From: a virus
Reading direction: 5' to 3' (one strand)
IMG/VR virus record: IMGVR_UViG_3300043185_000079
Length of the DNA: 64,000 bases
How positions within the stretch are numbered: the first letter of the stretch is position 1; each line of letters starts with the position of its first letter. Below are positions 1 through 64,000 of the stretch, piece after piece. Below the pieces are notes generated by a model that was given only the letters and a program-made list of their open reading frames with translations, did not search any database and was not told where the DNA came from. The translations under genes and the position numbers were made by a program.

Positions 1-126
1 GACCCGGAGAAGATCGATCAGATCCTGGAACAGCTCGAAACCAAGTACCGCGATCTGGTCGAGGAACTGAAACGAGACACCGACGCAGCCGAACGGGCCC
101 TCGCCCCGTTTGTCGGAGGAATGTGA
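1..126 (+). CDS. 3' end of a coiled-coil protein (partial)
   Basis: Frame 1 is open from the window edge (DPEKIDQILEQLETKYRDLVEELKRDTDAAERAL...) to TGA at 124-126; heptad-like pattern. Confidence 0.6.
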   Translation, partial: DPEKIDQILEQLETKYRDLVEELKRDTDAAERALAPFVGGM

Positions 127-130
127 ACCA

Positions 131-1291
131 ATGAAAATCGAAATCGCCAAGGCAGATCTGGAGGCCGCCCTCGCGGTCGTGTCCCCCGTAGCAAAGACGA
201 GCAACAGCGACCTAACCGCGCATGTCGTCTTCCGTCGCCTCATGAATGATCAGGTCGAGGTGCTCTCCAACAGCGGCAGGATTGGGGCATCGACGATCCT
301 CGTCGGCTGCAAGGTTACTCTCGGCGACGACGATGACGGCAAGTTCACGATCGAGGCCGCACGGCTCGGGAAGTGGATCGCTCCCGAGGAGGCCGGGGTG
401 ATCACGCTGGAGGAGGAGAAACCGGGCGTCGTCGTGGCACGAGGGTCCTTCGGGTTCGTGAAGTTCCTGAGCGATGATCCCGACAAGTTCCCGTTCTGGG
501 ACGACACGTTCGCCGAGGCAACGCAGGCATTGGCCGTCAAGGCCAAGCGCCTGCACTCGGCACTCTCGTACGTGAAGCTGTTTGTCAGCGATAAGGACAC
601 CACGAACCCGAAGCTCGGCGTCACCGAGGCGATCAACGGTGCTCTCCAAGCGACCGACAAGGGAGCGCTCGCGGTCGTGACGTTGCCCGAACTCAAGGAC
701 AGCCACCTCCGACTGCACCGAGAGGATCTTCCGTACGTGCTCTCGTTCATCGCCGGTTCGAGCGACGCGGAGGGGGACATCGAGATCAAGGAGCACGATA
801 GGTGCCTGTTCTTCGTGCGTCCCGGCAGCGTCCTCCTCGTCGCCAAGACGCATCATGCCTTCCCGGCCATCGCTCTCGACAAAAACGCAGAGGATCCCCA
901 CTGGTGGACGCTGCCCGCCGGCAAGCTCCAGGCGGCGATCAACGGAATTGCCGCGGCGGCCTCCAAGGAAGACAACCGGCTCCGTTTCCAGCTCGAGGGG
1001 GAGCGGGTGATGCTCTCCATGACCGCCCCCGACGGGACACGGATGGTGTACCAGCTGGATGCCGCGGAACCGGGCTCCCAGGATAACGCGGCCAGCCTCC
1101 CGGACGAGGGCTTCGATCTCTCCAACAACTATCTCCTCAAGGTGCTCGGTCATCATCAGGGAGAATCCATCCGCTTCGGGATCAACCCGCAGTTCGACAA
1201 GAAGACCAAGAAGCTGCAGGGGGGCTGGGTCCGTTTCCGAGAGGATCGGAATGGAGACGACTACTTGACGTTGCTCGTGTGGCAGCGATGA
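131..1291 (+). CDS. DNA polymerase sliding clamp (DnaN/beta-clamp-like)
   Basis: About 387 aa. MKIEIAKADLEAALAVV N-terminus, DPDKFP and HAFP linkers and FDLSNNYLLKVL resemble DnaN; GGAGGA RBS upstream; DnaX nearby. Confidence 0.7.
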   Translation: MKIEIAKADLEAALAVVSPVAKTSNSDLTAHVVFRRLMNDQVEVLSNSGRIGASTILVGCKVTLGDDDDGKFTIEAARLGKWIAPEEAGVITLEEEKPGVVVARGSFGFVKFLSDDPDKFPFWDDTFAEATQALAVKAKRLHSALSYVKLFVSDKDTTNPKLGVTEAINGALQATDKGALAVVTLPELKDSHLRLHREDLPYVLSFIAGSSDAEGDIEIKEHDRCLFFVRPGSVLLVAKTHHAFPAIALDKNAEDPHWWTLPAGKLQAAINGIAAAASKEDNRLRFQLEGERVMLSMTAPDGTRMVYQLDAAEPGSQDNAASLPDEGFDLSNNYLLKVLGHHQGESIRFGINPQFDKKTKKLQGGWVRFREDRNGDDYLTLLVWQR

Positions 1292-1298
1292 GCACGGA

Positions 1299-1973
1299 GT
1301 GGGCACGGTGGATCTTCCCTCGCTCCCCGACCTGACACATGCACAGGCCCTGGCCAACCGGGCTCTGGGTCTACGAGAGGCCCTGGATGAGCAGATCGCG
1401 GAGAATGCCCGACAGATCAAGGACCTGGAGGACGAGGAACAGATCCTCGACCTCGTGGCCTCCCTGATCCGACAGATCATTGACGCAGAGGTCACCGATG
1501 GCGTGAAGGCGGTGGAGAGGCTTCAAAGCGAGGGCCTCCGGGAGATCTTCTACGACCAGGAGCTATCCGTCAGAGCTGACGTCGAGGAGGCTCGTGGAAA
1601 GATCTCCGTCACGCTCTTGACGAACCAGAAGCGCAAGGACGGCTCCGTTGTCGAAGGCGTGAGTGACCAGTCGTTCGGGGGAAGCGTCCTCACCATGCAG
1701 AGTGTGTTGATGCGGATCACCGTCATCTACCGCCGGAAGATGCGCCCACTCTTGCTCCTGGACGAGACGCTCGTAGCCGTGGCCAACAGGTACGTCGACC
1801 GTGCGGCCCGGTTCCTCTCCACGCTGTGTCGTCGTCTCGGTCTGGACGTTCTCCTGATTACGCACGACGAGGCCCTTGTGAGCGCTGCCCATCGGGCCTA
1901 TCAGGTGACCAACCACAATGACCGGGCCAAGTTCACGCCGATCTCGGCTGCCGACAGCGAGGGCATGAGGTGA
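1299..1973 (+). CDS. SbcC/Rad50-like ABC ATPase, C-terminal half only
   Basis: Coiled coil followed by signature-like SFGG, Walker B LLLLDE and H-loop LLITHD; no Walker A. Confidence 0.75.
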   Translation: MGTVDLPSLPDLTHAQALANRALGLREALDEQIAENARQIKDLEDEEQILDLVASLIRQIIDAEVTDGVKAVERLQSEGLREIFYDQELSVRADVEEARGKISVTLLTNQKRKDGSVVEGVSDQSFGGSVLTMQSVLMRITVIYRRKMRPLLLLDETLVAVANRYVDRAARFLSTLCRRLGLDVLLITHDEALVSAAHRAYQVTNHNDRAKFTPISAADSEGMR

Positions 1974-2461
1974 AGACCGCTGGACAGATTCGGCAGAAGT
2001 TGAAGCAGGTCGTCTACCGGCACCGCAAGGAGCATGTCCGCCGGGGCTTGGCGAGGCGCCCTGAAAACTGCGAGCACAACGGTGTTGTTCATCTCCCGGT
2101 CCACATGGCCAACCGCGAGACGGTTAGGATCTGCCGTTACGTCGACGATAACGGCGCGTGGAGGAATCGAGTTTGCGACCCTGCGTTAGGCGGTGTACAG
2201 CAGGCGCAGGCGTGTCCCCACTTTTCGTGCTGCAACACGCCCGAATCCCTCAAGGAGGATTTTGGACGAGGAATCGGTCTTGACGGCACGCCCGTGGAGA
2301 TCGGACACATCGCCAAGCACTATCCAGACGTCGCCGCGCTCATGTGGGTCCTGGGCCCGGTCGCGGGACCCCAAGCCCCAGAGGATGACCCCATCGACGA
2401 TGGCATACTGGCCTTCTTCGGACCCTCCGAGAGCCTGGAGGACGAGGAGACCGATGAGTAG
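1970..2461 (+). CDS. Cys-rich hypothetical protein
   Basis: GTGA overlap with upstream gene; several Cys/His residues; acidic tail. Confidence 0.6.
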   Translation: MKTAGQIRQKLKQVVYRHRKEHVRRGLARRPENCEHNGVVHLPVHMANRETVRICRYVDDNGAWRNRVCDPALGGVQQAQACPHFSCCNTPESLKEDFGRGIGLDGTPVEIGHIAKHYPDVAALMWVLGPVAGPQAPEDDPIDDGILAFFGPSESLEDEETDE

Positions 2462-2999
2462 CGATCTCATGGAGGTCGTGAACTTCGACGCCATGATCCG
2501 CGACACGCGTCGTGGACGCGCATCGCCGTACATGGTCGAGTTCCAGGTGAACCCTGGTATCGCGCCGTACCTCGTGTCGAGCTTGACGGCGGTGGTCTGG
2601 GTTGACCATGCCTCGCGTTCGTCCACGATCCGCGCGGCCGTCAGAAAGAGACAGGGGATTGAGGCGGACATGGTCGCCGCGATCGCTGACATGGGCGCCA
2701 AGGCAGACTGGGGGAACGTCCACCCCCTGACCAGCGACGGGCTTGCGGCTTGTGTGGCCCATCTTCGCTACTACGGCCTCGAGGCGATCGAGGCCCTCGT
2801 TGCGCCAGATACCGATCTGGCGGGAGTCACTCTCCCGGAGGGCGTGCCCCTCTCCGAGGCGCAGTGGTTACCGAGGAACACCGTCGTCGTCGTCCCCGGA
2901 GATCGGAGCTTCGTCGGCTCGCTGGGTACTATCGGCCAGCACAAGGCGGTCGCCGTGCTGCACAATCCGAGCCGCGGCGTTGGGGTGGCGTGGCGATGA
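2454..2999 (+). CDS. hypothetical protein
   Basis: ATG 2454 with GAGGAG RBS; translationally coupled on both sides. Confidence 0.6.
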   Translation: MSSDLMEVVNFDAMIRDTRRGRASPYMVEFQVNPGIAPYLVSSLTAVVWVDHASRSSTIRAAVRKRQGIEADMVAAIADMGAKADWGNVHPLTSDGLAACVAHLRYYGLEAIEALVAPDTDLAGVTLPEGVPLSEAQWLPRNTVVVVPGDRSFVGSLGTIGQHKAVAVLHNPSRGVGVAWR

Positions 3000-3697
3000 G
3001 GGAGTGGCTCCTTGCCGCACTGGAGGCATGCTCGCTCGACGACGAGGCACTAAATTACCTCGTCGCGCGGGGGGCCACCCCGGAAATCATCGAGCAATGG
3101 GGGATCAAGACATGGGACTGTCCCCTTCAACGGTGCCAGGATACGCAGATGGCCGAGAAGTACGGTCCGTACTTTGAGCACTTGGCTGGACGCGTCGTCT
3201 ATCCGTTGTGGTCTGCTCGAGGCGAGCTTCTCGGGATCGACACCCGCAACGTCGACCGAAAGGATGACGTGCGGGTGCTGCTCGCGGAGAGTCGTTGGAA
3301 CGCGGTGTGGATTGGCATGCCGGTGGCGATGGACGCTATCTGGAACCGTCGCGATGTCTACTTGGTTGAAGGTAGGTTCGACGTGTTCGCCATGCTCCAC
3401 GTCGTCCGAGAGGCCGCCGTCCTCGGTTCTGCCTCTGCTGGGCTCTCGTGGCGGCAGGCAGATTTCCTCGGTCGATGGCTCGGAGGCCGCGTTACCGAGG
3501 AACGGTCTGGCCGTGTCCACATCGTCTATGATATGGACGATGCTGGCCGGGAGGGCTCGTCGAAGGTCCTGCGTGATCTCCAGCGCCGTGGGGTAGAATG
3601 TGACGAGATCCGCTACGGTCGAGCCGGAGATGATCCCGGCGCAATCTGGGACCGCGGAGGCCGGGACGCACTGAGAGCGGCATTCCCTCAAATCTGA
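2996..3697 (+). CDS. DnaG-like primase catalytic (TOPRIM) domain without zinc-binding domain
   Basis: GRVVYPL..ARGELLG, VYLVEGRFD and YDMDDAG (DxD) motifs; ATGA overlap. Confidence 0.8.
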   Translation: MREWLLAALEACSLDDEALNYLVARGATPEIIEQWGIKTWDCPLQRCQDTQMAEKYGPYFEHLAGRVVYPLWSARGELLGIDTRNVDRKDDVRVLLAESRWNAVWIGMPVAMDAIWNRRDVYLVEGRFDVFAMLHVVREAAVLGSASAGLSWRQADFLGRWLGGRVTEERSGRVHIVYDMDDAGREGSSKVLRDLQRRGVECDEIRYGRAGDDPGAIWDRGGRDALRAAFPQI

Positions 3698-3708
3698 AAG
3701 GCAACGCC

Positions 3709-4245
3709 ATGGAAATCTGGAAGGCTGGACCGGACGTTATGAAGATGCTCCGGGATCTGATCAAGAAGCATCACCCTCACCTGCTCCTCGTCGAAGACGA
3801 GATCGGTGTAGTTTTCCGTGAGAAGGCAAAGGAAATTGCCGGTGTGACGATCCTCGGGGCGACACGCAAGGCACCTCCGCTCCTTCCCGTGCTCACCGAC
3901 AAGAAGTTCACGTACAAGTACATCGTCGAACTCGCTGCCGACGCGTGGCAGACCCTGGACGATCGGCAACGCATGGCCTGTCTGGACCACCACCTGTGCT
4001 CCATGCGCGTCGAAGAGGACGCGGAAAGCGGTGAGATGAAGTGTTCGATTCGTCCGCCCGACTTCATCGGCTACAAGGGTGAAGTAGAACGATGGGGCAT
4101 GTGGCGTCCTATGGACGATGAGACGTTGACGGTGATCGAGCAGATGTTCAGCGACAAGGCGGAGTCGAAACCACAGAAGCGGTCCTCTGCCGATGACGAC
4201 ATGGATGAAATCCTCGACGCTCTCAGCGGCAAGCAACCCAACTGA
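3709..4245 (+). CDS. putative phage metallopeptidase-like protein (degenerate HExxH)
   Basis: YIVELAADAW..LDDRQR..LDHHLC..IRPPD..EVERWG pattern typical of this phage family, but the motif reads HHLCS. Confidence 0.55.
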   Translation: MEIWKAGPDVMKMLRDLIKKHHPHLLLVEDEIGVVFREKAKEIAGVTILGATRKAPPLLPVLTDKKFTYKYIVELAADAWQTLDDRQRMACLDHHLCSMRVEEDAESGEMKCSIRPPDFIGYKGEVERWGMWRPMDDETLTVIEQMFSDKAESKPQKRSSADDDMDEILDALSGKQPN

Positions 4246-4281
4246 CCCCGAGACGCCGGGAGGGTAAAAGGCAGACCCGGC

Positions 4282-5751
4282 ATGAGTCTGGACACGAAGT
4301 ACCGACCGACGCGTTACTCGGACGTGCTCGGTCAAGACGCCACGGTCAAGGTTTGTCGCGAGTACGTACGGTCGGGGCACGGTTTTCGGCAGAGCTATGT
4401 TTTCGCTGGTCCTTGGGGCTCCGGCAAGACCACACTCGCCCGGATCCTCGCTCGGGCTTTGCTCTGCGAGAACCCGCGTGAAGGCGAGCCGTGCGATGAG
4501 TGTTACCAGTGTCGCACGATGCTCGACGATCGATCGGAGGTGTTCGTCGAGGTTGACGCGGCCACCAACTCCGGCAAGGAGGACATTCGCCGCATCACGG
4601 ACGAGGTGCGATACGGGACGTTCTCGGGACTCAGGAAGGTCTATCTTCTGGACGAGTCCCATGAACTCAGCCGTCAAGCCATGGACGCGATGCTCAAGCC
4701 CCTAGAGGACAACGTTCGTGGCACCCAGGACAAGCAGCTGGTGTGCATATTCTGCACGACGGAACCGGAGAAAATGCGGAAGGCGATCCTTTCTCGCTGT
4801 GCGCCCGTGTTCAAGATCAGGACGAACACGCCCGAGGAGATCGTCAGCCGCCTCGACTCCATCTGCGAACAAGAGGGCATCGAGCGCGAGCCCGAGGCGC
4901 TGCGTCTCATCGCCGAAGCTACCGAGTGCCATGTGCGGGACGCGATCAAGTCCGTTGAGGGTGTGTCGATGCTCGGAGGCATCACACGGGCCAACGTCGA
5001 GGCGTACCTTCTCCTCGACGCGAACGTGTTGTTCCTCGACCTTCTCGATCTGATCGGAACAGACCTCCCCGGCGCGCTCGAAATCCTGGACCGGCTGGGT
5101 GAGAAAATCTCGCCCGCCTCGTGTTACGAGCGATTGGCAGACGTCTGCATGCTCGCCTATCGCCTGGCGAAAGTCGGAACCACGGCTATCCCCTCCTACT
5201 GGGATAGCCAACGGCTCTCAGCCGTTGGAGTCCGGCACGCGGATTTCCTGGTCGAGTTCGGGCAGCGTTTCGCACAGCGCCCCGGACACCCCACGCCGGC
5301 GATGCTGTGCTGCGACGTTGCCACGCTGCACCAGCAGCGTACGGGGGCCGTAGTTCGGGCGGAGACGGTCGTCGTTTCCGCCCCCACTCTGGTCCAGACT
5401 GTGATTGCGTCATCTCCATCTGTGGATCTCGTCGCCGATCGATCGACGGCACAGGCCGGGCATGCCGAAGTTCCTATCGTGGCCTCCCCGCCAGACGTCG
5501 CGAGCCCAGGGGAGCCGGGTAGTATGCGCCGAGACCCGGCCTTGACCGACGGGACTCGCACTTACATCGATCCACGAGCGCAGCAACATGCGAAATCCTT
5601 CCCCGCCTATCCCGCTCCGAGCAACGGTTCTGCGGGTCCTCTCTCGCTCGCGGCGTTCGAGCAGTACCTTCGGCAGTGGGTCCTTGAGCTGATTGAGGAG
5701 AAAGCGACCGGTGGTAGACCAGCGAGACGGGACGACATGGGTAGCCCTTGA
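4282..5751 (+). CDS. dnaX: DNA polymerase III gamma/tau clamp-loader subunit
   Basis: KYRP, Walker A GPWGSGKTT, Zn module C..PCDECYQC, EVDAA, LLDESH and SRC arginine finger. Confidence 0.9.
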   Translation: MSLDTKYRPTRYSDVLGQDATVKVCREYVRSGHGFRQSYVFAGPWGSGKTTLARILARALLCENPREGEPCDECYQCRTMLDDRSEVFVEVDAATNSGKEDIRRITDEVRYGTFSGLRKVYLLDESHELSRQAMDAMLKPLEDNVRGTQDKQLVCIFCTTEPEKMRKAILSRCAPVFKIRTNTPEEIVSRLDSICEQEGIEREPEALRLIAEATECHVRDAIKSVEGVSMLGGITRANVEAYLLLDANVLFLDLLDLIGTDLPGALEILDRLGEKISPASCYERLADVCMLAYRLAKVGTTAIPSYWDSQRLSAVGVRHADFLVEFGQRFAQRPGHPTPAMLCCDVATLHQQRTGAVVRAETVVVSAPTLVQTVIASSPSVDLVADRSTAQAGHAEVPIVASPPDVASPGEPGSMRRDPALTDGTRTYIDPRAQQHAKSFPAYPAPSNGSAGPLSLAAFEQYLRQWVLELIEEKATGGRPARRDDMGSP

Positions 5752-6241
5752 GCTGACGCGCTACGGAGAAAAGCTGATTGAGGACGGGAGCCTCGCGACC
5801 GACTTGCGGCGGCAGCTGGACGTCGACGAGAACTGGCCCGTGTTCATTCCCGCCCGCATCTACGAGCGTAAGGGGCGAAAGTACACGGTCCACTTGATGG
5901 AGGGCTACGCCTTCGTCGCAACGGGACTCGACGAGGTTCGTTACTTCCGCCTGGAGACTACCAAGCTGGTCCAGCAGGTAATGGCTACGCGCGATCCGCG
6001 CGGAGTTCGGGTCCTGAGGCCCATCGGGGACAGCAAAGTGGCCGATCTTCGGCGCCGGCTAATCGACGAGGTGGCCGCTGACATCATCCCGGGGATGCAG
6101 GTTCTCGTCACGGATGGGATCTACAAGGCACTCGAAGGTATAGTGCTCGACATCGAGGGCGATCACGCGGTCGTCCACTTTGAGCTGCGGTCCCTCAAAG
6201 TCATTTCCAAGGTCCCCAAGATCTTCTTGGATACCGCGTGA
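5693..6241 (+). CDS. NusG/RfaH-family transcription antitermination factor
   Basis: NGN domain (WVALEL..FIPA..LMEGYAFV) plus KOW (PGMQVLVTDGIYKALEGIV). Confidence 0.8.
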   Translation: MRRKRPVVDQRDGTTWVALELTRYGEKLIEDGSLATDLRRQLDVDENWPVFIPARIYERKGRKYTVHLMEGYAFVATGLDEVRYFRLETTKLVQQVMATRDPRGVRVLRPIGDSKVADLRRRLIDEVAADIIPGMQVLVTDGIYKALEGIVLDIEGDHAVVHFELRSLKVISKVPKIFLDTA

Positions 6242-6247
6242 ACCCAA

Positions 6248-6859
6248 ATGCCATCAGCGTGGTCGGACTGCCGGTCGGTAGATCCATCTGAAATTGAGAG
6301 TCGGGTCAGCACCGACGACAACCTGGAGTTCCTCGAACAGATCCTCTCCGAGGAGCCAACCGAGGAATCGCAGCGCAACCTCGAACGGGTGCGCCAGATC
6401 ATGGAGGAGCTGCCGCCCCGGGAGGCGGACTTCGTCGAACTCTACTTCTTCGCCCACAAGACCCAGACCGACATCGCGGAGATCTTCAAGGTGTCGCAGC
6501 CGACGGTGTGCTACCGGTTGCAGCGGGCGACCAAGCGCATTCGGTTCGTCCTCAGTCTCCCAGATGTGGATCCCGATGAGATGCAGAACGAGCTGGACCA
6601 CTTCCTGTCGGATCCAGAAGACGTCCGTATCATGGTGCTCATGTACGCGACCACGTGCCAGAGCGCGGTGGCCAAGGAACTGGGAGTCACACAGGGGAAG
6701 GTGCGGCATCGGTTCATGCGCAGCACCCGACGCATGGCTGACGATCCAGCCATGGAGAAGTACGCCCGAGTCTTCGAGCTGATTTCCCACAACCTCAACA
6801 TCCGGCGCGAGGTGGATCGTCCGGCGTGGGACGAGAAGATAGCCTACGTCGTGGATTAA
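6248..6859 (+). CDS. sigma-70 region-4-like protein with two tandem HTH domains
   Basis: LPPREADFVELYF..TQTDIAEIFKVSQPTV..RL and a second QSAVAKELGVTQGKVRHR; no clear region 2. Confidence 0.7.
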   Translation: MPSAWSDCRSVDPSEIESRVSTDDNLEFLEQILSEEPTEESQRNLERVRQIMEELPPREADFVELYFFAHKTQTDIAEIFKVSQPTVCYRLQRATKRIRFVLSLPDVDPDEMQNELDHFLSDPEDVRIMVLMYATTCQSAVAKELGVTQGKVRHRFMRSTRRMADDPAMEKYARVFELISHNLNIRREVDRPAWDEKIAYVVD

Positions 6860-6862
6860 GGG

Positions 6863-6877
6863 CGGTTTTCGTCCTAT
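6863..6877 (+). promoter_or_regulatory. candidate phage late-promoter motif CGGT-N8-TAT
   Basis: CGGTTTTCGTCCTAT, intergenic, 26 nt before ATG 6903; recurs at 6 other gene starts. Confidence 0.6.
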
Positions 6878-6902
6878 CCGAACGTGCCTCGTAGGAGGCA
6901 CC

Positions 6903-7466
6903 ATGCACCGGATCAGCTCCATCGTTCTCGCGACCGTAGCCCTAACGGCGGCAACGGGATGCAGGCCCAACCGGGGCACTGCGAATCCAGACGACTACTA
7001 CCCGTTGATCCAAGTCGCGTTCGAGGGGGGCGAGGTTGCGGCGATGATCGGCCGCAACGAGGCCATCAAGGCCAAGGATTTTGCCGGGTGCGTCGCCAGC
7101 GACGTGATCGCGTCCGCGCTCGACAGCGCGGGTCAGGCTCTGGCCGGGAAGCTGGCAGACGCACCCGTGATCCCTGGTTTCGACCTCGACCTCGCCGATT
7201 GCATGGCCATCCGAGCGGACAACCCGACGGGAGACCAGGACGCGGCAGTGCTTGTCCAGGGTATCGCTGGGGTGTCTCTTGCCGTCGCCAAGCACTATGC
7301 CGAGAAGATCAAGGGTGCCGACTGCCGTCGCGGCACGGCCGCGCTCGCGGCGGTCGCGTACGTGGGGGGTACGGTTGCCCCCATCACGGAAGAAATCGCC
7401 AACCCCGACGGCAAGCTGTCCGTGAAGGCTTCCGTCATCGACCTCAAGGCATGCGCAGGATCCTGA
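6903..7466 (+). CDS. lipoprotein
   Basis: Signal peptide with lipobox-like LTAATGC; AGGAGG RBS. Confidence 0.65.
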   Translation: MHRISSIVLATVALTAATGCRPNRGTANPDDYYPLIQVAFEGGEVAAMIGRNEAIKAKDFAGCVASDVIASALDSAGQALAGKLADAPVIPGFDLDLADCMAIRADNPTGDQDAAVLVQGIAGVSLAVAKHYAEKIKGADCRRGTAALAAVAYVGGTVAPITEEIANPDGKLSVKASVIDLKACAGS

Positions 7467-7490
7467 ACCATTGGTCGCACGAGGCTACCC

Positions 7491-7793
7491 ATGTCTGACA
7501 CGCCTGCACGTCGCATCGTGATGTCGAAGTCGGTGGCCCGACAGTGGATCCTCCGACACGCGAAGGTCGAGTACAGGTTCCGAGTGTTCAATCCGGCCGT
7601 GAAGGACTACCCATCGGTGCTGCGCGGGTTCCGAGATGGCCGGGTGAAGCTCGCCGGGGTCTCCCCCCTCCCTGATCTCGGGATCCGGGAGGACTTCGGG
7701 GGCTTCTACGTCTGGTCCTCCGACCTGGGGGCCCTCAAGACGCTTGAGCAGTGGCTGACCAAGCGCGGCCTGGAGACGACCTGGATCTGGTGA
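7491..7793 (+). CDS. hypothetical protein with SVARQW/RHA motif
   Basis: GAGG RBS; N-terminal SKSVARQWILRHA. Confidence 0.6.
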   Translation: MSDTPARRIVMSKSVARQWILRHAKVEYRFRVFNPAVKDYPSVLRGFRDGRVKLAGVSPLPDLGIREDFGGFYVWSSDLGALKTLEQWLTKRGLETTWIW

Positions 7794-7794
7794 G

Positions 7795-8238
7795 ATGGCA
7801 GCAGTTAGAACGCGTCTGGAGAGCTGCTTCACCTACGCGGTGCGGATCGACGATCCGTGTAATCCGCAGTGGAGGTTCACGATCGTCGTTAACCAGGATG
7901 GCACGTGTGGCGTCCGCGACATCCGTTCCGGACACGGAGGAATCTGCGACTCACTCGTCCAGGTGCCAGGAGTCATCCTGGACGAGATCAACGCCGCCAA
8001 GGCGGAGGTGATGAACATCTTGGCACAGACGAGCGCTATAAACGGTACGTTGAGCTTCGTCGCACAGACGAGCCAGTCGATCGTCTTCGCCACGCCGATG
8101 GCGAATACCGACTACCGCGTCTATGTGACTCTCCAGGACTTCATCGACTACCGGATCACCAACAAGACCACCGTGGGCTTCGACATTGAGCTGAATGTGA
8201 CCTACACGGGCACCGTGCAATACGACGTGTTCGTCTGA
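7795..8238 (+). CDS. structural protein with fibre-tip-like C-terminal beta module
   Basis: C-terminus IVFATPMANTDYRV..NKTTVGFDI is paralogous to the C-terminus of 8771..10372. Confidence 0.55.
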   Translation: MAAVRTRLESCFTYAVRIDDPCNPQWRFTIVVNQDGTCGVRDIRSGHGGICDSLVQVPGVILDEINAAKAEVMNILAQTSAINGTLSFVAQTSQSIVFATPMANTDYRVYVTLQDFIDYRITNKTTVGFDIELNVTYTGTVQYDVFV

Positions 8239-8247
8239 ACAGGGTAG

Positions 8248-8562
8248 ATGCAGATGACCAGTAACAAGAACCTGCCGGATCGTCGATCGCTGGACCAACA
8301 GAAGGCACGCCAATTCCTCCGAGAAGCCCGAGACATCGTCGCGGCACCACTGTGGGGAATTGAGACTGCTTCGCTCGTGGATCGTCTGTACCGTGCCGCG
8401 GACCTCTACGAGAAGGGTGCAAGGGAGTTGCGACATGAGGCAAACAAGATCACGCGGACTCCCGCCTTCCTGGACCAAGCCATGAAGAATGTCGAACAAG
8501 TTCTGCGGCCCGTTGAGCTGGTGGCTCGAGCAATTCGGGCCGCCGCGGAAAAGGCTAAGTAA
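8248..8562 (+). CDS. hypothetical protein
   Basis: Helical ORF filling the gap in the operon. Confidence 0.5.
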   Translation: MQMTSNKNLPDRRSLDQQKARQFLREARDIVAAPLWGIETASLVDRLYRAADLYEKGARELRHEANKITRTPAFLDQAMKNVEQVLRPVELVARAIRAAAEKAK

Positions 8563-8606
8563 CATGGCCGTTCAACCCTCTAGTACGATGTTCGTCTGAG
8601 GAGCAC

Positions 8607-8717
8607 ATGTCCCGCACGCAGATCGTCCACCGAATCGTCAAGGAGCGACCCGAGATTCGTCGGGAGTTGCAGGCCGAAATACGCCGACACCTCAACGAGA
8701 GGTACGTGTGGGACTGA
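8607..8717 (+). CDS. 36-aa microprotein (MSRTQIVHRIVKERPEIRRELQAEIRRHLNERYVWD)
   Basis: GAGGAG RBS at 8598-8603; below the ORF-track cutoff; aligns with a segment of 41910..43289. Confidence 0.5.
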   Translation: MSRTQIVHRIVKERPEIRRELQAEIRRHLNERYVWD

Positions 8718-8770
8718 CACTAGAACCCGTGATGCGCACGCTCCGTCAACGCGCGGGGTCCAGGTAACCC

Positions 8771-10372
8771 ATGGCCGTCCAACCACCATTTCGCAGCGAC
8801 GCCTACGAGGTCGAGAACGCCGACGCTCCAGTCGGTCCCCGCTTGATCGAGGCGTCTCTGCTCGACGGGTCGATCAGGTTCACGGACCCACGGAATCCCA
8901 CGGGGATCAACCTGGCCGAACTCGCCGGCCTCCAGCGCGCGCACAACGTGATCGTCGTGTCACAGACCGGGGTGGCGGCCAGCAAGGACGTCGACGGCGA
9001 TCCCATCACAACGATTCAGGGAGGCCTCGACAATGTCCCAGACTCTGCCGATGTGAACGATCCGTGGCTTGTCCTCGTGATGCCAGGCCTCTACGTCGAG
9101 GACGTGATCTGGGTGAAGGACGGCACCACCCTCCGTGGACTCGGCGGCGCCACTCTCCGAGAATCGGGAGCCTTCAGCACCATTCGCATGCGGACGGGGC
9201 CTACCACCGTTCCACGTCGGGTCAGGATCGAGGGGCTGAGGATTGAGAATGCCACGGCCGCGGAGGCGTGCGTCGACATCGACAGTTCCACGTTCGCCAC
9301 CGGGACGTTCACCATCGCGTCCGTTCCCAACATCGGCGACGTCGCGGAGGTGGACGGCACGAACCTCACCGCCATCGCCAACGGCAGCGTTCCAGCGCCT
9401 GGTGAATTTGAACTTGGCCTGACGGTCGCCGAAACGGCCGCGAACCTGGCCCTGGCCATCAACGATCCAGTCAACGGCCTGAACACGACAGTCATCGCCT
9501 CTGCCACGGGTGCCGTGGTCTTGATCCGCGCGCTTCAGCCTGGCGTGGCCGGCAACGCGATTACGATCTCGTCGACAGTCCCCCTGATCATCGTCGCGTC
9601 TGGCGCGACGCTCACCGGTGGCACCGCTGCGAGCCCGTTGTCGACCGTCGGAGACGACCTGATCGAGATCATCGACTGCGACCTGGTGGCGACCGGGGCC
9701 TCGGGATTCCAGGTTCGCGCGTCCTCCGTCAACAACATCTCGATCCGTGGCGGAGACTGGCGAGAGAGCAGCACGACGTCCTTCGTCGACGTGCGCGAGT
9801 GTGCGTTCCTCAGCCTCGTCGAGCTGCCCCGCATGTTCCGCGCAGAGCTGCACTACGACAACACGAATCCGAACCTTCCGTCCATCGGCACGTCGCAATA
9901 CATCGTCCAGCGAGTCACGAGCGACTTCACCCTCGCCTCGGCACTCGTGGGGGTCGGCAGCCTGACGGTGAACGACTCAAACTTCCTGACCAGCGCTTCG
10001 TGGAGCGGAGACTCAGCGGCTCGCACTTGGCACTCCACGCGATGTCGTTACGGAGCGGTCACGCTCGGCGGCACCGGCACCGTGACGATGAGCAACTGCA
10101 CGCGGGGAGCCCTCGTCGCCGCAGGTACCGGCACCCTGGCGGAGAGCATGTCGCAGGGCAGCGCGATCTTCGCGGCCGTTCCCGTCGTCACCGTGACGTT
10201 CGCTGAGCCGCAGCCCGACACCAGCTATCGCGTTCTTCTCGAGTCGACGGTCCCGCCCGTGGCGTTCACGGACATCCCGTTCGTGACGCTCAAGACACCG
10301 ACGAGTTTCGACATCGTTTTCGGAGCCCCACAGGTCGCCACGATCGAGTTCGTGGTTACCCGCGATATCTAG
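8771..10372 (+). CDS. tail fibre/spike-like virion protein (pectin-lyase-like start, sheath-like insertion)
   Basis: TTIQGGLD..LVLVMPGLYVEDV beta-helix entry motif; T/A/G-rich composition; C-terminal fibre-tip module. Confidence 0.6.
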   Translation: MAVQPPFRSDAYEVENADAPVGPRLIEASLLDGSIRFTDPRNPTGINLAELAGLQRAHNVIVVSQTGVAASKDVDGDPITTIQGGLDNVPDSADVNDPWLVLVMPGLYVEDVIWVKDGTTLRGLGGATLRESGAFSTIRMRTGPTTVPRRVRIEGLRIENATAAEACVDIDSSTFATGTFTIASVPNIGDVAEVDGTNLTAIANGSVPAPGEFELGLTVAETAANLALAINDPVNGLNTTVIASATGAVVLIRALQPGVAGNAITISSTVPLIIVASGATLTGGTAASPLSTVGDDLIEIIDCDLVATGASGFQVRASSVNNISIRGGDWRESSTTSFVDVRECAFLSLVELPRMFRAELHYDNTNPNLPSIGTSQYIVQRVTSDFTLASALVGVGSLTVNDSNFLTSASWSGDSAARTWHSTRCRYGAVTLGGTGTVTMSNCTRGALVAAGTGTLAESMSQGSAIFAAVPVVTVTFAEPQPDTSYRVLLESTVPPVAFTDIPFVTLKTPTSFDIVFGAPQVATIEFVVTRDI

Positions 10373-10380
10373 GACACACC

Positions 10381-10956
10381 ATGGCAGATGACACCGATTT
10401 CTGGAATGACCTGGTCCTCGGCCAGCAGAGCAAGACGGCCTCCTCTCTCGACGCCTATCTCCAGGCTCGCGAGGCGGAGTCCTGGACCAGCGGTATCCGG
10501 CTCCTCACCGACCGCGGTCGAGAGGCTGCGGCTCTGCAGGTCCCGGTCGAGTCGGGAGCCAGGGTCGCATTCGTCACGAACATCGGCAGCGTGCTCACCT
10601 ACCCGGATCCTCCTGCCCCCGACGCTCTCGGTACCGTGGTGCTGGTGAGGACCGCTGAGGGAGATCAGACGGGGATGGGCGATCTCGTGTTCGTCAAGTT
10701 CGACGACGGGAAATTCCTCGCGATTCACCGCGAACATTTGCGCCGATCCGCGTCCAGCGCCAAGCGAGCGGCTTCGTTTGTGCGCCGAGCGGCGAGCCTG
10801 GGGGACCTCAGCGGTTTCCTCAGGTGGGGTTCCGAGGATTCCACCGATCTCGTTCACAAGGCCACGAGAGACCTGTGGTCGTTCTCGCAGACGGATGACG
10901 GCGATTTCGTGATTACTCGGCTCTTCAACGACACAGGTGCGCCGATCAAGGTCTAG
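10381..10956 (+). CDS. hypothetical (putative virion) protein with KTA/KRA/RRA motifs
   Basis: AGGA RBS; QSKTASS, AKRAAS, RRAAS. Confidence 0.6.
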   Translation: MADDTDFWNDLVLGQQSKTASSLDAYLQAREAESWTSGIRLLTDRGREAAALQVPVESGARVAFVTNIGSVLTYPDPPAPDALGTVVLVRTAEGDQTGMGDLVFVKFDDGKFLAIHREHLRRSASSAKRAASFVRRAASLGDLSGFLRWGSEDSTDLVHKATRDLWSFSQTDDGDFVITRLFNDTGAPIKV

Positions 10957-10985
10957 GGCGCGAAACCCGCCCGGCCCCCTTTCGG

Positions 10986-11000
10986 CGGTGTTTTCGCTAT
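10986..11000 (+). promoter_or_regulatory. CGGT-N8-TAT motif
   Basis: CGGTGTTTTCGCTAT, 24 nt before GTG 11024. Confidence 0.55.
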
Positions 11001-11023
11001 AGGAGGCGGCTGACAAGAACCCC

Positions 11024-11887
11024 GTGTCCTCGCCTGATCCAAAGCGCGTTGCCGAAGCCCATCTTCTCAAGAGGGTCGCGGGCGAGGTCATCTTCAAGAA
11101 AGACCGCGGCGGTGATGTCTCGCAGTGGGCGTACGCCGACCACCATCCGTCAAAACGAGACATTCCTGGCGACTTCAACTACTCGCCATCGCACCAGAAG
11201 CCTCTCGCGAAGGTTCTGCGGTCAACCCTGGCCGCTCTCGGTCATGTGCTCTCCGCCCACAACTCTTTCGCTAAGGTCAAGTCAGCCAGGGTCTCCCCCG
11301 ACGGAAGTCTCGGGGGGCGCGGCTACATCATGAAGATCCACGACATGCGCAAGCAGTACATGAACTGCGTCGAGGCGCTGTCGGCTCTCAGCGACACACT
11401 CTACGACGAGGTCAACGCGCCACACTGGTCTCTCCTGTCGCGTCAAGAGGACACGGTCGACAAGGACACGGTGTCCGCGCTCATTCAGGACTCGGAGAAG
11501 ATCAGGGAGGACCCGCAGGAGTGGGCGGAAGACCAGATCGAGGACGAGTTTGAAGATGACGAGGATGAGAGCAACGAAGAGTTCGACCTTGAGGATGCGG
11601 CGGGACAGGAACTGGATATCGTTGATGACAGCGAGGATGGGTGGACTGTAGACGAGGACGTGGACGAAGAGAACCCGCTGCTTCTCGGTGTGATGGGGAA
11701 GACGGCGAGCGCCCGAGACGTCCGACTCGCACTCCTGCCCCAACGCGTTGCGTTGGACTGGATCGTGGCCCACGAGAACCAGATCCCTGGAGGGGTTTCC
11801 GACAAGAGGCTTCCGACTGACTTCGACCACTTGGTCGAGGACAATCACTACGACAAGCTCGAGACGATCGAGGGAGAGCACACCTGA
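11024..11887 (+). CDS. putative internal head protein with RVA motifs
   Basis: PKRVAEAHLLKRVA at N-terminus; acidic tract; GKTAS and PQRVALDW near C-terminus. Confidence 0.6.
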   Translation: MSSPDPKRVAEAHLLKRVAGEVIFKKDRGGDVSQWAYADHHPSKRDIPGDFNYSPSHQKPLAKVLRSTLAALGHVLSAHNSFAKVKSARVSPDGSLGGRGYIMKIHDMRKQYMNCVEALSALSDTLYDEVNAPHWSLLSRQEDTVDKDTVSALIQDSEKIREDPQEWAEDQIEDEFEDDEDESNEEFDLEDAAGQELDIVDDSEDGWTVDEDVDEENPLLLGVMGKTASARDVRLALLPQRVALDWIVAHENQIPGGVSDKRLPTDFDHLVEDNHYDKLETIEGEHT

Positions 11888-14142
11888 TGCCACGCAAGAA
11901 GGCTGATTCGACTCTCCCCCAAGAGCTGAACGAGAACTGGGGATCCAACTTCATGATGGACGGGTTCTGGCACGACATGGACTACGGGCACGGTCTCCGT
12001 GATTCCATCGGGAAGGACCCAGTGCCACAGCCCTCCACGTCAGGCTTCGCGCACCTCCCCGATGGGGTTATCGTGAGCAACGAGGGACTTGCCGAGTTGG
12101 AGGTTCCGGAGGGTGTCGTGCGCGAAGAAGATGGCGGCATGGATCTCGAGGGGCTCGAGATCGTAGCCAATGTCAATCCAGACCTTGATCGGAGCAACAC
12201 GGGGGTGGTTGATCACTCGTGGTTGGCCGATGCATTTCAAGATCCCGAACGTCTGCCGAATGCCCCGTCCTACAATTCGGTCCTCAACCTCCAGGAAGCA
12301 TGGGGAGATCGAACAGACGGGATCCATCGCGTCGAACTCTATGACCGTGAGGTCACGGACTACGAAGCCGTGACGCAGCGGAAGAAGGACGATGATCCGT
12401 TCCAGGCGGACAAGATTTCGCACATCGTCCGTTCGGCCATGCGGCGCTCGGCAATGGGCCATCCCATCGCTGTCATCCTCGACGATGCCCGAGCACAGGC
12501 CGCGGGTGCGCGCTCCCGGATCGCGCGTTCCCTCCGCGCCGTCGAGCTGGAGCACGGCCTCGTCGGCAACGTCTATGTGCGTGCCTCGGCATACCCGGGT
12601 CTCCATCGCGGACGATGGTCACGAGATCTCGCCAAGGCCGCGAAGAGGGCGCGTTACCTCATCGCGCAGTCCGGTCTCGACTGCACATCGTGCGCCGAGG
12701 CTCTGGGTCTGCGCCTCATCACCGATCCCGCGCAGATCGACTGGAACGCTGCGTACGCGCACTACGCCCCTGGGCTGTCGGCCTCTGGGCGGCTCGACCG
12801 AAACGCCACGATCGATGACAAACGCGAAACCCTGCGTCGCGCTTTTCTTGTCGCCGAAAAGTCGCCGACGATGTACATCGAGCCGGGGAGGGTCCGTCAC
12901 TCGACCCCGAGCGACCGCGTAACCCTGGAAGCTGCTCGTCAAGCTCTGACCGGGCCGGCAGTTCCACGCGCTATCGTGTCGGGCACCTCGAAAGCTCGTC
13001 GAGCGGAGTCGTTGCGCTTGGTTCGGAAACTGGGTGCACTCGTGAAAGGGCGGCTCATCACCCTCGGCGAGGCCGAGGAGCTGGCCCGTTCCCGCGCGCC
13101 CGCCATGGCCAGGATCAGGATGGCGGAGACCCTGGCGGCCCGGACCGCCCGCAGCCAGTACAGTGGGGGCGTCGTGCGGGACTCAAGGGTGGCGATCTCG
13201 GGCGCGGACTTCGCCGCTGACACGGGGAAAGCGCTGAAGCACGAGACACGGGCGAAGGTGGCCTCCGTGTCGGAGGACCGCGAGCGAACCAAGATGCTGG
13301 CGAGGTTTTCGGAGATCGCGGAGGTCTACAGGGGTGCCGAGACCAAGGTGCGCAAGATCGCGGCCGCAGTCAAGGCAGGACGGCGCGGAGCAGACATCAC
13401 GCGCCTCGCCGGGAACCTTCTGAACGAGAACGAGCGTCGGCTCGTTGCCTCGATCCTGGATCCGATTCTCGTCGAGGCTGGGTGCTTCGCCCGAGAGTCC
13501 GCGCAGACCTACCAGGGGCCGACGATTCGTCAAGCAGTCGCGGGCTCGCCGGTGACCGTCGTTTCTCCGGTCGAGGCGCGCGCGGCAGTCCGCTGGGCTG
13601 CCCGCCAGTTGAATGAAGGCGCCGTCGGGAATGATCTCGATCAGCTCCTCGCGCATCGGTTTTCGCCGCCCGTGCTCAAGGCTGCGAGCGCAACCTTGGT
13701 CCAGATCCGCCAGAAGCACGAGGGGCTAGCAGGCCACCTCTACGTCGATGCGAGTGTCTATGCCAGCCCCGCCGGAACGGAGGGGTGTGATGCTGGAGCG
13801 CTCCGTCATCGCACTAACGGTATCCGATACCTGCTGGCGATGGATCGGTGCAAGACATGCGTCTTCAAGAACGCTGACGAGACGTGCCAGAAGTATCGCA
13901 AGCAGATCGTGGCCTCCGTGCCGGTCGAGGATGCGGAAGCGTATCGCCGCAACGTGCTGACCTCCCACGCACGCTCGGATGCCGAAGAAACGGCGGCCCT
14001 GTTCACCGATAGCAGCACGGCCATGTCGAATGTCGTGGCGGAGTTCGGCCTCCACAATGCGTCGCTCGACGAGGTGGAGATTTCGGATACGACGGCTCCT
14101 CCGGCGCTGTCCGATATCCACTTCGGAGGGATCGAACTGTGA
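11887..14142 (+). CDS. large hypothetical (putative virion) protein
   Basis: 751 aa, TGATG coupling; internally duplicated HGLxGxxYVxAS segment (EHGLVGNVYVRASAY / KHEGLAGHLYVDASVY). Confidence 0.65.
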   Translation: MPRKKADSTLPQELNENWGSNFMMDGFWHDMDYGHGLRDSIGKDPVPQPSTSGFAHLPDGVIVSNEGLAELEVPEGVVREEDGGMDLEGLEIVANVNPDLDRSNTGVVDHSWLADAFQDPERLPNAPSYNSVLNLQEAWGDRTDGIHRVELYDREVTDYEAVTQRKKDDDPFQADKISHIVRSAMRRSAMGHPIAVILDDARAQAAGARSRIARSLRAVELEHGLVGNVYVRASAYPGLHRGRWSRDLAKAAKRARYLIAQSGLDCTSCAEALGLRLITDPAQIDWNAAYAHYAPGLSASGRLDRNATIDDKRETLRRAFLVAEKSPTMYIEPGRVRHSTPSDRVTLEAARQALTGPAVPRAIVSGTSKARRAESLRLVRKLGALVKGRLITLGEAEELARSRAPAMARIRMAETLAARTARSQYSGGVVRDSRVAISGADFAADTGKALKHETRAKVASVSEDRERTKMLARFSEIAEVYRGAETKVRKIAAAVKAGRRGADITRLAGNLLNENERRLVASILDPILVEAGCFARESAQTYQGPTIRQAVAGSPVTVVSPVEARAAVRWAARQLNEGAVGNDLDQLLAHRFSPPVLKAASATLVQIRQKHEGLAGHLYVDASVYASPAGTEGCDAGALRHRTNGIRYLLAMDRCKTCVFKNADETCQKYRKQIVASVPVEDAEAYRRNVLTSHARSDAEETAALFTDSSTAMSNVVAEFGLHNASLDEVEISDTTAPPALSDIHFGGIEL

Positions 14143-14693
14143 ACTTGGACACGTGGACCATGAACAAGCCTCCGGCGGTCGTGGAAACTCTCCAATGGCT
14201 ACTGGCGCTCTTGCGGGCGCAGTACTGGATGTACCAGAACCTCCACTGGGAAGTTCAGGGAGACGCGGCCTACGGCAACCATCTCCTGTTCCAGAGGATC
14301 TACGAGGGCGACGACGCCGAGGGAGAGGACGACGACGGTGTCCAAGGGGAGGTCGACGCACTCGCCGAGAAGATGGTCGGGACCTACGGGAACGCGGCCG
14401 TATCCTCCGCGGCCTTGATTGACAAGGTCAACAGGTGGTTGCACACGTGGGATCAGGTCGACTGCCTGTTTCGGCGCGCTCTCTACTCCGAGCGATGCGC
14501 TCGTATCTGCATCCGTCGCACGTACGAGCGTCTCAAGGACCTCGGTGCCATCTCCCTGGGGATGGACGACTTCCTTATGGGACTCGACAGCGGGCACGAG
14601 ACGAACGAGTACCTCCTTCGACAGGTTCTCCGAGCGAAGGAGTCCGCTGAGCGAACCGCCGCAGATTGGGCCGCGTTGAGGAAAGGAACGTAG
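14139..14693 (+). CDS. dps: Dps/ferritin-like protein
   Basis: NLHWEVQG..YGNHLLFQRIYE..EVDALAEK ferroxidase pattern. Confidence 0.75.
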   Translation: MNLDTWTMNKPPAVVETLQWLLALLRAQYWMYQNLHWEVQGDAAYGNHLLFQRIYEGDDAEGEDDDGVQGEVDALAEKMVGTYGNAAVSSAALIDKVNRWLHTWDQVDCLFRRALYSERCARICIRRTYERLKDLGAISLGMDDFLMGLDSGHETNEYLLRQVLRAKESAERTAADWAALRKGT

Positions 14694-14696
14694 TTC

Positions 14697-15320
14697 ATGC
14701 CGACCGCCGCACAGCCATCGTTCCAGCTCCTCGTCGCCAACTTCTCAAGGCCGTACCCGAGCCTGATCACGGGCGCAGATCCGATCACGGCTGGCCCCAC
14801 GAAGACGCGGGGAGGATTCGTGTTCGCCCACGTCAGCCAGCTGGGGTTCTCGCCGGACCTCACGCAGCAGGGAGAGGCGAGTTCGGTCGTCGTGTCGACC
14901 ACGAACGTTGGATGGGACCCGTTCAAGAACAATCCTCCTGATCTCCCAGAGGCCGACATCACGGTAGCGAGTGATGTGTTCGCCGGAACGTCGGCCTCCA
15001 TCTTCCTCGGACCGTTTGAGCTGGTCAGCAACCGCGATTTCACCACGGGGGGAGGTGTCGCGGCCACTGCGACCAACATCGCTAACGCGGTGAACAACCT
15101 CCCTGGATACACCGCCTCCGTGGCTGGTCCGACGGTCACCGTGGAAGGTCCAGCAGGCCAGGGGCCGGAAAGCATCCAGTTCAGGGCCGTCTACCGTGGC
15201 GGCACGGAGAACTTCACGTTCGTATGGCCGCGCAAGGAAGGCTTCCTCGGGTATCCGACCGTCGCTCCGATGGAGATCGAGTTCCTGCCTACCACACCCA
15301 ACCACTATCCGCCTCCGTAG
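14697..15320 (+). CDS. structural hypothetical protein with sheath-like module
   Basis: ATATNIANAVN..YTASVAGPTVTV shared with 8771 and 60336. Confidence 0.55.
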   Translation: MPTAAQPSFQLLVANFSRPYPSLITGADPITAGPTKTRGGFVFAHVSQLGFSPDLTQQGEASSVVVSTTNVGWDPFKNNPPDLPEADITVASDVFAGTSASIFLGPFELVSNRDFTTGGGVAATATNIANAVNNLPGYTASVAGPTVTVEGPAGQGPESIQFRAVYRGGTENFTFVWPRKEGFLGYPTVAPMEIEFLPTTPNHYPPP

Positions 15321-15323
15321 CCC

Positions 15324-16022
15324 ATGGACGCAGCGAAGAACCCATTGAGTCGTGACCAGCTCCTGGCGTTGATCCCTGACGACGCGCAGAGGGTGAAGGT
15401 CGTTGACGAGAAGGGGCAGGAGCGCTGGCGCGACGTAGCTGCGGACGGCCTCGACGCGATCTTGGACAGCGACGAGATTGTCCTTCTCTCTGGTGAGCCG
15501 GTCGTCATGCGCATGCGACCCGGACGCCGTAAGAAGCCTCCGAGGGCCGCACCTCCTCCCGCGGTGAACCAAACAGTCGCACAGCTCCAGGCGTCCAAGT
15601 CACAACATTTTGAAGACGATGCGCTGATCAACAAGATCGATCACGGGATCGACTCCGAGGACGTTCTGTACCTCGTCATGCGGGGATTCGCTGAGGAGGC
15701 AGCGTCGCTGGAGTTCGAGCGTGGGGAAGCCGAGCGCACGGGCAGAGAGACGAGCCAGTTGTCGATCCGGCGCATCAACGCTCTCAAGGCCCTGGCAGAG
15801 ACGTGGATTAAGCGCAAGGAGCAGCTCGCCGGCAAGTCCATCGACATGGAGTCGCCCGCGTTCACCAAACTTTTCGACTTTATCATCGCCACGTTTCGCG
15901 AGGCGATGATGGCAGGGGGAGTTCCGGTGGACCAAGCGGAGATCGTGTTCACGCGCTTGGCCGATCGTCTCAAGGATGAGACGTGGGAGCAGGAGGCGCA
16001 GAACAGGATGAAGGGAGCGTGA
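15324..16022 (+). CDS. hypothetical protein, possible terminase small subunit
   Basis: Helical protein directly upstream of TerL; function inferred from position only. Confidence 0.4.
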   Translation: MDAAKNPLSRDQLLALIPDDAQRVKVVDEKGQERWRDVAADGLDAILDSDEIVLLSGEPVVMRMRPGRRKKPPRAAPPPAVNQTVAQLQASKSQHFEDDALINKIDHGIDSEDVLYLVMRGFAEEAASLEFERGEAERTGRETSQLSIRRINALKALAETWIKRKEQLAGKSIDMESPAFTKLFDFIIATFREAMMAGGVPVDQAEIVFTRLADRLKDETWEQEAQNRMKGA

Positions 16023-16023
16023 C

Positions 16024-17916
16024 GTGGCCAAGGCGGCTGCCAACTTGGCCAGGATGGCCCTCAACGCGGGCCGCCTCCCTGAAGACGCCGGTCGACGCGA
16101 TGTTGTAGACAGCATCACCTTCGTCGAGTCCGAGTGGGGCCTGGGGATGCGGCTCTACCCGGTCCAGAGGGTCATCCTCAAGGCCCATTACGGGATTCCC
16201 CTGGACGATGACCCGGCGAACGCGTTCACGATCACGGACTGGCGCCGACAGAATCCCAAGGACTTCACCGAGGCCGGGTATCTCCGCTATCTGTACGAAC
16301 AGGGCCGGTCCAACATCCGTGAGGTCGTGCCGGGTGTCGAGAGACGTCAGCTCGTGCTTTCCATCGGCCGGCGATCTGGAAAAACCCTGATCGCGTCCTG
16401 CATTTCGGCCTACGAGACGTACAAGCTGATCAACCTTGGCAATCCACAGCGATATTTCGGTCTGAGCCCGTCATCGAACATTCAGCTCATCTCGATCGCC
16501 ACCGGCAAGGACCAGGCGGGACTGCTCTACTCCGAGGTGTCCGGACACTTCTCCAAGTGCAACTTCTTCCGGCGTTACACGGCGAACCATACGATGAGCT
16601 ATGCGCGCTTTCAGACCCCGCGCGACATCGAGGAGTTCGGGTCGTACGATGAGAATCCCAAGGCTCGGGCCAGTCTCAAGGTCACGTTCCACGCCTGCAA
16701 CGCCAAGGGGCTCCGCGGCGCCGGCAACATCGTCGTCATCCTCGACGAGGTTGCACACTTCGTCGAGCAGGGCGGATCCTCGGCCGAAGAGGTCTATCAG
16801 GCGGTGCACGCGTCGACCGGCACGTTCACGCCGAAGGACGACCTCGGTGAGCCGATCGACGGCGCGATGACAGAGTCCGAGGGACGGATGATTCTCATCT
16901 CGTCTCCACTGGGTAAGCAGGGACTGTTCTACAAGAAATTCCAGCAGGGGATGAGTGGCGGAGAATCGGCCGGGCACATGCTGTGCATCCAGGCTCCGAC
17001 ATGGGAAGTCAACCCGACAGTCTCCGCGAGCGTGTTCAAGGACGCCTACGCCGAGGACCCGAGGATCTTCTTCACGGAGTGGGGCGGGGAGTTCACGGAC
17101 CGTACTCTCGGATGGCTGGAGAACCCTGAGGATCTCCTCGCGTGCATTGACAAGGAACTACGCCCACGGACGCGCGGGCAACCACGACGCCAGTACTTCG
17201 TAGGCTTCGACCTCGGGCTCGTCAACGACGCGAGCGCGATCGCAATCACCCACATCGACGAGAACAACAGGATTGTTCTCGACTTCATCGGTCAGATGAT
17301 GGCGGGTGAAGGAGAGTACGCGGACAAGGAGCGACTGGAGTTCGATGATGTGGCGGCGTGGATCTACGGCCTATCGCGTCGGTTCCACTTCCACTCGGGA
17401 CTCTTTGACCAGTGGGGAGCGATCCCACTGGAACAGGCGCTCGCCAAGAAAGGCTTGACGCAGATCGAGGGAAAGTTGTTCTCGCCGCAGGAGAAGTCGC
17501 AGATTTGGCAGAACTTCAAGTCCATGATCTGGGACAAACGTCTCGTCCTCTTCGACATCACACCGGAAGAGAGGCAGAAGTATCTGTCCCGGGAGGAGAT
17601 TCCGCCGGACCACCTCGCGTACATCCAGCAGATGCTCGAGCTGCAGGCGACGTACAAGAGTCGGTACGTCGTCGAGGTCGAAGCGCCGCAGACGGATGGC
17701 AAGCACGACGACTTGGCGGACGCGCTCTCCAGGTCGGTATGGCTCGCGAGTCAGCAGATTGGGAAGCTCAAACACATCGCTCGCAGCGGCCTCAACACTC
17801 CAGCACACGTCGTGCGACCCCAGGTTTCGGCCGCGATTCGCCGGGCCAATCGCAGGCAGTCCCTCCTTGGAGGGTCCGATCCCAAGCGGCAGATCCAGAA
17901 ACGGAGGCGATGGTAG
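16024..17916 (+). CDS. terL: terminase large subunit
   Basis: Walker A GRRSGKT, Walker B VVILDE, ISSP coupling motif, nuclease GFDLG..ND and KHDDLADA. Confidence 0.92.
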   Translation: MAKAAANLARMALNAGRLPEDAGRRDVVDSITFVESEWGLGMRLYPVQRVILKAHYGIPLDDDPANAFTITDWRRQNPKDFTEAGYLRYLYEQGRSNIREVVPGVERRQLVLSIGRRSGKTLIASCISAYETYKLINLGNPQRYFGLSPSSNIQLISIATGKDQAGLLYSEVSGHFSKCNFFRRYTANHTMSYARFQTPRDIEEFGSYDENPKARASLKVTFHACNAKGLRGAGNIVVILDEVAHFVEQGGSSAEEVYQAVHASTGTFTPKDDLGEPIDGAMTESEGRMILISSPLGKQGLFYKKFQQGMSGGESAGHMLCIQAPTWEVNPTVSASVFKDAYAEDPRIFFTEWGGEFTDRTLGWLENPEDLLACIDKELRPRTRGQPRRQYFVGFDLGLVNDASAIAITHIDENNRIVLDFIGQMMAGEGEYADKERLEFDDVAAWIYGLSRRFHFHSGLFDQWGAIPLEQALAKKGLTQIEGKLFSPQEKSQIWQNFKSMIWDKRLVLFDITPEERQKYLSREEIPPDHLAYIQQMLELQATYKSRYVVEVEAPQTDGKHDDLADALSRSVWLASQQIGKLKHIARSGLNTPAHVVRPQVSAAIRRANRRQSLLGGSDPKRQIQKRRRW

Positions 17917-18177
17917 ATGGTGAAGGGTATCTCGCCCGACGATCCTTGTCGGGCCGACCATCGGATCATCCGGTTCTTGCTCGACACGTTCTTCAAGAAG
18001 AAGAACGCACTGCACGACCCGAAGGAATTCGACAAGGTATCGCGAGTATTCGCCAAAGCAGGTGGATCCTGGGAGCGACTGTTCAAGGGGGCGGCCGAGG
18101 ACCTGAATCTCCTTAAGCGCGTCATCAAAATCGCCCTCAAGACGGGCCACATCTCCAAGGCACCGCGTCTCCGGTAG
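17917..18177 (+). CDS. hypothetical protein
   Basis: Starts immediately after the TerL stop. Confidence 0.55.
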   Translation: MVKGISPDDPCRADHRIIRFLLDTFFKKKNALHDPKEFDKVSRVFAKAGGSWERLFKGAAEDLNLLKRVIKIALKTGHISKAPRLR

Positions 18178-18192
18178 GATGAGGACGAGTAG

Positions 18193-18687
18193 ATGCACGA
18201 GGACGACGACATCCAGCCCGAGAATCTCAAGGCTCCCGAGAAAGAGCCCGATGCGAGTCCTGAACTCGCGAAGATCGAGCGGCAGTCGATCCATGAGGCC
18301 ATCGCATCCCTCAATGATGCCCAGCTTCAAGAGCGGATCGACGCGGAACGGGCGGCCCGCCGTCGAGAGCACGAAGAGAAGACTCGGGTCTTCAAGGTAC
18401 GCAGGACGGAAGAGGCCAGGCGTGCCCGTACACAACGAGTCCGGGCCCTCGTCAGTGCCGAGGAGAAGGTGCAGGCGCACGTTGCCGCCGCCTCGCGGTC
18501 CATCCGGGCCGCTATCCGCGAACTCACGGATCTCCCCCTACCGCGCCACTCGCGGGAGGCGAGGGAACAGAGGCGAGCCATCACCACGCTGGGAACAGCA
18601 CTGGGATCTCTCCGGGCAGCCGGTCGCCGCATGTCCGTGTCCGAAGACGCCGACATTGATCCCGATCTCGATCTTGATGTCGGGTGA
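18193..18687 (+). CDS. coiled-coil hypothetical protein
   Basis: GAGGA RBS; charged helical ORF. Confidence 0.5.
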   Translation: MHEDDDIQPENLKAPEKEPDASPELAKIERQSIHEAIASLNDAQLQERIDAERAARRREHEEKTRVFKVRRTEEARRARTQRVRALVSAEEKVQAHVAAASRSIRAAIRELTDLPLPRHSREAREQRRAITTLGTALGSLRAAGRRMSVSEDADIDPDLDLDVG

Positions 18688-18728
18688 ACCTACGATGAAG
18701 ACCATGATCCCACAGACGCGAGGACGCT

Positions 18729-20672
18729 ATGCCGGCTGAGGGCACGAAGAACGCCATCGCTGGGTCGGCAAGCCCCTCGTCTCTCAAGAAGAACGACGAC
18801 GAGGTCGTGGTGGGCACGGTCGAGCAGCGAAGAGGACGGCCCGAACGCGTGGGCGTGGACACCATGAGAACGGCATCGGCCGGGAACGCTCAGGTGGCCG
18901 AGGATAGTCGTCGAGGGGTTCAAGTTGGAAAACCTTCCCGTGTTGTCACGGGAACCATGCGTGGCCGGGCTGGTCCTCCCAGCTTCCGTGACAAGGTAGC
19001 GGCGGCATGTGGCCCTGGATCGGGGAGTTTCGGTGGCCTTGGCGGCGCTGGGGGCGTTGTCGGCGGGGGAGGAGGGAGCGGCGGGGGAGGAGGGTTCTCT
19101 GGCAACTTCGGACCGGGCAGTGTCGCGCAGGCCAGTTCGGGCAACTTCTACAGTCCCGAACTCAGCACGGACTTCCTGGAGCTTCCACAGTCTCTCAACG
19201 AACAGTGGAACTACTACAGGTTTTTCTACAACAACGAGCCGTTCGTCGGACAGGCTATCGATCTACACACGGAGCTGCCGCTGTCGAAGGTCCGGCTGGC
19301 TCGCCCGAGGGCTCAGACCCGCGAACTCGCCGATCAGGCTCTCCGGTTTTGCGAGAAGTGGATCAACCGGATCGGACTCCTGCAGCGGCTTATTGAGATT
19401 GTTCACGAGTACTACCTGATCGGCGAGGTGTTCATCTTCTGCGAGGACGCGAACCCGGACATGCCGCAGGAGGTCCGACAGAAGGTGGTGCGCGAGGTCA
19501 AGCCCGACGGCTCCCTGGTCGAGACATGGGTGGACTACGATGACGCCGACGCGCGAGCGGTGCGGTGGATGAAGAAGAACTACAGGGGCTGGACGGCCAT
19601 CCGCGTGCTGCCACCAGAGCAAGTCCACATCGAGACATTCCCCTTCACGAGCCAGGCTCTCATCGAGCTAATTCCTGACGCCAAGACGAGGCATGTCATT
19701 AACATGGCGGACCAGGGCGACGAAAGGGCCTGGCGCATTGTCGAATCCATGGACTCCGCCGTCGTGGATGCCGTGCGCGGTGGCGCGAACATCCCCCTGA
19801 GCACCGATCCGGACGGGGGCTCTTTTGTCCACTACATGGCGAACAAGAAGTCCCAGTATGAGCCCAGGGGCCACAGTATCCTGCAGCGATGTTTGAGGGT
19901 CTTGGTATTTTCTGACAAACTGAGACAGGCTCAGACTCAAATTGCTTCGCGGCACATGACCCCGATCCGTCTCGTCTACGCTGAGGACATGGACGAGACG
20001 GACACGGAGGCGCTGCGCGACCAGATTGATCTCGCCTTGCAGGACCCCGACTACTCGATCGTGACCAACTTCCAGGTCACGTGGGAGGAGATGAACAGTA
20101 ACGGCCGTTTGCTTGAGCTGTCCTCAGAGTACGACCTCATCAACCGCCAGCTCTACGCGGGTCTCGGCGTCACCGAGGCGCTCCTCAACGGCGAGTCGAG
20201 CTATTCCGGCGACCGCATCAACCTGGAAGTCATCAACACGAGGTACATGCTCCTCCGCGAGAACATCCAGAACCTCGTGGAGGAGAACTTCTTCAAGCCC
20301 ATGTGTCGACGCATGGGGTTCGTCGAGGAGGATGAGGACGGCAACCTGGAAGTCATCTACCCTCGCCTGTCCTTCACGCGGCTCGCTCTCCGGGACAACC
20401 AGGACACCTTCGACGCGCTGTTCCAGCTCTACCAGAAGGGCTCGCTGGACGTGGAGACCATCCTGGATCTACTGAACATCGACCCCGTGACCGTGCGCGA
20501 GCGCCTGGAGCGGGATTTTGCGACGTATAACGACGCGAACTTCAACGAGGTTCTTCGGTCGATGTACGGACGAGTCGGTGACCAGATCGTGGAGGGGTCG
20601 GACCTGGTGGAGAGGATCGCCAAGACCCTCGGGCTCGAGTACAAGAAGCCCGAGCAGGCTGGCCGTTTCTAG
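18729..20672 (+). CDS. portal protein with Gly-rich N-terminal extension
   Basis: FYNNEPFVGQAIDLHTELP, PRGHSILQRCL, GLGVTEALLNGE, PRLSF portal-like segments; downstream of TerL. Confidence 0.8.
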   Translation: MPAEGTKNAIAGSASPSSLKKNDDEVVVGTVEQRRGRPERVGVDTMRTASAGNAQVAEDSRRGVQVGKPSRVVTGTMRGRAGPPSFRDKVAAACGPGSGSFGGLGGAGGVVGGGGGSGGGGGFSGNFGPGSVAQASSGNFYSPELSTDFLELPQSLNEQWNYYRFFYNNEPFVGQAIDLHTELPLSKVRLARPRAQTRELADQALRFCEKWINRIGLLQRLIEIVHEYYLIGEVFIFCEDANPDMPQEVRQKVVREVKPDGSLVETWVDYDDADARAVRWMKKNYRGWTAIRVLPPEQVHIETFPFTSQALIELIPDAKTRHVINMADQGDERAWRIVESMDSAVVDAVRGGANIPLSTDPDGGSFVHYMANKKSQYEPRGHSILQRCLRVLVFSDKLRQAQTQIASRHMTPIRLVYAEDMDETDTEALRDQIDLALQDPDYSIVTNFQVTWEEMNSNGRLLELSSEYDLINRQLYAGLGVTEALLNGESSYSGDRINLEVINTRYMLLRENIQNLVEENFFKPMCRRMGFVEEDEDGNLEVIYPRLSFTRLALRDNQDTFDALFQLYQKGSLDVETILDLLNIDPVTVRERLERDFATYNDANFNEVLRSMYGRVGDQIVEGSDLVERIAKTLGLEYKKPEQAGRF

Positions 20673-20679
20673 CTCACAG

Positions 20680-20694
20680 CGCTACTCGTTCTAT
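20680..20694 (+). promoter_or_regulatory. CGGT-N8-TAT motif variant
   Basis: CGCTACTCGTTCTAT followed by CCG, 21 nt before ATG 20715. Confidence 0.45.
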
Positions 20695-20714
20695 CCGATA
20701 CCGTGGGAGAGACC

Positions 20715-22784
20715 ATGGTGCTCCCATCGATCGATCTCCCGACTCGCGAGAGTATCGGACATCCTGCGGACACCCCGGCCAGGGTCGGAATTCTCGTCCA
20801 CATGGCTCGACCCTCCAGGCGCCGCGAGTACAGCATGTCTCGGTGCATGGGGGAGGGTTGCAAGCGGTCCCCTGAGATCGAGTGCATCTGGGCCGACGGT
20901 CGTGGCCGCGCCTGGTTCTGTGAGCGACACTTCGACGCCTGGGCTGCGAAAGACACGGACGGAGGACTCCCGAAGGCTATCGTCAAGCAGCGCAGGGTTC
21001 CTGACGGTGTGGTGGGCGAAAAGTACGGCGAGTATCCCGAAGCCAAGACGGCTGCGGGGGCCCAGTTCATCGTCGTGTCCGCGAAGGGCCCTGGACAGTG
21101 GCCTACCGACCCCGTCCAAGTCATGTCCCGGGAAAGGGCCCTCGACTACCAGTCCGCGGGTGTCGTGATAGCCGGGTTTCGCACGGAGCGCGAGGCTGAG
21201 GAATTCGCAGACAAGATGCGTGACGCTGCTATCGACGTGACGGCGCCCGACGGGACGATCGTGTTCTCCGGGCGTCTCCTCGACTTCTCCGATCTGGCTC
21301 CGCGCCTCGGACTCAGGTTCGTCGACCGAGGGCGGCTTTTGCAGATCCTGCACCGTCCCACGACGGTGATCGGATCCGGCAGGCGCCAGATGACGGTCAC
21401 GCGCCGCGCGGGCAAGACCGCCAAGGCCACCGGATGCAAGACAGGCGACGGTCACAGCGTTGGGCTGTTCATCCCGCTCCCGCGAGATTTGGCCAAGAAG
21501 TTCCCTTCGCTGGGCGAGAATGACGACTCACCCTCCCATGTGACATTCCTGTACATCGGAGATTTCAAGGGAAAACGGAAGCAGGAGCGGCTCGTCGCCG
21601 TCCTACGAAGCTGCTTGCGTCGTTGGTGGCCCTCCTGTCGGGCGACACTCGGAGACTTGGCCTACTTCGATCACCACGACAAGGATCGCCGCGTGCCTCA
21701 CGTCCAGGTCGACTTCGACAAGGACATGAGTGGATTCAAGCACCGGCTGCGACAGGAACTTCACGAGGCCGGCATTGATGTTGGCGACACGTTCCCCGAG
21801 TACAAGCCCCACGTCACACTCGCTTACATGCCGGGCATGGATAGCGAGTGGGAAGGCCCTGTTCCGAAGGGGTCGTGGGACTTCGACACAGTCGAGATCT
21901 GGGGACTTCCGGAGGTCCACAAGATCAAGCTGGGGCCGTCGATTCACAAGATCTCGGAGGAGTGGGTTCTCCAAGTGATTGCTCGTCGTGTCGCGATGAA
22001 GCATTATGCTGCCGGTTGGCCGGACCGCGGCAGAGTAGCATCGGTATCCGTGAACGCGACGCACAGGCGCAACGTCACCCTCGTCAAGTGGCTATCCGAC
22101 TTGGCGCAACATCTCGGCGTCGCAAGGGACACGTACGTCGTGGGTGGGGCCGTGCGAAATTTCATCCTCGGCGAGCCCATCAAGGACGTGGATGTCGTCA
22201 TCGACACCATCAAGGCCGGCAGGGATTCTGAATGGCTGGCGCAGCAGGTGGCCAAGGCGATCCCGGTCCCGACCAACGTGACAACGAACCAGTACGGAGT
22301 GGCCATTCTCACCGTCAAGGGCGACTGGGTCCTCGACGACGAGAACCTCCGCGGCGAGATCATCGAAATCGCCAACGCGCGCAAGGAGAGCTACGGAGGC
22401 GAGACGGGCAAGGGTTATAAGCCGCACATGGTAGAGCCCGCCACCATCGAGGAGGACCTCAGGCGAAGGGATTTCACGGTTAATACGCTGATGTGGAGGT
22501 TGCTCGACTTGGCACACGGACCCGACCGGGCCGAGGTCGTCGATCTGATGGGATGTGGTCGGCGAGATCTTGAGCAGCGAATACTTCGATGCCCGCAGGA
22601 TCCAGATATCACTTTTTCGGATGATCCGACAAGGATGCTACGTCTGGTGCGGTTCATGTCCAGATACAACATGAAAGTATCTCCCGACGTAGCGGCAGCA
22701 GTGCGTCGCAACGCGCCCAAGCTCAAGAATGCTCCTTGGGAGGCCATCGCTTCGGTCCTGATGCAGACTCTGGAGGGACGGTAG
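20715..22784 (+). CDS. polyprotein: Cys/His module + 2H phosphoesterase + CCA-adding/poly(A) polymerase head
   Basis: Two HxT motifs (SHVTF, PHVTL); YVVGGAVR..KDVD, RRRDFTVN and FSDDPTRMLR; domains separated by KTA/RVA motifs. Confidence 0.85.
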   Translation: MVLPSIDLPTRESIGHPADTPARVGILVHMARPSRRREYSMSRCMGEGCKRSPEIECIWADGRGRAWFCERHFDAWAAKDTDGGLPKAIVKQRRVPDGVVGEKYGEYPEAKTAAGAQFIVVSAKGPGQWPTDPVQVMSRERALDYQSAGVVIAGFRTEREAEEFADKMRDAAIDVTAPDGTIVFSGRLLDFSDLAPRLGLRFVDRGRLLQILHRPTTVIGSGRRQMTVTRRAGKTAKATGCKTGDGHSVGLFIPLPRDLAKKFPSLGENDDSPSHVTFLYIGDFKGKRKQERLVAVLRSCLRRWWPSCRATLGDLAYFDHHDKDRRVPHVQVDFDKDMSGFKHRLRQELHEAGIDVGDTFPEYKPHVTLAYMPGMDSEWEGPVPKGSWDFDTVEIWGLPEVHKIKLGPSIHKISEEWVLQVIARRVAMKHYAAGWPDRGRVASVSVNATHRRNVTLVKWLSDLAQHLGVARDTYVVGGAVRNFILGEPIKDVDVVIDTIKAGRDSEWLAQQVAKAIPVPTNVTTNQYGVAILTVKGDWVLDDENLRGEIIEIANARKESYGGETGKGYKPHMVEPATIEEDLRRRDFTVNTLMWRLLDLAHGPDRAEVVDLMGCGRRDLEQRILRCPQDPDITFSDDPTRMLRLVRFMSRYNMKVSPDVAAAVRRNAPKLKNAPWEAIASVLMQTLEGR

Positions 22785-22835
22785 GCGTGGCGGGCAATTT
22801 CGCGAGATTCAATGAGATGTTCGGCTGCAGAGTCT

Positions 22836-23276
22836 ATGGCTGACCCAAGGAAAGCACTCAAGGAGATGAAGGCACTGGGTCTGCTGGACGTGGTGTCTGA
22901 GATGATCCGGGAACAGAAGCCGTTCGCTACCTACATGGCCAACCAGCTCAGAGCCGACAGGCGCGTCCAGCTCCTTCTCGACATGATGGACCTTGGCGTC
23001 CCGGCCAGTATGCCCCTGTCCTTCCTCGACGCGGCCGGACGACAGCGCCTGCGCGAGCTGACCGTATCGATGTCTGAGGACGAGGCGTCGAGGCTCGTCG
23101 ATCTCCTGATTAAGCCGCCCGTGGACAGCATGCGCGTCATCACAGAGCTTGCCCTGGAGGGGCCGGCGCGGGCCGGGATCCTGCCCGCAGCCAGGCAGCT
23201 GATTCTCGCGCACCCGTGGCTGGCTAACGATTCCCGCCGGCTGACGGAGGAGGTGATCCGGCAGTGGACCAAATGA
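22836..23276 (+). CDS. C-terminal body of the CCA-adding enzyme, in frame after a TAG
   Basis: DPRKALKEMKALGLLD continues the tRNA nucleotidyltransferase fold; same frame as 20715..22784. Confidence 0.65.
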   Translation: MADPRKALKEMKALGLLDVVSEMIREQKPFATYMANQLRADRRVQLLLDMMDLGVPASMPLSFLDAAGRQRLRELTVSMSEDEASRLVDLLIKPPVDSMRVITELALEGPARAGILPAARQLILAHPWLANDSRRLTEEVIRQWTK

Positions 23277-23425
23277 TCACCCGTGTCGCCGCCCGACATG
23301 CCGTGCTCCGTTCGGCAACGGGTTACTTCCGCGAGGGCGAGGACATCCTGTTCGATCGCTACAACAAGGCCGGAAGAGGAACCGGACGATGGGCCTCTTC
23401 AACATCTGGAAGTTGTCTGAGGTGA
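23273..23425 (+). CDS. 50-aa leader ORF (MITRVAARHAVLRSATGYF...), possibly a frameshifted N-terminus of the 1678-aa polyprotein
   Basis: ATGA coupling; begins with the RVAARH motif then RSA; overlaps the next ORF in the -1 frame. Confidence 0.5.
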   Translation: MITRVAARHAVLRSATGYFREGEDILFDRYNKAGRGTGRWASSTSGSCLR

Positions 23426-26400
23426 GAGGCCTGCCTCCAAAAACCGGACGTGGAGTCGCGTTTCATGGTACGCGGTCGAAGAATCTCGATCACCTGCGGC
23501 GTTATGGGCTCGTGCCTGGAGCACGCAGTGCGTACACGGACGCCTATAGTAAGTACGACGACGGGCGTCATCTGTTCTTCACAGACAATGAGGACTTGGC
23601 GCGCCATTACGGAGACCTGATTCTGCGATTCCCTTGGCCAAGCGAAGCCAAGCCTGATGTTAACGAATTCGGACGCTATCTTCCTGGACAGTTCGTCTCC
23701 TTGCGGAAAATCCCGCCAGACGAGATCGATGTTTTGCGTGAGGGTACTTGGGAACCTCTCGTTGGAGGCTTGTCGAAGCAGGCCTGCATCATCGTCGGCA
23801 AGGACTTCGACGGCCACCTCTGTCTCCTCAAGAACCGGGATCGGTCGTACGACGTCAAGCTCCAGATCATGCACATGGAGTTCAACGGCGTCGAGATGGC
23901 GTTCGTACTCGATCTCGAGACCGGCTACCTGGAAGGGGTCAACGAGCACGGGATCGGCGTTGTCAACACGACGCTCATGGTGCTTCATGATGAGGCAGAA
24001 GGGCACTCGACCAAAACCAAGGGCAAGACGACGCTCAAGTCGAAGGATGGCCCGAAGATCTTCCACGCCCTCATACAGGACAATCTCCAAGACGCGGTCG
24101 ATGTTCTCGTGAGTTTCCGGGGAGGGATCCGCGGCCACACGTTCGTGGCCGACGGACAGACGCTGCTCAGTATTGAGTGCACTCGAAAGAACCCGGCCCG
24201 GGTACATCATCTCGATCCGGGGAGGGTCAACACGAGGACCAACCATGGCGTCTCATATCCCGAGGCTGGGTACACGCGCGGCGAGGACTATGTCTCGTCC
24301 ATCGTCCGTCGATGGGAGGCGCAGAAGCGGATTCAAGGGGTGAAGCGGCCAGAGGCCGCTGCTCCGGCCCTCGCAACGCTGATCGACGAGGCCGACAGCC
24401 CGTTCAATCCTGTCCGAGTGACTGACAAGATGCGGACGACGAGCCAGCTCCTCATCGATACGAGCACTCCGTCTCTCTACCTCTACCTTATTCCAGGTCA
24501 CGCGCGCGTCACCAAGATTCTCAATCTCCTTCCCGGAGGCAGAGCACCGAAGATTCCCGTCCGGGTGTTTCGCTACCGCAAGCGGATGGAAGACCGAGAC
24601 TTTGAGGACGACGGCCATGAGATGAAGGATGAAGTGGCAGATCCAGGAGGTGACTTGCTGGAGAAACGAACTGCTCGCTATAAGGACAAGAAGACGGTCA
24701 AGACCAAAGACGGCGACGAGCGAGTCATCTACGAGTACGGCCCGCGACAGGTCCTCAACCGCAACAAGGCCAAGGCGGAGCGTATCGAGAATCTGCGCAA
24801 GCAGATGTCGGCTCTCCGTCGGAAGGTCAAGAAGGACCTGGAGTCGTCCGACGACCAGAAACGCGCTGTTGCTCTCGCCGTCGCGCTGATGGACGAAACC
24901 TATGAGCGGCCCGGCAACGAAGCCAGTGCCAGCGAGGGTCACTACGGCGTGACGACGTGGCAGAACCGGCACGTCAAGTTCCGCAACGGAAAGGCCACGA
25001 TCACATACGTCGGGAAGTCTGGAGTCGAGCACAAGAAGGTCGTCGAGACACCGGCAGTCGTGAAGGCTCTCAAGATGCTCTGCAAGGGCCGAGGGAAGGA
25101 TGATCGCCTCATCGACGTCGAGGCGGCTGACGTCAACGAGTTCCTACGCTCGTTCGAGATTACGGCCAAGGACATCCGAGGGTTCCACGCGAACCGCGAG
25201 ATGAAGGACCGTCTCAAGAGGATCCGCCGTGAGGGGCCGGATCTCCCGCGGCCCCTCAAAGATCGAGACAAGATCCTGAAAGAGGAGTTCAAGCAGGCGC
25301 TGGCCGAAACCGCTGAGGCCGTAGGCCATACCGAATCCACGCTGCGCAGCCAGTACCTCGTCCCCGGGCTCGAGGACGAGTACATGAAGGACGGCACCGT
25401 CAGCGACAGCCACGTGAAGTCCGGGGGGGCGGCCCTTCTAGGCGCTCCTGGGGTCCAGGAGCGCCCAGAAGGCGCGCTGAGGGTCGCCGCCACCCGAGGC
25501 ACACCGACGGAGCGGAGGATCCTGGCGAACGCCCTGCTTGCCCCGGTGCTCGTAGTGCGCGATCGCCGCTGGTGGCTCGACGAGGCGCCGTCCCTCTACC
25601 GCCTGGCCCGTGACCACGAGCGGCCTAGACCTGTCATCGACGGTCTCCGGTTCGACCCCGACCTGTTCGCGATGCTCTGGTACGAGGACGAGGACGGGAA
25701 CAGGTTGCCCGAACCGCCCATTGGGGACCTCGCAATTCCGGAGGACTCCCATACACAGCATTCGAGGTTCCCCAACGTGCTGCGGCACACCATCCTGTTG
25801 CTTAATGACGACGGGACGTCGTCGAGCCTCGCGGCTGGGGAAAGTTCCTTTCCCTCTGATCTCGTGACGCAGATGGTTCGCAGCGGCGACTGGGACACCG
25901 CAGACGCAATCATGGTTGCCGGCCAGGCCTGCGAGCGATGCCTCAACGTCCTGCTCCACCATTACGGGATCGGGGATGGCTACCCGTTCGGGTCCGAGGA
26001 CTATTGGCGGGCGAACACAGTCTGTTCGATGTGCGAGGACATCGGCCGTCGAATGGCGACGAAGTCTCCCGCCGAGAAGGAGGATGAGAACGTCGAGAAG
26101 ATGCTACGGCCGGAACCGAAGAAGAAGCCTCCGCGCTACGACCTCCGCAACAACAGAACGCTGGAGGACCGGGACGAGGACCTGGAGGGTATGGGCGCAG
26201 GAGATCGTGGGGATCGAGACTTGAGTCTCAAGTGGAACAAGGTCGCTCATCGGGTGGCGTTCCGGTGGCTGGCCGTTCCCCTCGCGCCCGCTCCTCTGCG
26301 TGTGGCAATGCGGCGCATCGCCAGGCAGTTCCCCTCCGAGTTCCAGGACGAGGTGGCACACCAGCGGTTCACGCATCCAGAGACGCGCAACTCAGTCGGG

Positions 26401-28425
26401 TTTGGGTCGTTGCCTAGCGAGGAGCAGTCGAAGATCTACAAGCGGTGGAAAAGCAAGGCGCGGGAAGACAAGGCTCCACCAGAGGATGCCGAGAAATCCG
26501 AGAAAGGCAAGGAGGATGACGTCGAGCGTGAACTCGACGAGGCACGCGATCGGGTCGATTCTCTGGAGGATAAGGTTGATAAGGCCAAGGACCAGATCAA
26601 GGAATCGCGCGAAAACATCAAGGGGATCAAGAATCTGCTAGAGAAGGCTGGCGAGACGGCCCGAGGACAGCTCGAAGGAAAGCTGCGCGAGGAGGTCTCC
26701 AAGATGCGGAAGGCCGAGGACGCGCTGGAGGAAGTCACCGACGAATTGGAGGCGGCGCGCAAGCGTGTCGATCAGCTCAAGGCGGAGCGTAAGGCTCCCA
26801 CGAGCCGCGAAGACAAACGACGCGAGGATGAAGAGAAGCGCCGCAAGGAACGTGCCGAGGAGACTCTGGACGAGGTGCGCGATGCGGTGCGGGGGATGGT
26901 GTCGAAGGACTCCGACATCCCCGAGGACGTTCGGGCACAGATTGAGACCGCCTTCGCCAACTTGAGCGAGGAGCAAGTAGAGGATTTTTCCGAGGCATTC
27001 CAGAAGTCGTTGGGGAAGCTCGTCAGAACGGACGCTTCGTCCGAGGAGGCTGCGAACCTGGCCAACGCCTCGGTCCGCGCCGATCTGAGTGAGATTGAGG
27101 ATCCCGCAGAGCTGGCACGCACAGTTGCCGAAGTCGCGTACGCACGCAACGTGGTGACCAATCCTCTCGTCGTGGGTGGGAAGCCGCTCGGACAGACGAA
27201 GATGGACGATGCTGGCTACTCCGGTCGTGCTATGGAATCGTTCCGTCAGTTTCAGCGTCTCAGCCCTGCTCTCCGCGAGAGTGCGGCGGAAAAGATCGCG
27301 GAAGAGCTTCGCGGTCTCGACGAGGACTCCGATAAGGCACAAGAGCTACAGGCGATTCTCACAGGCATCAACACGGCTCATATCGCGGACACAGGCCACG
27401 CTTTGCCGGGTCGACCGCAGCCGAACAAAGGTGCCGCGGCTCTCATCCGTCGCATGGTGGAGAACGGTCAAGCCGAGACGATGTTCAAGCCGGTCGAGGA
27501 CTTCTTCGCCGACGACAGCCGCGCCGCGATGCAAAAGGCGCTCTCGGAAATGGACGACGCGGAGGTTGCTGACTTCGTGATCGGAGACGACGGGGATCAC
27601 CCATTCGGTAAGCTCCGCGAGGCCATGCAGGAGAAGGGCGCCAGTGAGTACAAGCAGCTCATCAAGGACTTCCTGATCCAAGATTTCATGAGTGACATCT
27701 GGGGTGATCGGGCCGTACGCGATTACATGGAGTCCGCTGGTTTCGCCGACTTCGATAATCCGGAGGCCAGGGCGCAGTTGCTTCGGGACACGAGGTACGC
27801 AACTGCACCCGAGGCAGACATGCAGGCGATCGCCAGGGCGCAGGCGGCGATCGCGGCCGGTCAGAAACCTGATCCAGAGGATGAGGAGCGTGCTCGAAAT
27901 TTCCTCGATCCAGAGACGGGGGGCGGGATCCGTGGGAAACTCCGCAAGCTCATGGAGATCTTGCAATCCAAGGTCAAGAAGCGTGTTGTCACCCCCGCGA
28001 CCGCGGTGATCAACCACTTCCTGGAGACGGGCGAGGCCGAGGTCCTCCACCAGGAGACCCTTCCACATCCTGACGAGGGCCGGGGCGGGGACACGGAGGC
28101 CAAGGAAGACGAGGGACACGGGTTGGGCGACGTGTGGAAAACTGACGAGGGGAACTGGCGCGCCAAGAATCTCGACGGAGTGCCCAAGACTTTCGATACG
28201 CGAGAGAAGGCCCAAGCATACGCCAAGGGCGGCAAGGACCGCAGGAAGCCATCGCGCGGCAGCGAGGCCCCTGGCGAGGAATTCTCGGCCGAGTTCACCG
28301 TGCCCGTCGAAGAACGAGGACCGACGAGGTTTGCCAACCATGTCGCGAACGCTTGGCTGGCCCAAGTGCGCAAATGCCACCCAGACGATCCGGGGCGTCC
28401 GCGAGTGGTTTTTGATACGGCTTGA
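23389..28425 (+). CDS. 1678-aa multi-enzyme polyprotein (ART-fold, Ntn-hydrolase, topoisomerase IB, Zn module, coiled coil)
   Basis: FHGT..GL..FFT..A..Y..IPPDEI; CIIV..KNRD..GVNEHG..TNH; RPGN..GKSG..KDIR..GHT..SQY. Confidence 0.85.
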   Translation: MGLFNIWKLSEVRGLPPKTGRGVAFHGTRSKNLDHLRRYGLVPGARSAYTDAYSKYDDGRHLFFTDNEDLARHYGDLILRFPWPSEAKPDVNEFGRYLPGQFVSLRKIPPDEIDVLREGTWEPLVGGLSKQACIIVGKDFDGHLCLLKNRDRSYDVKLQIMHMEFNGVEMAFVLDLETGYLEGVNEHGIGVVNTTLMVLHDEAEGHSTKTKGKTTLKSKDGPKIFHALIQDNLQDAVDVLVSFRGGIRGHTFVADGQTLLSIECTRKNPARVHHLDPGRVNTRTNHGVSYPEAGYTRGEDYVSSIVRRWEAQKRIQGVKRPEAAAPALATLIDEADSPFNPVRVTDKMRTTSQLLIDTSTPSLYLYLIPGHARVTKILNLLPGGRAPKIPVRVFRYRKRMEDRDFEDDGHEMKDEVADPGGDLLEKRTARYKDKKTVKTKDGDERVIYEYGPRQVLNRNKAKAERIENLRKQMSALRRKVKKDLESSDDQKRAVALAVALMDETYERPGNEASASEGHYGVTTWQNRHVKFRNGKATITYVGKSGVEHKKVVETPAVVKALKMLCKGRGKDDRLIDVEAADVNEFLRSFEITAKDIRGFHANREMKDRLKRIRREGPDLPRPLKDRDKILKEEFKQALAETAEAVGHTESTLRSQYLVPGLEDEYMKDGTVSDSHVKSGGAALLGAPGVQERPEGALRVAATRGTPTERRILANALLAPVLVVRDRRWWLDEAPSLYRLARDHERPRPVIDGLRFDPDLFAMLWYEDEDGNRLPEPPIGDLAIPEDSHTQHSRFPNVLRHTILLLNDDGTSSSLAAGESSFPSDLVTQMVRSGDWDTADAIMVAGQACERCLNVLLHHYGIGDGYPFGSEDYWRANTVCSMCEDIGRRMATKSPAEKEDENVEKMLRPEPKKKPPRYDLRNNRTLEDRDEDLEGMGAGDRGDRDLSLKWNKVAHRVAFRWLAVPLAPAPLRVAMRRIARQFPSEFQDEVAHQRFTHPETRNSVGFGSLPSEEQSKIYKRWKSKAREDKAPPEDAEKSEKGKEDDVERELDEARDRVDSLEDKVDKAKDQIKESRENIKGIKNLLEKAGETARGQLEGKLREEVSKMRKAEDALEEVTDELEAARKRVDQLKAERKAPTSREDKRREDEEKRRKERAEETLDEVRDAVRGMVSKDSDIPEDVRAQIETAFANLSEEQVEDFSEAFQKSLGKLVRTDASSEEAANLANASVRADLSEIEDPAELARTVAEVAYARNVVTNPLVVGGKPLGQTKMDDAGYSGRAMESFRQFQRLSPALRESAAEKIAEELRGLDEDSDKAQELQAILTGINTAHIADTGHALPGRPQPNKGAAALIRRMVENGQAETMFKPVEDFFADDSRAAMQKALSEMDDAEVADFVIGDDGDHPFGKLREAMQEKGASEYKQLIKDFLIQDFMSDIWGDRAVRDYMESAGFADFDNPEARAQLLRDTRYATAPEADMQAIARAQAAIAAGQKPDPEDEERARNFLDPETGGGIRGKLRKLMEILQSKVKKRVVTPATAVINHFLETGEAEVLHQETLPHPDEGRGGDTEAKEDEGHGLGDVWKTDEGNWRAKNLDGVPKTFDTREKAQAYAKGGKDRRKPSRGSEAPGEEFSAEFTVPVEERGPTRFANHVANAWLAQVRKCHPDDPGRPRVVFDTA
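23785..24600 (+). other. Ntn-hydrolase domain (C45/C59-like) starting at Cys133
   Basis: KQA|CIIVG..KNRD, EGVNEHGIGVVN, RTNHG. Confidence 0.7.
24676..25420 (+). other. type IB DNA topoisomerase domain
   Basis: Catalytic pentad R (RPGN), K (GKSG), R (KDIR), H (GHT), Y (SQY) is intact. Confidence 0.85.
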
Positions 28426-28647
28426 GGGAGGGCAAACGTCCCTCGCGACGCTGTAAACCGATTTCTTGTCCTGTCTCGGGGGGTTTTCAATCCCTTCAAA
28501 GGCCGTCAGCGAGGAATCAGCACGCGGTTGCGGTAGGCCATCGATCCCAAAGGGGTGGTGAAGGTGGGTTTGTGTTCCTCGCGGAGGGCATTGAGATCTC
28601 GTGGGGATCTCGGGGGTGTTTTTCAGACCCGAAAACCCACGTTAGGT

Positions 28648-28662
28648 CGGTTTTCCCCTTAT
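28648..28662 (+). promoter_or_regulatory. CGGT-N8-TAT motif
   Basis: CGGTTTTCCCCTTAT upstream of the head-morphogenesis operon. Confidence 0.6.
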
Positions 28663-28740
28663 ATGGGGCGCGAATAAGCGAAGGGCTCTGCCCTCCCGTC
28701 CCGAGGACGTTGAAGCCCGCCCGCCAGGAGAACCAATCCA

Positions 28741-29217
28741 ATGTCATCCAAACCGATCACGAAGGAAGCGGCCCTCAAGGTGTCCCGCCTCCTGGACCAA
28801 GCAGCCACCACGTTCCAGAAGCACCACGTTGCTCTCGGGATCAAGCCGAAGATCGCGAATGACTTCGCACTTCGGTGTGACATCCTCTCCGACCACGTGG
28901 AGAAGCAGGCGGGCATCGACCGTCGCGCGCAGATGGATCCCAAGGAAAACTACACCGAGGATGCTCTGGGCCCGGATGACTTCGACCCAGCCGAGATCGG
29001 CGAGCAGACTCCCGGCGCGCTGCTGCGGAACGAGGACGAGCCCTACATGGACACGTTCAACCAGCAGTGGTTCGATCAGCTTCGCGAAGTTCAACAGACG
29101 GGTCAGTTCTCCAACGCGAAGACCGCCGCGCAGCTCATCAAGCACATGGCCGGCCTCCTCCACGCTCACGGCATCCCTCTCGTCGTCCGCAGGAAGAAGA
29201 GCCCGAAGGTCGCCTGA
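28741..29217 (+). CDS. putative head/core protein with KQA/RRA/KTA motifs
   Basis: AGGAG RBS; VEKQAG, DRRAQ, AKTAA. Confidence 0.65.
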   Translation: MSSKPITKEAALKVSRLLDQAATTFQKHHVALGIKPKIANDFALRCDILSDHVEKQAGIDRRAQMDPKENYTEDALGPDDFDPAEIGEQTPGALLRNEDEPYMDTFNQQWFDQLREVQQTGQFSNAKTAAQLIKHMAGLLHAHGIPLVVRRKKSPKVA

Positions 29218-29274
29218 AGATCGCGACGGTCTGGACTTCCTGACCGTCGTCGTGACGCGCCGACGCGACTCGCT

Positions 29275-29904
29275 ATGAAACGTACAGCAGACGCAGGAAA
29301 CTGGCAGGCCCGCGGACAAGAGTTCGCGGTGGGGCAAGCTGTGCGTCTCGTCAATGGCAGCCCAACCGACGAGGGTCGCGTCACCGCTGTCTGGCCTGGA
29401 ATCGGATGCGTCGATGTGCAGTGGCCACACACGTCGTATCGCCACTTGGTTGAGGATCTCCAGATTGTCAACCCGGGCGAGGACGAGTTCGTCGCGCCCA
29501 TGCACGAGGACGTGCCGGGAGGGCCCCCGTCCTCGGCGTGGGTCTCGCAAGGGGCCCCTCAGACGAACGAGATCACGCACGAGGACCCACGAGTCGAGTT
29601 CGTCCACGACATCGCGGGCAAAGTGGCATCTCAACCGTCTGCGCAGCGGGTGGCGATCGCGTTCGTGAAGCATTCTCTTTACTGGCACGCTCGGGACCGG
29701 AAGTACCGCGTCAGCCGGGACGAACACGCAGAGGGCCGGTATAGATGCCCCACCCGTGGGTGCGAACAGATGTTGCGCCGTGCAACCTACAAGATGGAGA
29801 ACGGATCTCCGATCAAGCTGCTCGCCTGCGGCTCGTGCTTGTTCATGATCCGCGAGCATGACGTACTCTCTGACCACTGCACTCCACATGAGGAGACCTG
29901 CTAG
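29275..29904 (+). CDS. hypothetical protein with RVA motif and C-terminal zinc ribbon
   Basis: MKRTA; GKVASQPSAQRVAIAF; CPTRGC..CGSC. Confidence 0.65.
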   Translation: MKRTADAGNWQARGQEFAVGQAVRLVNGSPTDEGRVTAVWPGIGCVDVQWPHTSYRHLVEDLQIVNPGEDEFVAPMHEDVPGGPPSSAWVSQGAPQTNEITHEDPRVEFVHDIAGKVASQPSAQRVAIAFVKHSLYWHARDRKYRVSRDEHAEGRYRCPTRGCEQMLRRATYKMENGSPIKLLACGSCLFMIREHDVLSDHCTPHEETC

Positions 29905-29905
29905 C

Positions 29906-32884
29906 GTGGCGTTCCTCAAGCGAGCCAGCGGGGTCGTCGTTCATCGGGGGTGGTCTCCAGAGAACTGGGGCAACTTCGTCGGCCAGAACAAGGAGCGACT
30001 CGCGAATGGGCCGTACCGAACGGCCGCCGGGGCGCTGAACTTGGTCGCGCAGGCGAGCGAGATCCTCGGCGAAGAGTTCGATCCGAAGAACTTCCTCCTG
30101 ACGCACGCGACGATCGTGGCCTCGGTCGACACGGAGGAGGCCGGGAACGTCAAGCTCGGGTCCGTCGTCGAGGACGGACGCAAGATCCTGCGCAAGTTTG
30201 GCGACTACAGGATCACGCCCGACACCGAGCAGTGGATCAACAACAACCACGACAGCTGGTCTCGCGGGGTCCTGCTCAAGAGCTACCGGACGTTCGTCGG
30301 TGCCCACAACTTCCTCGAGCACTGCCAGCTCGAGCACCTGTCGAAGGGTCGAATCGTCGACGCCGTCGCCCGCGACATCGGACCGTCGATCTACGTCGAC
30401 ATCCTCGTCGCCACCAACCGCAAGCACGCGAGCCTCATCCAGGACATCGAGAACGGCCGGATGGGCACGCTGTCCATGGGGTGCACTTGCGTGCACACGA
30501 CCTGCACGAAGTGCGGGAACGTGGGCCATGATGAGACTGAGCTTTGCTTCCCTCCCGGCACTCGTGTACTGCTTGCCGAAGGCAAGTACCGTCCCATTGA
30601 GGAGATCGTCGAAGGCGATTTCGTGCTCTCTCACACGGGTAGGCGTCGTGCTGTTGTTAGGACCATGCGCCGTGAGTACGAGGGCAACTTGGTGGTCCTC
30701 GACGTAGAGGGCGTTCCGGTCTCGGTGAAGGCAACGCCCAAGCATCCGTTTTGGACGCTGCGACCAGCACAGATCTGTGCTTGCGGCTGCGGTCAACCCC
30801 TTCGACGGACCGTCGAGCACGAACGGGGATCCGCCAAGGCATTCAAGCGTCGATTTTTGCCACACCATGCCGGCTCTCTACACAACGTAGTATCGATGGA
30901 CGCGTACCAGCGCATCTTCGATACCGAGATGGAGTTCGTCGAGGCACAGGATCTCCGTCGAGGAGATTACTTGGCCTTCCCGATTCCGCGCGACGTCGAG
31001 AACAGCGCGGATGCCACAGTCAACCGGGCTCGTTTGATCGGGTTCTTTCTGGCCGAAGGCAGTTTCATTAAGCGAGACGGCAGGAGGGTCGGCATCGCCT
31101 TTTCGTTTGGGTACCACGAGTACGACACCCTTGCGGCCGAGGTCCAGAGGCTTCTGAACCTTGAGTTTGGACGAGACGAGCGTCGGCAAGATTGTCTTGA
31201 CTGGCAGGATTTGGTTGCTCGCAATCACACGCGGGCAATCAAAAGGCGCGCCAACAGCCGCGCCGTCCCTCCAGAGGTGACGTGTCCGACATGTGCTGCG
31301 CCCTCGCAGTACGCCTACAATGCCCGTTTCAAGGCGGGGCACGACGACTGTTATCAGTGCAAGGTATGTGGGCGCTCGTGGATCCACCAAGCGGACAGAT
31401 CCCTTCACGCCACACGATACAAGTGTCCGATTGACAGACCTGAGACTGGGTCCGTCGAAGTCCGGCTCATGGACGAAGAGGCGGCGGATTTTTTCTACAG
31501 CTACTGCGGCGAATACGCGAACGAGAAGGCGCTGGATCCATCGGTCCTGCGTTGGGCTCCTGATGTCCAGAGACACGTTTTGTTCGGGTGGCTCGGAGGA
31601 GATGGGACCCAGAGTGTGGTTGGTATCCGAGGCAACACGGCTTCCTTCCATCTCCAGAATCAGATGCACATTCTCGCCGCGCGGTGCGGTCTGTATGCCT
31701 ACAGAACGGTCGTGTTCGACGGGAGATCAGGGACCATCGATCAAGTGGTGAACGGTGACGGCTCTGTCACGGCGCGAGATTGCAGAGGCTGGCTTCCGAG
31801 CTTTGGTCTCGTGCTATCTGAGCCGAAGGGGTTCAATGGCGAGGTCCGGTTTTCCGATCGGGAGCCGCGGACCACCCTCACCGAGATGACAGATAGTTAC
31901 AAGCGCGTTGGGGACTGGTTCGTCTATCGGATCCGAGATGTTGGCCGCGAGTCGTACTGCGGAACGGTCCACAATCTGGAAATCTCTGAAGACAACTCCT
32001 ACGTGGTGGACGGCCTAGCTGTTCACAACTGTAATCATGTGCGCTACGAGAAGGGCAACGCGTTCTACGACCAGAACGGAGTCCGCAGGAAGGTCGCCGA
32101 GCTGTGTGGCCACGCCAGCGAGGACCCGACCGGCGGGGTGAACTTCATCGAGGCGAGCTGGGTCGCCGTGCCGGCCTTCGCCGGCGCCGTGATGCGGAAC
32201 ATCTTGCAGCCGGAGGCCGTGAACGTCGCCACGAACGAGCAGGTGCGTAAGGTTCTTGCGTCACCGCCCCCCGAGTGGACTGATACTGATGACCACATAC
32301 AGAAGGCAGCTTCAACGGAAGTTGCCAAAGTGGTGACTCCAGCGCGGCAGCCGAGGACCCAGGTCCACGTTGCTCAGTTCGGTCCGTCCGAGGATGAAAG
32401 CAGCGACGACGCTGCGACCGAGAGTACCGACTCTCTTACCGCGTTGGAGGACGAGATCGAGAAGTATCTTCTCGACAAGGTCAAGAAGCGCATCAAGGAC
32501 AAGCTGAAGGCCGACGTCCAGGAGGAGGCGGCCTCTGAGGGTGAGCTGGCGACGTCTACGGGAGACTCCGTGGTCCACCAAGCCGCTCTTCGCATGGCGT
32601 TCGGCACGGACACGCTCCTGCGAATTGCTGGTTCTGACGTCGAGCTGGTCGACGGGCTCGCACGTCTCGCCGCCTCGCTCGGCATCAAAGTTTCGAGGGA
32701 TCTCTATCGCACAGCACTCCGAGTGGGGCCCGCTCGGAGCCAGGAGTCCCTCGATGGGTACCTCTCCCGTTGTGGAGAAGTACTCGGTCGTCATCCGACG
32801 ACAGGAGAAGCCAAGACCCTTGTACGTCTTGGGCGGATCCTTTCGATGCGGGCCCGCCGCTCCTCCGCACGGGGCGGAGATTGA
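29906..32884 (+). CDS. prohead (capsid maturation) protease with intein
   Basis: NFLEH, KGRIVDA, LSMGC and FIEASWVAVPAF HK97/herpes-type protease motifs; position upstream of scaffold and MCP. Confidence 0.8.
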   Translation: MAFLKRASGVVVHRGWSPENWGNFVGQNKERLANGPYRTAAGALNLVAQASEILGEEFDPKNFLLTHATIVASVDTEEAGNVKLGSVVEDGRKILRKFGDYRITPDTEQWINNNHDSWSRGVLLKSYRTFVGAHNFLEHCQLEHLSKGRIVDAVARDIGPSIYVDILVATNRKHASLIQDIENGRMGTLSMGCTCVHTTCTKCGNVGHDETELCFPPGTRVLLAEGKYRPIEEIVEGDFVLSHTGRRRAVVRTMRREYEGNLVVLDVEGVPVSVKATPKHPFWTLRPAQICACGCGQPLRRTVEHERGSAKAFKRRFLPHHAGSLHNVVSMDAYQRIFDTEMEFVEAQDLRRGDYLAFPIPRDVENSADATVNRARLIGFFLAEGSFIKRDGRRVGIAFSFGYHEYDTLAAEVQRLLNLEFGRDERRQDCLDWQDLVARNHTRAIKRRANSRAVPPEVTCPTCAAPSQYAYNARFKAGHDDCYQCKVCGRSWIHQADRSLHATRYKCPIDRPETGSVEVRLMDEEAADFFYSYCGEYANEKALDPSVLRWAPDVQRHVLFGWLGGDGTQSVVGIRGNTASFHLQNQMHILAARCGLYAYRTVVFDGRSGTIDQVVNGDGSVTARDCRGWLPSFGLVLSEPKGFNGEVRFSDREPRTTLTEMTDSYKRVGDWFVYRIRDVGRESYCGTVHNLEISEDNSYVVDGLAVHNCNHVRYEKGNAFYDQNGVRRKVAELCGHASEDPTGGVNFIEASWVAVPAFAGAVMRNILQPEAVNVATNEQVRKVLASPPPEWTDTDDHIQKAASTEVAKVVTPARQPRTQVHVAQFGPSEDESSDDAATESTDSLTALEDEIEKYLLDKVKKRIKDKLKADVQEEAASEGELATSTGDSVVHQAALRMAFGTDTLLRIAGSDVELVDGLARLAASLGIKVSRDLYRTALRVGPARSQESLDGYLSRCGEVLGRHPTTGEAKTLVRLGRILSMRARRSSARGGD
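30545..32029 (+). mobile_element. intein (495 aa) with LAGLIDADG homing endonuclease
   Basis: Starts CFPPGTRV; block B TPKHPF; LIGFFLAEG and LFGWLGGDG; ends VHN followed by Cys+1. Confidence 0.92.
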
Positions 32885-32931
32885 ACGGAATACCCACCCA
32901 AGCACGTCAAGGACTCAAAGGAGAACTCATC

Positions 32932-34365
32932 ATGTCGTCACGCACGCGACTCACCTGGACCAAGGGAGGCACACAGAAGAAGGCTTCGCCCCCACCGCAA
33001 ATGCCCGCTGTCGATCGTACGGAGGGGCCCGATCATCCGGCCTATTACCCCGATCCCGAGGCGGACCAGTACGAGAAGGGGGACACCTCTGCATGGGCCG
33101 AGGACCCGCACATTCCGACGGACCCTGAAAGTCCGCCGCCCGCGATGCCCGGCAACCTCACCACCGAGCCGTTGGATCACCCGGCGACATCGGATTTTCA
33201 GAAGAAGCCTGAGAGTCCCGCGGCCGCGGCCGGTGGCGGGGCGGGCAAGGCTGCTGCCTCGCGGATGACCCTCAGAGAACAGGCTGAGCAACGTGCCACG
33301 CTGTGTGTCCGCATCGCCAGCGCTATGCTGAAGAACGCCTCCGTGCGCGAGATCGAGGACAAGGCATTCCAGCTGATGGATCTCGATGACGCGCAACTCC
33401 GCGCGACCCTCGCCACACTCAAGTTGGTCGCTGGCGAGGAAGGAGACAAGGAATTCGAGGAGGGCGAGGAGTCCGAAGGCACCAAGGACTCCGACGAAGG
33501 CAAGACGGCCACCCTCGATGTCACCGCTCGTGTCGATCGACTGGAGCAGTCGGTCGGTCGTCTCATCCAGGCCATGAGCCACTTCTTTGGCATGGATGAC
33601 GAGCCCCAGGAGACAACAGCGGGAGAGGACATGAGCGACGACGACCTCATGGCCTACCTCATGGCCGAGGACACGGACGGCGACGGCATCGACCAGTCAC
33701 AGAACGACTTCCCGCAAGGCTACGACATCGACAAGCTCTCCCAGGGCGACGAGGAGGAGATGCTCCGCGCCATGCTCGAGGAGATGGAAGTCGAGGAAAA
33801 GATGGCGAGTCACGCCGAAGATGTCGTCGATCCCCTCGCCAAGGGCCCCTCCATCCAGAGCGGTGAGGGCGGCAATGTCGATCCCGCGCCGGAACCCGAG
33901 ACCCCGCAGGTCGCGGGTCCGCAGACGGGCGGCACCGCCGTCACGGCCACCGAACAGGCCAACCCCGCCGACAACGACATCGAGATCACCGCAGGCGCCG
34001 ATCCGATGGGTCTCATGGAGACCGAGAAGGAAGCCAGCGACGATCTGATGGCCCTCTACGCCGACATCGATCTGCCCAAGACGGCCGGTGAAGAAGACGA
34101 GGAGGAAGACGAGGAGGAAGACGAGGAGGAGGAAGAAGACGAGGAGGAAGTCGAGGAGGAGGACAAGGCGGCCGCGAAGAAGAATGCGGCAGCGAAAAAG
34201 GACGAGCCCAAGCTGCGTCCGCAGCCCAAGGCTGCCTCCAAGGGCCCCAAGACCCTCGGCAACGTCCCGCAGACCAAGACTGCCAGCAGCGAGATCGCGG
34301 AACTCCAGAAGCTCTGGGAAACCGCACCCGACGTCTCCGAGTACTTCGGAGTTCCACGGAGCTGA
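32932..34365 (+). CDS. acidic capsid scaffold protein
   Basis: AAGGAG RBS; very acidic and low-complexity; lies between protease and capsid genes; many K-x-A sites. Confidence 0.65.
   Translation: MSSRTRLTWTKGGTQKKASPPPQMPAVDRTEGPDHPAYYPDPEADQYEKGDTSAWAEDPHIPTDPESPPPAMPGNLTTEPLDHPATSDFQKKPESPAAAAGGGAGKAAASRMTLREQAEQRATLCVRIASAMLKNASVREIEDKAFQLMDLDDAQLRATLATLKLVAGEEGDKEFEEGEESEGTKDSDEGKTATLDVTARVDRLEQSVGRLIQAMSHFFGMDDEPQETTAGEDMSDDDLMAYLMAEDTDGDGIDQSQNDFPQGYDIDKLSQGDEEEMLRAMLEEMEVEEKMASHAEDVVDPLAKGPSIQSGEGGNVDPAPEPETPQVAGPQTGGTAVTATEQANPADNDIEITAGADPMGLMETEKEASDDLMALYADIDLPKTAGEEDEEEDEEEDEEEEEDEEEVEEEDKAAAKKNAAAKKDEPKLRPQPKAASKGPKTLGNVPQTKTASSEIAELQKLWETAPDVSEYFGVPRS
34093..34164 (+). repeat. 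GAAGACGAGGAG tandem repeat (poly-E/D tract)
   Basis: Three exact 12-bp units followed by degenerate copies. Confidence 0.8.
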
Positions 34366-34378
34366 ACCACTCTCCTCC

Positions 34379-34421
34379 AGGAGAGCGCGGACTTTAGTTC
34401 GTCTATAGCTCGCGCTCTCCT
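34379..34421 (+). promoter_or_regulatory. 11-bp inverted repeat upstream of the capsid genes
   Basis: AGGAGAGCGCG ... CGCGCTCTCCT; the loop contains CTTTAGTTCGTCTAT. Confidence 0.5.
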
Positions 34422-34552
34422 CGGTAAAACGTAAATACCAGGGAACATAGATGTGACCCAAGGGATCGGAAGCGGAAACCGAACAGAGTTCACGGTGAAC
34501 TCGACCGCCCCGATCACCACCTCACGAAGTCTGTAAACAAGGAGCAAACGAC

Positions 34553-35218
34553 ATGCCGTTGCTTGGACAGGCGAGTGGTGGGTGGACGGAGTCAAGCGCA
34601 GCCCTGCGTATTCTCAACGTGGGGATCAGGAACGCCGTCGGCGTTCTCACTGCGGATGGCTTCACCCAAACCAACCCGCCGATCGTCACCACCGCAGGCA
34701 CGATTTCCACGCAGGTCAACACCGGGGTTCTCGGTGTTCTGAGCGGAAGCGTCGCTTTCACCCGACCCGACCAGGGGTCGAACTTCATCGGAGGTCCGGT
34801 CGAACCGGGTGCCCCCGACAACATCCTCGTGCGTCCGCTCGGCGTGTTCGTGAACACGGCGGTCGGCAACGCGTTCGAGAACCAGCCGGGACCTGCCTCG
34901 GGCAAGAACACCTACGTCAGCGCACAGGGGACCTACGGGAACCAACTGTTCGAGACGCAGGCGCTCGCGGCCTCAGGCGCTATCGCAGCCGGCGATGACC
35001 TGATCTACACCACTGGCCAGGAGTTGATCGCGTCCCGCAACGGGTACCTGATCATGCGTACCACCACGCAGACCGGTGTGGCGATCTCGCTCGACATCGC
35101 CGCCATCGCAGCAGACGTCGCCAACGGGGCGGTTGCTGGAACATCAACCCTCATCGGCATCCTGAAGATGCCCCCGGACTCGGAGCAGTTCGAGCTGGTC
35201 TACGACCAGCGCATCTGA
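34553..35218 (+). CDS. head decoration/cement protein
   Basis: RPLGVFVN..ASGKNTYV..G pattern; immediately upstream of MCP; strong RBS. Confidence 0.6.
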   Translation: MPLLGQASGGWTESSAALRILNVGIRNAVGVLTADGFTQTNPPIVTTAGTISTQVNTGVLGVLSGSVAFTRPDQGSNFIGGPVEPGAPDNILVRPLGVFVNTAVGNAFENQPGPASGKNTYVSAQGTYGNQLFETQALAASGAIAAGDDLIYTTGQELIASRNGYLIMRTTTQTGVAISLDIAAIAADVANGAVAGTSTLIGILKMPPDSEQFELVYDQRI

Positions 35219-35243
35219 TCCAATCAGAAAGGGAGCAAAGACG

Positions 35244-36122
35244 ATGTCGAACGGAATCTCCAACGAGGTCAAGCAAAAGCTGATCAGCGAGTACATCAAG
35301 ACCCCAGCCGGTCGTGCCAAGCTCGCTGCCAGCCTCACCCAGCCTCTCCGCCTGCGGAGAGACTACACATCGGTCGGCCGCAAGACCTTCCTGGTCGAGC
35401 AGCTGCCGGACGGCGCCCTCCCCATCTACGACAAGGACCCGGATGTCACCGCGTTCATCGTCGGCGAGGAAGGGCAGAACATCGTGGCGGTCACCAAGCC
35501 GCGCCGCGTCATCTTCCCGCTGTTCGAGATCGCCTCGAACCCGGAGATCCCGCTCACCCAGATCAAGGAGCGCCGTTTCGACCTCATCGAGCGCGCCCAG
35601 GACCTGGCCCGAGCGCAGATCCAGGCGGCGGAGGATGAGCGCGTTTTCGCGGTCCTCGATGCCATCGCAACCAACGGCTTCGACTCCGTCCCGGGCGGGA
35701 CCAACCCCGACATCCCCGTGGTGGCGCCGATCTCGGGAGCGGTGCTCGCGGATGCCTTCGCCCTGATCGAGCGGCATGATCTCCGGGTCGCACGCGTCTA
35801 CATGAACGCGCGCGATTACGCGGACATCCGCAAGTTCGGGCGAGACATCCTCGACATCGAGAGCCAGGCCACGTTGCTCAAGACCGGCCTCCAGGCGACC
35901 CTCTGGGGCGCCCAGGTCATCACGAGCCGCATCGTGCCGGCGGGCACGGTGTACGTGTGCTGCGAGCCTGAGATGTTCGGTCGCATTCCGGTGCGTACCG
36001 AACTCACCGTGCTCTCGGCGGACGACCCGAAGGCGCGAACCATCGGGTTCTCGGTGTTCGAGAATCTCGGCATCGGGGCCTACAACCCGCGTGGTCTGAC
36101 ACGGCTCACCGTCACCCGCTAG
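35244..36122 (+). CDS. major capsid protein (HK97 fold)
   Basis: 292 aa; EIASNPEIPL..ERAQDLARAQIQAAED, YMNARDYADIRKF, GLQATLWGAQV; strong codon bias; followed by a terminator. Confidence 0.8.
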   Translation: MSNGISNEVKQKLISEYIKTPAGRAKLAASLTQPLRLRRDYTSVGRKTFLVEQLPDGALPIYDKDPDVTAFIVGEEGQNIVAVTKPRRVIFPLFEIASNPEIPLTQIKERRFDLIERAQDLARAQIQAAEDERVFAVLDAIATNGFDSVPGGTNPDIPVVAPISGAVLADAFALIERHDLRVARVYMNARDYADIRKFGRDILDIESQATLLKTGLQATLWGAQVITSRIVPAGTVYVCCEPEMFGRIPVRTELTVLSADDPKARTIGFSVFENLGIGAYNPRGLTRLTVTR

Positions 36123-36136
36123 TCTGCGGGAGACGT

Positions 36137-36176
36137 GAAGAGGCTCGCTCCATCCGGGGCGAGCCTCTTCTTGATT
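36137..36176 (+). terminator. rho-independent terminator
   Basis: GAAGAGGCTCGCTCC-ATCC-GGGGCGAGCCTCTTC 15-bp stem followed by TTGATT. Confidence 0.8.
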
Positions 36177-36219
36177 CCGAGAGTTTTCGTGTGCTTAGAC
36201 TTTCGGGTACTGTGGCGGC

Positions 36220-37203
36220 ATGCGTCCCGTTCCGTGTCCGGTCTCAGAGGAGCGTCTGCGCAGTCTCTACCTCGTCGAGAAGGCCACCGACGCGGAGATC
36301 GCTGTCTGCGTCGGTGGTGGAGCGACGCCGGCACGCGTGGCTTCGTGGAGGAAGCGACTCGGGATCCGCACTCTCCAGAGGTGGGAGAGGAACTTGGTGT
36401 CGTCGATTGAGGGACGCCTGCGCTCCATCCTGCTGGGTTCGATGCTTGGCGATGGAAGGCTCGTCCGTCGTCCCCACTCGACCTACTACAGCGAGTGTCA
36501 CGAAGAGGAGCAGCTTCCCTATCTCAAGTGGAAGATGGAGGAGTGGGGTTCCTGGGTGGCGGTGGAGCCCAAGCTCAACGTCAAGATCAAGGAGGGAAGG
36601 ACCTACCGCTCATGGCGGTTCCACACCAAGGCTCACGCCTCTCTGAATGAGTGGCAGGCCCTGTTCTACGAACGGCAGGACAAGGGGTGGAAGCGGCTGG
36701 TGCCGGACATCGTGGAGATGGTGGACGACCTCGCGCTGGCTGTCTGGTACCTGGACGACGGCTTCTGCGGGTGGTGGCCCGACCTCATTTTCGGGGCAGA
36801 CGCTGGGAGCCGTTCTGTCGCGTGCTCCATCTTTGAGAAGTTCGGCCTGAAGCCCCGGTGGCATTTGGCGAAGGTTGCCCCCTCCGGGCACGAGACGGGG
36901 ACCTTTCACATGGAGCGTGAGGACACCGCGGAGCGGTTCCTTGAGATTGTACGACCGCACGTGCCATCCTGCATGTTGTGGAAAATCGATGGATTCGGGT
37001 ACGCGTCGGGGCGGAACAACACGATCAAGCGACGGCTCGACCGAGGTCTCCTGCGCGAACTTGCATCCGAGGGAGTGTCGCTCCGTCAGATGGCAGAGCG
37101 CCTGGGTGTGGGAAGCTCGACGATAGACCGTCACCTGCGAAGGTACGGCATCGAGCATCCGCGCTTGAAGGGAAACCCTCGATATCGGGAGGTGGGAGCA
37201 TGA
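36220..37203 (+). CDS. free-standing LAGLIDADG endonuclease with terminal HTH domains
   Basis: LLGSMLGDG, LAVWYLDDG; C-terminal SLRQMAERLGVGSSTI. Confidence 0.85.
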   Translation: MRPVPCPVSEERLRSLYLVEKATDAEIAVCVGGGATPARVASWRKRLGIRTLQRWERNLVSSIEGRLRSILLGSMLGDGRLVRRPHSTYYSECHEEEQLPYLKWKMEEWGSWVAVEPKLNVKIKEGRTYRSWRFHTKAHASLNEWQALFYERQDKGWKRLVPDIVEMVDDLALAVWYLDDGFCGWWPDLIFGADAGSRSVACSIFEKFGLKPRWHLAKVAPSGHETGTFHMEREDTAERFLEIVRPHVPSCMLWKIDGFGYASGRNNTIKRRLDRGLLRELASEGVSLRQMAERLGVGSSTIDRHLRRYGIEHPRLKGNPRYREVGA

Positions 37204-38129
37204 GCCTCGACGACCTCACCGTCGAGGAGTTCAAGCGCCTCTACTATGAGGAGCTGTTCACGGAGGCGGAGATCGCCGATCGACTCGGCACTTACCAGGT
37301 TGCCATCAACCGTTTTCGGAATCGACACCAGCTGCCCGCGCTCGGGAAGACAGGCCGTATCGAGCGACAGCTGCCCGATCTCACGGACCTTCAGCGGAAC
37401 ATCCTCGTTGGATCTTTGCTGGGGGACGGCAGCATGGCTGCACCGAGCCCGATCACCGCGAGGTTCTCCGAGGGACACAGCTTGGCGCAGAGATCCTACA
37501 CGGATTGGAAGGCCGAGATCCTGGCTGACTATGTCTCGCAGAGGTACGAGAGCGTCAAGCACAAGGACGGTCGCACTTACGAGTCGTGGAACTTCGCGAC
37601 GAGGACGACGACGAGGCTGCGTCCGTACTTCGACCTCTTCTACGGATCGGGGGTGCGGGTGTTTCCTGACTCGCTGCCTACGCTGATGAATCCTCTCGTG
37701 CTGGCCGTCTGGTACCTTGACGATGGCGGGATCATGCAGAAGTTTCATCCGCGGATCGCCTTCGGCCTCGACGATCTGAGCCTCGAGCGCGCGCTGGCCG
37801 GGCTCCGAGCGCTAGGATTCCGTCCGACAGTGCACGAAGAGCAGAAGTGCCGGACGATCGCCTTCCCGGGCCAGGATCTGCGATTCTACGACATGGTGCG
37901 CCCCCACGTCCCACCCTGCATGGCGTACAAGCTGCCTGTGCTCAGTTCCCGCAAGATCAAGGACGAGAACGCCCGACGGTTGACGGTCGATGTCGCGCAG
38001 CACCTCGCCGCGCAGGGCATCTCCGTCACGGAGATAGCCAGGCATTTCGGTGTCGGGCGCGCCACGGCCAAGCGTCGCCTCGACGGAGAGATTCCGAAGA
38101 GGATGGGACGTCCCGCGAGGAATCGGTGA
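37200..38129 (+). CDS. free-standing LAGLIDADG endonuclease with terminal HTH domains (paralogue)
   Basis: LVGSLLGDG, LAVWYLDDG; SVTEIARHFGVGRATA; ATGA coupling. Confidence 0.85.
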   Translation: MSLDDLTVEEFKRLYYEELFTEAEIADRLGTYQVAINRFRNRHQLPALGKTGRIERQLPDLTDLQRNILVGSLLGDGSMAAPSPITARFSEGHSLAQRSYTDWKAEILADYVSQRYESVKHKDGRTYESWNFATRTTTRLRPYFDLFYGSGVRVFPDSLPTLMNPLVLAVWYLDDGGIMQKFHPRIAFGLDDLSLERALAGLRALGFRPTVHEEQKCRTIAFPGQDLRFYDMVRPHVPPCMAYKLPVLSSRKIKDENARRLTVDVAQHLAAQGISVTEIARHFGVGRATAKRRLDGEIPKRMGRPARNR

Positions 38130-39343
38130 AATCGTACCTCGACGTCGACGTCCATGCCGCCGCCATTGAGAGGCTCCGAGAGGTTTTCGCGAACTTCACG
38201 AAGGTCTACATCGCCTTCAGCGGCGGCAAGGACAGCGGGGTCCTGCTCAACCTGACCGTTGAAGTCGCCAAGGAAGTCGGGAGACTACCGGTCGACGTCC
38301 TCTACGTCGACCTTGAGGCACAGTACGCGCACACGGCCGACTACGTCCAGCGAACGTTATCCAGGCCCGAGGTGCGTCCGCACTGGATCTGCCTTCCCCT
38401 GCATCTTAGGAACGCGGTCAGCCAAGTCCAGCCTCACTGGCTGTGCTGGGACGAGCAGAAGCGCGACGCGTGGGTACGCGCGATGCCCGAGAACACTGGC
38501 GTGGTAAGCGACCCGAGCACGTTCCCGTTCTTCCGACGGGGCATGGAATTTGAAGAGTTCGTCCCGGAGTTTGGCGAGTGGCTCGCAGCGAGCGAGAACA
38601 CCGCCTGTCTCGTAGCGATCCGCAGTGATGAGAGCCTCAACAGGTACAGGACGATCAGGAATGAGGCGAAGGAGACCCTGGAAGGGCGGCCGTGGACGAC
38701 GCGGGTGACAGACCACGTCTGGAGCTGCTACCCAATCTATGACTGGAGGACCGAGGACATCTGGACGGCCAACGGTAAGTTCGGGTGGGACTACAATCGG
38801 ATCTATGACCTGATGCACCTCGCTGGGCTCTCATTGCACCAGATGCGGCTTTGTCAGCCGTATGGCGATGACCAACGGAAGGGGTTGTATCTCTTCAAGA
38901 TGCTCGAGCCGGAAACGTGGTCGAGGGTCGTCGCGAGGGTCGAGGGAGCGAATTTCGGAAACCGCTACAGCAGGACGCAGTCGCACGTGATGGGGAATTT
39001 CAGGGTCTCTCTTCCGCCGGGGCACACCTACGAGAGCTACGCCAAGTTCCTTCTCGACACCATGCCGCCCTACTTGGCAGCCCACTATCGTCGGAAGATC
39101 GACAAGTTCTTGACTTGGTGGTACACGCACGGAGCCGAGCGGGGTTGTCCGTGTCCGGGGAGGATTCCCGACCAAACGGACCCGAGGCTGGAGAGCAGGC
39201 GCGCCGTCCCAAGCTGGCGGAGGATCGCCAAGGTGCTGCTGAAGAACGACTACTGGTGTAAGGGCTTGAGTTTTGCGCAGACGAAGCGGGAGATGGAGCG
39301 ACAACTAGCACTGATCGCCAGTTTCTCGGAGGGGAACGGGTGA
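38126..39343 (+). CDS. PAPS-reductase/DUF3440 family protein (IbrA/YbdN-like)
   Basis: PP-loop FSGGKDS, PIYDW, MRLCQPYG, WRRIAKVLLKNDYWCKGLSF. Confidence 0.85.
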   Translation: MKSYLDVDVHAAAIERLREVFANFTKVYIAFSGGKDSGVLLNLTVEVAKEVGRLPVDVLYVDLEAQYAHTADYVQRTLSRPEVRPHWICLPLHLRNAVSQVQPHWLCWDEQKRDAWVRAMPENTGVVSDPSTFPFFRRGMEFEEFVPEFGEWLAASENTACLVAIRSDESLNRYRTIRNEAKETLEGRPWTTRVTDHVWSCYPIYDWRTEDIWTANGKFGWDYNRIYDLMHLAGLSLHQMRLCQPYGDDQRKGLYLFKMLEPETWSRVVARVEGANFGNRYSRTQSHVMGNFRVSLPPGHTYESYAKFLLDTMPPYLAAHYRRKIDKFLTWWYTHGAERGCPCPGRIPDQTDPRLESRRAVPSWRRIAKVLLKNDYWCKGLSFAQTKREMERQLALIASFSEGNG

Positions 39344-40320
39344 CTTTGAGTCAGGTCGATTTCCTCCGGCGTGCGCAGGCGCGCCATGGCGACCGGTACG
39401 ACTATTCGGAGAGCCGGTATACGAGGAAAGATCTGAAGATCGTGATCCGTTGCCCAACGCATGGCAAGTTTGAGCAGCGCCCTGACAATCATTGGAATGG
39501 CCATGGGTGTCGCAAATGTGTGCATGATGAGTGGGCGGCCCATCGTCGGAAGTCGACGGAGAGGTTTATCAAAGATGCCCACACAGTGCATGGAGATAGG
39601 TACGATTACGGACTGGTGTGCTATCAGAAGAGCAACGAGAAGGTTCAGATAGGCTGTATGGTCCACGGGGTTTTCGAGCAGACGCCAAACCAGCACCTGA
39701 GGGGAGATGGTTGTCCGCGGTGCGGGGGAACCGTGAGGCTCACGACGGACGAATTCGTACGACGAGCCCGCTTGTTGCACCGAGATCGCTACGGGTACGA
39801 TGCAGTCGACTACATCAACATGACCACGAAGGTGACGGTAACGTGCAAGGAGCACCAGGGATTTTTGGTTACTCCAGCCAACCACCTTTTTGCTAAAAAC
39901 GGCTGTCCCCTATGTAGGAAATCTAAGGGGGAGATGGCTGTCGAGGAGTGGCTGGAGGACCATGGCGTTGTGTACCAGTCCCAGAAGAGGTTCTCTGCCT
40001 GTCGACATAAACGGCCCCTCCCTTTCGATTTCTACCTCCCTGTGCTCGGTCTTCTGATCGAGTTCGATGGGGATCAACATCGGGGGAATCTTGCTTCGTG
40101 GTCCGATTTCTCGCGCGAGGAAGTTCAAAGGCGAGATGAGATCAAGACTCGATGGTGTAGATTGAACCGGAAACTGCTTCTGCGAATATCGAGAATCAAC
40201 GCCGTGGCACCGTCTTTGAGGGCGGCGGTTCTGGGCACTGCTTCAACAAAGGTGGGCTACCGTGTGCTGGAGGATTTTGAGGCGCAGCGGCGTACTTTTG
40301 AGAGGCAGGAGAAGGCATGA
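39340..40320 (+). mobile_element. putative homing endonuclease (3 x DUF723-like Zn repeats + PD-(D/E)xK/Vsr-like domain)
   Basis: HGDRYDY..C..HG.F.Q.P..H..G.GC..C three times; LPFDFYLP..IEFDGDQH; more AT-rich codons. Confidence 0.75.
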
Positions 40321-40934
40321 GCGAGATTGTTGACAAGCTGCGAGGGCTACTGGCTGCGGCCGGGGAATTGTCCCTGGATGATCGTGTGGAGATCTTCAAT
40401 GAAGTCTCCCAGACGATGAAGAAATTCCTAGGTCTTCCACATCCGGTGACTGGCGTGAAATTGGTACGGATTGACACGGTTCGCGGCAACGATTACAACC
40501 CGAACGTGGTGGCCCCGCCGGAGATGCGCCTCCTGCAGCACTCGATCCGCAAGGACGGTGTGACGATGCCGGTGGTCGTCGCGCGGGATCCCGAGACTGG
40601 GCAGAACGTAGTGGTGGACGGTTTTCACCGGACGACCGTGATCAAGACGTGCCCCGACGTCCACGAGAGTCTGGGGGGTTATGTACCCGTCGTCGACCTC
40701 GACAAGACCCTGGAAGATAGAATGACGTCGACGGTGCGGCACAACTTGGCCAGAGGGACACATCAGGTGGAATTGAGCGCCAAGCTGGTGACGGCGCTGA
40801 CGAAGCACCACTGGTCCAACGAGAGGATCAGCGAGGAACTCGGCATGGACCCGGACGAGGTATTGAGGCTCAAGCAGATCACCGGGTTGGCCGAGGCGTT
40901 CCGAGATCGCGAGTTTTCCAAGGCATGGGAGTGA
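40317..40934 (+). CDS. ParB/Srx-domain protein (IbrB/YbdM-like)
   Basis: NDYNPNVVAPPEM, VDGFHR, STVRHNLARG, ELGMDPDEVLRLKQITG. Confidence 0.85.
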   Translation: MSEIVDKLRGLLAAAGELSLDDRVEIFNEVSQTMKKFLGLPHPVTGVKLVRIDTVRGNDYNPNVVAPPEMRLLQHSIRKDGVTMPVVVARDPETGQNVVVDGFHRTTVIKTCPDVHESLGGYVPVVDLDKTLEDRMTSTVRHNLARGTHQVELSAKLVTALTKHHWSNERISEELGMDPDEVLRLKQITGLAEAFRDREFSKAWE

Positions 40935-41019
40935 CTTGTGTGTTCCTCCCCCCTCGGACCAAGCTTGGAGCGTTGCGGATCTAGTGTGTTGGGTTCCGAC
41001 CAAGAGAGTAGAAGTGAGG

Positions 41020-41520
41020 ATGCCAGATGCGCTCGCCCAAATCCGAAAGTTCCGACGTGACGCCGAAAACCCCGACCGCGACCACCTCGCGGGCATCGAC
41101 ATGCTTCGGGGGTGGCTTCGCGGGCTGCACATCGACGTCGTGATCGGCCACGACACTGCACAGGACATGACGCAGGACGAGATCGCCGCGCGGCTCGGCG
41201 AACATCCCCGAGGTCACGAGCGGTTCGCGAAGATCGACCCGGCCTGGAGGCCACCGTCGCTCTTCAACCTTCACCGTGATCCGGGAGCGCGATGGGAGCA
41301 CGGAGTTCCGCATGATCCGAGGTCGCTTGAGTTGTTCGAGTCCGTCAGCAGGATCGACTTCTCAATGTGCGCCGACTACTTCCATTGGAAGTGGGGAGGC
41401 GATGGAGACAACGGGGAGACGCTTATGTACCAGCTCGATGAGCACTTTCAGCGTCTCGATGAAAGTGTCTATTCAGTCGGTCTACTTGCCCCAAGCAGAG
41501 ATGGCCATCCTCGTCATTGA
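41020..41520 (+). CDS. hypothetical protein
   Basis: GAGG RBS; WKWGGDGDNGE motif; start uncertain. Confidence 0.5.
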   Translation: MPDALAQIRKFRRDAENPDRDHLAGIDMLRGWLRGLHIDVVIGHDTAQDMTQDEIAARLGEHPRGHERFAKIDPAWRPPSLFNLHRDPGARWEHGVPHDPRSLELFESVSRIDFSMCADYFHWKWGGDGDNGETLMYQLDEHFQRLDESVYSVGLLAPSRDGHPRH

Positions 41521-41698
41521 CCTCATCGACCATGTGAAGGACGTGAAGGAACTCGAGAGGATAATCTCGCGCTGGGTCTTCGATCCCGATGCACCGTCCG
41601 ACGAGGTCCCCGTCGAGGTGGAGACGGCATGGCGGCTCTTGATCTATCTCAAGGGCGGCAACAGCTACCCAAGTACACGGTCGCGAAACCATAGCTAG
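41501..41698 (+). CDS. hypothetical protein
   Basis: Good codon usage; short overlap with upstream gene. Confidence 0.4.
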   Translation: MAILVIDLIDHVKDVKELERIISRWVFDPDAPSDEVPVEVETAWRLLIYLKGGNSYPSTRSRNHS

Positions 41699-41909
41699 GC
41701 CGTCCGGAACACCAATCGCCATCTCGCTTGTCGGCCTGGGTAAGGCGTCGCTCAACGCGGGCCCGGCGAATTGCTGATCCGAACGTGAACTCCTAGCATC
41801 CCCTTCAGCCAGCCGACCGTCTTGAGCACCGCCTCGCGCAGGCCTCTGGAATCGCGGGATGCTGTGAGGCCTTAGTCTCTCTATGGGTTTCCGCCGTGCA
41901 GGAGACCGC

Positions 41910-43289
41910 ATGCGAGAGGCCCGCCAGAAGGCTCGGACGCCGGAAAGAGCCAAGCAGCTTTTCGAGGAGTATCGTCGAGAACACCCGGCGACTGAATTAT
42001 CACCTCGGGACTTCCTGGAGGCCGAGAGGCCCAAGACGCCCTCCGGGGCGCCCAAGACGCCGGAGGACGCCTTGCTCCGAGAGCGCAGGCAGGACATCCG
42101 ACAGAGGCGTCCCACTGACCTGCGCGGATACCCCCCGGACGTCCAGCCCCGCAAGCTCAAGCCCAAACATCGCGAGGAGATCAAGGAATACAACCTTGAG
42201 GTCGTCGGCGATGACGCCGTCCAGGCCGTCGACATTGCGAGGAAGGTCCGCGAGGGTATCGAGAGGGGTGCGGACATCTGCAAGTTGTCTCCACCTGTGT
42301 GCGTGGGCAACAAGGGCCTCACGCGGGACAAGATGCCGCAGATCGAGGGCGGGAAGTCTGTCGCCGAGATGCTGAAATCCGACGATGAGGGCGACAGGGC
42401 GAAGGCTCGCGCGATGGTGGAGGCTGGGGCAGACCCGGATGATGATCGCCCGATCCTCGCGCAGCTCCTCGCGCACTTGGACCGCAACGGGGTCGGGACG
42501 TCCGAGACGAGCGTCTCCGTGGGACGGTTGAAGGCGACGCAGAAGGAGATTAAGGCTGAGAAGACGTTCAAGATGGCCGATGCCCATCTGCGGGGGAGAT
42601 TTCCGGGGATCGGTGACACGGTCGTCATATCGCGCGACGGTTACGTTCTCGACGGCCACCACCGATGGGCGGCCCTGATGACGATCGATCCGTCGCGCAA
42701 GATGCGAGTCAAGGTGATCGACATGGACATGGATGACCTGCTTGCCGAGGCGGCGGCGTTCCCCGGTGTCTACCGGGCTGACTTCGAGGGTGACCCGCTG
42801 GCGAAGGACGAGCAGGAAAAGTACAAGCGAGAGCACGAGTCTCGGTACAAAGGGCGTAAGAAGTCAGCCTTCGTCGAGCGCGTGCTCGGGCTGGCTCGGC
42901 GGAATCCGAAGATCATGGCCGCACTGCATCGCGAGATGAAGAGAGTGGCTCGCGACGGACGAGATCTCAGGTCTCTGCAGTCGAGAGCCGCAGAGTTCTG
43001 GCAGGACCTCCACCACGTGCTCGCGCACAGGTGGGGGATGGCGACGAAGGTCAAGGAGCGGGCTCCGTATCGCTACGTCGTTGTCCGCAGGGACGGGGAG
43101 AGCGTCCTCAGGTACGACCTGGATGGCGACGAGGACGGCAACTTCGACGTGACCGTGCGGCTCCTCGATCCCTCCGACCGCGGCGGCAACAAGTTCGTCA
43201 AGGCTCTGCACGAGGTCCGCATCGGTCCGTCTATCGACGGCCTCGTCGATCTCGTAGAGAAGATGACGGAGAAGGTCGTCGCGGGGTAG
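41910..43289 (+). CDS. ParB/Srx-fold protein with internal-protein motifs
   Basis: LKATQKEI..VVISRDGYVLDGHHRWAA; KKSA|FVERVLGLARRNPKIMAALHREMKRVA. Confidence 0.7.
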   Translation: MREARQKARTPERAKQLFEEYRREHPATELSPRDFLEAERPKTPSGAPKTPEDALLRERRQDIRQRRPTDLRGYPPDVQPRKLKPKHREEIKEYNLEVVGDDAVQAVDIARKVREGIERGADICKLSPPVCVGNKGLTRDKMPQIEGGKSVAEMLKSDDEGDRAKARAMVEAGADPDDDRPILAQLLAHLDRNGVGTSETSVSVGRLKATQKEIKAEKTFKMADAHLRGRFPGIGDTVVISRDGYVLDGHHRWAALMTIDPSRKMRVKVIDMDMDDLLAEAAAFPGVYRADFEGDPLAKDEQEKYKREHESRYKGRKKSAFVERVLGLARRNPKIMAALHREMKRVARDGRDLRSLQSRAAEFWQDLHHVLAHRWGMATKVKERAPYRYVVVRRDGESVLRYDLDGDEDGNFDVTVRLLDPSDRGGNKFVKALHEVRIGPSIDGLVDLVEKMTEKVVAG

Positions 43290-43556
43290 AACGCCCCGAT
43301 GGATAGGCTCAAGGGTCCGGCACTCCTACTCGCGGCTCGCCATACGGCTCCGCGAGATGGCGGCCACGCATGCCGGCTATCGTGTCACGTTCCAGGACGA
43401 GGACACGTGCGTGGGACGGGGGGGTCGGTCGGCCCCCGTTCGCGTCGCCCGCCTGTCCGTGTTCGTCCCGCAGCCGGCCTTCCGCAGGGCTCTGGAGAGC
43501 AATCCAGGCTTCGCCATGGCCCTGGAGCAGGGGCCGTCATCGGACAGGGAGAGCTG

Positions 43557-43574
43557 ACGTTCCACGTGGAACGT
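43557..43574. promoter_or_regulatory. parS: parS-like centromere palindrome
   Basis: Perfect 18-bp palindrome ACGTTCCACGTGGAACGT whose core matches chromosomal parS GTTCCACGTGGAAC. Confidence 0.75.
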
Positions 43575-43615
43575 GTTTCCCCGTGCTGTCCCGTATTTTC
43601 AGGAGAAAGCCTCCG

Positions 43616-43855
43616 ATGAGCTATCGCGTCTGGGACAAGATCAACAGCGATGAGGAGCACGCCGAGGAGGTCGAGGCCAACTCGCCCGAGGAGGCGGCCG
43701 AGCGGTACGCCGAGGACGACGTTGACGGGAACATCGACGGAATCTACGTCAACGGCCACGTCCTCCGCGTCCGCGATCCCGAGGGTGTCCTCCATGAGAT
43801 CGCCGTGACGGTCGAGTTCGACCCTGTCTACTACACAAGGAAGGTAGGGGAATGA
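43616..43855 (+). CDS. acidic hypothetical protein
   Basis: AGGAG RBS; EVEANSPEEAAERYAE. Confidence 0.6.
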   Translation: MSYRVWDKINSDEEHAEEVEANSPEEAAERYAEDDVDGNIDGIYVNGHVLRVRDPEGVLHEIAVTVEFDPVYYTRKVGE

Positions 43856-44235
43856 CTGAGCACGGCGCGAGCGTTTCGGTTTTCCGGCGAGCCGTACAGA
43901 AGGCACAGGAAAAGCCGGAGGTAGGAGGTTCGGCCTTCAGGACGCACTTGGCTTGTGTCTTCGGAGAATGTGCCTCGTCATTCTCGAAGGACTTACTGGA
44001 GCTGCTGTACGACGTATGGCTGTTGGGAGTCAAGATCGGGGAGGGCACCGCATGCGAGGCATGCGGGAACATAGGTGACGTGCAGCCTGAGGATTCCCGC
44101 ACGATGTACGAGTGGAACGGAGACGGCGATAATCCAAACAGCCCAATTCGCCTTTGCCGAGACTGTGCCGCAGACCACCACGCGAATTGGGATGAGACGT
44201 GGCGAGAGTACAAAGCCAGTCTCCTGTGGCGGTAG
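43852..44235 (+). CDS. zinc-finger hypothetical protein
   Basis: CEAC..CRDC; ATGA coupling. Confidence 0.55.
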   Translation: MTEHGASVSVFRRAVQKAQEKPEVGGSAFRTHLACVFGECASSFSKDLLELLYDVWLLGVKIGEGTACEACGNIGDVQPEDSRTMYEWNGDGDNPNSPIRLCRDCAADHHANWDETWREYKASLLWR

Positions 44236-44236
44236 C

Positions 44237-44461
44237 ATGGCAATCGTGGAGCGCCGCGAAGATGTTCTGTCGAGAATTCGCCGAGACGCCGATCTTGGGT
44301 ACTGCTACTGTGGGAGTAGATTCGTCGACCACGACTTTGACTGCCCACCGCTCGGCGAGAGGCGGTGCGGAGCGTGTGAGGGACGGGGAAAGGTTCGGAC
44401 CATTGGGACAGGTCAGCATCCGTGGCGGAGATGTTCGGACTGCGGCGGCCGTGGGTGGTGA
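44237..44461 (+). CDS. small DnaJ-type zinc-finger protein
   Basis: CGACEGRG and CSDCGGRG (CxxCxGxG twice). Confidence 0.55.
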   Translation: MAIVERREDVLSRIRRDADLGYCYCGSRFVDHDFDCPPLGERRCGACEGRGKVRTIGTGQHPWRRCSDCGGRGW

Positions 44462-44580
44462 GCCAGCCTATCGGACATCCTCAGCAAGTCATGGATGACG
44501 AACTTCCACGATCCTTTCCCCATCGACAACCTCAACCGAGCGGCATCCGTGGCATCAGGAGGCGCCGTCGCCCGCGGGAG

Positions 44581-45099
44581 ATGCCCAGCAGCCACTTGGC
44601 CTCCGGATTGGAGGGCAGGAGCGTGGGAGATAGGGGTGGGAAGGGCGTGTTTACCGTGCGTCGTGTCGTAGCCGGGGAGACCGTGGTCATCTTCGGTGGC
44701 ACGGTTCTATTGCTTGAAGATGCGAGGCGAGCCGGTTCTCGGTGGAGGTCCAGGACGATCCAGATTGACGATGACCGCTTTCTCTATTCGGTCGTCGAGG
44801 GTCCGGCCGACTGGATCAACCACTCCTGCAAGCCCAACTGCGGCATGCAGGGGCCCATCACGGTCGTCGCGATGCGCGACATCTCGCCTGGAGAGGAGCT
44901 GACATTCGACTACGCCACGGTCGACGGGGTCGCTTACGACGAGTTCGATTGTCTGTGTAACGAGCCGTCATGTCGAGGGCGGATCACGGGCGACGATTGG
45001 ATGCTTCCTGATTTGCAGGCCCGTTATGCCGGGTGGTTTTCCCCGTATCTCCAGCGGCGCATTGACGCTCTCGGGCGTCTCGGATGCAGCGGCACGTAG
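44581..45099 (+). CDS. SET-domain protein lysine methyltransferase with post-SET
   Basis: GKGVF, INHSCKPNC, GEELTFDY, CLCNEPSCRG. Confidence 0.88.
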   Translation: MPSSHLASGLEGRSVGDRGGKGVFTVRRVVAGETVVIFGGTVLLLEDARRAGSRWRSRTIQIDDDRFLYSVVEGPADWINHSCKPNCGMQGPITVVAMRDISPGEELTFDYATVDGVAYDEFDCLCNEPSCRGRITGDDWMLPDLQARYAGWFSPYLQRRIDALGRLGCSGT

Positions 45100-45107
45100 A
45101 AGGAACA

Positions 45108-45641
45108 ATGGGTCCGCGCGTCTTGACGATCGGCCACAGCAGCCACCCCCTGACGCGGTTCCTGGAACTTCTGCGCATGCACGAGGTCGATCTCCTGCTC
45201 GACGTACGGAGCAATCCGTACAGCAAGTTCTCGCCGCACTTCAACCGAGAGACACTACGCAGAGCCGTTGACGGCGGAATGCTCTTGTACGGCTATGGCG
45301 GCGATCGCCTGGGCGGTCGTCCGTTGGACCCAGCCTTCCTCGACGATCGCGGGAAGCCCTCGTACGCAAAGATCACCGTATCCCGGCCATTTCAAGAGGC
45401 GATTGCGGACCTGATTGCTGGCCTCCAAGAACAGGGTGGCAACCTGTGTCTTATGTGCAGCGAGGAGGATCCGACTGACTGCCACCGAAGGTGTCTCGTG
45501 GGTGCTGCACTGGCTCGGCACGGAGTCGTTGTCTGTCACGTACGGGGTGACGGGACAGTCGAGACCGAGGACGCCGTTGCCCGCAGATCGATCGACGACC
45601 AGACTAGCATCCTTGACGTCCTCGGATGGGATGATCGGTAG
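45108..45641 (+). CDS. DUF488 family protein
   Basis: TIGHS, DVRSNPYS..PHFN, LGGRP, CSEEDPTDCHR. Confidence 0.85.
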   Translation: MGPRVLTIGHSSHPLTRFLELLRMHEVDLLLDVRSNPYSKFSPHFNRETLRRAVDGGMLLYGYGGDRLGGRPLDPAFLDDRGKPSYAKITVSRPFQEAIADLIAGLQEQGGNLCLMCSEEDPTDCHRRCLVGAALARHGVVVCHVRGDGTVETEDAVARRSIDDQTSILDVLGWDDR

Positions 45642-45650
45642 GATCTCCCC

Positions 45651-45839
45651 ATGAACAGGGAAGCGCAGACCGTCTACCGCTATGCGTGGGCCATCATGGC
45701 GATCTTCGTGTGCGTCGTCCTGCTTCTCCAGGTGTTCGGCTTCAAGACGCAGGCCGTGATGTCCTTCGCCAAGGCCGACGTGGTCATATACCTCGGCATT
45801 TTCCTGCTCCTGGTCGAGCGCGTGCTGCCGCGGTCTTGA
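45651..45839 (+). CDS. small membrane protein (2 TM)
   Basis: Two hydrophobic segments. Confidence 0.55.
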   Translation: MNREAQTVYRYAWAIMAIFVCVVLLLQVFGFKTQAVMSFAKADVVIYLGIFLLLVERVLPRS

Positions 45840-45857
45840 TCGTCACTCCGAGGGCGC

Positions 45858-46055
45858 ATGAACCCCGATCATTCCAGAGGACTGCCACGGTGTCCCGCCT
45901 GCAAGGAGGTTCTCGCGAGAGAGGAGGACGGCTCGCTGCGATGTCGGAGAGCTGGGTGTGGCCAGGGATACCTGAAGTCGCACCGCGGAGAGGTGTCGAT
46001 GGCCGTCTCCACCGACGACATCGTCGTCATCTCCGACCGCCTGCCGCGGGCGTAG
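45858..46055 (+). CDS. small zinc-ribbon protein
   Basis: CPAC..CRRAGC; GAGG RBS. Confidence 0.45.
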   Translation: MNPDHSRGLPRCPACKEVLAREEDGSLRCRRAGCGQGYLKSHRGEVSMAVSTDDIVVISDRLPRA

Positions 46056-46062
46056 ATCTGTC

Positions 46063-46296
46063 ATGGAAAGCCCTCCCGTCAATTTCCACGGCACCTCGGA
46101 CACGGTCTCCGTGCAGCGCACTCTCGTCCTGCGGAATGATCTGGTCGCGGCGAGAGAGGAGGAGTCCCGTCGTCGCGCCGCCAGCGCGAGCGAGCTAGAG
46201 CGCACGCGACAGGACCTGGTCTCTTGCGCTGGCCGTCAGATGGAGGCCCTCGGCGACATCAGGATGCGGGAGATCCTCGGGGAGTTCTCGGCCTGA
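46063..46296 (+). CDS. hypothetical protein
   Basis: Coupled to rnhB by TGATG. Confidence 0.45.
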   Translation: MESPPVNFHGTSDTVSVQRTLVLRNDLVAAREEESRRRAASASELERTRQDLVSCAGRQMEALGDIRMREILGEFSA

Positions 46297-46958
46297 TGCG
46301 TCTCGTGGGCATTGACGAGGCAGGCCGGGGTCCCGTTCTGGGGCCCCTGGTCATGGCCGTCGTCGTGCTCCTTCCTGAGCACGAGCGCGATCTGGCGGCG
46401 GCCGGTGTCCGCGACAGCAAGACGTTCGGAAGCGGACCCAAAGCCATGAAAGTCCGAAAGGACCTGAACACGATCATCAAGGGCGCCTGCGTTGCGTGGG
46501 AGATCGTCTCTTTCGACGCCGACGTCGTCGACTCCTACGTGGAGCGAGGTGGGCTCGATGACCTTGAGCGGGAAGGCGTCGAGAAGCTCCTGGAGAGGGT
46601 AGGCGTTCAGCATGATGATCGCGTCGTCTGTGACGGCGAGCCTATCTTCGGGCGTCTGACTCGCAGGTGGCCGAACCTTCTCGCCGAGAACAGGGCCGAT
46701 GCGCACCACGTGTCGGTGGCCGCCGCCTCGGTGATCGCCAAGACTCGTCGAGACGAGGCGATGGACGAGATCCTGCGGAGGTACGAGCCGGAGTTCGGGA
46801 GGATCGCTGGCGGCGGCTACGTGAACGACGGAACGCGGCGATTCCTGGAGGCGTACGAGGCACGGCACGGGAGCCTGCCTCCCGAGGCCCGGAAGTCCTG
46901 GCGCTGGAGACGTCCGGTTGACCAGCCGGACATCACCGCCCTTCTGCGAGGGGAGTAG
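46296..46958 (+). CDS. rnhB: ribonuclease HII
   Basis: GIDEAGRGPVLGP, DSK, VAAASVIAK, GGY..RKSW. Confidence 0.92.
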   Translation: MRLVGIDEAGRGPVLGPLVMAVVVLLPEHERDLAAAGVRDSKTFGSGPKAMKVRKDLNTIIKGACVAWEIVSFDADVVDSYVERGGLDDLEREGVEKLLERVGVQHDDRVVCDGEPIFGRLTRRWPNLLAENRADAHHVSVAAASVIAKTRRDEAMDEILRRYEPEFGRIAGGGYVNDGTRRFLEAYEARHGSLPPEARKSWRWRRPVDQPDITALLRGE

Positions 46959-46960
46959 CC

Positions 46961-47097
46961 GTGACGGACGATGCGATGCGCCTGATCCTCGAGTTCGACT
47001 CGGACGATCCGAGTTCGTACGTGGATTCGAGGCGGGCCAGCTCTACGGGCTTCTGTCTCGGCAACCTTCCGAGGCGGTCGGCACCTACCATGTTTAG
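46961..47097 (+). pseudogene. possible frameshifted gene remnant
   Basis: MRLILEFDSDD continues, after a shift at about 47010, as protein-like EFVRGFEAGQLYGLL... Confidence 0.25.
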
Positions 47098-47118
47098 CAA
47101 GACCATCCTGACATTGAC

Positions 47119-47817
47119 GTGACCGCTATCCTCGTCATTCTCGCTATCCTCGTCGGCGCGCCCATCCGGCACGGCCCGCGAGATCGCCGCGAGATCGCCC
47201 TGACGTTCGATGCTTGCCCCACGAGCGACGCGGACGGGTTCGACGAGGCCGTCGTCGAGGTTCTGCGCCGCGAGGGTGTGGCGGCCACCTTCTTCCTCTC
47301 CGGACGGTGGGTGACGAGACATCCCCACGAGGCCCGCACGCTCTCCGCCTCCTTCGAGATCGCGAATCACGGCCACGTACACGAGGACGGGCGCCAAGCG
47401 AGCATGTCCTACGAGGAGGCCCTTGAAGACCTGTCTCGGGCGCAGCGGGCCATCGAGAAGGTCACGGGTCGTCGGCCGGCTCTCTACCGGCCTCCGGCCG
47501 TGAGCTACAACCACGAGATCCTGCGAGCCGCGTCCGCTCTCGGCCTCACGACAATCCTGTATGACGTAGCGTCTGGCGATCCAGATCCACGGCTTGCAGC
47601 GGACCGCATCGTCCGCTACGTGCTCGGCAGGGCGCGGGCCGGGTCCATCGTGATCTTCCACGTCAACGGTCGAGGGTGGACGACGGCCGAGACGCTCCCG
47701 AAGATCATCGCAGCCCTGCGGGATCGAGGGTATCGCCTCGTCACCGTGTCGGACCTTCTGAGGGACGAGGCTGCGGCTGCTGAGGCTGGACAAGAAGGCG
47801 GTCAAGATCGGCTCTGA
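47119..47817 (+). CDS. polysaccharide deacetylase (NodB/CE4)
   Basis: IALTFDA, ATFFLSG, NHGHVH, YRPP, IVIFH; hydrophobic N-terminus. Confidence 0.88.
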   Translation: MTAILVILAILVGAPIRHGPRDRREIALTFDACPTSDADGFDEAVVEVLRREGVAATFFLSGRWVTRHPHEARTLSASFEIANHGHVHEDGRQASMSYEEALEDLSRAQRAIEKVTGRRPALYRPPAVSYNHEILRAASALGLTTILYDVASGDPDPRLAADRIVRYVLGRARAGSIVIFHVNGRGWTTAETLPKIIAALRDRGYRLVTVSDLLRDEAAAAEAGQEGGQDRL

Positions 47818-47993
47818 CTTGGCCGACGTACTCGTGCACGTCCGTGGCCGCGAGGGCACTGTCCTCTTACCAGGAGGCGACGGAGCGCACCGCGCGGATA
47901 AGGCACATGTGCTGGATCGAAAGGCCCAAGAGGAGCAAGGCCGACACTCCCCCCGACGATCTAGCCTATGTTTCCGCGTTGGCAGGATAGACC

Positions 47994-48335
47994 GTGAGCG
48001 CTGACCGACAGGAAGACGCAGAACGCCAGGACGTGGCTGTTCGGTCGCGCTCGTCGCGAGACACGCGTCGACCCAGGATGTGGAAGGTGATCATCATCAA
48101 CGATGACTTCACGCCCGTCGATTTCGTGATCGCCCTCGTGAGGGCCGTGTTCAGGCGGGACACGGACGAGGCCACCAGGATCACTATGGAGGTCCACCGC
48201 TCGGGCGCGGCCGTGGCAGGCGTCTACACGCGAGAGATCGCCGAGACCAAGTGCGCCGTCGTGGTTGGTTTGGCGAGGGAAGCAGGACATCCGCTCATGG
48301 CCACGATGGAACCCGAAGAGAACGTTGAGGATTGA
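47994..48335 (+). CDS. clpS: ATP-dependent Clp protease adaptor ClpS
   Basis: KVIIINDDFTPVDFV, MEVHRSG.AVAGVYTREIAETK, HPL..MEPE. Confidence 0.92.
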   Translation: MSADRQEDAERQDVAVRSRSSRDTRRPRMWKVIIINDDFTPVDFVIALVRAVFRRDTDEATRITMEVHRSGAAVAGVYTREIAETKCAVVVGLAREAGHPLMATMEPEENVED

Positions 48336-48936
48336 CAGAGCGATCAGGGGCGGACACTCTGCACTGGTGCGCGGCCGTCTACCGGAGGCCATTCTCACAG
48401 CTTGTCCCGAATGCGGTCAGACTTATGATCGTTGGCGTGGGAATCAGCGATTTTGTTCCCGACTGTGCAAGAACAGGTTCTACGATAAACACCGCTCTGT
48501 CCGAACAGAGCGTGCGGCAACTTGTGTTGAGTGTGGTCAAATGTTTCAAACGAGGCGAGGTCGTGCTCGATTCTGCTCTTACTCTTGTTCTGCGAAGAAT
48601 AAGTGGAGAGAAGGCAAATTTCAGCCGGTCTCTGGTGCGGGCCATCCCTTGTGGCGCGGGGGTGGTGGGGTGGCCCTCCTTCGACGACGTTGCCGAAGAT
48701 ATGGCATATCGGTCGAAGAGTATGAGGCTCGGTATGCACTTTGCGGTGGAGTGTGTGAGATCTGCAAGGAACCGTGTTCGACCGGAAGGGCACTCGCTGT
48801 GGATCACGATCATGATTCGGGCGCTGTTCGCGGGCTTTTGTGTTCAGCCTGCAACTTCGGAGTAGGGATCTTTCGCGAGGCGCCAGATCGTCTAGAAGCC
48901 GCGGCCGAGTACCTACGCAAGCACAAGACTCGGTAA
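48325..48936 (+). mobile_element. endonuclease VII-family HNH (putative homing) endonuclease
   Basis: YGISVEEY..CEIC..VDHDH..VRGLLCSACN; N-terminal CxxC..FCS..C repeats; start uncertain. Confidence 0.8.
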
Positions 48937-48960
48937 TTGGGGTATGGCAAAAGGTCAGAC

Positions 48961-49707
48961 ATGACTGAGTCCTTCAGGCTCCGAGACGGCTCAACGGTTC
49001 GTGACTCACGGCTTACACGGCTCAAACAGTTCGACGAACGGTCGCGCAGGTACCCAGTGAAGGCGACGGTCTCGGCCACCAAGCCGAGAAGCTACACATG
49101 GCCCTGCGCGCAGCACCTTGACCAGGGCAAAGAGGGTGCTTGCGTTGGGGCATCTGTCACGCATGAGTTGATTGCCCGGCCTGTCGAGGTCCAGGGACTC
49201 GACATGAAGTTCGCAAAGGAGAAGATCTACTGGGAGGCCCAGAAGATCGACGAGTGGGAGGGTGGCAGCTATCCAAGCGCGAACCCGGTCTACGAGGGCA
49301 CGTCCGTTCTCGCCGGAATGAAGGTTGCGAAGAAACTCGGCTACATCACCGAGTACAGGTGGGCCTTTGGCCTCGACGATCTCGTCATGGCCGTGGGTCA
49401 TCGAGGGCCTGCCGTCCTGGGCCTGGTCTGGTACGACGGGATGTTTGAGCCGTACCCCTGCGGGCACCTCCACGTCGAGGGCGACGTCGCGGGCGGCCAC
49501 GCCATCCTGTGCAAGGGCGTGAACGTGGAGGACCGCTACTTCGTCGTCCACAACTCGTGGGGGCTTGGCTGGGGTCGTGGGGGGGATGCCAGGATCACCT
49601 GGGCCGAGATGGACCGGCTCCTTCACGAGGAGGGCGAAGCTTGCATCCCGACGCAGCGGGGCAAGGGCATCGCGGGCGCCCTCAAGGGTCTCTTCAAGCC
49701 TCGCTGA
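48961..49707 (+). CDS. papain-like cysteine peptidase (C1)
   Basis: DQGKEGACVG, GGHAI, NSWG..WG..G. Confidence 0.88.
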   Translation: MTESFRLRDGSTVRDSRLTRLKQFDERSRRYPVKATVSATKPRSYTWPCAQHLDQGKEGACVGASVTHELIARPVEVQGLDMKFAKEKIYWEAQKIDEWEGGSYPSANPVYEGTSVLAGMKVAKKLGYITEYRWAFGLDDLVMAVGHRGPAVLGLVWYDGMFEPYPCGHLHVEGDVAGGHAILCKGVNVEDRYFVVHNSWGLGWGRGGDARITWAEMDRLLHEEGEACIPTQRGKGIAGALKGLFKPR

Positions 49708-49980
49708 CGACGGTGTGCAATCGGGGCATGCTCCATGACTGGCCATGGGGGATCCGTTCAACCACGGCACGCCGGAGAAGTTCGTCGACCCGGGCCGGCC
49801 TTCTCAGGATGAGTCACGCCGTGCACCTGTCTCCCGACACCGCGATCCCTTGACGGCGGTCTCTGTATCTGGCATGGTCCACACACCGCATCCTCCGTAG
49901 GACCGCGGCTGCTGAATCTTACCGACTCCTGCCGGCCTATCTCCCGCTGCGGAGTGGGACCGCGACGCGGAGATTCAGCG

Positions 49981-50205
49981 ATGTCCGGAACAAGGAAAGT
50001 ACGACTCACGCCACGCGAGGACGAGCTGTTCGCCATCGCTTGGTATCTCATTCAGGCCCAGAACGGCTCCGAGAAGGACCGTCACATTCAGTGGGCGCGC
50101 TACCACCTGTGGCGCGTTACGCAGGGACTCTTCGTTCATCAAGATCTGGTGGGCAACATCCACCATGTTTTCTGCGAGGCGTTCGGGGAGGGCTGTGATG
50201 ACTAG
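49981..50205 (+). CDS. hypothetical protein
   Basis: GGAG RBS; overlaps the rtcB start. Confidence 0.45.
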   Translation: MSGTRKVRLTPREDELFAIAWYLIQAQNGSEKDRHIQWARYHLWRVTQGLFVHQDLVGNIHHVFCEAFGEGCDD

Positions 50206-51592
50206 CCTTGACCGCATCGCCCGCGCGCTCCGACGTGACGGCGTCGAGATCGAGATGGATGGATCAATCTACAGGATCCGGCGAGCAGGGCACGAGGGTC
50301 CGTTCGCCGAGGTCCTGCTCCCTAAGGGCTTCCCGCTCGAGACCAAGGCCGTCGTGCAGCTCGCGGCATTCGCTTCCGCGCGCCATCCAAATGGGGGTCA
50401 CGTGTGCCATGCCTGTGCCACGCCCGACTTCCACCCTGGCAACGGTGTGCCTGTCGGGTCCGTCGTGGCCACCTCGCTCGACTTGGCCATCCCCTCTGCC
50501 ATAGGGACAGACATTAACTGCGGGATGCGGATGCACGCGACGGGACTTTCCGTGGATCGGTTCCTCGCGGAGAAGCGCCGTCTCGTGGACGTGCTGCGCG
50601 GAGACCTGCTCCTCGGTACGCGCGACTTGCCCATGACCGGCGTCTCCATGCGCGCCATGTTCGACGGAGGTGAACCCGATTGGCTGGACGCCGTGCTGGA
50701 CCGTCCCCTCGGAATGCTGGCCCGTTCCGACCTCGGCCAGATCGGGAGAGAGATCGGAAACGGCTATCGAGGCCGGTGGAGCTGGGCCCCCGAGGGACTC
50801 GTCGACGATGGCAGAGAAATCGTGCGCGACGGAGCGCTTGGCACGGTGGGTGGAGGGAACCACTTCGTGGAATTCCAGGTGGTCGATGATGTCGCGGACG
50901 GCGGTCTCGCCCGCGCATGGGGCCTGAAGAACGGCGAAGTGGTCTTTATGGTTCACACCGGATCTCGGACCGTCGGGAAAGCAGTCGGGACTCGGTGGTC
51001 CGAGATCGCGCGGGAGCACTGGCCGTCAACGGTAAGACGACCAGACGTCCTCCCTCTGTACGGGGCTGACGTCGACGGGTACGTCGAGGCCATGAATACC
51101 GCTGCGAACTACGGCGCGGTCAACCGACTCCTGATCGCCGAGATCGTCCGTCTACGGCTGCGGGAGATTCACGGGGACATAGGGGTTACCCTCGTGCACG
51201 ATGCTCCCCACAATCTCGTCTTCCGCGAGGGAGACATGCTCGTCCATCGGAAGGGAGCTACTCCCGCTCACGCCGGACAACCCGTGCTGATCCCTGGATC
51301 CATGGGGCAGCCCTCGTACGTTCTTGTCGGTCGCGGCAACGGGCGATACCTCTCTTCCGCGTCCCACGGGGCTGGTCGCGCGGTCACTCGCTTCGAGATG
51401 GGACGGCGCCAGAGAGCCGGAGACGATCTGGGTCTCGATGGGGTTGATTGCGTGACATTGAGAGAGGAACGGAGGATCGAAGAGGCTCCCTCGGCCTACA
51501 AGGACATTGGGCCCGTCGTTTCGGTGCAGGTCGAGCACGGCCTCGTCGCTCCTGTGGTTCGGACACGGCCGCTGGTGACATTCAAAGCCTAG
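50198..51592 (+). CDS. rtcB: RtcB RNA ligase
   Basis: PDFHPG, DINCG, GGGNHFVE, HTGSR, HRKGAT, PGSMG, SHGAGR, EEAPSAYK. Confidence 0.95.
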   Translation: MTSLDRIARALRRDGVEIEMDGSIYRIRRAGHEGPFAEVLLPKGFPLETKAVVQLAAFASARHPNGGHVCHACATPDFHPGNGVPVGSVVATSLDLAIPSAIGTDINCGMRMHATGLSVDRFLAEKRRLVDVLRGDLLLGTRDLPMTGVSMRAMFDGGEPDWLDAVLDRPLGMLARSDLGQIGREIGNGYRGRWSWAPEGLVDDGREIVRDGALGTVGGGNHFVEFQVVDDVADGGLARAWGLKNGEVVFMVHTGSRTVGKAVGTRWSEIAREHWPSTVRRPDVLPLYGADVDGYVEAMNTAANYGAVNRLLIAEIVRLRLREIHGDIGVTLVHDAPHNLVFREGDMLVHRKGATPAHAGQPVLIPGSMGQPSYVLVGRGNGRYLSSASHGAGRAVTRFEMGRRQRAGDDLGLDGVDCVTLREERRIEEAPSAYKDIGPVVSVQVEHGLVAPVVRTRPLVTFKA

Positions 51593-51595
51593 ACA

Positions 51596-51610
51596 CGGTT
51601 TTCCTTCTAT
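51596..51610 (+). promoter_or_regulatory. CGGT-N8-TAT motif
   Basis: CGGTTTTCCTTCTAT followed by CCG, right after the rtcB stop. Confidence 0.6.
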
Positions 51611-51627
51611 CCGCGAGGTCTTGGGGG

Positions 51628-52176
51628 ATGGGACTCATCATGCTCAGGGATGACGACATCGAGCTGGCATCGTGGACCAGGTTCCATGACGAGGATCTCG
51701 AGAAGTTCGGCAGAAACGCCGCGGCTATGCTCGCGGACGCCGAGAAGTGGGCTCGCGACGCTGGCTACGTCATCAAGCCCAAAACGTCGTTCTTCGGGTC
51801 ACGCTTCTCGAAGATGACGACCACGTACTACAAAGAGATCCGAGTCGGTGACGGATGGGCCGGGTACACCCCCCCGAAGAAGGCAAGCATCCTCAAGCAT
51901 GAGATCGTCCATGCAAAGCAGTGGAGGCACTACGGCAGGGGGACCTTCGGTGCGCGTTACATCTTCAGCGCTCGGTTTCGCTGGGCCATGGAAGTGCAGG
52001 CGTACCGCGAGAGCGTGAGAGCCTATCGTACGTTGGGCGCGAAGGAATCGTGGCTGAGGACGTACGCCACCAAGGACGTCCCCGATATCCTGTGGCAGAA
52101 CTACATGCTCGGCGTGCTCCGCAAGGGAGACGTCTACGAACACACTGCCAAGATCCTGCTGCGCGAAGCAGCTTGA
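51628..52176 (+). CDS. zincin-like metallopeptidase (HExxH)
   Basis: LKHEIVHAKQW..MEVQAY. Confidence 0.7.
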   Translation: MGLIMLRDDDIELASWTRFHDEDLEKFGRNAAAMLADAEKWARDAGYVIKPKTSFFGSRFSKMTTTYYKEIRVGDGWAGYTPPKKASILKHEIVHAKQWRHYGRGTFGARYIFSARFRWAMEVQAYRESVRAYRTLGAKESWLRTYATKDVPDILWQNYMLGVLRKGDVYEHTAKILLREAA

Positions 52177-52184
52177 GGAGTTCC

Positions 52185-52589
52185 ATGTTCGACCGCACAG
52201 CGAAGAAGATGAGCGTCATTGATCTCCTCGACATACCTGCGGCCGGGGAGAAGGTCACGAAACCGTCTGCCCTAACGAAGTCAGGCAGCGCGGTGGCTCG
52301 GACGATTCTCGACCAGATGGGAGGCATGCGGCGCTTGGCCCTGATGCTGGGTATGTCGGCGCATGCCGTGGAGATGGCACCTCGTGGAGTTGCGTTCAAG
52401 TGGCCAAACCGGCAGACGTCGCGGGGGAACAAAGTGCGAATCGACCTGACGCCGGCCGACACCTACACCATGACGTTCCTCAGCTCGACAGCGCATGGCG
52501 AGAAGCCCGTCAAGGTGTACCGGGACGTCTACGCAGAGGACCTAGTTCCGATCTTCGAGAAGCAGACTGGGTGGTACCTGAGGCTGTAA
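52185..52589 (+). CDS. hypothetical phage protein with N-terminal RTA
   Basis: GAGGAG RBS; MFDRTA; TILDQMGG..DTYTMTF..DVYAEDL..FEKQTG. Confidence 0.65.
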   Translation: MFDRTAKKMSVIDLLDIPAAGEKVTKPSALTKSGSAVARTILDQMGGMRRLALMLGMSAHAVEMAPRGVAFKWPNRQTSRGNKVRIDLTPADTYTMTFLSSTAHGEKPVKVYRDVYAEDLVPIFEKQTGWYLRL

Positions 52590-53260
52590 TGGCAACCTTC
52601 GACCCATCCCGCGCGGCACTCGTCGACGGGAGCGGAGAAGCGCCCGTATGGCGAGGGAACCTGCCGATCAACGCGCGGAATCAGATCGCGTATCACGAGC
52701 TGGTCAACACCCTCGGTCTAGATGTCGGAGATTCTCTGATCGACGTCAGCCTCATCGACAATGTGGAAGGGTCGGAGAGGGCGCAGTGGCTTGTCGAGAT
52801 GGCTGCCTTTGGGATCGACGTGGACAGTGAATTCCCCTCGGGTCCGAACGTGCCTCCGCAGTGGAATCAGTCTTCGTGGAATCCAGGCCGTCTCCTCGGT
52901 GATTGTGTGCGGCAGGTAGGGGGGACACCCCCGGGTCACATCGTCTGGTGGCCCATCGAGGGCGGCACGACACCGGATGTTCTCGGGCCAGACCCGCGGA
53001 GCTACAACTTCGTGGGACTCATCGAGTATCTGGGGATTCTTCGGAACAGGAGAGGCTCGATCGTCTACTTCCACTGCATGAACGGCTCGGATCGTACGGG
53101 AGCGGTTGTCGCCGGGTATGCGATGCGATGGATGGGAGCCTCCCTGGCGAAGGCCGTTGTTCTTGCGAATCGGGTCGCAGCCGCGGGTCAGATGAGTCAT
53201 CCATACAGTCAGCTCGTGGAGACGTACGCGAAGTGGATCTCCGAGAATCCTCCAACGTAG
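52589..53260 (+). CDS. protein tyrosine/dual-specificity phosphatase family protein
   Basis: P-loop HCMNGSDRTG (CX5R). Confidence 0.8.
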   Translation: MATFDPSRAALVDGSGEAPVWRGNLPINARNQIAYHELVNTLGLDVGDSLIDVSLIDNVEGSERAQWLVEMAAFGIDVDSEFPSGPNVPPQWNQSSWNPGRLLGDCVRQVGGTPPGHIVWWPIEGGTTPDVLGPDPRSYNFVGLIEYLGILRNRRGSIVYFHCMNGSDRTGAVVAGYAMRWMGASLAKAVVLANRVAAAGQMSHPYSQLVETYAKWISENPPT

Positions 53261-53353
53261 CCCGCGTGGTGGAGCGCTGGATCGACCGGACGCGTCTGGT
53301 CCCAGCCGCGCTACCCGCTAACTGTTGCCCTTACCCGAGGGATAGCGTGGGCG

Positions 53354-53923
53354 ATGAGCAGGATTGTCTCGCGGGCTGATCTCGTGAGGAGGTACCCCGC
53401 CGCGGTGTTGGAGGACTTCGTCCCTACCCATCGCGTCGTGCTCCTCGACACGAGGACCAACTGTGTTCTCTGCGAAGACGTCGTTCGACTCGGGCCCGCA
53501 GACGACCGTGGGGTGAGATTCGCTGAGACTCCAGAAGGGCGAGCCGTGTACGCCGTCATCCCCGGTGGAAAATGGCAGTGTCTCGATCAGCACGGTCACG
53601 TCCAGGAGGAGGCAATCTTGTACCGGCAGGACTACGTGCGACCTGCAGATCGGGATGGCTTCGTCTACTTTGTGCAGGCCGGTCACGAGGGACCGATCAA
53701 GATCGGTTGGTCGCAAGACGTTCCTCGGCGGCTTGGGGAGCTGCAGGTCGCGAACGCAGCGAGGCTTTTTCTGATCGCTGCTGTCCCTGGTAAGAGGAGC
53801 GACGAGGCCGCGACTCACGAGCGCTTCGCGCATCTCAGGCTCGGTGCGGAGTGGTTCCGCGATGATCCAGAGATCCACGAATATCTCCGCGTGCGCGGTG
53901 ATCCTCCAATAAGAGATCCCTGA
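53354..53923 (+). CDS. T5orf172/GIY-YIG-like domain protein
   Basis: VYFVQA..IKIGWS..RRLGELQ..H..F..GAEWF. Confidence 0.75.
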   Translation: MSRIVSRADLVRRYPAAVLEDFVPTHRVVLLDTRTNCVLCEDVVRLGPADDRGVRFAETPEGRAVYAVIPGGKWQCLDQHGHVQEEAILYRQDYVRPADRDGFVYFVQAGHEGPIKIGWSQDVPRRLGELQVANAARLFLIAAVPGKRSDEAATHERFAHLRLGAEWFRDDPEIHEYLRVRGDPPIRDP

Positions 53924-53932
53924 AGACAGGAC

Positions 53933-54271
53933 ATGGCGTCCGAGAGAAACGCGGCGTCTCCGAGCGCTGGATGGGTCCCGAGACTGGTCCTTGCCTACTC
54001 GACGAATCCCGTGCTTGATGCGAAGGATCCCGTCGACGTCGAGTTCGACCCGTATTGTCCGTCCAACGGGTGGTCCGCGAACTGGCTTTGGAGACAGGTC
54101 GAGTTGACGTCGCCTCCTGGCTCACAGGGCAACTTCAAGATTCGTGGAGGCTACGACTACAGGGAGCCGTACCGGAGGCCTTGTCGCGCAGACCCACACA
54201 GTATCTGCCCAGGGGATTGGTTCGTGGATGAGGAGGGCGAGATTCTCATCCGTGGAGAGAAGGGCAGGTAG
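53933..54271 (+). CDS. hypothetical protein
   Basis: AGGA RBS; fills the operon. Confidence 0.5.
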   Translation: MASERNAASPSAGWVPRLVLAYSTNPVLDAKDPVDVEFDPYCPSNGWSANWLWRQVELTSPPGSQGNFKIRGGYDYREPYRRPCRADPHSICPGDWFVDEEGEILIRGEKGR

Positions 54272-54272
54272 A

Positions 54273-54599
54273 ATGCCACCTCAGAGGCTGATGTCTGATC
54301 CACAACACACAACGGTCATGGTCGAGCCCTCCATTCGGTTCGGTTCGTTCGCGAACGCGTTCCGTGTGGTTGACGAGGTTGGGCCGGATTGCTTCTTGGA
54401 TTTCCTCGTGTACTCGGCAGCCGAGCGTGAGGCGACTGTGGTTGCCAGGATTCGCGTGCGCCGGGACTTTCTGGGAGCGATCCGGGAGAGGCTGGCGGAG
54501 GCCATGCTGGAGTTCAACGGCGAGCAGATTGCCGCCGAAACCAGTATTGCCTTCCGCCAGGGCGGAGACAGCGCTGTACGGGACCGATCGTGCGGGTAA
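54273..54599 (+). CDS. hypothetical protein (DUF3467-like)
   Basis: FANAFRV..CFLDF..VVARIRV pattern. Confidence 0.5.
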   Translation: MPPQRLMSDPQHTTVMVEPSIRFGSFANAFRVVDEVGPDCFLDFLVYSAAEREATVVARIRVRRDFLGAIRERLAEAMLEFNGEQIAAETSIAFRQGGDSAVRDRSCG

Positions 54600-54638
54600 T
54601 GTGACGCAGATCGGCTCGCGACGAGCCGGGTGCGAACC

Positions 54639-56240
54639 ATGTCCGAGAACGATTTCCAGGCCAATCAGTTCCGAACGTACCGGGCGGCCATCGATGGCAT
54701 CAGCCTCGGGTTTATCGCGACAGGCACGGGGGGCTACTCTCCACGCAAAGGAGAGGTGCTCCAGTACGACGGCACGACTGTCGTGCTGAGCGATGGGCGT
54801 GAGTTCGCCGATGTGCCCCAGCTGCGAGGTGCCATCCGTGAGAGGTGGTTCGTGCTCGATGACGATGTAGCCCCCGTCCACCGTCCTCGAGCAGCCGGCA
54901 TCAAGGTGCGAGGCACGGAGCACCGCGGCGGCGAGAGGCCCTCGCTCGTGGCTATGGAGACAGAACGCGCGGAGGAGGATGTCGTGGTCACGGTGGAGGC
55001 ACGGCGGCGCCACCGAGAAAAAACGAACGCCGAGGCGACAAGACGAGTTCCGTTGGAGTCGGTCGAGGCGCGTCGAGCATTCGACGGCATCATGGACCCC
55101 GAGGTCCGGGCCATGATCGCGGAAATGGACGCCGAGTTCGCGTCGACGCGCACCGACTTTGTCAAGGCGACCCCGGTGTCGACAGACGCCAACGAAGCAC
55201 AACGTGTGATCGAAGAGGACATCTTGGCACTGCTCTCGTCGATCACCGATGTCCCTAGCAAGCCCGCGCGATCTCGGCGCGCCGAGAAACAGGTCCAGCC
55301 GGCGCCGAGGCAGTATCCCGTCGAACGGCAGGAAGACATGCACGTGACTCTCGGACAACAAACCGTCGACGATTTCGGACAGCCGGGTTCTGTGGTCGGC
55401 ACGGTCGGCACCAAGCGCCAGATGACGGTCGAGCGGCAGCGGGACATCGACATCGCTGGGGTCGCACCTGCGAAGCCTGCCTACGAGAGTCCGCGGCCCA
55501 CACCCCGTCTTGGTGGCTCTGGGACGATCGTCGTCGACGAGGAGCGCGATATGGGAGCGATCACTCTCTCGAACGAACAACCGGCCATCCGCATGGGCGA
55601 GGCTGCGACGGCGCGTACGAACCACGAGTCGATCAGGATGGGAGACGTTGAGGTGGGCCGGCGCGAGGCCCGAGCGGAAGCCTCGGAGAGCGGGCAGGAA
55701 GGCCGCCCGGTCGGACGCGTCCTATCTCCGACACACCGGACGTTCGTGGCCACCGACAGCAACACATCGAGAACGGCCATCGAGCGGACAGAACAGGGGA
55801 CGACTCTCAGGGTCGAGAAATACGCTGTCCACGAAGAGGAGCGAGCGGCCGGGGTTGTTGGTCGGCGGACTTCGGTGGCTACGGGAGACGTACAGGAGGC
55901 GCTGGCAGGGGAGGACCTGCCGGACATCTTGCCGGACGCAGCCACGGGTCCGGCACCGAAGCACGAACTCCCGCCAGACGTCCAGGCCAAGTACGAGGCC
56001 GTGCGTGCCATGCTGCCGAACTTCGAGTGGAACCGGGATCGGCCGATGCGCGAGCGTGTGCAGGAAGCCCTCAAGCACATCAAGGACCCGATGTTCGTCA
56101 AGGGCATCCTCGCCGTCGAGACAGAGATGGCTCGCGAGGAGATCAAGAAGGCCCTCGCAGACGCCTTGGCCGAGGAGTCGAAAAAGAAGGGCGGCGCTTC
56201 GGGTGAGAAAAAGGCCGCGTCAGCAGCCGGAAGCGATTGA
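54639..56240 (+). CDS. large hypothetical protein
   Basis: 533 aa; internal repeats of V/I-x-x-E-R-D-I/M segments. Confidence 0.65.
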   Translation: MSENDFQANQFRTYRAAIDGISLGFIATGTGGYSPRKGEVLQYDGTTVVLSDGREFADVPQLRGAIRERWFVLDDDVAPVHRPRAAGIKVRGTEHRGGERPSLVAMETERAEEDVVVTVEARRRHREKTNAEATRRVPLESVEARRAFDGIMDPEVRAMIAEMDAEFASTRTDFVKATPVSTDANEAQRVIEEDILALLSSITDVPSKPARSRRAEKQVQPAPRQYPVERQEDMHVTLGQQTVDDFGQPGSVVGTVGTKRQMTVERQRDIDIAGVAPAKPAYESPRPTPRLGGSGTIVVDEERDMGAITLSNEQPAIRMGEAATARTNHESIRMGDVEVGRREARAEASESGQEGRPVGRVLSPTHRTFVATDSNTSRTAIERTEQGTTLRVEKYAVHEEERAAGVVGRRTSVATGDVQEALAGEDLPDILPDAATGPAPKHELPPDVQAKYEAVRAMLPNFEWNRDRPMRERVQEALKHIKDPMFVKGILAVETEMAREEIKKALADALAEESKKKGGASGEKKAASAAGSD

Positions 56241-56243
56241 TCT

Positions 56244-56258
56244 CGGTTTTCGCTTGAT
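56244..56258 (+). promoter_or_regulatory. CGGT-N8-TAT motif variant
   Basis: CGGTTTTCGCTTGAT, 22 nt before ATG 56280. Confidence 0.5.
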
Positions 56259-56279
56259 GGCCCCCGCACTGGTGAGGCC

Positions 56280-56690
56280 ATGCCACGTTTGCGAAGAGCT
56301 GGAAGCCAGGCAGGGTGGGCTCTGATCTCCGGCGGGGTGAATGCCGCCAGGGTCGACGTTCACCGCCTCCACCAGATCGTGGGGAAGGTTCTGCGTCTCG
56401 TCGAGCAGAGCAAGGATCGCGAGCACATCTATCAGGTCGCAGGTGACGTCATCCTGGGCATCCCCCAGATTCTCGATCGTCTGGAACAGCAGCTCGACGA
56501 GACCGGCTACGCCTTATCAATCATGGGGAAGGACCATCTCAAGGACCGCCTCCCTCTTTCTCGTCGCACGCGAGTGGACGAGACCGTCGAGGGAGCGCCA
56601 GCGTTCAGCGTGTCAATGTTGAAGGACTCGGCACGTCGAGTGGCGGAACGACACATCGCGCGTCGAGTGGATCGACGCGGGAGGTCGTAG
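56280..56690 (+). CDS. putative internal head protein
   Basis: LRRA|GS N-terminus; C-terminal SARRVAERHIARRV. Confidence 0.65.
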   Translation: MPRLRRAGSQAGWALISGGVNAARVDVHRLHQIVGKVLRLVEQSKDREHIYQVAGDVILGIPQILDRLEQQLDETGYALSIMGKDHLKDRLPLSRRTRVDETVEGAPAFSVSMLKDSARRVAERHIARRVDRRGRS

Positions 56691-58435
56691 TGCCCGACTT
56701 CGGGATCCGCAAGCGAGCAATGGCCCAGGACAGCACGGATCCTGTGCCCGAGGACGTCATCCGCGAGGAGATCCGCGCCGCGGCCGAGATTCTCAGGACG
56801 GCTTACCGATCCGGGTGGCAGGAATGGCCCGGGTGGAAGACCGTTGTCGATGAGAAGAGCGAGAAGGGCATCTTCCCGCGCGACACTGAGGACAGCAGCA
56901 CGGAACGGGGACAGAGCAGGCTCGATCATGCGTGGCCTGTCCAGCTTCCGCAGCCTCGGGAGAAGGAACGCGCGTTGCCACTTCCCTCCGACTTCGACAA
57001 GAAACGCGAGAAGCGAATTGGCCCGACTTACTACAACAAGAACCGAAAGGTCCCGTACCGCACACATCCAGAGAAGGGGGACGAGTACGGCCATCCCGTG
57101 AAACTGGATTACAACTATGACAGGCGACGCCAGGAGGTGACCGCCGGGGATACGCGGGAGGAAGACGGATCTCCGGAGGAGCGAGAGGCCGCCGGGTTGT
57201 TTCCCGCCAAGCATCAGCAAAACCAGCGTGGCCAATCGCGTGTCTACTACAAGCAGTGGTACCTGCGTAACCGCGAGCCCATCAAACGCAGGGAGAGAGT
57301 CAAGTACCAGACTAGGCTCAAGCACGATCCGCGCGACAAGCTCCGTCGGAAGTATCGGCGGCTGTACCCCCACAGATACAAGCGGCGAGGACTCGGGCCG
57401 TCGACGCCCGCCGAGCGATCTCGAGAGTGGCGCGAGGAGAAGGCAAAAGAGCGACAAGCCTCGGTGTATCACGCAGGGCTTAAGGCGCTGGCGAGCGCCA
57501 TGGAGATCCTTGGGATCGACCGAGTTGCTGCGAACTGGCCCGTTGACTGGGGGACACACTACAAGAAGGTCGAGCCGCCCGAACAACTTGACCAGAACCA
57601 TCCACCAGCACAGCCGCGCAGCACGACGCCGCGCAGCGATCCGTCCAAACAGAAGGGGGAATCTCTCCGTGCACCCGATCTCGACCGCAAGCACCAAAAG
57701 GGCTTGAAGTGGCAGATCGAGCCCAGGGCTCCCGGGGGCGCCTACCCGATCCGCGAGGTGAACAACCCGGGGAATGGCTCGGGCAAGGTCATCCCGATGT
57801 GGGGAGACTTCGTCAACAACACGCAACAGATGCCGGACGGGCGGCAGGACCGGTATGTCCGAAACGATAACTTCGATGTGAAGACGGCCGCCACGCTCGG
57901 TGAAATCCTTGCCCGCGTCGACAGGAAAATCCGAGCGCGTGCCGTCGGCCTCGATCCCCAGCTTCAGCGGACCGACACGAAGAATTGGATCTGGACGTGG
58001 CGTGTTGGGAAGCACGCGGTCAAGGTTCAGGCGTTCAAGCGCGGCACCGCGTCGAACTTCGACAAGGTGAATCTCAGGGTCTCGTGTAGCTGCCCGTTCT
58101 GGCAGTGGTGGGGTCCCGAGCATTGGGGGAAACGGGACGACTACCTGCGCGGGGAACCCCGTGGCACGGCAACCCCCCCAATGATTCGCGATCCTTTCCA
58201 CTGGCGGCCGGTGTGCAAGCACGCCTATGCCGTTCTCCGTCGTTCGCAGAAATTCTTCGTGAGGCCGGAGAAGTCGCCTCTACGCCATCTGGCTCGGTTT
58301 TCAGCCGATAGTCCCGAGTCGGTCGTGATCGAGTGTTTGCCCACGCCTTCGCCAGAGCAAGTAGCTCTTGCCGCGGTCACGCGCGAGATCGGTCAGAGGG
58401 TCGCCCGCAGGTATCTTGGCGAGGAGGGGGTCTGA
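56690..58435 (+). CDS. SWIM zinc-finger protein with RVA/KTA motifs
   Basis: VSCSCPFW..VCKH SWIM motif; VKTAA precedes that domain; C-terminal GQRVARRYL. Confidence 0.7.
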   Translation: MPDFGIRKRAMAQDSTDPVPEDVIREEIRAAAEILRTAYRSGWQEWPGWKTVVDEKSEKGIFPRDTEDSSTERGQSRLDHAWPVQLPQPREKERALPLPSDFDKKREKRIGPTYYNKNRKVPYRTHPEKGDEYGHPVKLDYNYDRRRQEVTAGDTREEDGSPEEREAAGLFPAKHQQNQRGQSRVYYKQWYLRNREPIKRRERVKYQTRLKHDPRDKLRRKYRRLYPHRYKRRGLGPSTPAERSREWREEKAKERQASVYHAGLKALASAMEILGIDRVAANWPVDWGTHYKKVEPPEQLDQNHPPAQPRSTTPRSDPSKQKGESLRAPDLDRKHQKGLKWQIEPRAPGGAYPIREVNNPGNGSGKVIPMWGDFVNNTQQMPDGRQDRYVRNDNFDVKTAATLGEILARVDRKIRARAVGLDPQLQRTDTKNWIWTWRVGKHAVKVQAFKRGTASNFDKVNLRVSCSCPFWQWWGPEHWGKRDDYLRGEPRGTATPPMIRDPFHWRPVCKHAYAVLRRSQKFFVRPEKSPLRHLARFSADSPESVVIECLPTPSPEQVALAAVTREIGQRVARRYLGEEGV

Positions 58436-58436
58436 A

Positions 58437-58829
58437 ATGCCGCTCTACTGCTACAGGTGCCCAACTTGCGATCGAGATTTCGACGAGATGGCCCCGCTCG
58501 CTGACTATCAGAAACCACAACTGTGCCCCATCTGTGGAGGCAAGTCTCCGCGAATTCTAGGGACCAAGTTCCCTGGGTTCGTTCTCGTGGGCGACGGGTG
58601 GGCCAGCAAGAACCTGCGTGTGGCCAGTCAGATGCGCCGCAAGAACGAGCGCTTGGGCGCCCGTGAGCGGGAGATGAAAGGTGACGGTACCGTGCCTCAG
58701 CTCGTGCCGAACGTCGGAGGTGAGCGCACTGAATCGTGGTCTGACGCGGCCAAGCTCGCCAAGGATCGGGGTCACGACGCCTCGGGCTACGAACACAGAG
58801 CCCGCGAGGAGAAGGCGAAGTCCGCATGA
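58437..58829 (+). CDS. FmdB-family zinc-ribbon protein
   Basis: MPLYCYRCPTC..F..CPICGG..G.GW. Confidence 0.8.
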   Translation: MPLYCYRCPTCDRDFDEMAPLADYQKPQLCPICGGKSPRILGTKFPGFVLVGDGWASKNLRVASQMRRKNERLGAREREMKGDGTVPQLVPNVGGERTESWSDAAKLAKDRGHDASGYEHRAREEKAKSA

Positions 58830-59569
58830 CTTCCCAGTTCCCCATCCCGAACATCCTGGACAGGGCCGCTGGCTACCTGACGCTCCAATTTCGCAACGAC
58901 TCCAACATCCTTGGATACCGGATTCGCGTCGCCAACTCGCTGGACAACGCGTACGGCCCCTTCAACGGGGTTGTTGGCACGGGGACGACGGCGCTGTTCG
59001 ACGTCAACCGAGGCCAGACGTTTATCTCGCGGCCGATCAGGATTCGTCGCACGGCCATCATGGGGGACACGACTCGTGGTCAGACCCGGGCCACGTATGA
59101 TCCGAACGAGTTTTTTGGCCTCTCTCCCGAAGTCCCGGCCGACTCCCAGATCGCGTTCATGCGTGTCCAGGTGCGCACGGTCGCGTCGCCAACCTTCCCA
59201 GGCGCTGCCACGGCGGCGAACCAGAGTGACATCCTCGTCGTCCAGGACCCGGCCTTCTTCGATGTTCCTCGCCCGGCTATCACACTCGCCGGCACAGCTC
59301 CCGACTTGGCCACTGCTGTAGCCGGCCTCCCAGCCCCGCCCGAGGCGCTGGTCTTTCGCCTGCCAGCCTTCGGTGACGCGATGGTCTTCACGAACACAGG
59401 AGGCTCTCCGCTCTTGTTCGCCACGGGACTCGGCCAGCCGTTGATTTCTGTGCCTGCAGGCGAGGTTGTCCCTCACCAGGGCGGGTTGAAGGATGAACTG
59501 GTGATCTGTGCGTCGGGAGCCAACCCGACGTTCTCCGTCGTGATCGCCTGTGTGTCCGGCATGCGCTAA
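58826..59569 (+). CDS. putative structural protein
   Basis: Beta-rich A/G/T/P composition; ATGA coupling. Confidence 0.55.
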   Translation: MTSQFPIPNILDRAAGYLTLQFRNDSNILGYRIRVANSLDNAYGPFNGVVGTGTTALFDVNRGQTFISRPIRIRRTAIMGDTTRGQTRATYDPNEFFGLSPEVPADSQIAFMRVQVRTVASPTFPGAATAANQSDILVVQDPAFFDVPRPAITLAGTAPDLATAVAGLPAPPEALVFRLPAFGDAMVFTNTGGSPLLFATGLGQPLISVPAGEVVPHQGGLKDELVICASGANPTFSVVIACVSGMR

Positions 59570-59580
59570 AGACGCGCTAT

Positions 59581-59595
59581 CGGTTTTCCCTTTAT
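59581..59595 (+). promoter_or_regulatory. CGGT-N8-TAT motif
   Basis: CGGTTTTCCCTTTAT upstream of the paralogue triplet. Confidence 0.6.
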
Positions 59596-59644
59596 AGGCG
59601 AGCCAGATTAGCGAGCGCCTGCTCCGGGACTCGGAGGAACACAC

Positions 59645-60313
59645 ATGCCGTACATCATCATGCGTCGCGCGGACATCCCGAACGGGGTCCTCCAGATCGA
59701 CGACCTCTGGCCCAATGACAGCCAGCGCAACTACATCTACGATCCTCCAGGTCAGAGCGGGTACGTGCGCCAGGTCCCGGAGAACCAGACCGTGGCGACG
59801 ACGGGCGCGGGCCCGATCTTGACGGTCCGCGACTACTGTGGTCTCGCGGCCTACCTGATCGACAACACCGAGGACCAGGCTGCGGGCCAGGCTTTGACGG
59901 CGGCAATCGTGAATACTGCCTCGGCCGAGATCATCGGACGGACTCGGGGCGGGCAGTCTGTGACGCTCGCTGATATCGGGGCCGCCCTTGTGACTGCTGG
60001 AGCAGGATTGGGTACGAATATCAACGTGGGCACCTCGACGGGCAGCCTCGCCGATGTCCTGGCCATCTTGGCCGGCGCCAAGTACATGCTGCCAGGGGGC
60101 TCCACGATCGAGAATGGAGCCAACGTGTTCGTGCCGGGTCCGCATGGGAGTTTCGAGACGCCACCCCACACGCGGCTTGTGCTTCAGACGGGAGCCTTCA
60201 ACGTCTCCAACGGTGCGGGAGACCTCTTCAACTGCAAGCGTCCCGACTTCATCTGGAACACCGTGCTCGGACCCGCTGTGACCGTGCTCGCTGACGACGG
60301 AACCGTCCTGTAG
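59645..60313 (+). CDS. structural protein, paralogue 1 of 3
   Basis: MPYIIMRRADIPNGVLQ..PNDSQRNYIYDPPGQ ... AVTVLADDGTVL. Confidence 0.7.
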   Translation: MPYIIMRRADIPNGVLQIDDLWPNDSQRNYIYDPPGQSGYVRQVPENQTVATTGAGPILTVRDYCGLAAYLIDNTEDQAAGQALTAAIVNTASAEIIGRTRGGQSVTLADIGAALVTAGAGLGTNINVGTSTGSLADVLAILAGAKYMLPGGSTIENGANVFVPGPHGSFETPPHTRLVLQTGAFNVSNGAGDLFNCKRPDFIWNTVLGPAVTVLADDGTVL

Positions 60314-60335
60314 GCGATCCCAAGGAGACCAAAAG

Positions 60336-61400
60336 ATGCCGTACATCATCCTCAAGCGCGACGACATCCCGGCGGGGACGCTTCAGGTGCTCGATCTTGA
60401 GCCGAACACCTCCCTGCGCAACTACGTGGTCGATCCTCCGGGTCAGACGAAGTACGTTAACCCGGTCATCAACGAGCCGGTCGTCGTCTACACTCCGTCG
60501 GGCCCGGCGGGACCGTCGATTTTCCGAGCTGTCAGCGGCCTTGCCGCGTGGCTCATCACCAACGTCAGTGACGGGACGGGTGCCTTGGCGACGGCGGCAT
60601 TCGTGTTTGGACCCGCGGCCGTGCTCGACGGAGAGACGATCACCGTTGGGACCGGGCCCGTGGGTGGCCCGACCGTGACGTTCACGTTCCGCGATACCCC
60701 GACGCTGCCGACGGAGGTCTTGATTGGGCCAACGAACTCGGCGACGGCAGGCAACTTCAACGTCATCCTGAACAACCCCGCTCTGGGGCTCACGCCGTAC
60801 GTCACGAGCACCGTCGCAGCCGAGATCGTGACGATCACGGCGGTGGAGCCTGGTACGGCGTCCAACGCGATCACCCTCGCCGATACGTCGGCGAACATCA
60901 CTCCCTCCGGCGCGACACTTGCCGGAGGCGCGGACGCCGCGGCTCTCACGGCCGTGCAGGCGAACACGATCGCAGCCGACATCCTGAGCGACATCGTCCG
61001 TTTCGGAGATCTCGCGCTGCCGGCGCTCGCCGCGGACCTGGTTGCCATCAACGTCGTGATCTCGGGGGTCGTCGCCACTGCCTCCATCACCGCTGGCCAG
61101 CTCCCCGATCTCCTTGACGTGCTCGCCGGACGGATTTACCAAGTGCCGAAGGACGTGCAGGTCGAGACGGCTCTCGGCGTGTTCGACGTTGTTCCCAACG
61201 TCGGTGCACCCGATGGTCCCGGATTCGTGGACGGGACCCTTCGCGACATCTTCCAGACCGGTGCCCTCAATCTCTCCGTGGCAGGAGGCGAACTCGCTGG
61301 GTTTCTTGACTCAAAATTCGTCTACGCGGGCGTCGCGGGGAGCCCCAACGGCGAGGCCGTGGTCGTCTACAACGACGACGGAACCATCTTCACCCCGTAA
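60336..61400 (+). CDS. structural protein, paralogue 2 of 3 (with sheath-like insertion)
   Basis: MPYIILKRDDIPAGTLQ..PNTSLRNY..DPPGQ ... AVVVYNDDGTIF; about 115-aa insertion. Confidence 0.7.
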   Translation: MPYIILKRDDIPAGTLQVLDLEPNTSLRNYVVDPPGQTKYVNPVINEPVVVYTPSGPAGPSIFRAVSGLAAWLITNVSDGTGALATAAFVFGPAAVLDGETITVGTGPVGGPTVTFTFRDTPTLPTEVLIGPTNSATAGNFNVILNNPALGLTPYVTSTVAAEIVTITAVEPGTASNAITLADTSANITPSGATLAGGADAAALTAVQANTIAADILSDIVRFGDLALPALAADLVAINVVISGVVATASITAGQLPDLLDVLAGRIYQVPKDVQVETALGVFDVVPNVGAPDGPGFVDGTLRDIFQTGALNLSVAGGELAGFLDSKFVYAGVAGSPNGEAVVVYNDDGTIFTP

Positions 61401-61420
61401 CCCCGTAAGGAGACCGGACC

Positions 61421-62107
61421 ATGCAAGTCTTCCTCGTGATGCGCCGCACCGACATCCCTGACGGGGTGCTCCAGCAAGTTGACCTCAAGCCGAACACGTC
61501 GAACCGCAACTACATCTACACACCGAGCACACAAGGAGGCCAGACGGGCTACATCCGCAACATCGCCCCGTCCCCGGCGATCACGCCTTTTGTCCTCCCT
61601 GGCCCACCGTTCGTTGCGACGGCTGCCCTCACCGGCCTCGCCGCCTACTACATGGGCAATGTCGATCAGGGTCCAGCACCTGGTGGACCGGTGCTGATCC
61701 CGCCTATGGCTGATCTGGCTGCGGCGACGACGATCACTGCGGCGCAAGCTGGGACCATTCTGGATTCTCCCACCATTGCGGCCCTCTTGGTCGCTGCTGG
61801 GGCTATTCCCGGCACGACCATTGACGCAGGCGGATCCACCGGCTCTGTCGCCGAGGTGCTGAGCATTCTCTCCGGGCGTGTCTACGACATCGCGGCTGGC
61901 TCGCTCCTCTCTGATGGTGCGGGAGCATTCGCGGGCCGTGTGGGGACCTTCGATGATACGACGTATCGTCATCTTTACGATAACGACGGGTTCGTCGTGT
62001 CGAATACGTATGGGAACCTCTCGCTCATGAAGAGCGCGGACTTCACGTACGACGGGACGACAGGCGCGGCCATCGTGGTGTACTCGGCGACGGGTACGGT
62101 GATGTAG
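61421..62107 (+). CDS. structural protein, paralogue 3 of 3
   Basis: MRRTDIPDGVLQ..PNTSNRNYIY ... AIVVYSATGTVM. Confidence 0.7.
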   Translation: MQVFLVMRRTDIPDGVLQQVDLKPNTSNRNYIYTPSTQGGQTGYIRNIAPSPAITPFVLPGPPFVATAALTGLAAYYMGNVDQGPAPGGPVLIPPMADLAAATTITAAQAGTILDSPTIAALLVAAGAIPGTTIDAGGSTGSVAEVLSILSGRVYDIAAGSLLSDGAGAFAGRVGTFDDTTYRHLYDNDGFVVSNTYGNLSLMKSADFTYDGTTGAAIVVYSATGTVM

Positions 62108-62172
62108 CATCGCGATTGCCCGCTTCCTCCCCCCTGGGGACGGTCAGAATCCACAGACAAAGGAGACGTGAC

Positions 62173-62430
62173 GTGTCAGACAACAATCTGAGCGGGTACC
62201 GAACATCCGACATGTACTACGCCGCATACCTGAAGGTCGCCGGGATGAAGCTGCTCGGGACTCAGCGAGAGGGCGGCAGGGTGTTTTTCGTCTTCGAGGA
62301 GAACGAGGGAAACGGGATCCGCGATCTTCGAGATCAGTACTACAACCGCTCAAGCAAGGTTCCCGCGCTCACGTACGCCGACGAGATCAAGGTCATGAAG
62401 GCTCTCACGCACGAGGGACGAGGGGACTGA
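62173..62430 (+). CDS. DUF5659-like small protein
   Basis: YRTSDMYYAAYL..G..REGGRVFFVFE. Confidence 0.6.
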   Translation: MSDNNLSGYRTSDMYYAAYLKVAGMKLLGTQREGGRVFFVFEENEGNGIRDLRDQYYNRSSKVPALTYADEIKVMKALTHEGRGD

Positions 62431-62435
62431 AGACG

Positions 62436-63017
62436 TTGCGCCTGGACGAGATTATAGCGGGGAACGACGTCGTTCAGCGCCATCTCGCCCAGGAGAGGCA
62501 GGCGTTGCTCGCCATCTCACCCATGGCTCGCTCCGCCATCGAACGCGAGATTCTGCCCCAGATCGAGAGCGGCGTCACGGGACCCGCGGCGGTGGACAGT
62601 CTGCGCGACTCGACGAAGGCCGAGATCGAGCGTGCTTTCCGGGCCAAGGACCCGGTCTACACGCGTCTGATCAGCTACAAGTCGATCGATCAGAGCGACA
62701 CGCAGTATCTCAGCGATCTCCTCACGGTGATGGACGAGTGGGCGACCAAGACACGGGACACGCTTGGTGACGACGACGCGGTGAAGCTCAAGATCGAGGT
62801 CGAGAGCGAGGTCGAGAGCGAGGTCAAGGTCAAGAGCGATGGCGGAGTCGACGTGGAGGTGAAAGAGATCCAGCGCGAGGTATCGCCGCCCCCTCTCGAC
62901 AGCGTCTCCTTCGAGCCTCCTCTCAATGGTCTTCGCAATCTTGGGGCCCCGTCCGGCGAGGAGGAAATCCCTCTCGCTGACGAGGACGACTTCGACTTCG
63001 GGGACGTGAGGCTGTGA
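62436..63017 (+). CDS. hypothetical protein
   Basis: Acidic C-terminus; GAGGTCGAGAGC duplication. Confidence 0.55.
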   Translation: MRLDEIIAGNDVVQRHLAQERQALLAISPMARSAIEREILPQIESGVTGPAAVDSLRDSTKAEIERAFRAKDPVYTRLISYKSIDQSDTQYLSDLLTVMDEWATKTRDTLGDDDAVKLKIEVESEVESEVKVKSDGGVDVEVKEIQREVSPPPLDSVSFEPPLNGLRNLGAPSGEEEIPLADEDDFDFGDVRL

Positions 63018-63021
63018 AACC

Positions 63022-63528
63022 ATGGCCGTCTGCTTTCCGGTCGGAACCGAACTCGGTCGCAACGACCTGAAGATCTTTCTGGTCGACGAACTCGGTGTTC
63101 CCCTGAACGCCGCGGAGATCTACTACACGATCTTCTTCGTGGACCAGAGCATGGGCCCTCCGGGGGTTGAGGTGCAGATCGGGCCCACCGACCGTATCCC
63201 GGTCAATCCCTCCGTGGGGGAGTACTACGCTTCACTGCTCGTTCCTCCAGGGGCGTCTCCAGGACAGTATCGGATCCGCTGGAGGTTCCGACGGACGCTC
63301 GCCGACGAGTTCCAGGAGGTCGTGCAAGAGTTCGGCGTCGACGATCCCGGGTCATGCGTCGACGGTCAGCCATTGATGTCGACATGCGAGGCCGGTCTCG
63401 TCGACAAGCTCCGCGTGCTGCTCCGGGACAACTGTGTGGGCGCCGAGGAGACCGTCGAGTTGGACGTGGACGGTAAACGGATGGTGGTGCGCATGGACGA
63501 TCTGTGGGAGGCTCTGAAGGATGCGTGA
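63022..63528 (+). CDS. structural protein N-extein fused to a putative 31-aa split-intein N-fragment
   Basis: Ig-like GEYYA..PGQYRIRW segment, then LRDN|CVGAEETVEL..G..VRMDDLWE followed by a stop. Confidence 0.6.
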   Translation: MAVCFPVGTELGRNDLKIFLVDELGVPLNAAEIYYTIFFVDQSMGPPGVEVQIGPTDRIPVNPSVGEYYASLLVPPGASPGQYRIRWRFRRTLADEFQEVVQEFGVDDPGSCVDGQPLMSTCEAGLVDKLRVLLRDNCVGAEETVELDVDGKRMVVRMDDLWEALKDA

Positions 63529-64000
63529 CTTCGACCCTGTAAAGGCCACACTCGGGACGTTGTGTCGTAATGGGCATGACTACGACGGTACTGGTCAGAG
63601 CTTGCGTCGACTGAAGGAAAGGCGTGGGGTTGTTGTTCCTGCGGATTGTCTGCAATGTCAGCGCGAAGACAGAAAGAGACGATACGCCAGTGATCCCGAG
63701 CAGGCAAAGGCGTCTGCCAAACAGTGGTATGCCCAGAATCGGGAGCGAGTAGCAGATACCTTTCGCTCCTACTACCGGGAACACCGGCAAAAGCTACTCG
63801 AGTATCAGACCAGATACCGAGAAGAGAACGCGGACCTCGTAAAGACCAGGAGATCTGTTTACTATCTTCGCGAGCGCGAGCAGATCAGGGCCAAGAGTCG
63901 TGCGTGGTATGTACTGAACAAACTGCGGGCGAAGGAATCCAGAGCAGCGTGGCGGCTCAGAAATCTCGTCAAAGTACGGGCATGGAACAGGTGGTATTCC
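63521..64000 (+). mobile_element. putative HNH-type homing endonuclease (5' part, runs off the window)
   Basis: Open from ATG 63521 to the end: LCRNGH..CLQC then W/Y..N basic helical repeats; lower GC; not in the ORF track; the nuclease domain itself is not visible. Confidence 0.55.

Follow-up and report, generated by a model that had tools for sequence, protein, structure and literature searches.

A short helical motif recurring at termini and domain junctions of unrelated giant-phage proteins: a candidate tag for loading proteins into the head

At least 10 unrelated proteins of a giant-phage lineage, most of them encoded next to the capsid genes, bear, at their ends or domain junctions, a short basic helix of ~10 residues with the core [R/K]-V-A-x-x-[Y/F/H/W]-[L/M/I/V]. 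We describe this tag in the window, the whole stretch of 64,000 nucleotides of viral DNA that was analyzed, and in its relatives. The fuller consensus is [P/S]-[S]-[A/P]-x-[R/K]-V-A-[S/A/R]-[R/K/A]-[Y/F/H/W]-[L/M/V/I]-[K/R], often with Ser-Pro ahead of it and a basic tail behind it, and the conserved positions are spaced i, i+1, i+4, and i+5, a helical pattern. Comparison of orthologs shows the motif to be under selection and portable. We consider the chances about even that it is a portable docking peptide which binds a component of the procapsid interior, with its carriers being enclosed in the head and able to exit with the DNA. The lineage adds the tag, single or in tandem, to either terminus of unrelated proteins or to the linkers between their domains; the tag would most likely bind one conserved component of the procapsid interior, the tagged proteins would thereby be enclosed in the head at assembly, and they could then leave with the DNA at infection. 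The role in head assembly, the binding partner, and the injection of the carriers are what we infer from the pattern described below.

A preliminary description of this DNA had picked out ten strings, and all of them are present in genes of the plus strand. It had located them by gene starts, from which the motif positions differ, and the gene that it placed at 20715 is called g20703 here. The sites are as follows, with profile scores in bits.

7530..7550, plus strand: possible N-terminal variant tag of g7491 (residues 14-20, SVARQWI; 1.2 bits; uncertain)
11045..11080, plus strand: N-terminal tag of g11024 (residues 8-14, RVAEAHL, with a second RVA at residues 17-19; 11.7 bits)
11744..11764, plus strand: second tag-like site of g11024 (residues 241-247, RVALDWI, 41 residues from the C-terminus; 1.8 bits)
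21948..22007, plus strand: tandem junction tags of g20703 (KISEEWV at residues 416-422 and RVAMKHY at residues 429-435, the latter motif at 21987)
23282..23302, plus strand: N-terminal tag of ORF 23273 (RVAARHA; 7.3 bits)
26251..26271, plus strand: internal junction tag of g23389 (residues 955-961, RVAFRWL; 7.5 bits)
28339..28359, plus strand: degenerate tag near the C-terminus of g23389 (residues 1651-1657, HVANAWL, 21 residues from the end)
29647..29667, plus strand: internal tag of g29275 (residues 125-131, RVAIAFV; 12.2 bits)
56637..56687, plus strand: C-terminal tag of g56280 (residues 120-126, RVAERHI, and a degenerate second copy; 13.3 bits)
58397..58432, plus strand: C-terminal tag of g56690 (residues 570-576, RVARRYL, 5 residues ahead of the stop; 7.2 bits)

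In the coding frames of the window, RVA..[HWFY] occurs 11 times on the plus strand and not once on the minus strand. The strict motif is found nine times in a 67-gene set, against 1.04 expected from within-protein shuffling, and none of 5,000 shuffles reached nine. Such recurrence could be chance or composition in the Arg/Ala/Val-rich proteins of a GC-rich genome, picked post hoc, and a look-elsewhere scan over ~1.15 million patterns of the same shape speaks for this: 57% of shuffled proteomes contain an equally extreme pattern (~10% when the scan is limited to patterns with at least eight occurrences), and the real proteome of the window holds others, such as ILD.[LIVMA] with 11 occurrences against 1.4. 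The in-window counts, taken alone, are compatible with a post hoc pick. The comparison with shuffled controls that the preliminary description had proposed as a check is thereby favorable in the raw counts and unfavorable in the scan. It is favorable again when a profile built from relatives only is used, which gives seven window matches of at least 6 bits against 0.05 expected from shuffles, with no match of that strength in the terminase, the RtcB ligase, the PAPS reductase-like protein, or the homing endonuclease.

We judge the motif to be real because it is conserved in orthologs and replicates in relatives, not because of the window counts. For replication we used two near-complete related records, G004 (619 kb) and G005 (290 kb, 47% GC). 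With the motif fixed beforehand, G004 contains 17 copies against 2.9 in shuffles and G005 contains 6 against 1.45, and the relatives-trained profile has 8 matches in G004 against 0 in shuffles. Across ~1 Mb of related loci, regular-expression matches number 179 on the plus strand and 12 on the minus strand. Tag sites are kept in orthologs with only 35-55% overall identity, and all of the strings singled out earlier are conserved in orthologs or closer to canonical there. Pure chance, which the window shuffles and the look-elsewhere scan left open, is ruled out by the orthologs, the replication, and the profile tests: the prespecified motif is enriched even in the 47% GC relative, profile matches far exceed shuffles, and terminal bias and gene fission, described below, point the same way. 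The chance explanation is contradicted by the ortholog and replication tests, and we give it almost no credence.

Two other trivial sources were rejected. A repeated DNA element is ruled out by codons that vary from site to site, and the regions around the sites have neither nucleotides in common nor extended protein homology. The carriers had been called unrelated, and pairwise BLAST of 14 of them found no similarity outside the tag, with the exception of one subgroup whose members have a second module of ~50-60 residues in common; paralogy of the carriers is ruled out apart from that subgroup. Three further strict matches, at g56690 residue 278, major head protein residue 181, and g63521 residue 76, are probably chance or structural, and the first of them is not conserved.

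In an alignment of 15 g29275 sequences (34-65% identity), V126 and A127 show no variation and R125 reaches at least 90% conservation, and RVA is near-invariant in ~30 orthologs of ~37% identity; the tag separates a hypervariable linker from a Zn-ribbon-like domain. The tag of g56280 is kept in ~20 orthologs of ~40% identity in related loci, and the family comprises 116 homologs with the tag, many of which have a tandem copy. The N-terminal tag of g11024 reads PDP[KN]RVAxxY[LM] or KVAKQYL in five orthologs (47-55% identity), and its second site, a weaker variant, reads RIAQKW or RMAVQWI; a single-sequence locus search with g11024 gave nothing. At the C-terminus of g56690, orthologs have RVLRRYL, and two copies in tandem, ARVAQKHQ...RRVLRRYL, are present in the one from G004. 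The g7491 site is SVARQWL in the G004 ortholog, but there the whole protein is 73% identical. Searches of Pfam and PHROGs gave no match for most carriers, a megablast of 20 kb against phage records gave none, and for g56280 Foldseek returned generic helical hairpins only and a protein atlas search returned no match.

The earlier claim that the motif sits at termini or domain boundaries holds. Among 31 instances, 11 lie within 20 residues of a protein end, against 4.4 expected (P=0.006), and the sites, often tandem, comprise both kinds of terminus as well as internal junctions. In relatives in which a fused gene is split, the upstream piece stops just past the motif, and what are junction tags in g23389 and g20703 stand there at the C-termini of separate ORFs. 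The g20703 tags lie between a 2H phosphoesterase and a nucleotidyltransferase domain, with limits taken from Pfam (Acb1 matches to the 2H phosphoesterase were weak and subthreshold), and they align with the C-terminus of a standalone 2H protein in G004, which reads HRVAARYLAEIRRLSE and then stops; in two related loci, L082 and L083, the first copy has the canonical form KVAxxW[LI]. The giant multidomain protein g23389 contains a topoisomerase IB, and its internal junction tag is kept in a subset of orthologs; in loci L043 and L052 only 4 residues separate the tag from the stop of the homologous ORF (...RVARSYLNLRG, stop). Its degenerate tag near the C-terminus is RVAQVWL, KVAELWL, or RVAQAWL in orthologs. 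ORF 23273 is, on sequence comparison, the frameshifted true N-terminus of g23389: the orthologs in L082 and L083 have ...ARVAARHMAAQDD in frame with the giant ORF, and tblastn matched frame 1 and then frame 3 in the window. AlphaFold2 models of two carriers place the tag in or beside a low-confidence linker, outside the confidently folded domains. In g56280 it is a separate terminal helix beyond such a linker, and in g29275 residues 121-134 have a pLDDT of <50 and are flanked by two confident domains. These models show that the tag is not predicted to belong to the confidently folded domains of its carriers.

Junction sites of this kind could also mean that the tag is mainly a recognition and cleavage site for the prohead protease, which would cut multidomain precursors into enzymes, with the helix as a specificity element and not a loading signal; docking may coexist with this. 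The candidate enzyme is encoded beside several of the carriers.

29858..32884, plus strand: prohead protease with intein (PHROG 18299, head maturation protease)

The Hint/intein matches were subthreshold and a LAGLIDADG match just over threshold. That the Pfam search assigned the protease no family weighs against this explanation. RVA fits [K/R]-x-A, Ser and Ala are the commonest residues at position +3, which yields V-A-S/A, and the tags coincide exactly with domain junctions of giant proteins and with the sites at which genes are split in relatives. A second [K/R]-x-A often follows within ~10 residues, a pattern too common for statistics here. Against cleavage, many tags lie 4-10 residues from the stop or 4-16 from the start, so close to the protein ends that a cut there would take off almost nothing. 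Protease substrates are usually bound in extended form, whereas the tag has helical spacing (i, i+1, i+4, i+5) and is modelled as a helix in g56280. We regard cleavage as the main function of the tag as rather unlikely.

The genes of the head module that bear on docking are the following.

18729..20672, plus strand: portal protein (PHROG 16240, E 3e-34)
32932..34365, plus strand: acidic scaffold candidate of 477 residues (23% Asp+Glu), between the protease and the decoration/head genes
35244..36122, plus strand: major head protein of 292 residues (PHROG 2522, E 1e-50)
35784..35804, plus strand: motif-like segment of the major head protein (residues 181-187, RVARVYM), probably not a tag

In G004, four of the seven profile matches outside the major head protein lie inside a 29-kb head module (P~2e-4), and in many relatives a g56280 homolog is encoded no more than 10 kb away from the gene for the head protein. 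Among the carriers are small helical proteins, a 2H phosphoesterase, nucleotidyltransferases of the CCA/poly(A) and Pol-beta types, and the giant topoisomerase IB-containing protein; the phosphoesterase, the CCA/poly(A)-type nucleotidyltransferase, and the giant protein are of kinds that phages are known to inject. One G004 protein bears a tag at each end. About half of the G004 matches fall in genes distant from the head module, whose products have no known function. That dispersal would suit a short linear motif read by a hub other than the capsid, be it a chaperone or unfoldase adaptor of phage or host, a degradation machinery, a membrane that binds amphipathic helices, or an import system of an intracellular compartment. 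Many such signals take the form of a terminal, tethered, basic amphipathic helix, and the proposed link between tag and virion is indirect. On the other side, carriers are strongly enriched in the block from portal to head protein, the invariant Val-Ala favors a specific protein pocket over lipid binding, one carrier (g56280) is predicted to be a small helical-hairpin protein of scaffold-like architecture, and the window yielded no candidate for an alternative hub. We find a noncapsid hub doubtful.

If the tag docks inside the procapsid, the major head protein is the best candidate for its receptor, with the acidic scaffold and the portal as alternatives. We favor it because it is unusually invariant across relatives: it is 96% and 90% identical to its counterparts in G004 and G005, against proteome medians of 62% and 39%, although such conservation has other possible causes. 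More than 570 contigs encode a near-identical head protein. Its own RVARVYM is probably not a tag but part of a conserved fold element (HDLVVTKIVMN in phage G, HDLTVAYIFVN in Tunturi_5) that phage G has without the motif. The profile scan found no strong tag copy in the protease, the portal, or the scaffold candidate; the weak look-alikes SIASRHM in the portal and RIASAML in the scaffold candidate are, by estimate and not by computation, within chance for a relaxed pattern. The scaffold candidate had no family match at E<=0.001, with weak subthreshold Pfam matches only. The head modules of the related, cultured phage G and Tunturi_5 are without the motif, and their virion data are therefore not transferable to this lineage; the paper on phage G describes neither a cleavage nor a targeting motif.

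Were the tag a head-loading signal, sequence alone would define what an uncultured giant-phage clade, one common in environmental metagenomes, injects as protein cargo, and would point to the enzymes that are active at the very start of infection. Whereas the T4 signal is N-terminal, this one would serve for loading from either terminus and from internal junctions; it would also tie scaffold-type capsid docking to cargo loading and would give a concrete reason why the head protein is so extremely conserved. With a position-independent tag of 10-12 residues, foreign proteins could also be conveniently enclosed in HK97-fold shells. At its widest, this reading is one that we put forward tentatively, as possible rather than probable: across the clade, a position-independent code of ~10 residues may load a changing arsenal into the capsid for injection (2H phosphoesterase, CCA- and Pol-beta-type nucleotidyltransferases, topoisomerase IB), and the head protein may be frozen at 90-96% identity, against ~40% for the genome, because dozens of cargoes use the same pocket on its inner surface.

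Several known systems resemble parts of this arrangement. In the giant phage SPN3US, many head and ejection proteins are substrates of gp245 with processed propeptides, for which prohead targeting has been proposed (PMC10052503, PMC7411985). Those propeptides are N-terminal and defined by mass spectrometry and a cleavage motif, save for the self-cleaved propeptide of the protease, whereas the tag of this lineage is a conserved helix defined by sequence. In T4, the capsid-targeting sequence (CTS) of the internal proteins IPI-III and Alt is a strictly N-terminal stretch of 10-20 residues removed by gp21, common to unrelated proteins, enzymes included, that the phage loads into the prohead and later ejects along with the DNA (PMC7411985). 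The preliminary description had proposed a portable tag of this kind. What survives is a portable peptide on otherwise unrelated proteins, including enzymes, that is concentrated in the head block and has a prohead protease encoded nearby; the T4 form does not, since the tag occurs at N-termini, C-termini, and junctions, often in tandem, and ends 4-13 residues ahead of the stop in 20 of 83 unique instances. Its sequence is also unlike that of the T4 signal, MKTYQEFIAE, as judged without an alignment.

Encapsulin cargo-loading peptides are short and terminal and attach a variety of enzymes to the inside of a shell with the HK97 fold. The lineage tag resembles them in being a short peptide on diverse enzymes with an HK97-fold shell, and differs in its sequence and in that the shell is that of a tailed phage with portal and terminase. 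The scaffolding protein of phage 80alpha and CpmB of SaPI1, two otherwise different proteins, have in common a helix-and-hook at the extreme C-terminus, an 11-residue amphipathic helix with a short tail, which binds the N-arm and the A/P cleft of the HK97-fold capsid protein (PMC5644958). For those proteins capsid binding is established, whereas the lineage tag is known from sequence and models; it is also carried by at least 10 families, including enzymes and giant multidomain proteins, and is found at N-termini and junctions as well. The tails of the tag, basic but variable (LNLRG, TRRQ, NKLMRR), lack the RIIK hook. The C-terminal subset, ending 4-10 residues ahead of the stop, has the same architecture of an extreme C-terminal helix and short tail, and g56280 is modelled as a small helical hairpin like small scaffolds. 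In form, the tag is not a T4-type CTS, and its C-terminal version looks more like the scaffold helix-and-hook.

The window has a GC content of 62%, belongs to a tailed phage and carries nearly all of its genes on the + strand. We assign it, on sequence comparison, to an uncultured giant-phage lineage because relatives of its major head protein (MCP) sit on large contigs and because two related near-complete records measure 619 kb (G004, rated 92% complete) and 290 kb (G005, rated 93% complete, 47% GC). Viral contigs yielded more than 570 MCP relatives; identity is 89-98% for the top 80, many of which are on contigs of 140-620 kb. The nearest in the phage collection were those of a 485-kb uncultured phage (89%), Tunturiibacter phage Tunturi_5 (48%) and Bacillus phage G (gp27, 39%).

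Head-assembly genes and downstream genes of the window (g plus a number names a gene by its start nucleotide)
16024-17916: large terminase, head-assembly block
18729-20672: portal, head-assembly block
20703-22784: g20703, 693 aa, 2H phosphoesterase fused to a poly(A)/CCA-type nucleotidyltransferase
23389-28425: g23389, 1678 aa, topoisomerase IB core
29275 (start): g29275, 209 aa, head-assembly block
29858-32884: head maturation protease with intein
32932-34365: scaffold candidate, 477 aa, very acidic
At the position of the phage G decoration gene: 221-aa protein, head-assembly block
35244-36122: major head protein, 292 aa
36220-37203: LAGLIDADG/HNH-type homing endonuclease
37847-39343: PAPS reductase-like protein
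50165-51592: RtcB RNA ligase

The topoisomerase IB catalytic core occupies residues 457-651 of the multi-domain g23389, whose gene lies between those of portal and protease, and the Acb1 match of the 2H phosphoesterase is weak and sub-threshold. The protease gene is interrupted by an apparent intein with a LAGLIDADG endonuclease (Hint/intein Pfam matches below the Pfam cut-offs, LAGLIDADG just above), and no Pfam protease family matched its extein parts. The 32932-34365 ORF, overlooked by a simple GC3-based gene call, is likely the scaffold: it lies between the protease and the decoration and head genes and encodes 23% Asp+Glu with a long poly-Glu/Asp run, without a family match. The homing endonuclease gene is directly 3' of the head protein gene, and the PAPS reductase-like and RtcB genes follow further downstream.

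A short basic motif, RVA..[HWFY], had been proposed in the preliminary description to recur in unrelated proteins of the window. It is present 11 times in + strand coding frames and not once on the - strand, and all ten strings originally cited were found, although the coordinates attached to them are gene starts and the motifs themselves lie elsewhere. Since codons differ from site to site, this is a protein-level feature, and a repeated DNA element was rejected. In a 67-gene set the motif was observed 9 times against 1.04 in within-protein shuffles, and none of 5,000 shuffles reached 9. The motif was, however, picked after the sequence had been read. When ∼1.15 million similarly shaped patterns were considered, at least one was as extreme or more so in 57% of shuffled proteomes (∼10% when limited to patterns seen at least 8 times), and the real proteome holds others, such as ILD.[LIVMA] (11 versus 1.4). 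Statistics from the window alone are thus ambiguous as to whether the motif recurs more than expected by chance.

Evidence independent of the window was obtained from its relatives. With the motif [RK]VA..[HWFY][LIVMFY] fixed beforehand, G004 gave 17 matches versus 2.9 in shuffles and the 47% GC G005 gave 6 versus 1.45. The check proposed with the preliminary description, a profile search against shuffled controls, bore the motif out: a profile HMM trained on 79 instances from relatives only, at a threshold of at least 6 bits, matched the window 7 times versus 0.05 per shuffled proteome and G004 8 times versus none in shuffles. In related loci totalling ∼1 Mb, 179 occurrences of the pattern were counted on the gene strand and 12 on its complement.

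The sites are also retained in orthologs. Nearly all of ∼30 g29275 orthologs (31 aligned rows, ∼37% identical overall) have RVAxx[YFH][VML]K[KQ][AS] at this segment; an alignment of 15 shows no variation at V126 and A127 and conservation of at least 90% at R125, and these residues come immediately after a hypervariable linker whose length differs between sequences. Some 20 orthologs (∼40% identical) keep the C-terminal site of g56280, as does a family of 116 homologs. Relatives of g11024 have PDP[KN]RVAxxY[LM] at the N-terminal site and R[IM]AxxW at the second; HVANAWL, a weak site close to the g23389 C-terminus, corresponds to RVAQVWL, KVAELWL or RVAQAWL in its orthologs; and at the C-terminal site of g56690 two orthologs have RVLRRYL, preceded in G004 by another copy. 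In G004 a 2H phosphoesterase occurs as a separate protein, and its C-terminal end (...HRVAARYLAEIRRLSE, then stop) aligns with g20703 at residue 429. A short ORF at 23273 (MITRVAARH...) has an ortholog counterpart (...ARVAARHMAAQDD) in frame with the giant ORF and is the true N-terminus of g23389. Within 23273-23412 of the window the ortholog match switches frames, from 1 to 3, around 23323-23412; this is a frameshift that is either genuine or an artefact of the assembly. Because orthologs, replication, profile and strand tests concur where window counts alone were ambiguous, we take the motif to recur more than by chance; a chance or compositional origin, contradicted by both ortholog conservation and replication, is highly improbable. 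Two strings were set aside. The strict match at g56690 residue 278 is not conserved in orthologs and is probably not a tag, and neither, probably, is RVARVYM in the MCP, a fold element whose counterpart is HDLVVTKIVMN in phage G and HDLTVAYIFVN in Tunturi_5.

The consensus of 83 unique non-MCP instances is [P/S]-[S/M/L]-[A/P/S]-x-[R/K]-V-A-[S/A/R]-[R/A/K/L]-[Y/F/H/W]-[L/M/V/I]-[K/R], with hydrophobic positions (V, A, aromatic, L/M) at i, i+1, i+4 and i+5 and basic residues on the opposite face, the pattern of a short, basic and amphipathic helix that is often capped by Ser-Pro. The suggested placement at termini or domain boundaries holds: 20 of the 83 end 4-13 residues before the stop, others lie at residues 4-16 and the rest at domain junctions of giant proteins. 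Strict matches within 20 residues of a protein end number 11 of 31 in the window, G004 and G005 together, with 4.4 expected (P=0.006). Tandem tags 8-13 residues apart occur in g56280 homologs (RVAERHMAKRVAQRHLGRK, then stop) and in g56690, g20703 and g11024. A 431-aa protein of G004 (308841-310136; L127:8841-10136, - strand) is tagged at both ends, with RVAERYL at residue 12 and RVARRFL 5 residues before the stop.

Junction tags appear to be terminal tags caught in fusions. The site at g23389 residue 955 is the C-terminus of a separate ORF in two related loci, L043 and L052 (...RVARSYLNLRG, then stop), homologs of the g29275 N-terminal domain finish with the tag in L038 and L049, and the standalone G004 2H phosphoesterase (212 aa, 262955-263593) lacks the nucleotidyltransferase fusion of g20703. 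In a 1820-aa G004 protein the nucleotidyltransferase domain ends at residue 233 and the tag begins at 236.

The carriers had been described as non-homologous and are indeed unrelated outside the tag by BLAST, except that a subgroup has in common a second module of ∼50-60 residues just downstream. This portable module, ∼EFxxWxxxxRFPNPxxxxxxVxFxSLPxxEQxKIYxxW (window ∼26332-26487, g23389 residues 982-1033), has no family match and occurs in at least eight G004 proteins, often near the N-terminus (among them those at 206257, 305611, 315590, 415057, 518895 and 520809); the tag precedes about half of the copies. Tag-like strings outside the core pattern, SIASRHM in the portal (residues 406-412, nt ∼19944-19964, identical in G004 and G005) and RIASAML in the scaffold candidate (about residues 127-133 from the 32932 start), may be chance resemblances.

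Five of the eight G004 profile matches fall in the 29-kb head module, 4.7% of that genome (4 of 7 without the MCP, P about 2e-4), and in many relatives the genes for g56280 homologs are found no more than 10 kb from that of the head protein. Roughly half of the carriers in G004 are scattered, with function unassigned. In the window no profile match of at least 6 bits fell in the terminase, RtcB ligase, PAPS reductase-like protein or homing endonuclease. A role at a non-capsid hub, with the tag serving a chaperone, degradation, membrane or compartment-import function, would leave the head-module clustering unexplained, and we regard it as unlikely.

In the g29275 model an SH3-like barrel and a Zn-ribbon-like domain, both confident, are joined by a region of pLDDT <50 that includes the invariant tag. 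The g56280 model, which looks like a small scaffold-type protein, is a long helical hairpin followed by a low-confidence linker (103-115) and a separate C-terminal helix (113-134) holding the tag. Invariance without packing against the carrier, as seen for the tag in these models, is what a motif acting in trans typically shows.

Most likely, then, the tag is a docking peptide that would recruit its carrier into the head during assembly. It could also be, or include, a prohead protease site, a role that may coexist with docking: the tag marks junctions and its +3 position is often Ser or Ala. As a sole role this fits less well, as a cut at many near-terminal tags would take off almost nothing and the conserved positions are spaced as in a helix. 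For a docking peptide, the MCP would be the best candidate receptor because the tag is the same in relatives at 39% median identity, so that its receptor is expected to be equally conserved. Identities to G004/G005 are 96%/90% for the MCP, 73%/68% for the portal, 69%/56% for the terminase and 62%/39% for the median protein, and the MCP appears to be under unusually strong constraint for a capsid protein. The acidic scaffold candidate could attract the basic helix but is poorly conserved (51% identity to G004, no match in G005 at E 1e-8).

The capsid-targeting role first put forward is thus partly supported: docking on head-module carriers fits, a strict N-terminal position as in T4 does not. 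The T4 capsid targeting sequence, an N-terminal peptide of 10-20 residues, attaches to the prohead core and is removed by gp21 (PMC7411985); the tag is not strictly N-terminal and has no established cleavage. The shell here is not an encapsulin. The tag was absent from the head modules of phage G and Tunturi_5 that we searched, and no description of it was found in the literature searched. The tag is a clearly defined signal that lends itself to testing, with a predicted function, in an uncultured clade of giant phages that is widespread. The 80alpha scaffolding protein and SaPI1 CpmB have in common a C-terminal helix-and-hook, in which an 11-residue amphipathic helix plus a 5-residue tail engages the N-arm and A/P cleft of the capsid protein (PMC5644958); tags at C-termini share this architecture but lack the RIIK hook. 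The tag would act like a capsid-loading or scaffold-docking peptide, yet it misses defining features of each known family.

What the first reader, a model, noticed from the sequence alone, without database searches (positions are those of the whole stretch)
10381..58435. [K/R]-x-A junctions at domain boundaries: predicted prohead-protease cleavage code
Seen: KTA/RTA/KQA/KAA/RVA/KMA-type triplets, usually followed by S/A/G, cluster in the scaffold (QKKAS, GKAAA, GKTAT, EKMAS, EKEAS, PKTAG, PKAAS, TKTAS), in the protease itself (LKRAS, QKAAS) and in the portal extension (MRTAS, DKVAA). They also sit just before folded domains: KQA|Ntn-hydrolase, RTA|TopoIB, KTA|2H region, RVA|CCA enzyme, KTA|SWIM region. 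Established: T4 gp21 and phiKZ gp175 process many head proteins at short motifs ending in Glu, while herpes assemblin (same fold) cuts Ala-Ser. Inference: the protease at 29906 cuts after K/R-x-A and releases cargo enzymes inside the capsid.
Basis: partly seen in the sequence, partly recalled or inferred. Interest (0 to 1): 0.85.

Follow-up and report, generated by a model that had tools for sequence, protein, structure and literature searches.

The report
Predicted capsid-protease cutting motif, basic-x-Ala
In this huge phage and hundreds of relatives, head-assembly proteins carry many conserved Lys/Arg-x-Ala triplets where a capsid maturation protease would be expected to cut, so this is very probably that enzyme's so far undescribed, herpesvirus-like cutting signal, though no cleavage has been shown yet.

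Summary
[KR]-x-A followed by S/A/G/T occurs 12 times in the scaffold against 2.2 expected under a local shuffle. The same 3-5x excess is seen in all 31 non-redundant scaffold orthologues.

The motif sits at conserved positions while P2 varies:
- both disordered flanks of the protease catalytic domain (28/28, including phage G and Tunturi_5)
- three sites in the scaffold C-tail
- the portal N-extension
- the MCP N-arm
- the junctions before the TopoIB, CCA, SWIM and Ntn-hydrolase modules

In a complete 38%-GC relative, the two most enriched of 312 ORFs are the scaffold and the orthologue of window 11887-14142. Non-head genes in the window show no excess. The same statistic recovers T4's known L/I-x-E motif in gp22 and gp21.

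The register (cut after Ala) is supported by the invariant Ntn nucleophile Cys, which follows [KR]-x-[A/S/G] in 112 of 113 homologues.

Best reading: the intein-interrupted, gp21/assemblin-like prohead protease cuts at P3 basic, P2 any, P1 Ala.

Not shown:
- actual cleavage
- that the cargo enzymes are packaged
- any linker-versus-core preference

About 20 kb of the stated range is non-virion. I found no publication of this motif. This is a new variant of a known kind.

The parts
29906..32884 (+). Prohead (head maturation) protease gene. The probable start is GTG 29906, by alignment with orthologues that begin MAFL; the ORF itself opens at ATG 29858. The exteins give a protein of about 497 aa: N-propeptide, catalytic domain, acidic linker and a helical C-domain.
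   Evidence: PHROG head maturation protease, E 1.3e-5. Orthologue alignment. AF2 model of an intein-less orthologue matches T4 gp21 best (Z 6.3) and VZV protease (Z 5.0).
30545..32029 (+). LAGLIDADG intein of 495 aa. It is inserted between ...DETEL and the +1 Cys of CNH, two residues before an invariant His.
   Evidence: Pfam Hint, Intein_splicing and LAGLIDADG_3 hits. Orthologues lack the insert and read straight through. Coordinates.
30017..30028 (+). Predicted N-terminal self-processing site of the protease, RTA|A. A second upstream triplet, KRA|S, lies at 29918-29929.
   Evidence: R-[TVI]-A-[SAG] at the aligned position in 28/28 family members, including Tunturi_5 and phage G. The site lies in a segment with pLDDT about 30.
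32303..32314 (+). Predicted C-terminal release site of the protease, KAA|S, between the catalytic domain and the acidic linker.
   Evidence: A [KR]xA lies 13-48 residues after the EASWV motif in 28/28 members. The segment is disordered in the model.
32932..34365 (+). Scaffolding protein of 477 aa, very acidic, with 12 [KR]xA[SAGT] sites. P3-P1' codons start at 32977, 33247, 33310, 33331, 33502, 33799, 34027, 34078, 34165, 34180, 34228 and 34276.
   Evidence: 12 observed vs 2.2 expected. An unbiased pair scan ranks K.A, R.A and AS among the top pairs. Coordinates.
34276..34287 (+). Scaffold C-tail site KTA|S, 26 aa from the C-terminus, just before the conserved ELxKLWExAPDVS tail. It is analogous to the herpesvirus M site.
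   Evidence: Present in nearly all of about 50 distinct orthologue tails, with P2 = T/V/E/Q/G/S. Two further conserved sites lie upstream.
18993..19004 (+). Portal N-extension site KVA|A, in portal gene 18729-20672.
   Evidence: K-V-A lies 15-45 aa before the conserved portal core in the window, L003, L076 and G004. Phage G has KMA|S at this place.
35319..35330 (+). Possible N-terminal propeptide site of the major capsid protein, KLA|A, in MCP gene 35244-36122.
   Evidence: K-L-A is kept in LR745208, Tunturi_5, Rhodococcus E3 and ScoobyDoobyDoo MCPs (27-89% identity), but not in phage G.
23389..28425 (+). 1678-aa multi-enzyme protein: N-domain, Ntn hydrolase, TopoIB and a coiled coil. Junction triplets: KQA|C at 23776-23787, RTA|R at 24667-24678, RVA|A at 25480-25491, RMA|T at 26050-26061 and KVA|H at 26239-26250.
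   Evidence: Pfam Topoisom_I, E 7e-27. Pfam AAT matched in 6/6 Ntn homologues. Junction conservation.
20703..22784 (+). 2H phosphoesterase plus CCA/poly(A)-polymerase protein next to the portal. Junction RVA|S lies at 22032-22043.
   Evidence: Pfam PolyA_pol E 1.8e-18 and 2_5_RNA_ligase2 E 4.8e-7. [KR]xA lies directly before the CCA domain in 4/4 orthologues.
28741..29904 (+). Two small head-module proteins (28741-29217 and 29275-29904) with conserved sites KQA|G (28903-28914) and KVA|S (29620-29631).
   Evidence: The same position carries KKA|G, KTA|S and RVA|S in LR745208 paralogues and orthologues. 28741-29217 has 3 sites vs 0.4 expected.
10381..14142 (+). Three ORFs upstream of the terminase: 10381-10956, 11024-11887 and 11887-14142. 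The first and third are enriched in the motif and are candidate internal or core head proteins.
   Evidence: 10381-10956 has 7 vs 0.6; 11887-14142 has 23 [KR]xA vs 14.1. The G004 orthologue of 11887-14142 is the most enriched of 312 ORFs, at 13 vs 2.0.
57881..57892 (+). KTA|A junction before the SWIM zinc-finger module of ORF 56690-58435.
   Evidence: Pfam SWIM, E 1e-4. LR745208 has RVA|A here. The free-standing G004 version starts M-R-K-T-S|A-T-L.

Best explanation
[K/R]-x-Ala, usually followed by Ser/Ala/Gly/Thr, is the recognition motif of this phage's prohead serine protease, with P3 basic, P2 free, P1 Ala and the cut after Ala.

Proposed sequence of events (all steps inferred):
1. The intein splices out of the protease.
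2. The protease is co-assembled into the prohead through its C-terminal helical domain.
3. It frees itself at conserved sites on both sides of its catalytic domain.
4. It chops the acidic scaffold at about 12 sites.
5. It severs the last ~26 residues of the scaffold, the presumed capsid-binding tail, much as the herpesvirus M site does.
6. It trims the portal N-extension and probably a 28-residue N-arm of the capsid protein.
7. It separates the modules of the head-module multi-enzyme proteins (Ntn hydrolase, TopoIB, CCA enzyme, SWIM module). For the Ntn hydrolase this would expose the nucleophile Cys.

Shown here: the motif, its enrichment, its positional conservation and the protease family assignment. 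Inferred: cleavage itself, the scissile bond, and packaging of the enzymes.
For: **Enrichment**
- The window scaffold has 12 sites vs 2.2 expected, and all 31 non-redundant orthologues show a 3-5x excess under a local shuffle.
- An unbiased pair scan puts K.A, R.A and AS at the top. P1' Ser is 4.2x over background.
- Window head proteins have 51 vs 25 expected; non-head proteins have 38 vs 37.
- In the complete relative G004 (38% GC), the top two of 312 ORFs are the orthologue of 11887-14142 and the scaffold.

**Controls**
- The same statistic finds T4's known [LI]xE motif in gp22 (16 vs 5.7) and gp21 (7 vs 2.7), with no [KR]xA excess there.
- The window scaffold shows no xE-type excess.

**Positional conservation with free P2**
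- Protease N and C flanks, 28/28, including phage G and Tunturi_5.
- Three scaffold tail sites.
- The portal.
- The TopoIB, CCA and SWIM junctions.
- In the AF2 model the protease flank sites lie in low-confidence, presumably disordered segments.

**Register**
- The invariant Ntn Cys directly follows [KR]x[A/S/G] in 112/113 homologues.

**Family logic**
- T4 ([IL]xE, PMC12991175), phiKZ ([SAG]xE, PMC13282480), SPN3US (AxE, PMC10052503) and herpesvirus assemblin (VQA-S, YLQA-T, PMC4498786) all read P3-x-P1.
- Distant actinophage relatives (ScoobyDoobyDoo gp90, Rhodococcus E3 gp77) fuse protease and scaffold. They carry the triplet right after the protease domain and 17-20 aa from the C-terminus.
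Against: - There is no experimental N-terminus or cleavage product for any member. I could not read the phage G capsid paper, and the phage G proteomics searched fully tryptic peptides only.
- Phage G gp21, the scaffold candidate by position, has no such site, and the phage G MCP lacks the K of KLA.
- The motif is also enriched in segments predicted as ordered, so there is no linker preference.
- Some conserved copies lie inside the helical C-domain of the protease.
- In the large enzyme proteins the overall count is not above expectation: 3 vs 5.4 in the TopoIB protein.
- The fold match to gp21 is modest (Z 6.3), and profile comparison with T4 gp21 was not significant.
- Ntn hydrolases normally process themselves, so the Cys register argument is not independent proof.
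Confidence: 0.72

Rival explanations
1. The triplets are a short linear binding or targeting motif rather than a cleavage site. It could serve, for example, scaffold-capsid or cargo-scaffold contacts, or a capsid-targeting peptide.
For: - Extended repeats such as RVA-A-R-Y/F-L recur several times within the TopoIB proteins of relatives.
- Conserved copies sit inside predicted helices of the protease C-domain.
- There is no linker preference.
Against: - Only P3 and P1 are constrained, and P2 varies freely.
- The sites flank the protease's own catalytic domain in disordered segments.
- The triplet sits exactly before the Ntn nucleophile.
- The pattern matches the P3-x-P1 grammar of this protease fold.
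- T4's true cleavage motif shows the same statistical signature.
Confidence: 0.12
2. The sites are cleaved, but not as proposed. Either another enzyme does it (the papain-like peptidase at 48937-49707, or a host protease), or the cut falls after the basic residue, as in trypsin or at the HK97 Lys-Ser site.
For: - A Peptidase_C1-like gene lies in the window.
- From memory, HK97 gp5 is cut after Lys103.
- The motif alone does not fix the scissile bond.
Against: - The invariant residue is Ala, and the residue after it is small.
- The Ntn Cys must be the new N-terminus, and it follows Ala/Ser/Gly.
- The sites flank the prohead protease itself in all 28 family members, including phages in whose fetched head regions no papain-like gene appeared. 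I did not search whole genomes of those phages for one.
- The gp21 and assemblin families read P3-x-P1.
Confidence: 0.08
3. Composition, low complexity or shared descent explains the pattern, and it has no function.
For: - The genome has 62% GC with Ala 9.6% and Arg 9.3%, so [KR]xA is common (278 in the window, 245 expected).
- The scaffold has Lys/Ala-rich stretches.
- The orthologues are not independent samples.
Against: - The excess survives a 20-residue local shuffle in 31/31 orthologues.
- It holds in a 38%-GC relative where Ala is scarce.
- It is absent from non-head proteins.
- Positions are conserved while the surrounding sequence and P2 diverge.
Confidence: 0.03

Closest known systems
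Herpesvirus assemblin (MEROPS S21) with its R and M sites
   Same: - Ala at P1, a small residue (Ser/Thr) at P1', and P2 free.
- The protease is released from a C-terminal extension by self-cleavage.
- A site a few tens of residues from the scaffold C-terminus detaches the scaffold from the capsid protein (PMC4498786).
- Actinophage relatives even fuse protease and scaffold in one chain.
- The VZV protease is among the fold matches (Z 5.0).
   Different: - P3 is basic here, not Val/Leu/Ile.
- Protease and scaffold are separate genes in this window.
- The scaffold carries about 12 sites instead of one.
- There is no detectable sequence similarity.
- An intein interrupts the gene.
T4 gp21 (S77) and the giant-phage proteases phiKZ gp175 and SPN3US gp245
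   Same: - T4 gp21 is the best structural match (5jbl, Z 6.3, 124 residues; it also holds the top three Foldseek rows).
- The gene sits in the same place in the head module.
- The motif has the same P3-x-P1 grammar.
- The protease processes itself at both ends.
- The scaffold or core is degraded, and many internal head proteins are processed (PMC12991175, PMC13282480, PMC10052503).
   Different: Those enzymes require Glu at P1 ([IL]xE, [SAG]xE, AxE). Here neither [LI]xE nor [SAG]xE is enriched in the scaffold, and P1 is Ala with a basic P3.
HK97 gp4-type prohead protease (S78)
   Same: It has the same fold class and role, and its C-terminal part targets the enzyme into the prohead (from my knowledge of Duda et al. 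2013).
   Different: HK97 removes a delta domain fused to the capsid protein and has no separate scaffold. Its mapped site is Lys-Ser (from memory). No Pfam S78 match was found here.

Membership tests
gp21/assemblin-fold prohead serine proteases | Catalytic domain with the assemblin/gp21 fold | tested here: inconclusive
   The AF2 model of intein-less orthologue L020 has pLDDT 80-90 over residues 35-247. T4 gp21 (5jbl) is the top hit of 48,161 chains at Z 6.3, rmsd 3.4, 124 aligned residues. VZV protease scores Z 5.0. Foldseek's top three rows are 5jbl chains, E 0.011. Z is below 8 and does not stand clear of unrelated rows.
gp21/assemblin-fold prohead serine proteases | Sequence-profile match to a head maturation protease family | tested here: met
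   phrog_18299 head maturation protease, E 1.3e-5, on residues 122-228. The homologues are annotated head maturation or prohead protease in Tunturi_5, Stormageddon and Rhodococcus E3. Pfam gives no protease family, and hhalign against T4 gp21 is not significant.
gp21/assemblin-fold prohead serine proteases | His...Ser...His catalytic residues | tested here: inconclusive
   H131, S182 (in SMGC) and H208 are invariant in 20 sequences, with spacing of 51 and 26 residues. From memory, T4 gp21 has His85, Ser140 and His161. No residue-level structural alignment was available.
gp21/assemblin-fold prohead serine proteases | Gene placed between portal and scaffold/major capsid genes | tested here: met
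   The order is portal 18729, protease 29906, scaffold 32932, decoration 34553, MCP 35244. Tunturi_5 and LR745208 have the same order.
Assemblin-type substrate code (hydrophobic-x-Ala|Ser, R and M sites) | Ala at P1 with a small P1' | tested here: met
   Ala is invariant in the motif, and P1' is S/A/G/T with Ser at 4.2x background. The cut position is supported by the Ntn Cys following [KR]x[ASG] in 112/113 homologues. This is computational evidence only.
Assemblin-type substrate code (hydrophobic-x-Ala|Ser, R and M sites) | Hydrophobic P3 (Val/Leu/Ile) | tested here: not met
   P3 is K or R at the conserved sites. [VLI]xA is only weakly enriched in the scaffold, at 11 vs 7.1, p 0.06.
Assemblin-type substrate code (hydrophobic-x-Ala|Ser, R and M sites) | Site near the scaffold C-terminus that removes the capsid-binding tail | tested here: met
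   A conserved [KR]xA|[SAG] lies 20-26 aa from the C-terminus in about 50 orthologues, in Tunturi_5, and in the E3 and ScoobyDoobyDoo fusions. Whether the tail binds the capsid was not tested.
Glu-specific T4/phiKZ-type code | Enrichment of [LI]xE or [SAG]xE in scaffold and protease | tested here: not met
   The window scaffold has [LI]xE 5 vs 5.0 and [SAG]xE 12 vs 14.4. T4 gp22 as positive control has 16 vs 5.7.
Ntn hydrolase, Pfam AAT / peptidase C45-like (module at 23785-24648) | Profile match and an invariant nucleophile as first residue of the domain | tested here: met
   PF03417 is matched by 6/6 aligned homologues, best E 1.3e-10. The window copy alone scores E 0.011, below the cutoff. 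Cys1 and the K-x-R-D-R block are invariant. The single-sequence AF2 model failed, with pLDDT 39.

The most novel reading that the evidence does not exclude
A very large and widespread phage lineage shares an Ala-specific, basic-P3 maturation protease. The lineage includes phage G, Tunturi_5, hundreds of 300-600 kb environmental phages, and cluster C mycobacteriophages, Gordonia phages and Rhodococcus phages. Its substrate logic mirrors herpesvirus assemblin, with R-like and M-like sites. Its motif has been co-opted as a modular 'polyprotein grammar': interchangeable enzyme modules (TopoIB, CCA-adding enzyme, 2H esterase, SWIM module, an Ntn-hydrolase zymogen) are strung together, packaged, and then cut apart and activated inside the capsid for injection.
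Probability: 0.4. Interest if true: 0.8.

Novelty: new variant of a known kind. Interest (0 to 1): 0.62.

Why it matters
**Annotation.** If confirmed, the motif gives a simple rule for predicting mature virion proteins, propeptides and packaged enzyme cargo across a globally abundant clade of huge phages (573 capsid relatives in IMG/VR). It would also apply to well-studied cultured phages such as phage G and cluster C mycobacteriophages. Most head-module genes in these phages are unannotated.

**Evolution.** It would add a third specificity class (basic-x-Ala) to the Glu-specific phage proteases. That class shares P1 Ala and the R-site/M-site logic with herpesviruses, which bears on the evolutionary link between tailed-phage and herpesvirus capsid maturation.

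**Cargo delivery.** Conserved junction sites between shuffled enzyme modules suggest capsid-delivered enzymes are built as cleavable polyproteins. That would be a design principle useful for engineering phage cargo.

**Regulation.** The intein next to the catalytic His would make head maturation depend on protein splicing.

Tried and rejected
- **DNA similarity.** Megablast of 29000-44000 against phage records found no match.
- **Protease family by sequence.** Pfam gave no protease family for either extein. A profile of 20 proteases against PDB sequences gave nothing relevant. hhalign of that profile against T4 gp21 was not significant; it aligned only a 25-column stretch.
- **Ntn module structure.** The single-sequence AlphaFold model was useless (pLDDT 39), so no fold search was run on it. 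A profile of the Ntn module against PDB sequences gave only chance hits.
- **Linker versus core.** A FoldIndex-type disorder score showed no clear difference, so I do not claim a linker preference.
- **Whole genome.** No whole genome is held for the window. I used the complete relative G004 instead.
- **Literature.** Searches and reads found no report of a basic-x-Ala motif for any phage protease. The phage G capsid paper (PMC7316594) is not held, so absence of prior knowledge is not proven.
- **ORF 18179-18739.** It looked weakly enriched, but its Arg/Ser/Pro-rich translation suggests it is not a real gene, so I dropped it.
- **2H junction.** The triplets before the 2H domain (RRA|G, KTA|K) could not be tested, because in relatives the 2H module starts at its own Met.

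Full report
**What the window is**

All genes lie on the + strand of a 62%-GC phage sequence. The head module contains, in order:
- terminase (16024-17916)
- portal (18729-20672)
- a 2H-phosphoesterase/CCA-polymerase protein (20703-22784)
- a 1678-aa protein containing a topoisomerase IB domain (23389-28425)
- two small ORFs
- a protease gene interrupted by a LAGLIDADG intein (29906-32884; intein 30545-32029)
- a very acidic scaffold (32932-34365)
- a decoration protein
- a 292-aa HK97-fold major capsid protein (35244-36122)

The capsid protein is 89% identical to that of the uncultured 485-kb phage LR745208, 48% to Tunturiibacter phage Tunturi_5 and 39% to phage G gp27. IMG/VR holds 573 relatives, on contigs of up to 618 kb. 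The genes from 36220 to about 56240 are not structural: homing endonucleases, PAPS reductase, SET protein, RNase HII, deacetylase, papain-like peptidase and RtcB.

All quoted pentapeptides are present. Enrichment in the window:
- Against composition-preserving shuffles, the scaffold has 11 [KR]xA[SAG] where 1.4 are expected, and 6 KxAS where 0.2 are expected.
- 10381-10956 has 7 vs 0.6, 28741-29217 has 3 vs 0.4, and the protease has 7 vs 2.7. The 14 genes upstream of 10381 show nothing.
- With a stricter null that shuffles within 20-residue blocks, the scaffold has 12 [KR]xA[SAGT] vs 2.2.

Every one of 31 non-redundant scaffold orthologues taken from the related loci shows the same 3-5-fold excess. 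An unbiased scan of all residue pairs at spacings 1-3 puts R.A, A-S and K.A among the top five. The remaining top pairs come from one conserved Cys-containing block. Around the triplet, Ser is 4.2-fold over background at P1' and P2 is unconstrained.

**Controls**

Head-module proteins of the window carry 51 sites against about 25 expected. The 45 other proteins carry 38 against 37.

In a complete relative with very different composition (G004, 312 kb, 38% GC), I called 312 ORFs and ranked them by excess. The first is the orthologue of window 11887-14142 (13 vs 2.0) and the second is the scaffold (9 vs 2.1). The orthologue of 10381-10956 is also in the top seven.

As a positive control, the same statistic recovers the experimentally known T4 motif: [LI]xE is 16 vs 5.7 in gp22 and 7 vs 2.7 in gp21, with no [KR]xA excess. 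Conversely, the window scaffold has no [LI]xE or [SAG]xE excess.

**Positional conservation**

I aligned 26 clade proteases with those of Tunturi_5 and phage G. Three things stand out.
- R-[TVI]-A-[SAG] sits about 10 residues before the catalytic domain in all 28.
- At least one [KR]xA sits 13-48 residues after the end of the domain in all 28.
- In the AlphaFold model of an intein-less orthologue, both sites lie in segments with pLDDT below 50 that flank a confident domain at residues 35-247.

The scaffold tail carries three sites in almost all of about 50 distinct orthologues. The last is 20-26 residues from the C-terminus, just before a conserved ELSKLWESAPDVS-like tail. P3 alternates between K and R, and P2 is any of T, V, E, Q, G, S or A.

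The portal has K-V-A 15-45 residues before its conserved core, and phage G has K-M-A|S there. The capsid protein has K-L-A at residue 26-28. This is kept in LR745208, Tunturi_5 and even the 27%-identical actinophage capsid proteins, but not in phage G.

**Domain junctions**

Relatives combine different modules with the TopoIB domain: 2H esterase, a HAD-like domain, or Ntn hydrolase plus an N-terminal domain. Despite this, conserved triplets recur:
- A [KR]xA precedes the TopoIB domain in 7 of 9.
- A [KR]xA|T-K-[ST]..E-[KR]-E-D-E block follows it in 9 of 9.
- A third site follows DLSLNFK in most.
- The CCA domain is preceded by RVA|S, RVA|S, KSA|M and KLA|V in four orthologues.
- The SWIM module is preceded by KTA|A, RVA|A and, in a free-standing G004 version, M-R-K-T-S|A.
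- The junction before the 2H domain could not be tested.

The overall number of triplets in these large proteins is not above expectation. For them the evidence is conservation, not enrichment.

**Register**

An earlier first-reader note pointed out that the Ntn-hydrolase Cys follows KQA. I tested this.
- The module matches Pfam AAT (peptidase C45-like Ntn hydrolases) in 6 of 6 homologues, best E 1.3e-10. The window copy alone is sub-threshold.
- Among 113 database homologues with at least three residues before the invariant Cys, P3 is K/R in 112. P1 is Ala in 89, Ser in 19 and Gly in 4. P2 is free.
- Most are free-standing proteins with a five-residue M-x-[KR]-x-[AS] propeptide.

An Ntn nucleophile must be the N-terminal residue, so the bond after Ala/Ser is the one broken. 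Ntn hydrolases usually do this themselves, so this supports the register but does not prove that the prohead protease is responsible.

**The enzyme**

- The gene matches a PHROG head-maturation-protease family.
- Its homologues are annotated as such in Tunturi_5, Gordonia and Rhodococcus phages.
- Its model's best solved-structure match is T4 gp21 (Z 6.3, 124 residues, rmsd 3.4), with varicella-zoster protease also listed (Z 5.0). The Z-scores are modest.
- His, Ser (in SMGC) and His are invariant, with gp21-like spacing.
- The intein sits two residues before the second His, so splicing must precede activity.

**Mechanistic reading**

Proteases of this fold read P3-x-P1:
- T4: [IL]-x-E (PMC12991175)
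- phiKZ: [SAG]-x-E (PMC13282480)
- SPN3US: A-x-E (PMC10052503)
- herpesvirus assemblin: V-Q-A|S and Y-L-Q-A|T (PMC4498786)

[KR]-x-A fits this grammar with a new P3/P1 pair. The layout also parallels herpesviruses: release of the protease from a C-terminal extension, plus a site that removes the scaffold's C-terminal tail.

Distant family members make the parallel closer. ScoobyDoobyDoo gp90 and Rhodococcus E3 gp77 are protease-scaffold fusions. They carry K-[TQ]-A right after the protease domain and R-[TI]-A 17-20 residues from the C-terminus.

**Caveats**

- No cleavage has been observed in any member.
- Phage G gp21 has no site.
- A linker preference was not detected.
- Packaging of the enzyme modules is inferred from gene position only.

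I rate the cleavage-motif explanation at about 0.72. It is a new specificity variant of a known kind of system. It is directly testable in cultured phages.

Noticed in passing
30545-32029: The protease intein (495 aa, LAGLIDADG) is inserted two residues before an invariant, probably catalytic His. Relatives have protease ORFs of 918-1809 aa (L007, L015, L032, L046, L081), which suggests one or several inteins at this or other sites, while most are intein-free at 450-540 aa.
   Followed up: partly
35244-36122 and loci L004-L083: The capsid protein is 89-98% identical across 80 fetched relatives whose genomes range from 38% to 62% GC. Their scaffolds and proteases are only 35-60% identical. This is unusually strong purifying selection on one protein.
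   Followed up: no
23389-28425; L071, L032, L034, L069, L022, L015, L056, L029: The TopoIB module is fused to different partners in different relatives: 2H esterase, a HAD-like domain, Ntn hydrolase, and long coiled coils. The extended peptide RVA-A-R-Y/F-L recurs several times per protein and again at the extreme C-terminus. It may be more than a cleavage site.
   Followed up: partly
P0001-P0120 (homologues of 23785-24648): The viral Ntn-hydrolase family (2023 database hits) is mostly free-standing. It is often fused to ChaC/GGCT-like domains (PF04752, PF06094) and almost always has a five-residue M-x-[KR]-x-[AS] propeptide.
   Followed up: partly
L105 6372-10145 (ScoobyDoobyDoo gp90); L106 4857-7544 (Rhodococcus E3 gp77): In cluster C mycobacteriophages and Rhodococcus phage E3, the homologous protease is fused to extra domains and a scaffold-like C-terminus in one 900-1250-aa protein. 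This resembles herpesvirus UL26. gp90 is annotated only as hypothetical.
   Followed up: partly
36220-38129: Two LAGLIDADG-type homing endonuclease ORFs with C-terminal helix-turn-helix regions lie directly after the capsid gene. They overlap each other's ORF calls (36220-37203 and 36978-38129).
   Followed up: no
L096 14632-16669 (G004 154632-156669): Two tandem 310-aa paralogues in relative G004 each carry five [KR]xA[SAG] sites (about 1 expected) and hydrophobic segments. They have no family match and are candidate further protease substrates, possibly ejection proteins.
   Followed up: partly
18179-18739: This ORF translates to an Arg/Ser/Pro-rich sequence typical of an off-frame reading in GC-rich DNA. 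It is probably not a gene.
   Followed up: no
44422-51592: This is a cluster of host-like enzymes: SET-domain protein (44422-45099), RNase HII (46224-46958), polysaccharide deacetylase (47119-47817), papain-like peptidase (48937-49707) and RtcB RNA ligase (50165-51592).
   Followed up: no

Follow-up and report, generated by a model that had tools for sequence, protein, structure and literature searches.

Bacterial immunity that acts by cutting the universal CCA tail of tRNA has only recently been described: Cas12a3 removes tRNA tails (PMC12851939), and the HEPN RNase of LbaCas13a cuts tRNA at A|CCA, with cyclic phosphates arising from HEPN chemistry (bioRxiv 10.64898/2025.12.03.690598). According to the Cas12a3 authors, phage tRNAs cannot evade it, and the viral answer would be a 'yet unknown means of resistance' (PMC12851939). 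Several described systems serve for comparison. In E. coli Cca, the HD domain can act both as a 2',3'-cyclic phosphodiesterase and as a phosphatase (Yakunin 2004, as cited in PMC5283653). The 2H enzyme ThpR carries the extended motifs HxTxxF and HxTxxR, and the arginine of the latter (Arg130) is essential (Remus, Jacewicz, Shuman 2014, PMC4201822). Among the polyvalent proteins of phages and conjugative elements, 2H is a listed component that occurs fused to MuF or portal domains (Iyer et al. 2017, PMC5512222); a CCA-type nucleotidyltransferase does not come up in that study ('CCA' occurs 0 times), which states that its 2H versions are never seen with RNA ligases.

Here we compare these systems with a locus at 20715-23276 of a 64,000-nucleotide stretch of viral DNA, which was analysed as a whole and which we call the window. 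The locus consists of two genes.

Layout of the locus and its neighborhood

An earlier sequence-only reading had taken these positions for a single ORF, located next to the portal gene, in which a 2H phosphoesterase with two HxT motifs is fused to a class II nucleotidyltransferase. Both enzymes and the site beside the portal gene are borne out by profile searches (Table 1). The single ORF does not stand: an in-frame TAG ends it in the neck of the nucleotidyltransferase, and what follows is a separate 146-aa ORF. Upstream, the large terminase gene precedes the portal gene, and downstream lie genes for a giant multi-enzyme protein, a prohead protease, a scaffold-like protein and the major head protein. 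Relatives are common among metagenomic large phages and take the position after the portal gene in all of them; the order terminase, portal, 2H/CCA gene, giant protein is kept in L001, L003, L005 and L006, each with the portal gene directly upstream of the homologous gene. The first ORF joins at least two effector-type domains in one polypeptide, encoded among the virion genes of a phage with portal and terminase. Elsewhere the window holds a gene for RtcB RNA ligase, a second RNA-repair function of the same phage.

Counted from ATG 20715, the first ORF encodes 689 aa. This is a good start codon, with a GGGAGA Shine-Dalgarno sequence 5 nt before it and an N-terminus (MVLPSIDLP) similar to those of relatives; the database gene call (P0003) starts at 20847 and gives 645 aa. 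The catalytic residue numbers used below (H279, T281, H370, T372, D495 and D497) follow P0001, which is counted from 20703.

Two modules precede the 2H domain. The Zn-ribbon is a mobile element of about 70 aa that is found N-terminally, internally or C-terminally in proteins of 79-2792 aa (136 representatives), partnered in one case with 2H, Dam methyltransferase and S78 prohead protease (P0136) and in another with 2H and topoisomerase IB (P0123). Its model is confident (pLDDT 84-95), and comparison with known folds gave nothing above Z 4.8. The second module is common to about 10 representatives; its best VIA match also reached Z 4.8, and Foldseek returned no match at E <= 0.001. The junction motif that follows is kept in relatives, before 2H, as xAKATGxKTGDG, and a further K-T-A lies at 21039-21059. 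The acidic scaffold-like ORF at 32770-34365 likewise contains K[TS]A, at three places.

Table 1. Positions of the features discussed, numbered from the first letter of the window.
Feature	Position	Strand	Remarks
Portal protein gene	18729..20672	+	PHROG portal families, best E 3.3e-34; stop codon TAG
Multidomain ORF	20715..22784	+	Leader, Zn-ribbon module, small alpha/beta module, 2H phosphoesterase, nucleotidyltransferase head and part of neck
Zn-ribbon module (C48, C53, C73, H76), then conserved VKQRRVPDGVVGEKYGEYP stretch	20847..21059	+	Ends at AKTAAG junction
Second N-terminal module, residues 121-238	21063..21416	+	Well folded, pLDDT about 95
GKTAKATG junction motif	21411..21434	+	Directly before 2H domain
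2H phosphoesterase domain	21447..21938	+	Pfam 2_5_RNA_ligase2 (PF13563), residues 275-377, E 4.8e-7
Class II (CCA/poly(A)-type) nucleotidyltransferase head and first part of neck	22131..22781	+	Pfam PolyA_pol (PF01743)
In-frame TAG	22782..22784	+	Ends first ORF inside neck domain
51-nt spacer	22785..22835	+	Site of ~800-nt insert with free-standing endonuclease gene in L005
146-aa ORF 'MADPRKAL...'	22836..23276	+	Remaining neck and body of nucleotidyltransferase
Neighbouring multidomain protein, 1678 aa	23389..28425	+	Type IB topoisomerase core; Pfam Topoisom_I E 7.1e-27
RtcB RNA ligase gene	50165..51592	+	Pfam RtcB E 1.2e-94; PHROG tRNA splicing ligase E 1.3e-65

A LigT-like 2H domain and a nucleotidyltransferase in two genes

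The 2H domain scores above the curated cut-off of its Pfam family (30.4 versus 27 bits) and has both HxT motifs, SHVTFLY (H279-V-T281, 21537-21545) and PHVTLAY (H370-V-T372, 21810-21818), whose His and Thr residues about 40 relatives retain. Its AlphaFold model (pLDDT 91.4) matches 66 chains at Z >= 8, and among the matches listed at that level all are 2H proteins. The closest folds in VIA are the D. radiodurans CPDase 5h7e (Z 14.3), YjcG 2d4g (14.1), 1iuh (13.3) and E. coli LigT (12.5), a ranking that Foldseek reproduces; Usb1 (Z 12.2), VP3 (Z 11.4) and MHV ns2 (Z 10.7) are further neighbors. The earlier reading had pointed to a likeness with the anti-CBASS nuclease Acb1 and had proposed a structural comparison of Acb1 with LigT. 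In that comparison Acb1 (7t26) comes only at rank 40, with Z 8.7 and an rmsd of 4.0 over 126 aligned residues, behind LigT-type enzymes, AKAP18, Usb1, VP3 and ns2; the poxvirus cGAMP phosphodiesterase, like Acb1, ranks far below the LigT-type enzymes. Among viral structures in BFVD, Acb1 takes rank 47, and the nearest 2H structures are parts of actinophage 'capsid morphogenesis' or 'structural' proteins. The Pfam Acb1 family (PF23474) reaches 16.2 bits against a cut-off of 27 (E 0.0089) and covers residues 354-378 only, over motif 2, so that the likeness holds for the second His motif and not beyond it. As modeled, the domain is LigT/ThpR-like in fold rather than Acb1-like. The second motif, HVTLAY, has Tyr where ThpR has its essential Arg130, a substitution that is family-wide; the first, HVTFLY, retains the aromatic residue.

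The nucleotidyltransferase head matches PolyA_pol over residues 477-629 (E 1.8e-18; 67.5 bits versus a cut-off of 23) and PHROG tRNA nucleotidyltransferases with an E-value of 1.9e-35. The catalytic GGxVR...DxD is present as VVGGAVRN and KDVDVV (D495 and D497, 22185-22193), as are the head motifs RRRDFTVN, DLMGCGRRDL and SDDPTRMLR. In CCA enzymes, motif B is RRD and motif D is EDxxR; by these general definitions motif B is found within RRRDFTVN, and the motif D position reads DDPTR, with Asp for Glu throughout the family and the second Asp and the Arg retained. The closest PDB sequences are the Aquifex A-adding enzyme 4wby (2.2e-16), E. coli poly(A) polymerase (6e-15) and the CCA-adding enzymes 6ibp and 1miv (about 1e-14), all within about 30-fold in E-value, and CCA-adding, A-adding and poly(A) activity are indistinguishable by sequence. 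The neck and body of class II enzymes hold the tRNA; both are present here, but the rest of the neck and the body are carried by the second ORF.

In relatives the two ORFs correspond to parts of one enzyme. At the position of the TAG, unbroken relatives read '...ILVNDILTQPTARRSL...', and in the unbroken P0014 the alignment with CCA enzymes of the PDB runs on past the break point. The 146-aa ORF is 82% identical to residues 866-1006 (the C-terminal 141) of the unbroken 1006-aa relative P0004, and stand-alone homologues of it form three clusters on more than 10 contigs. The 230-kb relative L005 has the same break, with an identical end of the first piece ('...LMQTLEGR*', P0010), and carries in the gap an endonuclease gene (ORF 10517-11395) that matches DUF559 (23.6 bits versus a cut-off of 20.6), DUF559/Vsr-like and PHROG endonuclease families. 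Alignment of the window with L005 at the DNA level places shared junctions at both sides of the gap; at the window break the endonuclease gene is absent and the spacer alone remains, with nothing unusual in its RNA structure (z +1.49). Between these two split alleles dN/dS is 0.21 for the 146-aa tail, 0.195 for the 2H domain and 0.088 for the head, and by this measure both pieces are under purifying selection.

Genes in pieces that result from free-standing homing endonucleases are known, as in the split nrdA of phage Aeh1. The shared break, the endonuclease gene in the relative and the selection on both pieces point to an enzyme of this genes-in-pieces type, and judged by sequence the split was left behind by a free-standing homing endonuclease, whose gene L005 retains at the site. 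Translational bypass of the gap was considered and rejected on account of that endonuclease gene and the purifying selection on both pieces. A pseudogene, whether due to a nonsense mutation or to faulty assembly, is highly improbable. The TAG does lie in frame within a conserved domain, and the ATG at 22836 lacks a strong Shine-Dalgarno sequence; yet the same stop position and the same downstream ORF recur in other lineages and on many contigs, additional stops or frameshifts are absent, the tail is conserved between two alleles that are both split, and a homing endonuclease gene accounts for the break. The locus would then offer a natural case of a tRNA nucleotidyltransferase that works, or is at least maintained, as two polypeptides.

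Proposed function and competing readings

Among the known partners of this 2H subfamily the CCA-type domain PF01743 ranks first, with 20 of 48 proteins. The two are found in both orders, also with HAD_SAK_1, RNA_ligase (PF09414) or HD domains. HAD_SAK_1 adjoins the same CCA module in P0032 and P0055, and these two and P0050 carry a HAD_SAK or PTP-SAK phosphatase and/or an RNA ligase. The same 2H and CCA modules are fused to topoisomerase IB in P0049, P0123 and P0256, and relatives' fusions of these modules also take in S78 prohead protease and ART-PolyVal. Domains added in some relatives include a HAD "Swiss-army-knife" phosphatase, RNA ligase, InPase, Fic, ART, topoisomerase IB and prohead protease.

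The LigT/ThpR-like fold, the frequency of the CCA-type partner, the HAD_SAK_1 and RNA ligase domains of relatives and the RtcB gene in the window all favor one reading, to which we give about even chances: that the locus encodes a tRNA 3'-end heal-and-retail enzyme, in two pieces and of the polyvalent head-cargo type. When a metal-independent RNase has cut the CCA tail off a tRNA, the 2H domain would open the resulting 2',3'-cyclic phosphate, and the class II nucleotidyltransferase would rebuild the tail. The latter would be assembled from the head and part of the neck on the 2H polypeptide and from the remaining neck and body supplied by the 146-aa ORF. In this scheme we infer on which substrates the domains act, that the phosphate left over is removed, that the two pieces assemble and that the protein is packaged. 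Of the two functions that the sequence-only reading had offered, healing and re-tailing of tRNA fits best, and the anti-CBASS alternative is weakened by the structural ranking. Several observations count against healing and re-tailing. ThpR-type enzymes hydrolyse RNA>p to a 2'-phosphate end, and a phosphatase is not recognisable in the window protein. The second His motif is without the arginine of the ThpR HxTxxR, and about half of the tRNAs of related phages are without an encoded CCA, so that tRNA maturation could explain the nucleotidyltransferase.

The gene lies after the portal gene and ahead of those for the giant protein, prohead protease, scaffold-like protein and major head protein, so its product is probably made with the head proteins, and it may travel inside the capsid and enter the host along with the DNA. 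The conserved head-module synteny and the fusions to prohead protease in relatives make packaging into the virion plausible; the GKTAKATG and K-T-A junctions might be read as head-protease sites. It is tempting to speculate that the protein is a pre-made repair kit for tRNA tails, carried in the capsid and injected, that neutralises immune nucleases cutting the universal CCA end, although we consider this rather doubtful. The nucleases countered would be HEPN RNases, such as LbaCas13a-type effectors and HEPN toxins, and perhaps Cas12a3-type effectors; Cas12a3 also takes the discriminator base and leaves no cyclic phosphate, and so does not make the ideal matching lesion.

It is possible, though unlikely, that the protein does housekeeping work, with the nucleotidyltransferase adding CCA to the phage's own tRNAs and the 2H domain as an accessory end-cleaning activity, outside any counter-defence or packaging. 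Relatives carry up to 31 tRNA genes (31 in the 230-kb G002 and 7 in G001), encoded CCA is missing in 21 of 38 distinct tRNAs of related phages, and tRNA-rich phages, among them the phiEa21-4-like phages and Bacillus phage G, commonly have CCA enzymes. This would leave unexplained, however, the constant site between the portal and head cargo genes and the presence of Zn-ribbon and junction modules that also occur in polyproteins with prohead protease or topoisomerase. Since the primary 3' processing of tRNA yields 3'-OH ends, the repeated fusion to a cyclic phosphodiesterase is not accounted for either. Moreover, the stand-alone CCA enzymes of isolated phages sit outside head modules and are only 30-38% identical.

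Two further readings assign the domains to other targets. Members of the 2H subfamily also occur without the nucleotidyltransferase, paired with the unrelated Fic, SOD or topoisomerase IB, so that the fusion may be a string of independent cargo domains. The 2H domain might then degrade immune nucleotide signals, either the cyclic oligonucleotides of CBASS and type III CRISPR or 2'-5' oligoadenylates, in the manner of Acb1 and the viral 2',5'-phosphodiesterases, while the nucleotidyltransferase works separately. Such a role has been proposed for the 2H domains of polyvalent proteins (Iyer et al. 2017, PMC5512222), the fold is common to the viral 2',5'-phosphodiesterases VP3 and MHV ns2 and to Acb1, and the weak Acb1 profile match over motif 2 is joined by precomputed or weak Acb1 matches in P0033 and P0031 of the same subfamily. 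We nonetheless regard two independent cargos as quite unlikely: the Acb1 score is sub-threshold, Acb1 and the poxvirus enzyme fall far below LigT-type structures, no partner is as frequent as the CCA enzyme, and the pairing with HAD_SAK and RNA ligase suggests action on RNA ends. Host RNA shut-off, in which host RNAs are tagged for degradation by the nucleotidyltransferase as a poly(A) or other tailing polymerase and the 2H domain is a Usb1-like 3' exoribonuclease, seems improbable. E. coli poly(A) polymerase does match about as well as the CCA enzymes (6e-15 versus 8e-15), Usb1 is close in structure, and a Usb1-like RNase role was raised by Iyer et al. (PMC5512222). Against this, the best sequence matches are a tRNA A-adding enzyme and CCA enzymes, the PHROG families are tRNA nucleotidyltransferases, the neck and body part is conserved, and the partner domains of relatives are of the repair type.

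If the capsid-carried repair kit holds true, it would be the means of resistance asked for in PMC12851939. The family is widespread in large uncultured phages, and a 2H domain with a CCA-type enzyme among the head cargo makes a testable candidate for the viral answer. The idea of polyvalent proteins would also widen, from counter-measures at the level of DNA and signalling to the repair of RNA. If the protein merely matures phage tRNAs, the finding is an ordinary one.

Comparison with described systems

The nearest structural counterparts of the 2H domain are the LigT/ThpR types (ThpR 4qak/5ldm, CPDase 5h7e and YjcG 2d4g), which superpose at Z 12.4-14.3 with an rmsd of 2.6-3.0 over about 150 residues. 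They share both HxT motifs and the aromatic residue five positions past the first His (HVTFLY versus HxTxxF). They differ in that identity is only 14-19%, in the ThpR arginine missing from motif 2, and in the placement of the phage domain inside a 689-aa protein. Acb1 of T4-like phages has in common with the phage protein the 2H superfamily and a second His motif of the PHVTLxY kind; family score and fold set it apart (Z 8.7 versus 14.3 for cyclic phosphodiesterases), and the phage protein is longer than the stand-alone Acb1 proteins of ~140-177 aa among the structural matches and is fused to RNA-end enzymes.

The architecture recalls the polyvalent proteins (PMC5512222) in that several effector-type domains share one polypeptide encoded beside portal and terminase, and in the ART-PolyVal, InPase, Fic and topoisomerase IB domains of relatives. 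Unlike those proteins, the window protein has no detectable MuF domain, and unlike their 2H versions the relatives join 2H with a CCA enzyme, a HAD_SAK phosphatase and RNA ligase. With the 'Swiss Army Knife' RNA-repair proteins (HAD_SAK_1 PF10307, PTP-SAK PF22784) it shares a modular make-up of RNA-end-modifying enzymes, nucleotidyltransferases and ligases; Pfam finds no HAD, PTP or ligase domain in the window protein itself, and the Pfam entries, on which this comparison draws, are without the head-module position, Zn-ribbon and junction modules seen here. As in Aeh1 nrdA, an endonuclease gene lies between the halves of the enzyme gene in L005 and both halves are conserved; in contrast, the window is without the endonuclease gene and the split enzyme is a tRNA nucleotidyltransferase.

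In overall design the closest parallel is E. coli Cca, a class II nucleotidyltransferase with an HD domain. The phage healing domain is an N-terminal 2H, that of Cca a C-terminal, metal-dependent HD, and the phage protein is without an evident phosphomonoesterase, has its transferase split in two genes and is encoded in a head module. Nevertheless, as far as the cited account of Cca extends, both combine a CCA-type enzyme in one protein with a domain that opens cyclic phosphates, and the logic of healing and then re-tailing the tRNA 3' end would be common to the two.

The gene behind the portal

We accept a start at ATG 20715, as the sequence-only reading had placed it, because GGGAGA lies five bases 5' of this codon and the product's N-terminus (MVLPSIDLP) resembles those of relatives (VPSLIPDNF, VPLRIDPSP). 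In the public gene call the start lies further downstream, at 20847 (645 aa). With residues counted from 20703, Pfam places a 2H domain (2_5_RNA_ligase2) at residues 275-377 (E 4.8e-7) and the PolyA_pol head at residues 477-629 (E 1.8e-18), and PHROGs assigns residues 476-683 to tRNA nucleotidyltransferases, with only positions 4-177 of the 392-position profile matched. The nucleotidyltransferase carries the motifs GGAVRN...DVD, RRRDFTVN, DLMGCGRRDL and SDDPTRMLR. Its matches among PDB sequences are nearly tied between the Aquifex A-adding enzyme (2.2e-16), E. coli poly(A) polymerase (6e-15) and CCA-adding enzymes (about 1e-14), so its specificity is not readable from sequence.

Features of the window discussed here
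Feature	Coordinates	Strand	Remarks
Large terminase gene	16024-17916	+	Upstream of portal
Portal gene	18729-20672	+	Directly before the 2H-nucleotidyltransferase ORF
2H-nucleotidyltransferase ORF	20703/20715-22784	+	After terminase and portal
Downstream (tail) ORF	22812/22836-23276	+	
Prohead-protease-like gene	29858-32884	+	PHROG head maturation protease, residues 122-228
Major head protein gene	35244-36122		PHROG 1e-50
Two LAGLIDADG_2 endonuclease genes with HTH domains	36220-37203, 36978-38129	+	Directly after the major head protein gene; the two ORFs overlap as listed
PAPS_reduct and DUF3440 protein	37847-39343	+	Late region; E 3.8e-36
RtcB RNA ligase, complete gene	50165-51592	+	Pfam E 1.2e-94
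286-aa ORF	52400-53260	+	About 800 nt after RtcB; weak matches, below threshold, to P-loops of cysteine phosphatases (DSPc, E 9e-4; PTP-SAK, E 0.16)

A model of the 2H domain (residues 235-445, built on 51 aligned relatives, pLDDT 91.4) bears on whether this domain is closer to LigT or to Acb1. In the VIA structure comparison its nearest neighbours were D. radiodurans CPDase 5h7e (Z 14.3, rmsd 3.0, 156 aligned), B. subtilis YjcG (14.1), T. thermophilus 1iuh (13.3), E. coli LigT/ThpR (12.5), AKAP18 (12.3), Usb1 (12.2), Rotavirus VP3 (11.4) and MHV ns2 (10.7), with Acb1 7t26 (8.7, rmsd 4.0, 126 aligned) and the poxvirus cGAMP phosphodiesterase (8.7) behind them; Foldseek gave the same order. The likeness to Acb1 that had been suggested thus gives way to the LigT side (Z 12.5-14.3): the Acb1 family scores 16.2 bits in Pfam against a cut-off of 27, over residues 354-378 only, and Acb1 ranks 47th among the predicted viral structures matched by the model. 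The closest of those are large proteins of actinophages, whose annotations read capsid morphogenesis, structural protein or 'RNA ligase'. Both HxT motifs are preserved across about 40 relatives. The extended motifs of ThpR are HxTxxF and HxTxxR, and the arginine of the second is essential (PMC4201822); here the first motif (HVTFLY) keeps the aromatic residue, and the second (HVTLAY) has tyrosine in place of the arginine. As modelled, the 2H fold is LigT-like, yet by the extended-motif criterion the domain is not a member of the ThpR subfamily.

The N-terminal third of the protein consists of two modules, a Zn-ribbon (residues 49-119) that recurs at any position in proteins of 79 to 2792 aa, and a second module (residues 121-238) found in about ten representatives. 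Their partners include 2H with Dam methyltransferase and S78 prohead protease (P0136), 2H with topoisomerase IB (P0123), and ART-PolyVal (P0127). For the N-terminal 190 residues (model pLDDT 91), Foldseek returned no known fold at E <= 0.001 and the best Z in the wide VIA search was 4.8; neither search found a phosphatase there, and a search of the ESM Atlas gave no usable lead. The tripeptide K-T-A stands at both module boundaries (AKTAAG, GKTAKATG), is conserved in relatives, and occurs too in an acidic scaffold-like ORF, a pattern suggestive of head-protease sites. Statistical enrichment of K[TS]A as a protease site was rejected, since 19,142 residues contain only 13 copies, of which 6 fall in head-module proteins. 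As to the RVAS(R/K)W motifs preceding the CCA domain, they resemble a stretch of linker helix more than a cleavage site. Many relatives (P0004, P0005, P0006, P0010, P0014) have a domain of about 100-200 aa, beginning K(I/V)AGWWA...NGDGPAD, between the 2H and CCA domains, and it is cleanly missing from the window protein (AAGW|PDRGRV).

A nucleotidyltransferase gene in two pieces

The sequence-only reading had treated 20715-23276 as one fused gene. This does not hold, as an in-frame TAG at 22782-22784 ends the frame, which then stays open and is followed by the separate tail ORF. The closest relative, P0004 (1006 aa), shares 82% identity and is a single continuous protein that spans the window protein and, six residues later, the tail ORF. 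At the break point unbroken relatives read ...PWEAVxxILVNDILTQPTARRSLxQMxxLGLL; the window protein reads ...PWEAIASVLMQTLEGR* and resumes at MADPRKALKEMKALGLL. Solved CCA enzymes align over this point in the unbroken relative P0014 (to residue 227 of 1miv and residue 258 of 6ibp), and a weak PolyA_pol_RNAbd match of P0004 likewise runs across it, which places the break within the neck domain.

A related arrangement occurs on contig L005, which encodes an 854-aa relative (P0010, on 230-kb and 63-kb IMG/VR contigs) with the identical end LMQTLEGR*. The tail homologue there lies about 820 nt downstream, and in the gap sits a 292-aa ORF whose N-terminus is of DNA-binding type and which carries a DUF559/Vsr-like endonuclease domain (23.6 bits in Pfam, where the cut-off is 20.6; PHROG endonuclease families also match). 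The stop of this ORF overlaps the start of the tail ORF (ATGGGTGA). DNA alignment shows both junctions to be common to the window and L005, upstream ...GGAGGGnnGGTAnnCGTGGC and downstream ATGGnTGAyCC, and in the window only 51 nt separate them. Stand-alone tail proteins of exactly 146 aa form three clusters and come from more than ten contigs. Comparison of the two split alleles gives a dN/dS of 0.21 in the tail, 0.195 in the 2H domain and 0.088 in the nucleotidyltransferase head.

Recoding or read-through of the TAG would have restored a single protein. It is an ordinary stop in this genome: the portal gene also ends with TAG, nearby long ORFs are uninterrupted, and L005 has TAA at this position. 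Translational bypass of the spacer was rejected too, since the CGG repeat is not conserved in L005, where the gap is about 800 nt, and a 96-nt region around the spacer folds no better than its shuffles (z +1.49), which removes a structured element as a candidate. Nor is the L005 insert a group I intron, as no Rfam family matches it at E <= 1. From the endonuclease gene in L005, the shared junctions, the stand-alone tails, the low dN/dS, the lack of a bypass structure and the ordinary TAG, we conclude that a free-standing homing endonuclease, since lost from the window genome, turned the enzyme gene into a gene in pieces. The TAG is thereby resolved as the mark of a split gene rather than of bypass.

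The window genome is rich in mobile elements: a pair of LAGLIDADG genes follows the major head gene, and the prohead-protease-like gene is interrupted by an intein, a Hint/intein region that includes a LAGLIDADG domain. On contig L001 (IMGVR_UViG_3300037470_000856) the homologue (7251-11357, 1368 aa) has an intein within its PolyA_pol head domain (Intein_splicing, residues 674-1124, with a LAGLIDADG endonuclease inside), so the gene has been host to a mobile element of another kind than the endonuclease of the split.

Relatives, neighbours and a predicted role in tRNA repair

More than 1000 database proteins match the window protein, and 2H and the PF01743 nucleotidyltransferase are joined in about half of the best 120. 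When the 2H domain alone was the query, 20 of 48 proteins had PF01743, and others had Fic, SOD, topoisomerase IB or no known partner. In relatives the 2H and CCA domains stand in either order, and they also keep company with HAD_SAK_1 ('Swiss Army Knife RNA repair'), DUF5661, InPase, RNA ligase or HD domains. On four related contigs (55 to 497 kb) the gene lies directly after the portal and before a giant ORF. The portal ORFs of L005 (4510-7959) and L006 (2407-5874) are about 1150 aa long and match portal only at residues ~890-1045, leaving an N-terminal extension or insert of about 850 aa. DNA and protein searches found neither the 2H-CCA fusion nor near-identical DNA in isolated GenBank phages. 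Isolated-phage proteins match the CCA part only (30-38% identity), and the 2H domain matches a single GenBank phage record (30%), Virus Rctr197k_173 (KX853510.1), in a 2039-aa hypothetical protein (3787-9906; InPase, DUF5661, DUF7178 and a C-terminal 2H) encoded in a structural gene cluster.

RtcB, likewise encoded in the window, was rejected as a constant partner, since four related contigs lack it, including two of at least 90% completeness. ORFs in 48265-49707 and 53354-53923 (+) flank it, with matches to endonuclease VII (E 3.3e-21), a papain-like peptidase (E 4.4e-5) and T5orf172/MUG113 (GIY-YIG-related). Domain and fold searches revealed no evident phosphomonoesterase in the window protein; the 286-aa ORF after RtcB is a possible candidate for an RNA-end phosphatase that would supply the missing step. 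A Tpt1/KptA-like identity for the N-terminal ART-fold domain of the neighbouring giant protein gained no support, with no Pfam match even at E <= 1.

The fusion had been read either as healing and re-tailing cut tRNAs or as carrying two independent cargos. The former is best supported, and we give even chances to a head-module polyvalent protein that acts as a tRNA 3'-end heal-and-retail enzyme. The lack of an evident phosphomonoesterase and of the ThpR arginine, and the presence of the 2H subfamily beside unrelated partners, speak against it; independent cargos, which such partners would suit, are the weaker reading. Plain maturation of the phage's own tRNAs would fit the tRNA-rich genomes of relatives (up to 31 tRNA genes; CCA not encoded in 21 of 38 distinct tRNAs), and we consider it rather unlikely.

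We propose a functional counterpart of E. coli Cca. There the opening of 2',3'-cyclic phosphates falls to an HD domain (Yakunin 2004, cited in PMC5283653), whose place the 2H domain would take here. Through HEPN chemistry, LbaCas13a severs tRNA at A|CCA (bioRxiv 10.64898/2025.12.03.690598), and Cas12a3 removes tRNA tails, with the viral counter-measure unknown according to its authors (PMC12851939); both lesions would match the proposed substrate. The polyvalent proteins of Iyer et al. 2017 (PMC5512222) include 2H domains and no CCA enzyme, and an association with RNA ligase was reported as lacking; a survey of jumbo phages records CCA enzymes and 2H domains as separate items. The joining of the two goes beyond both descriptions, and for this reason we regard the window enzyme as a variant on a known theme.
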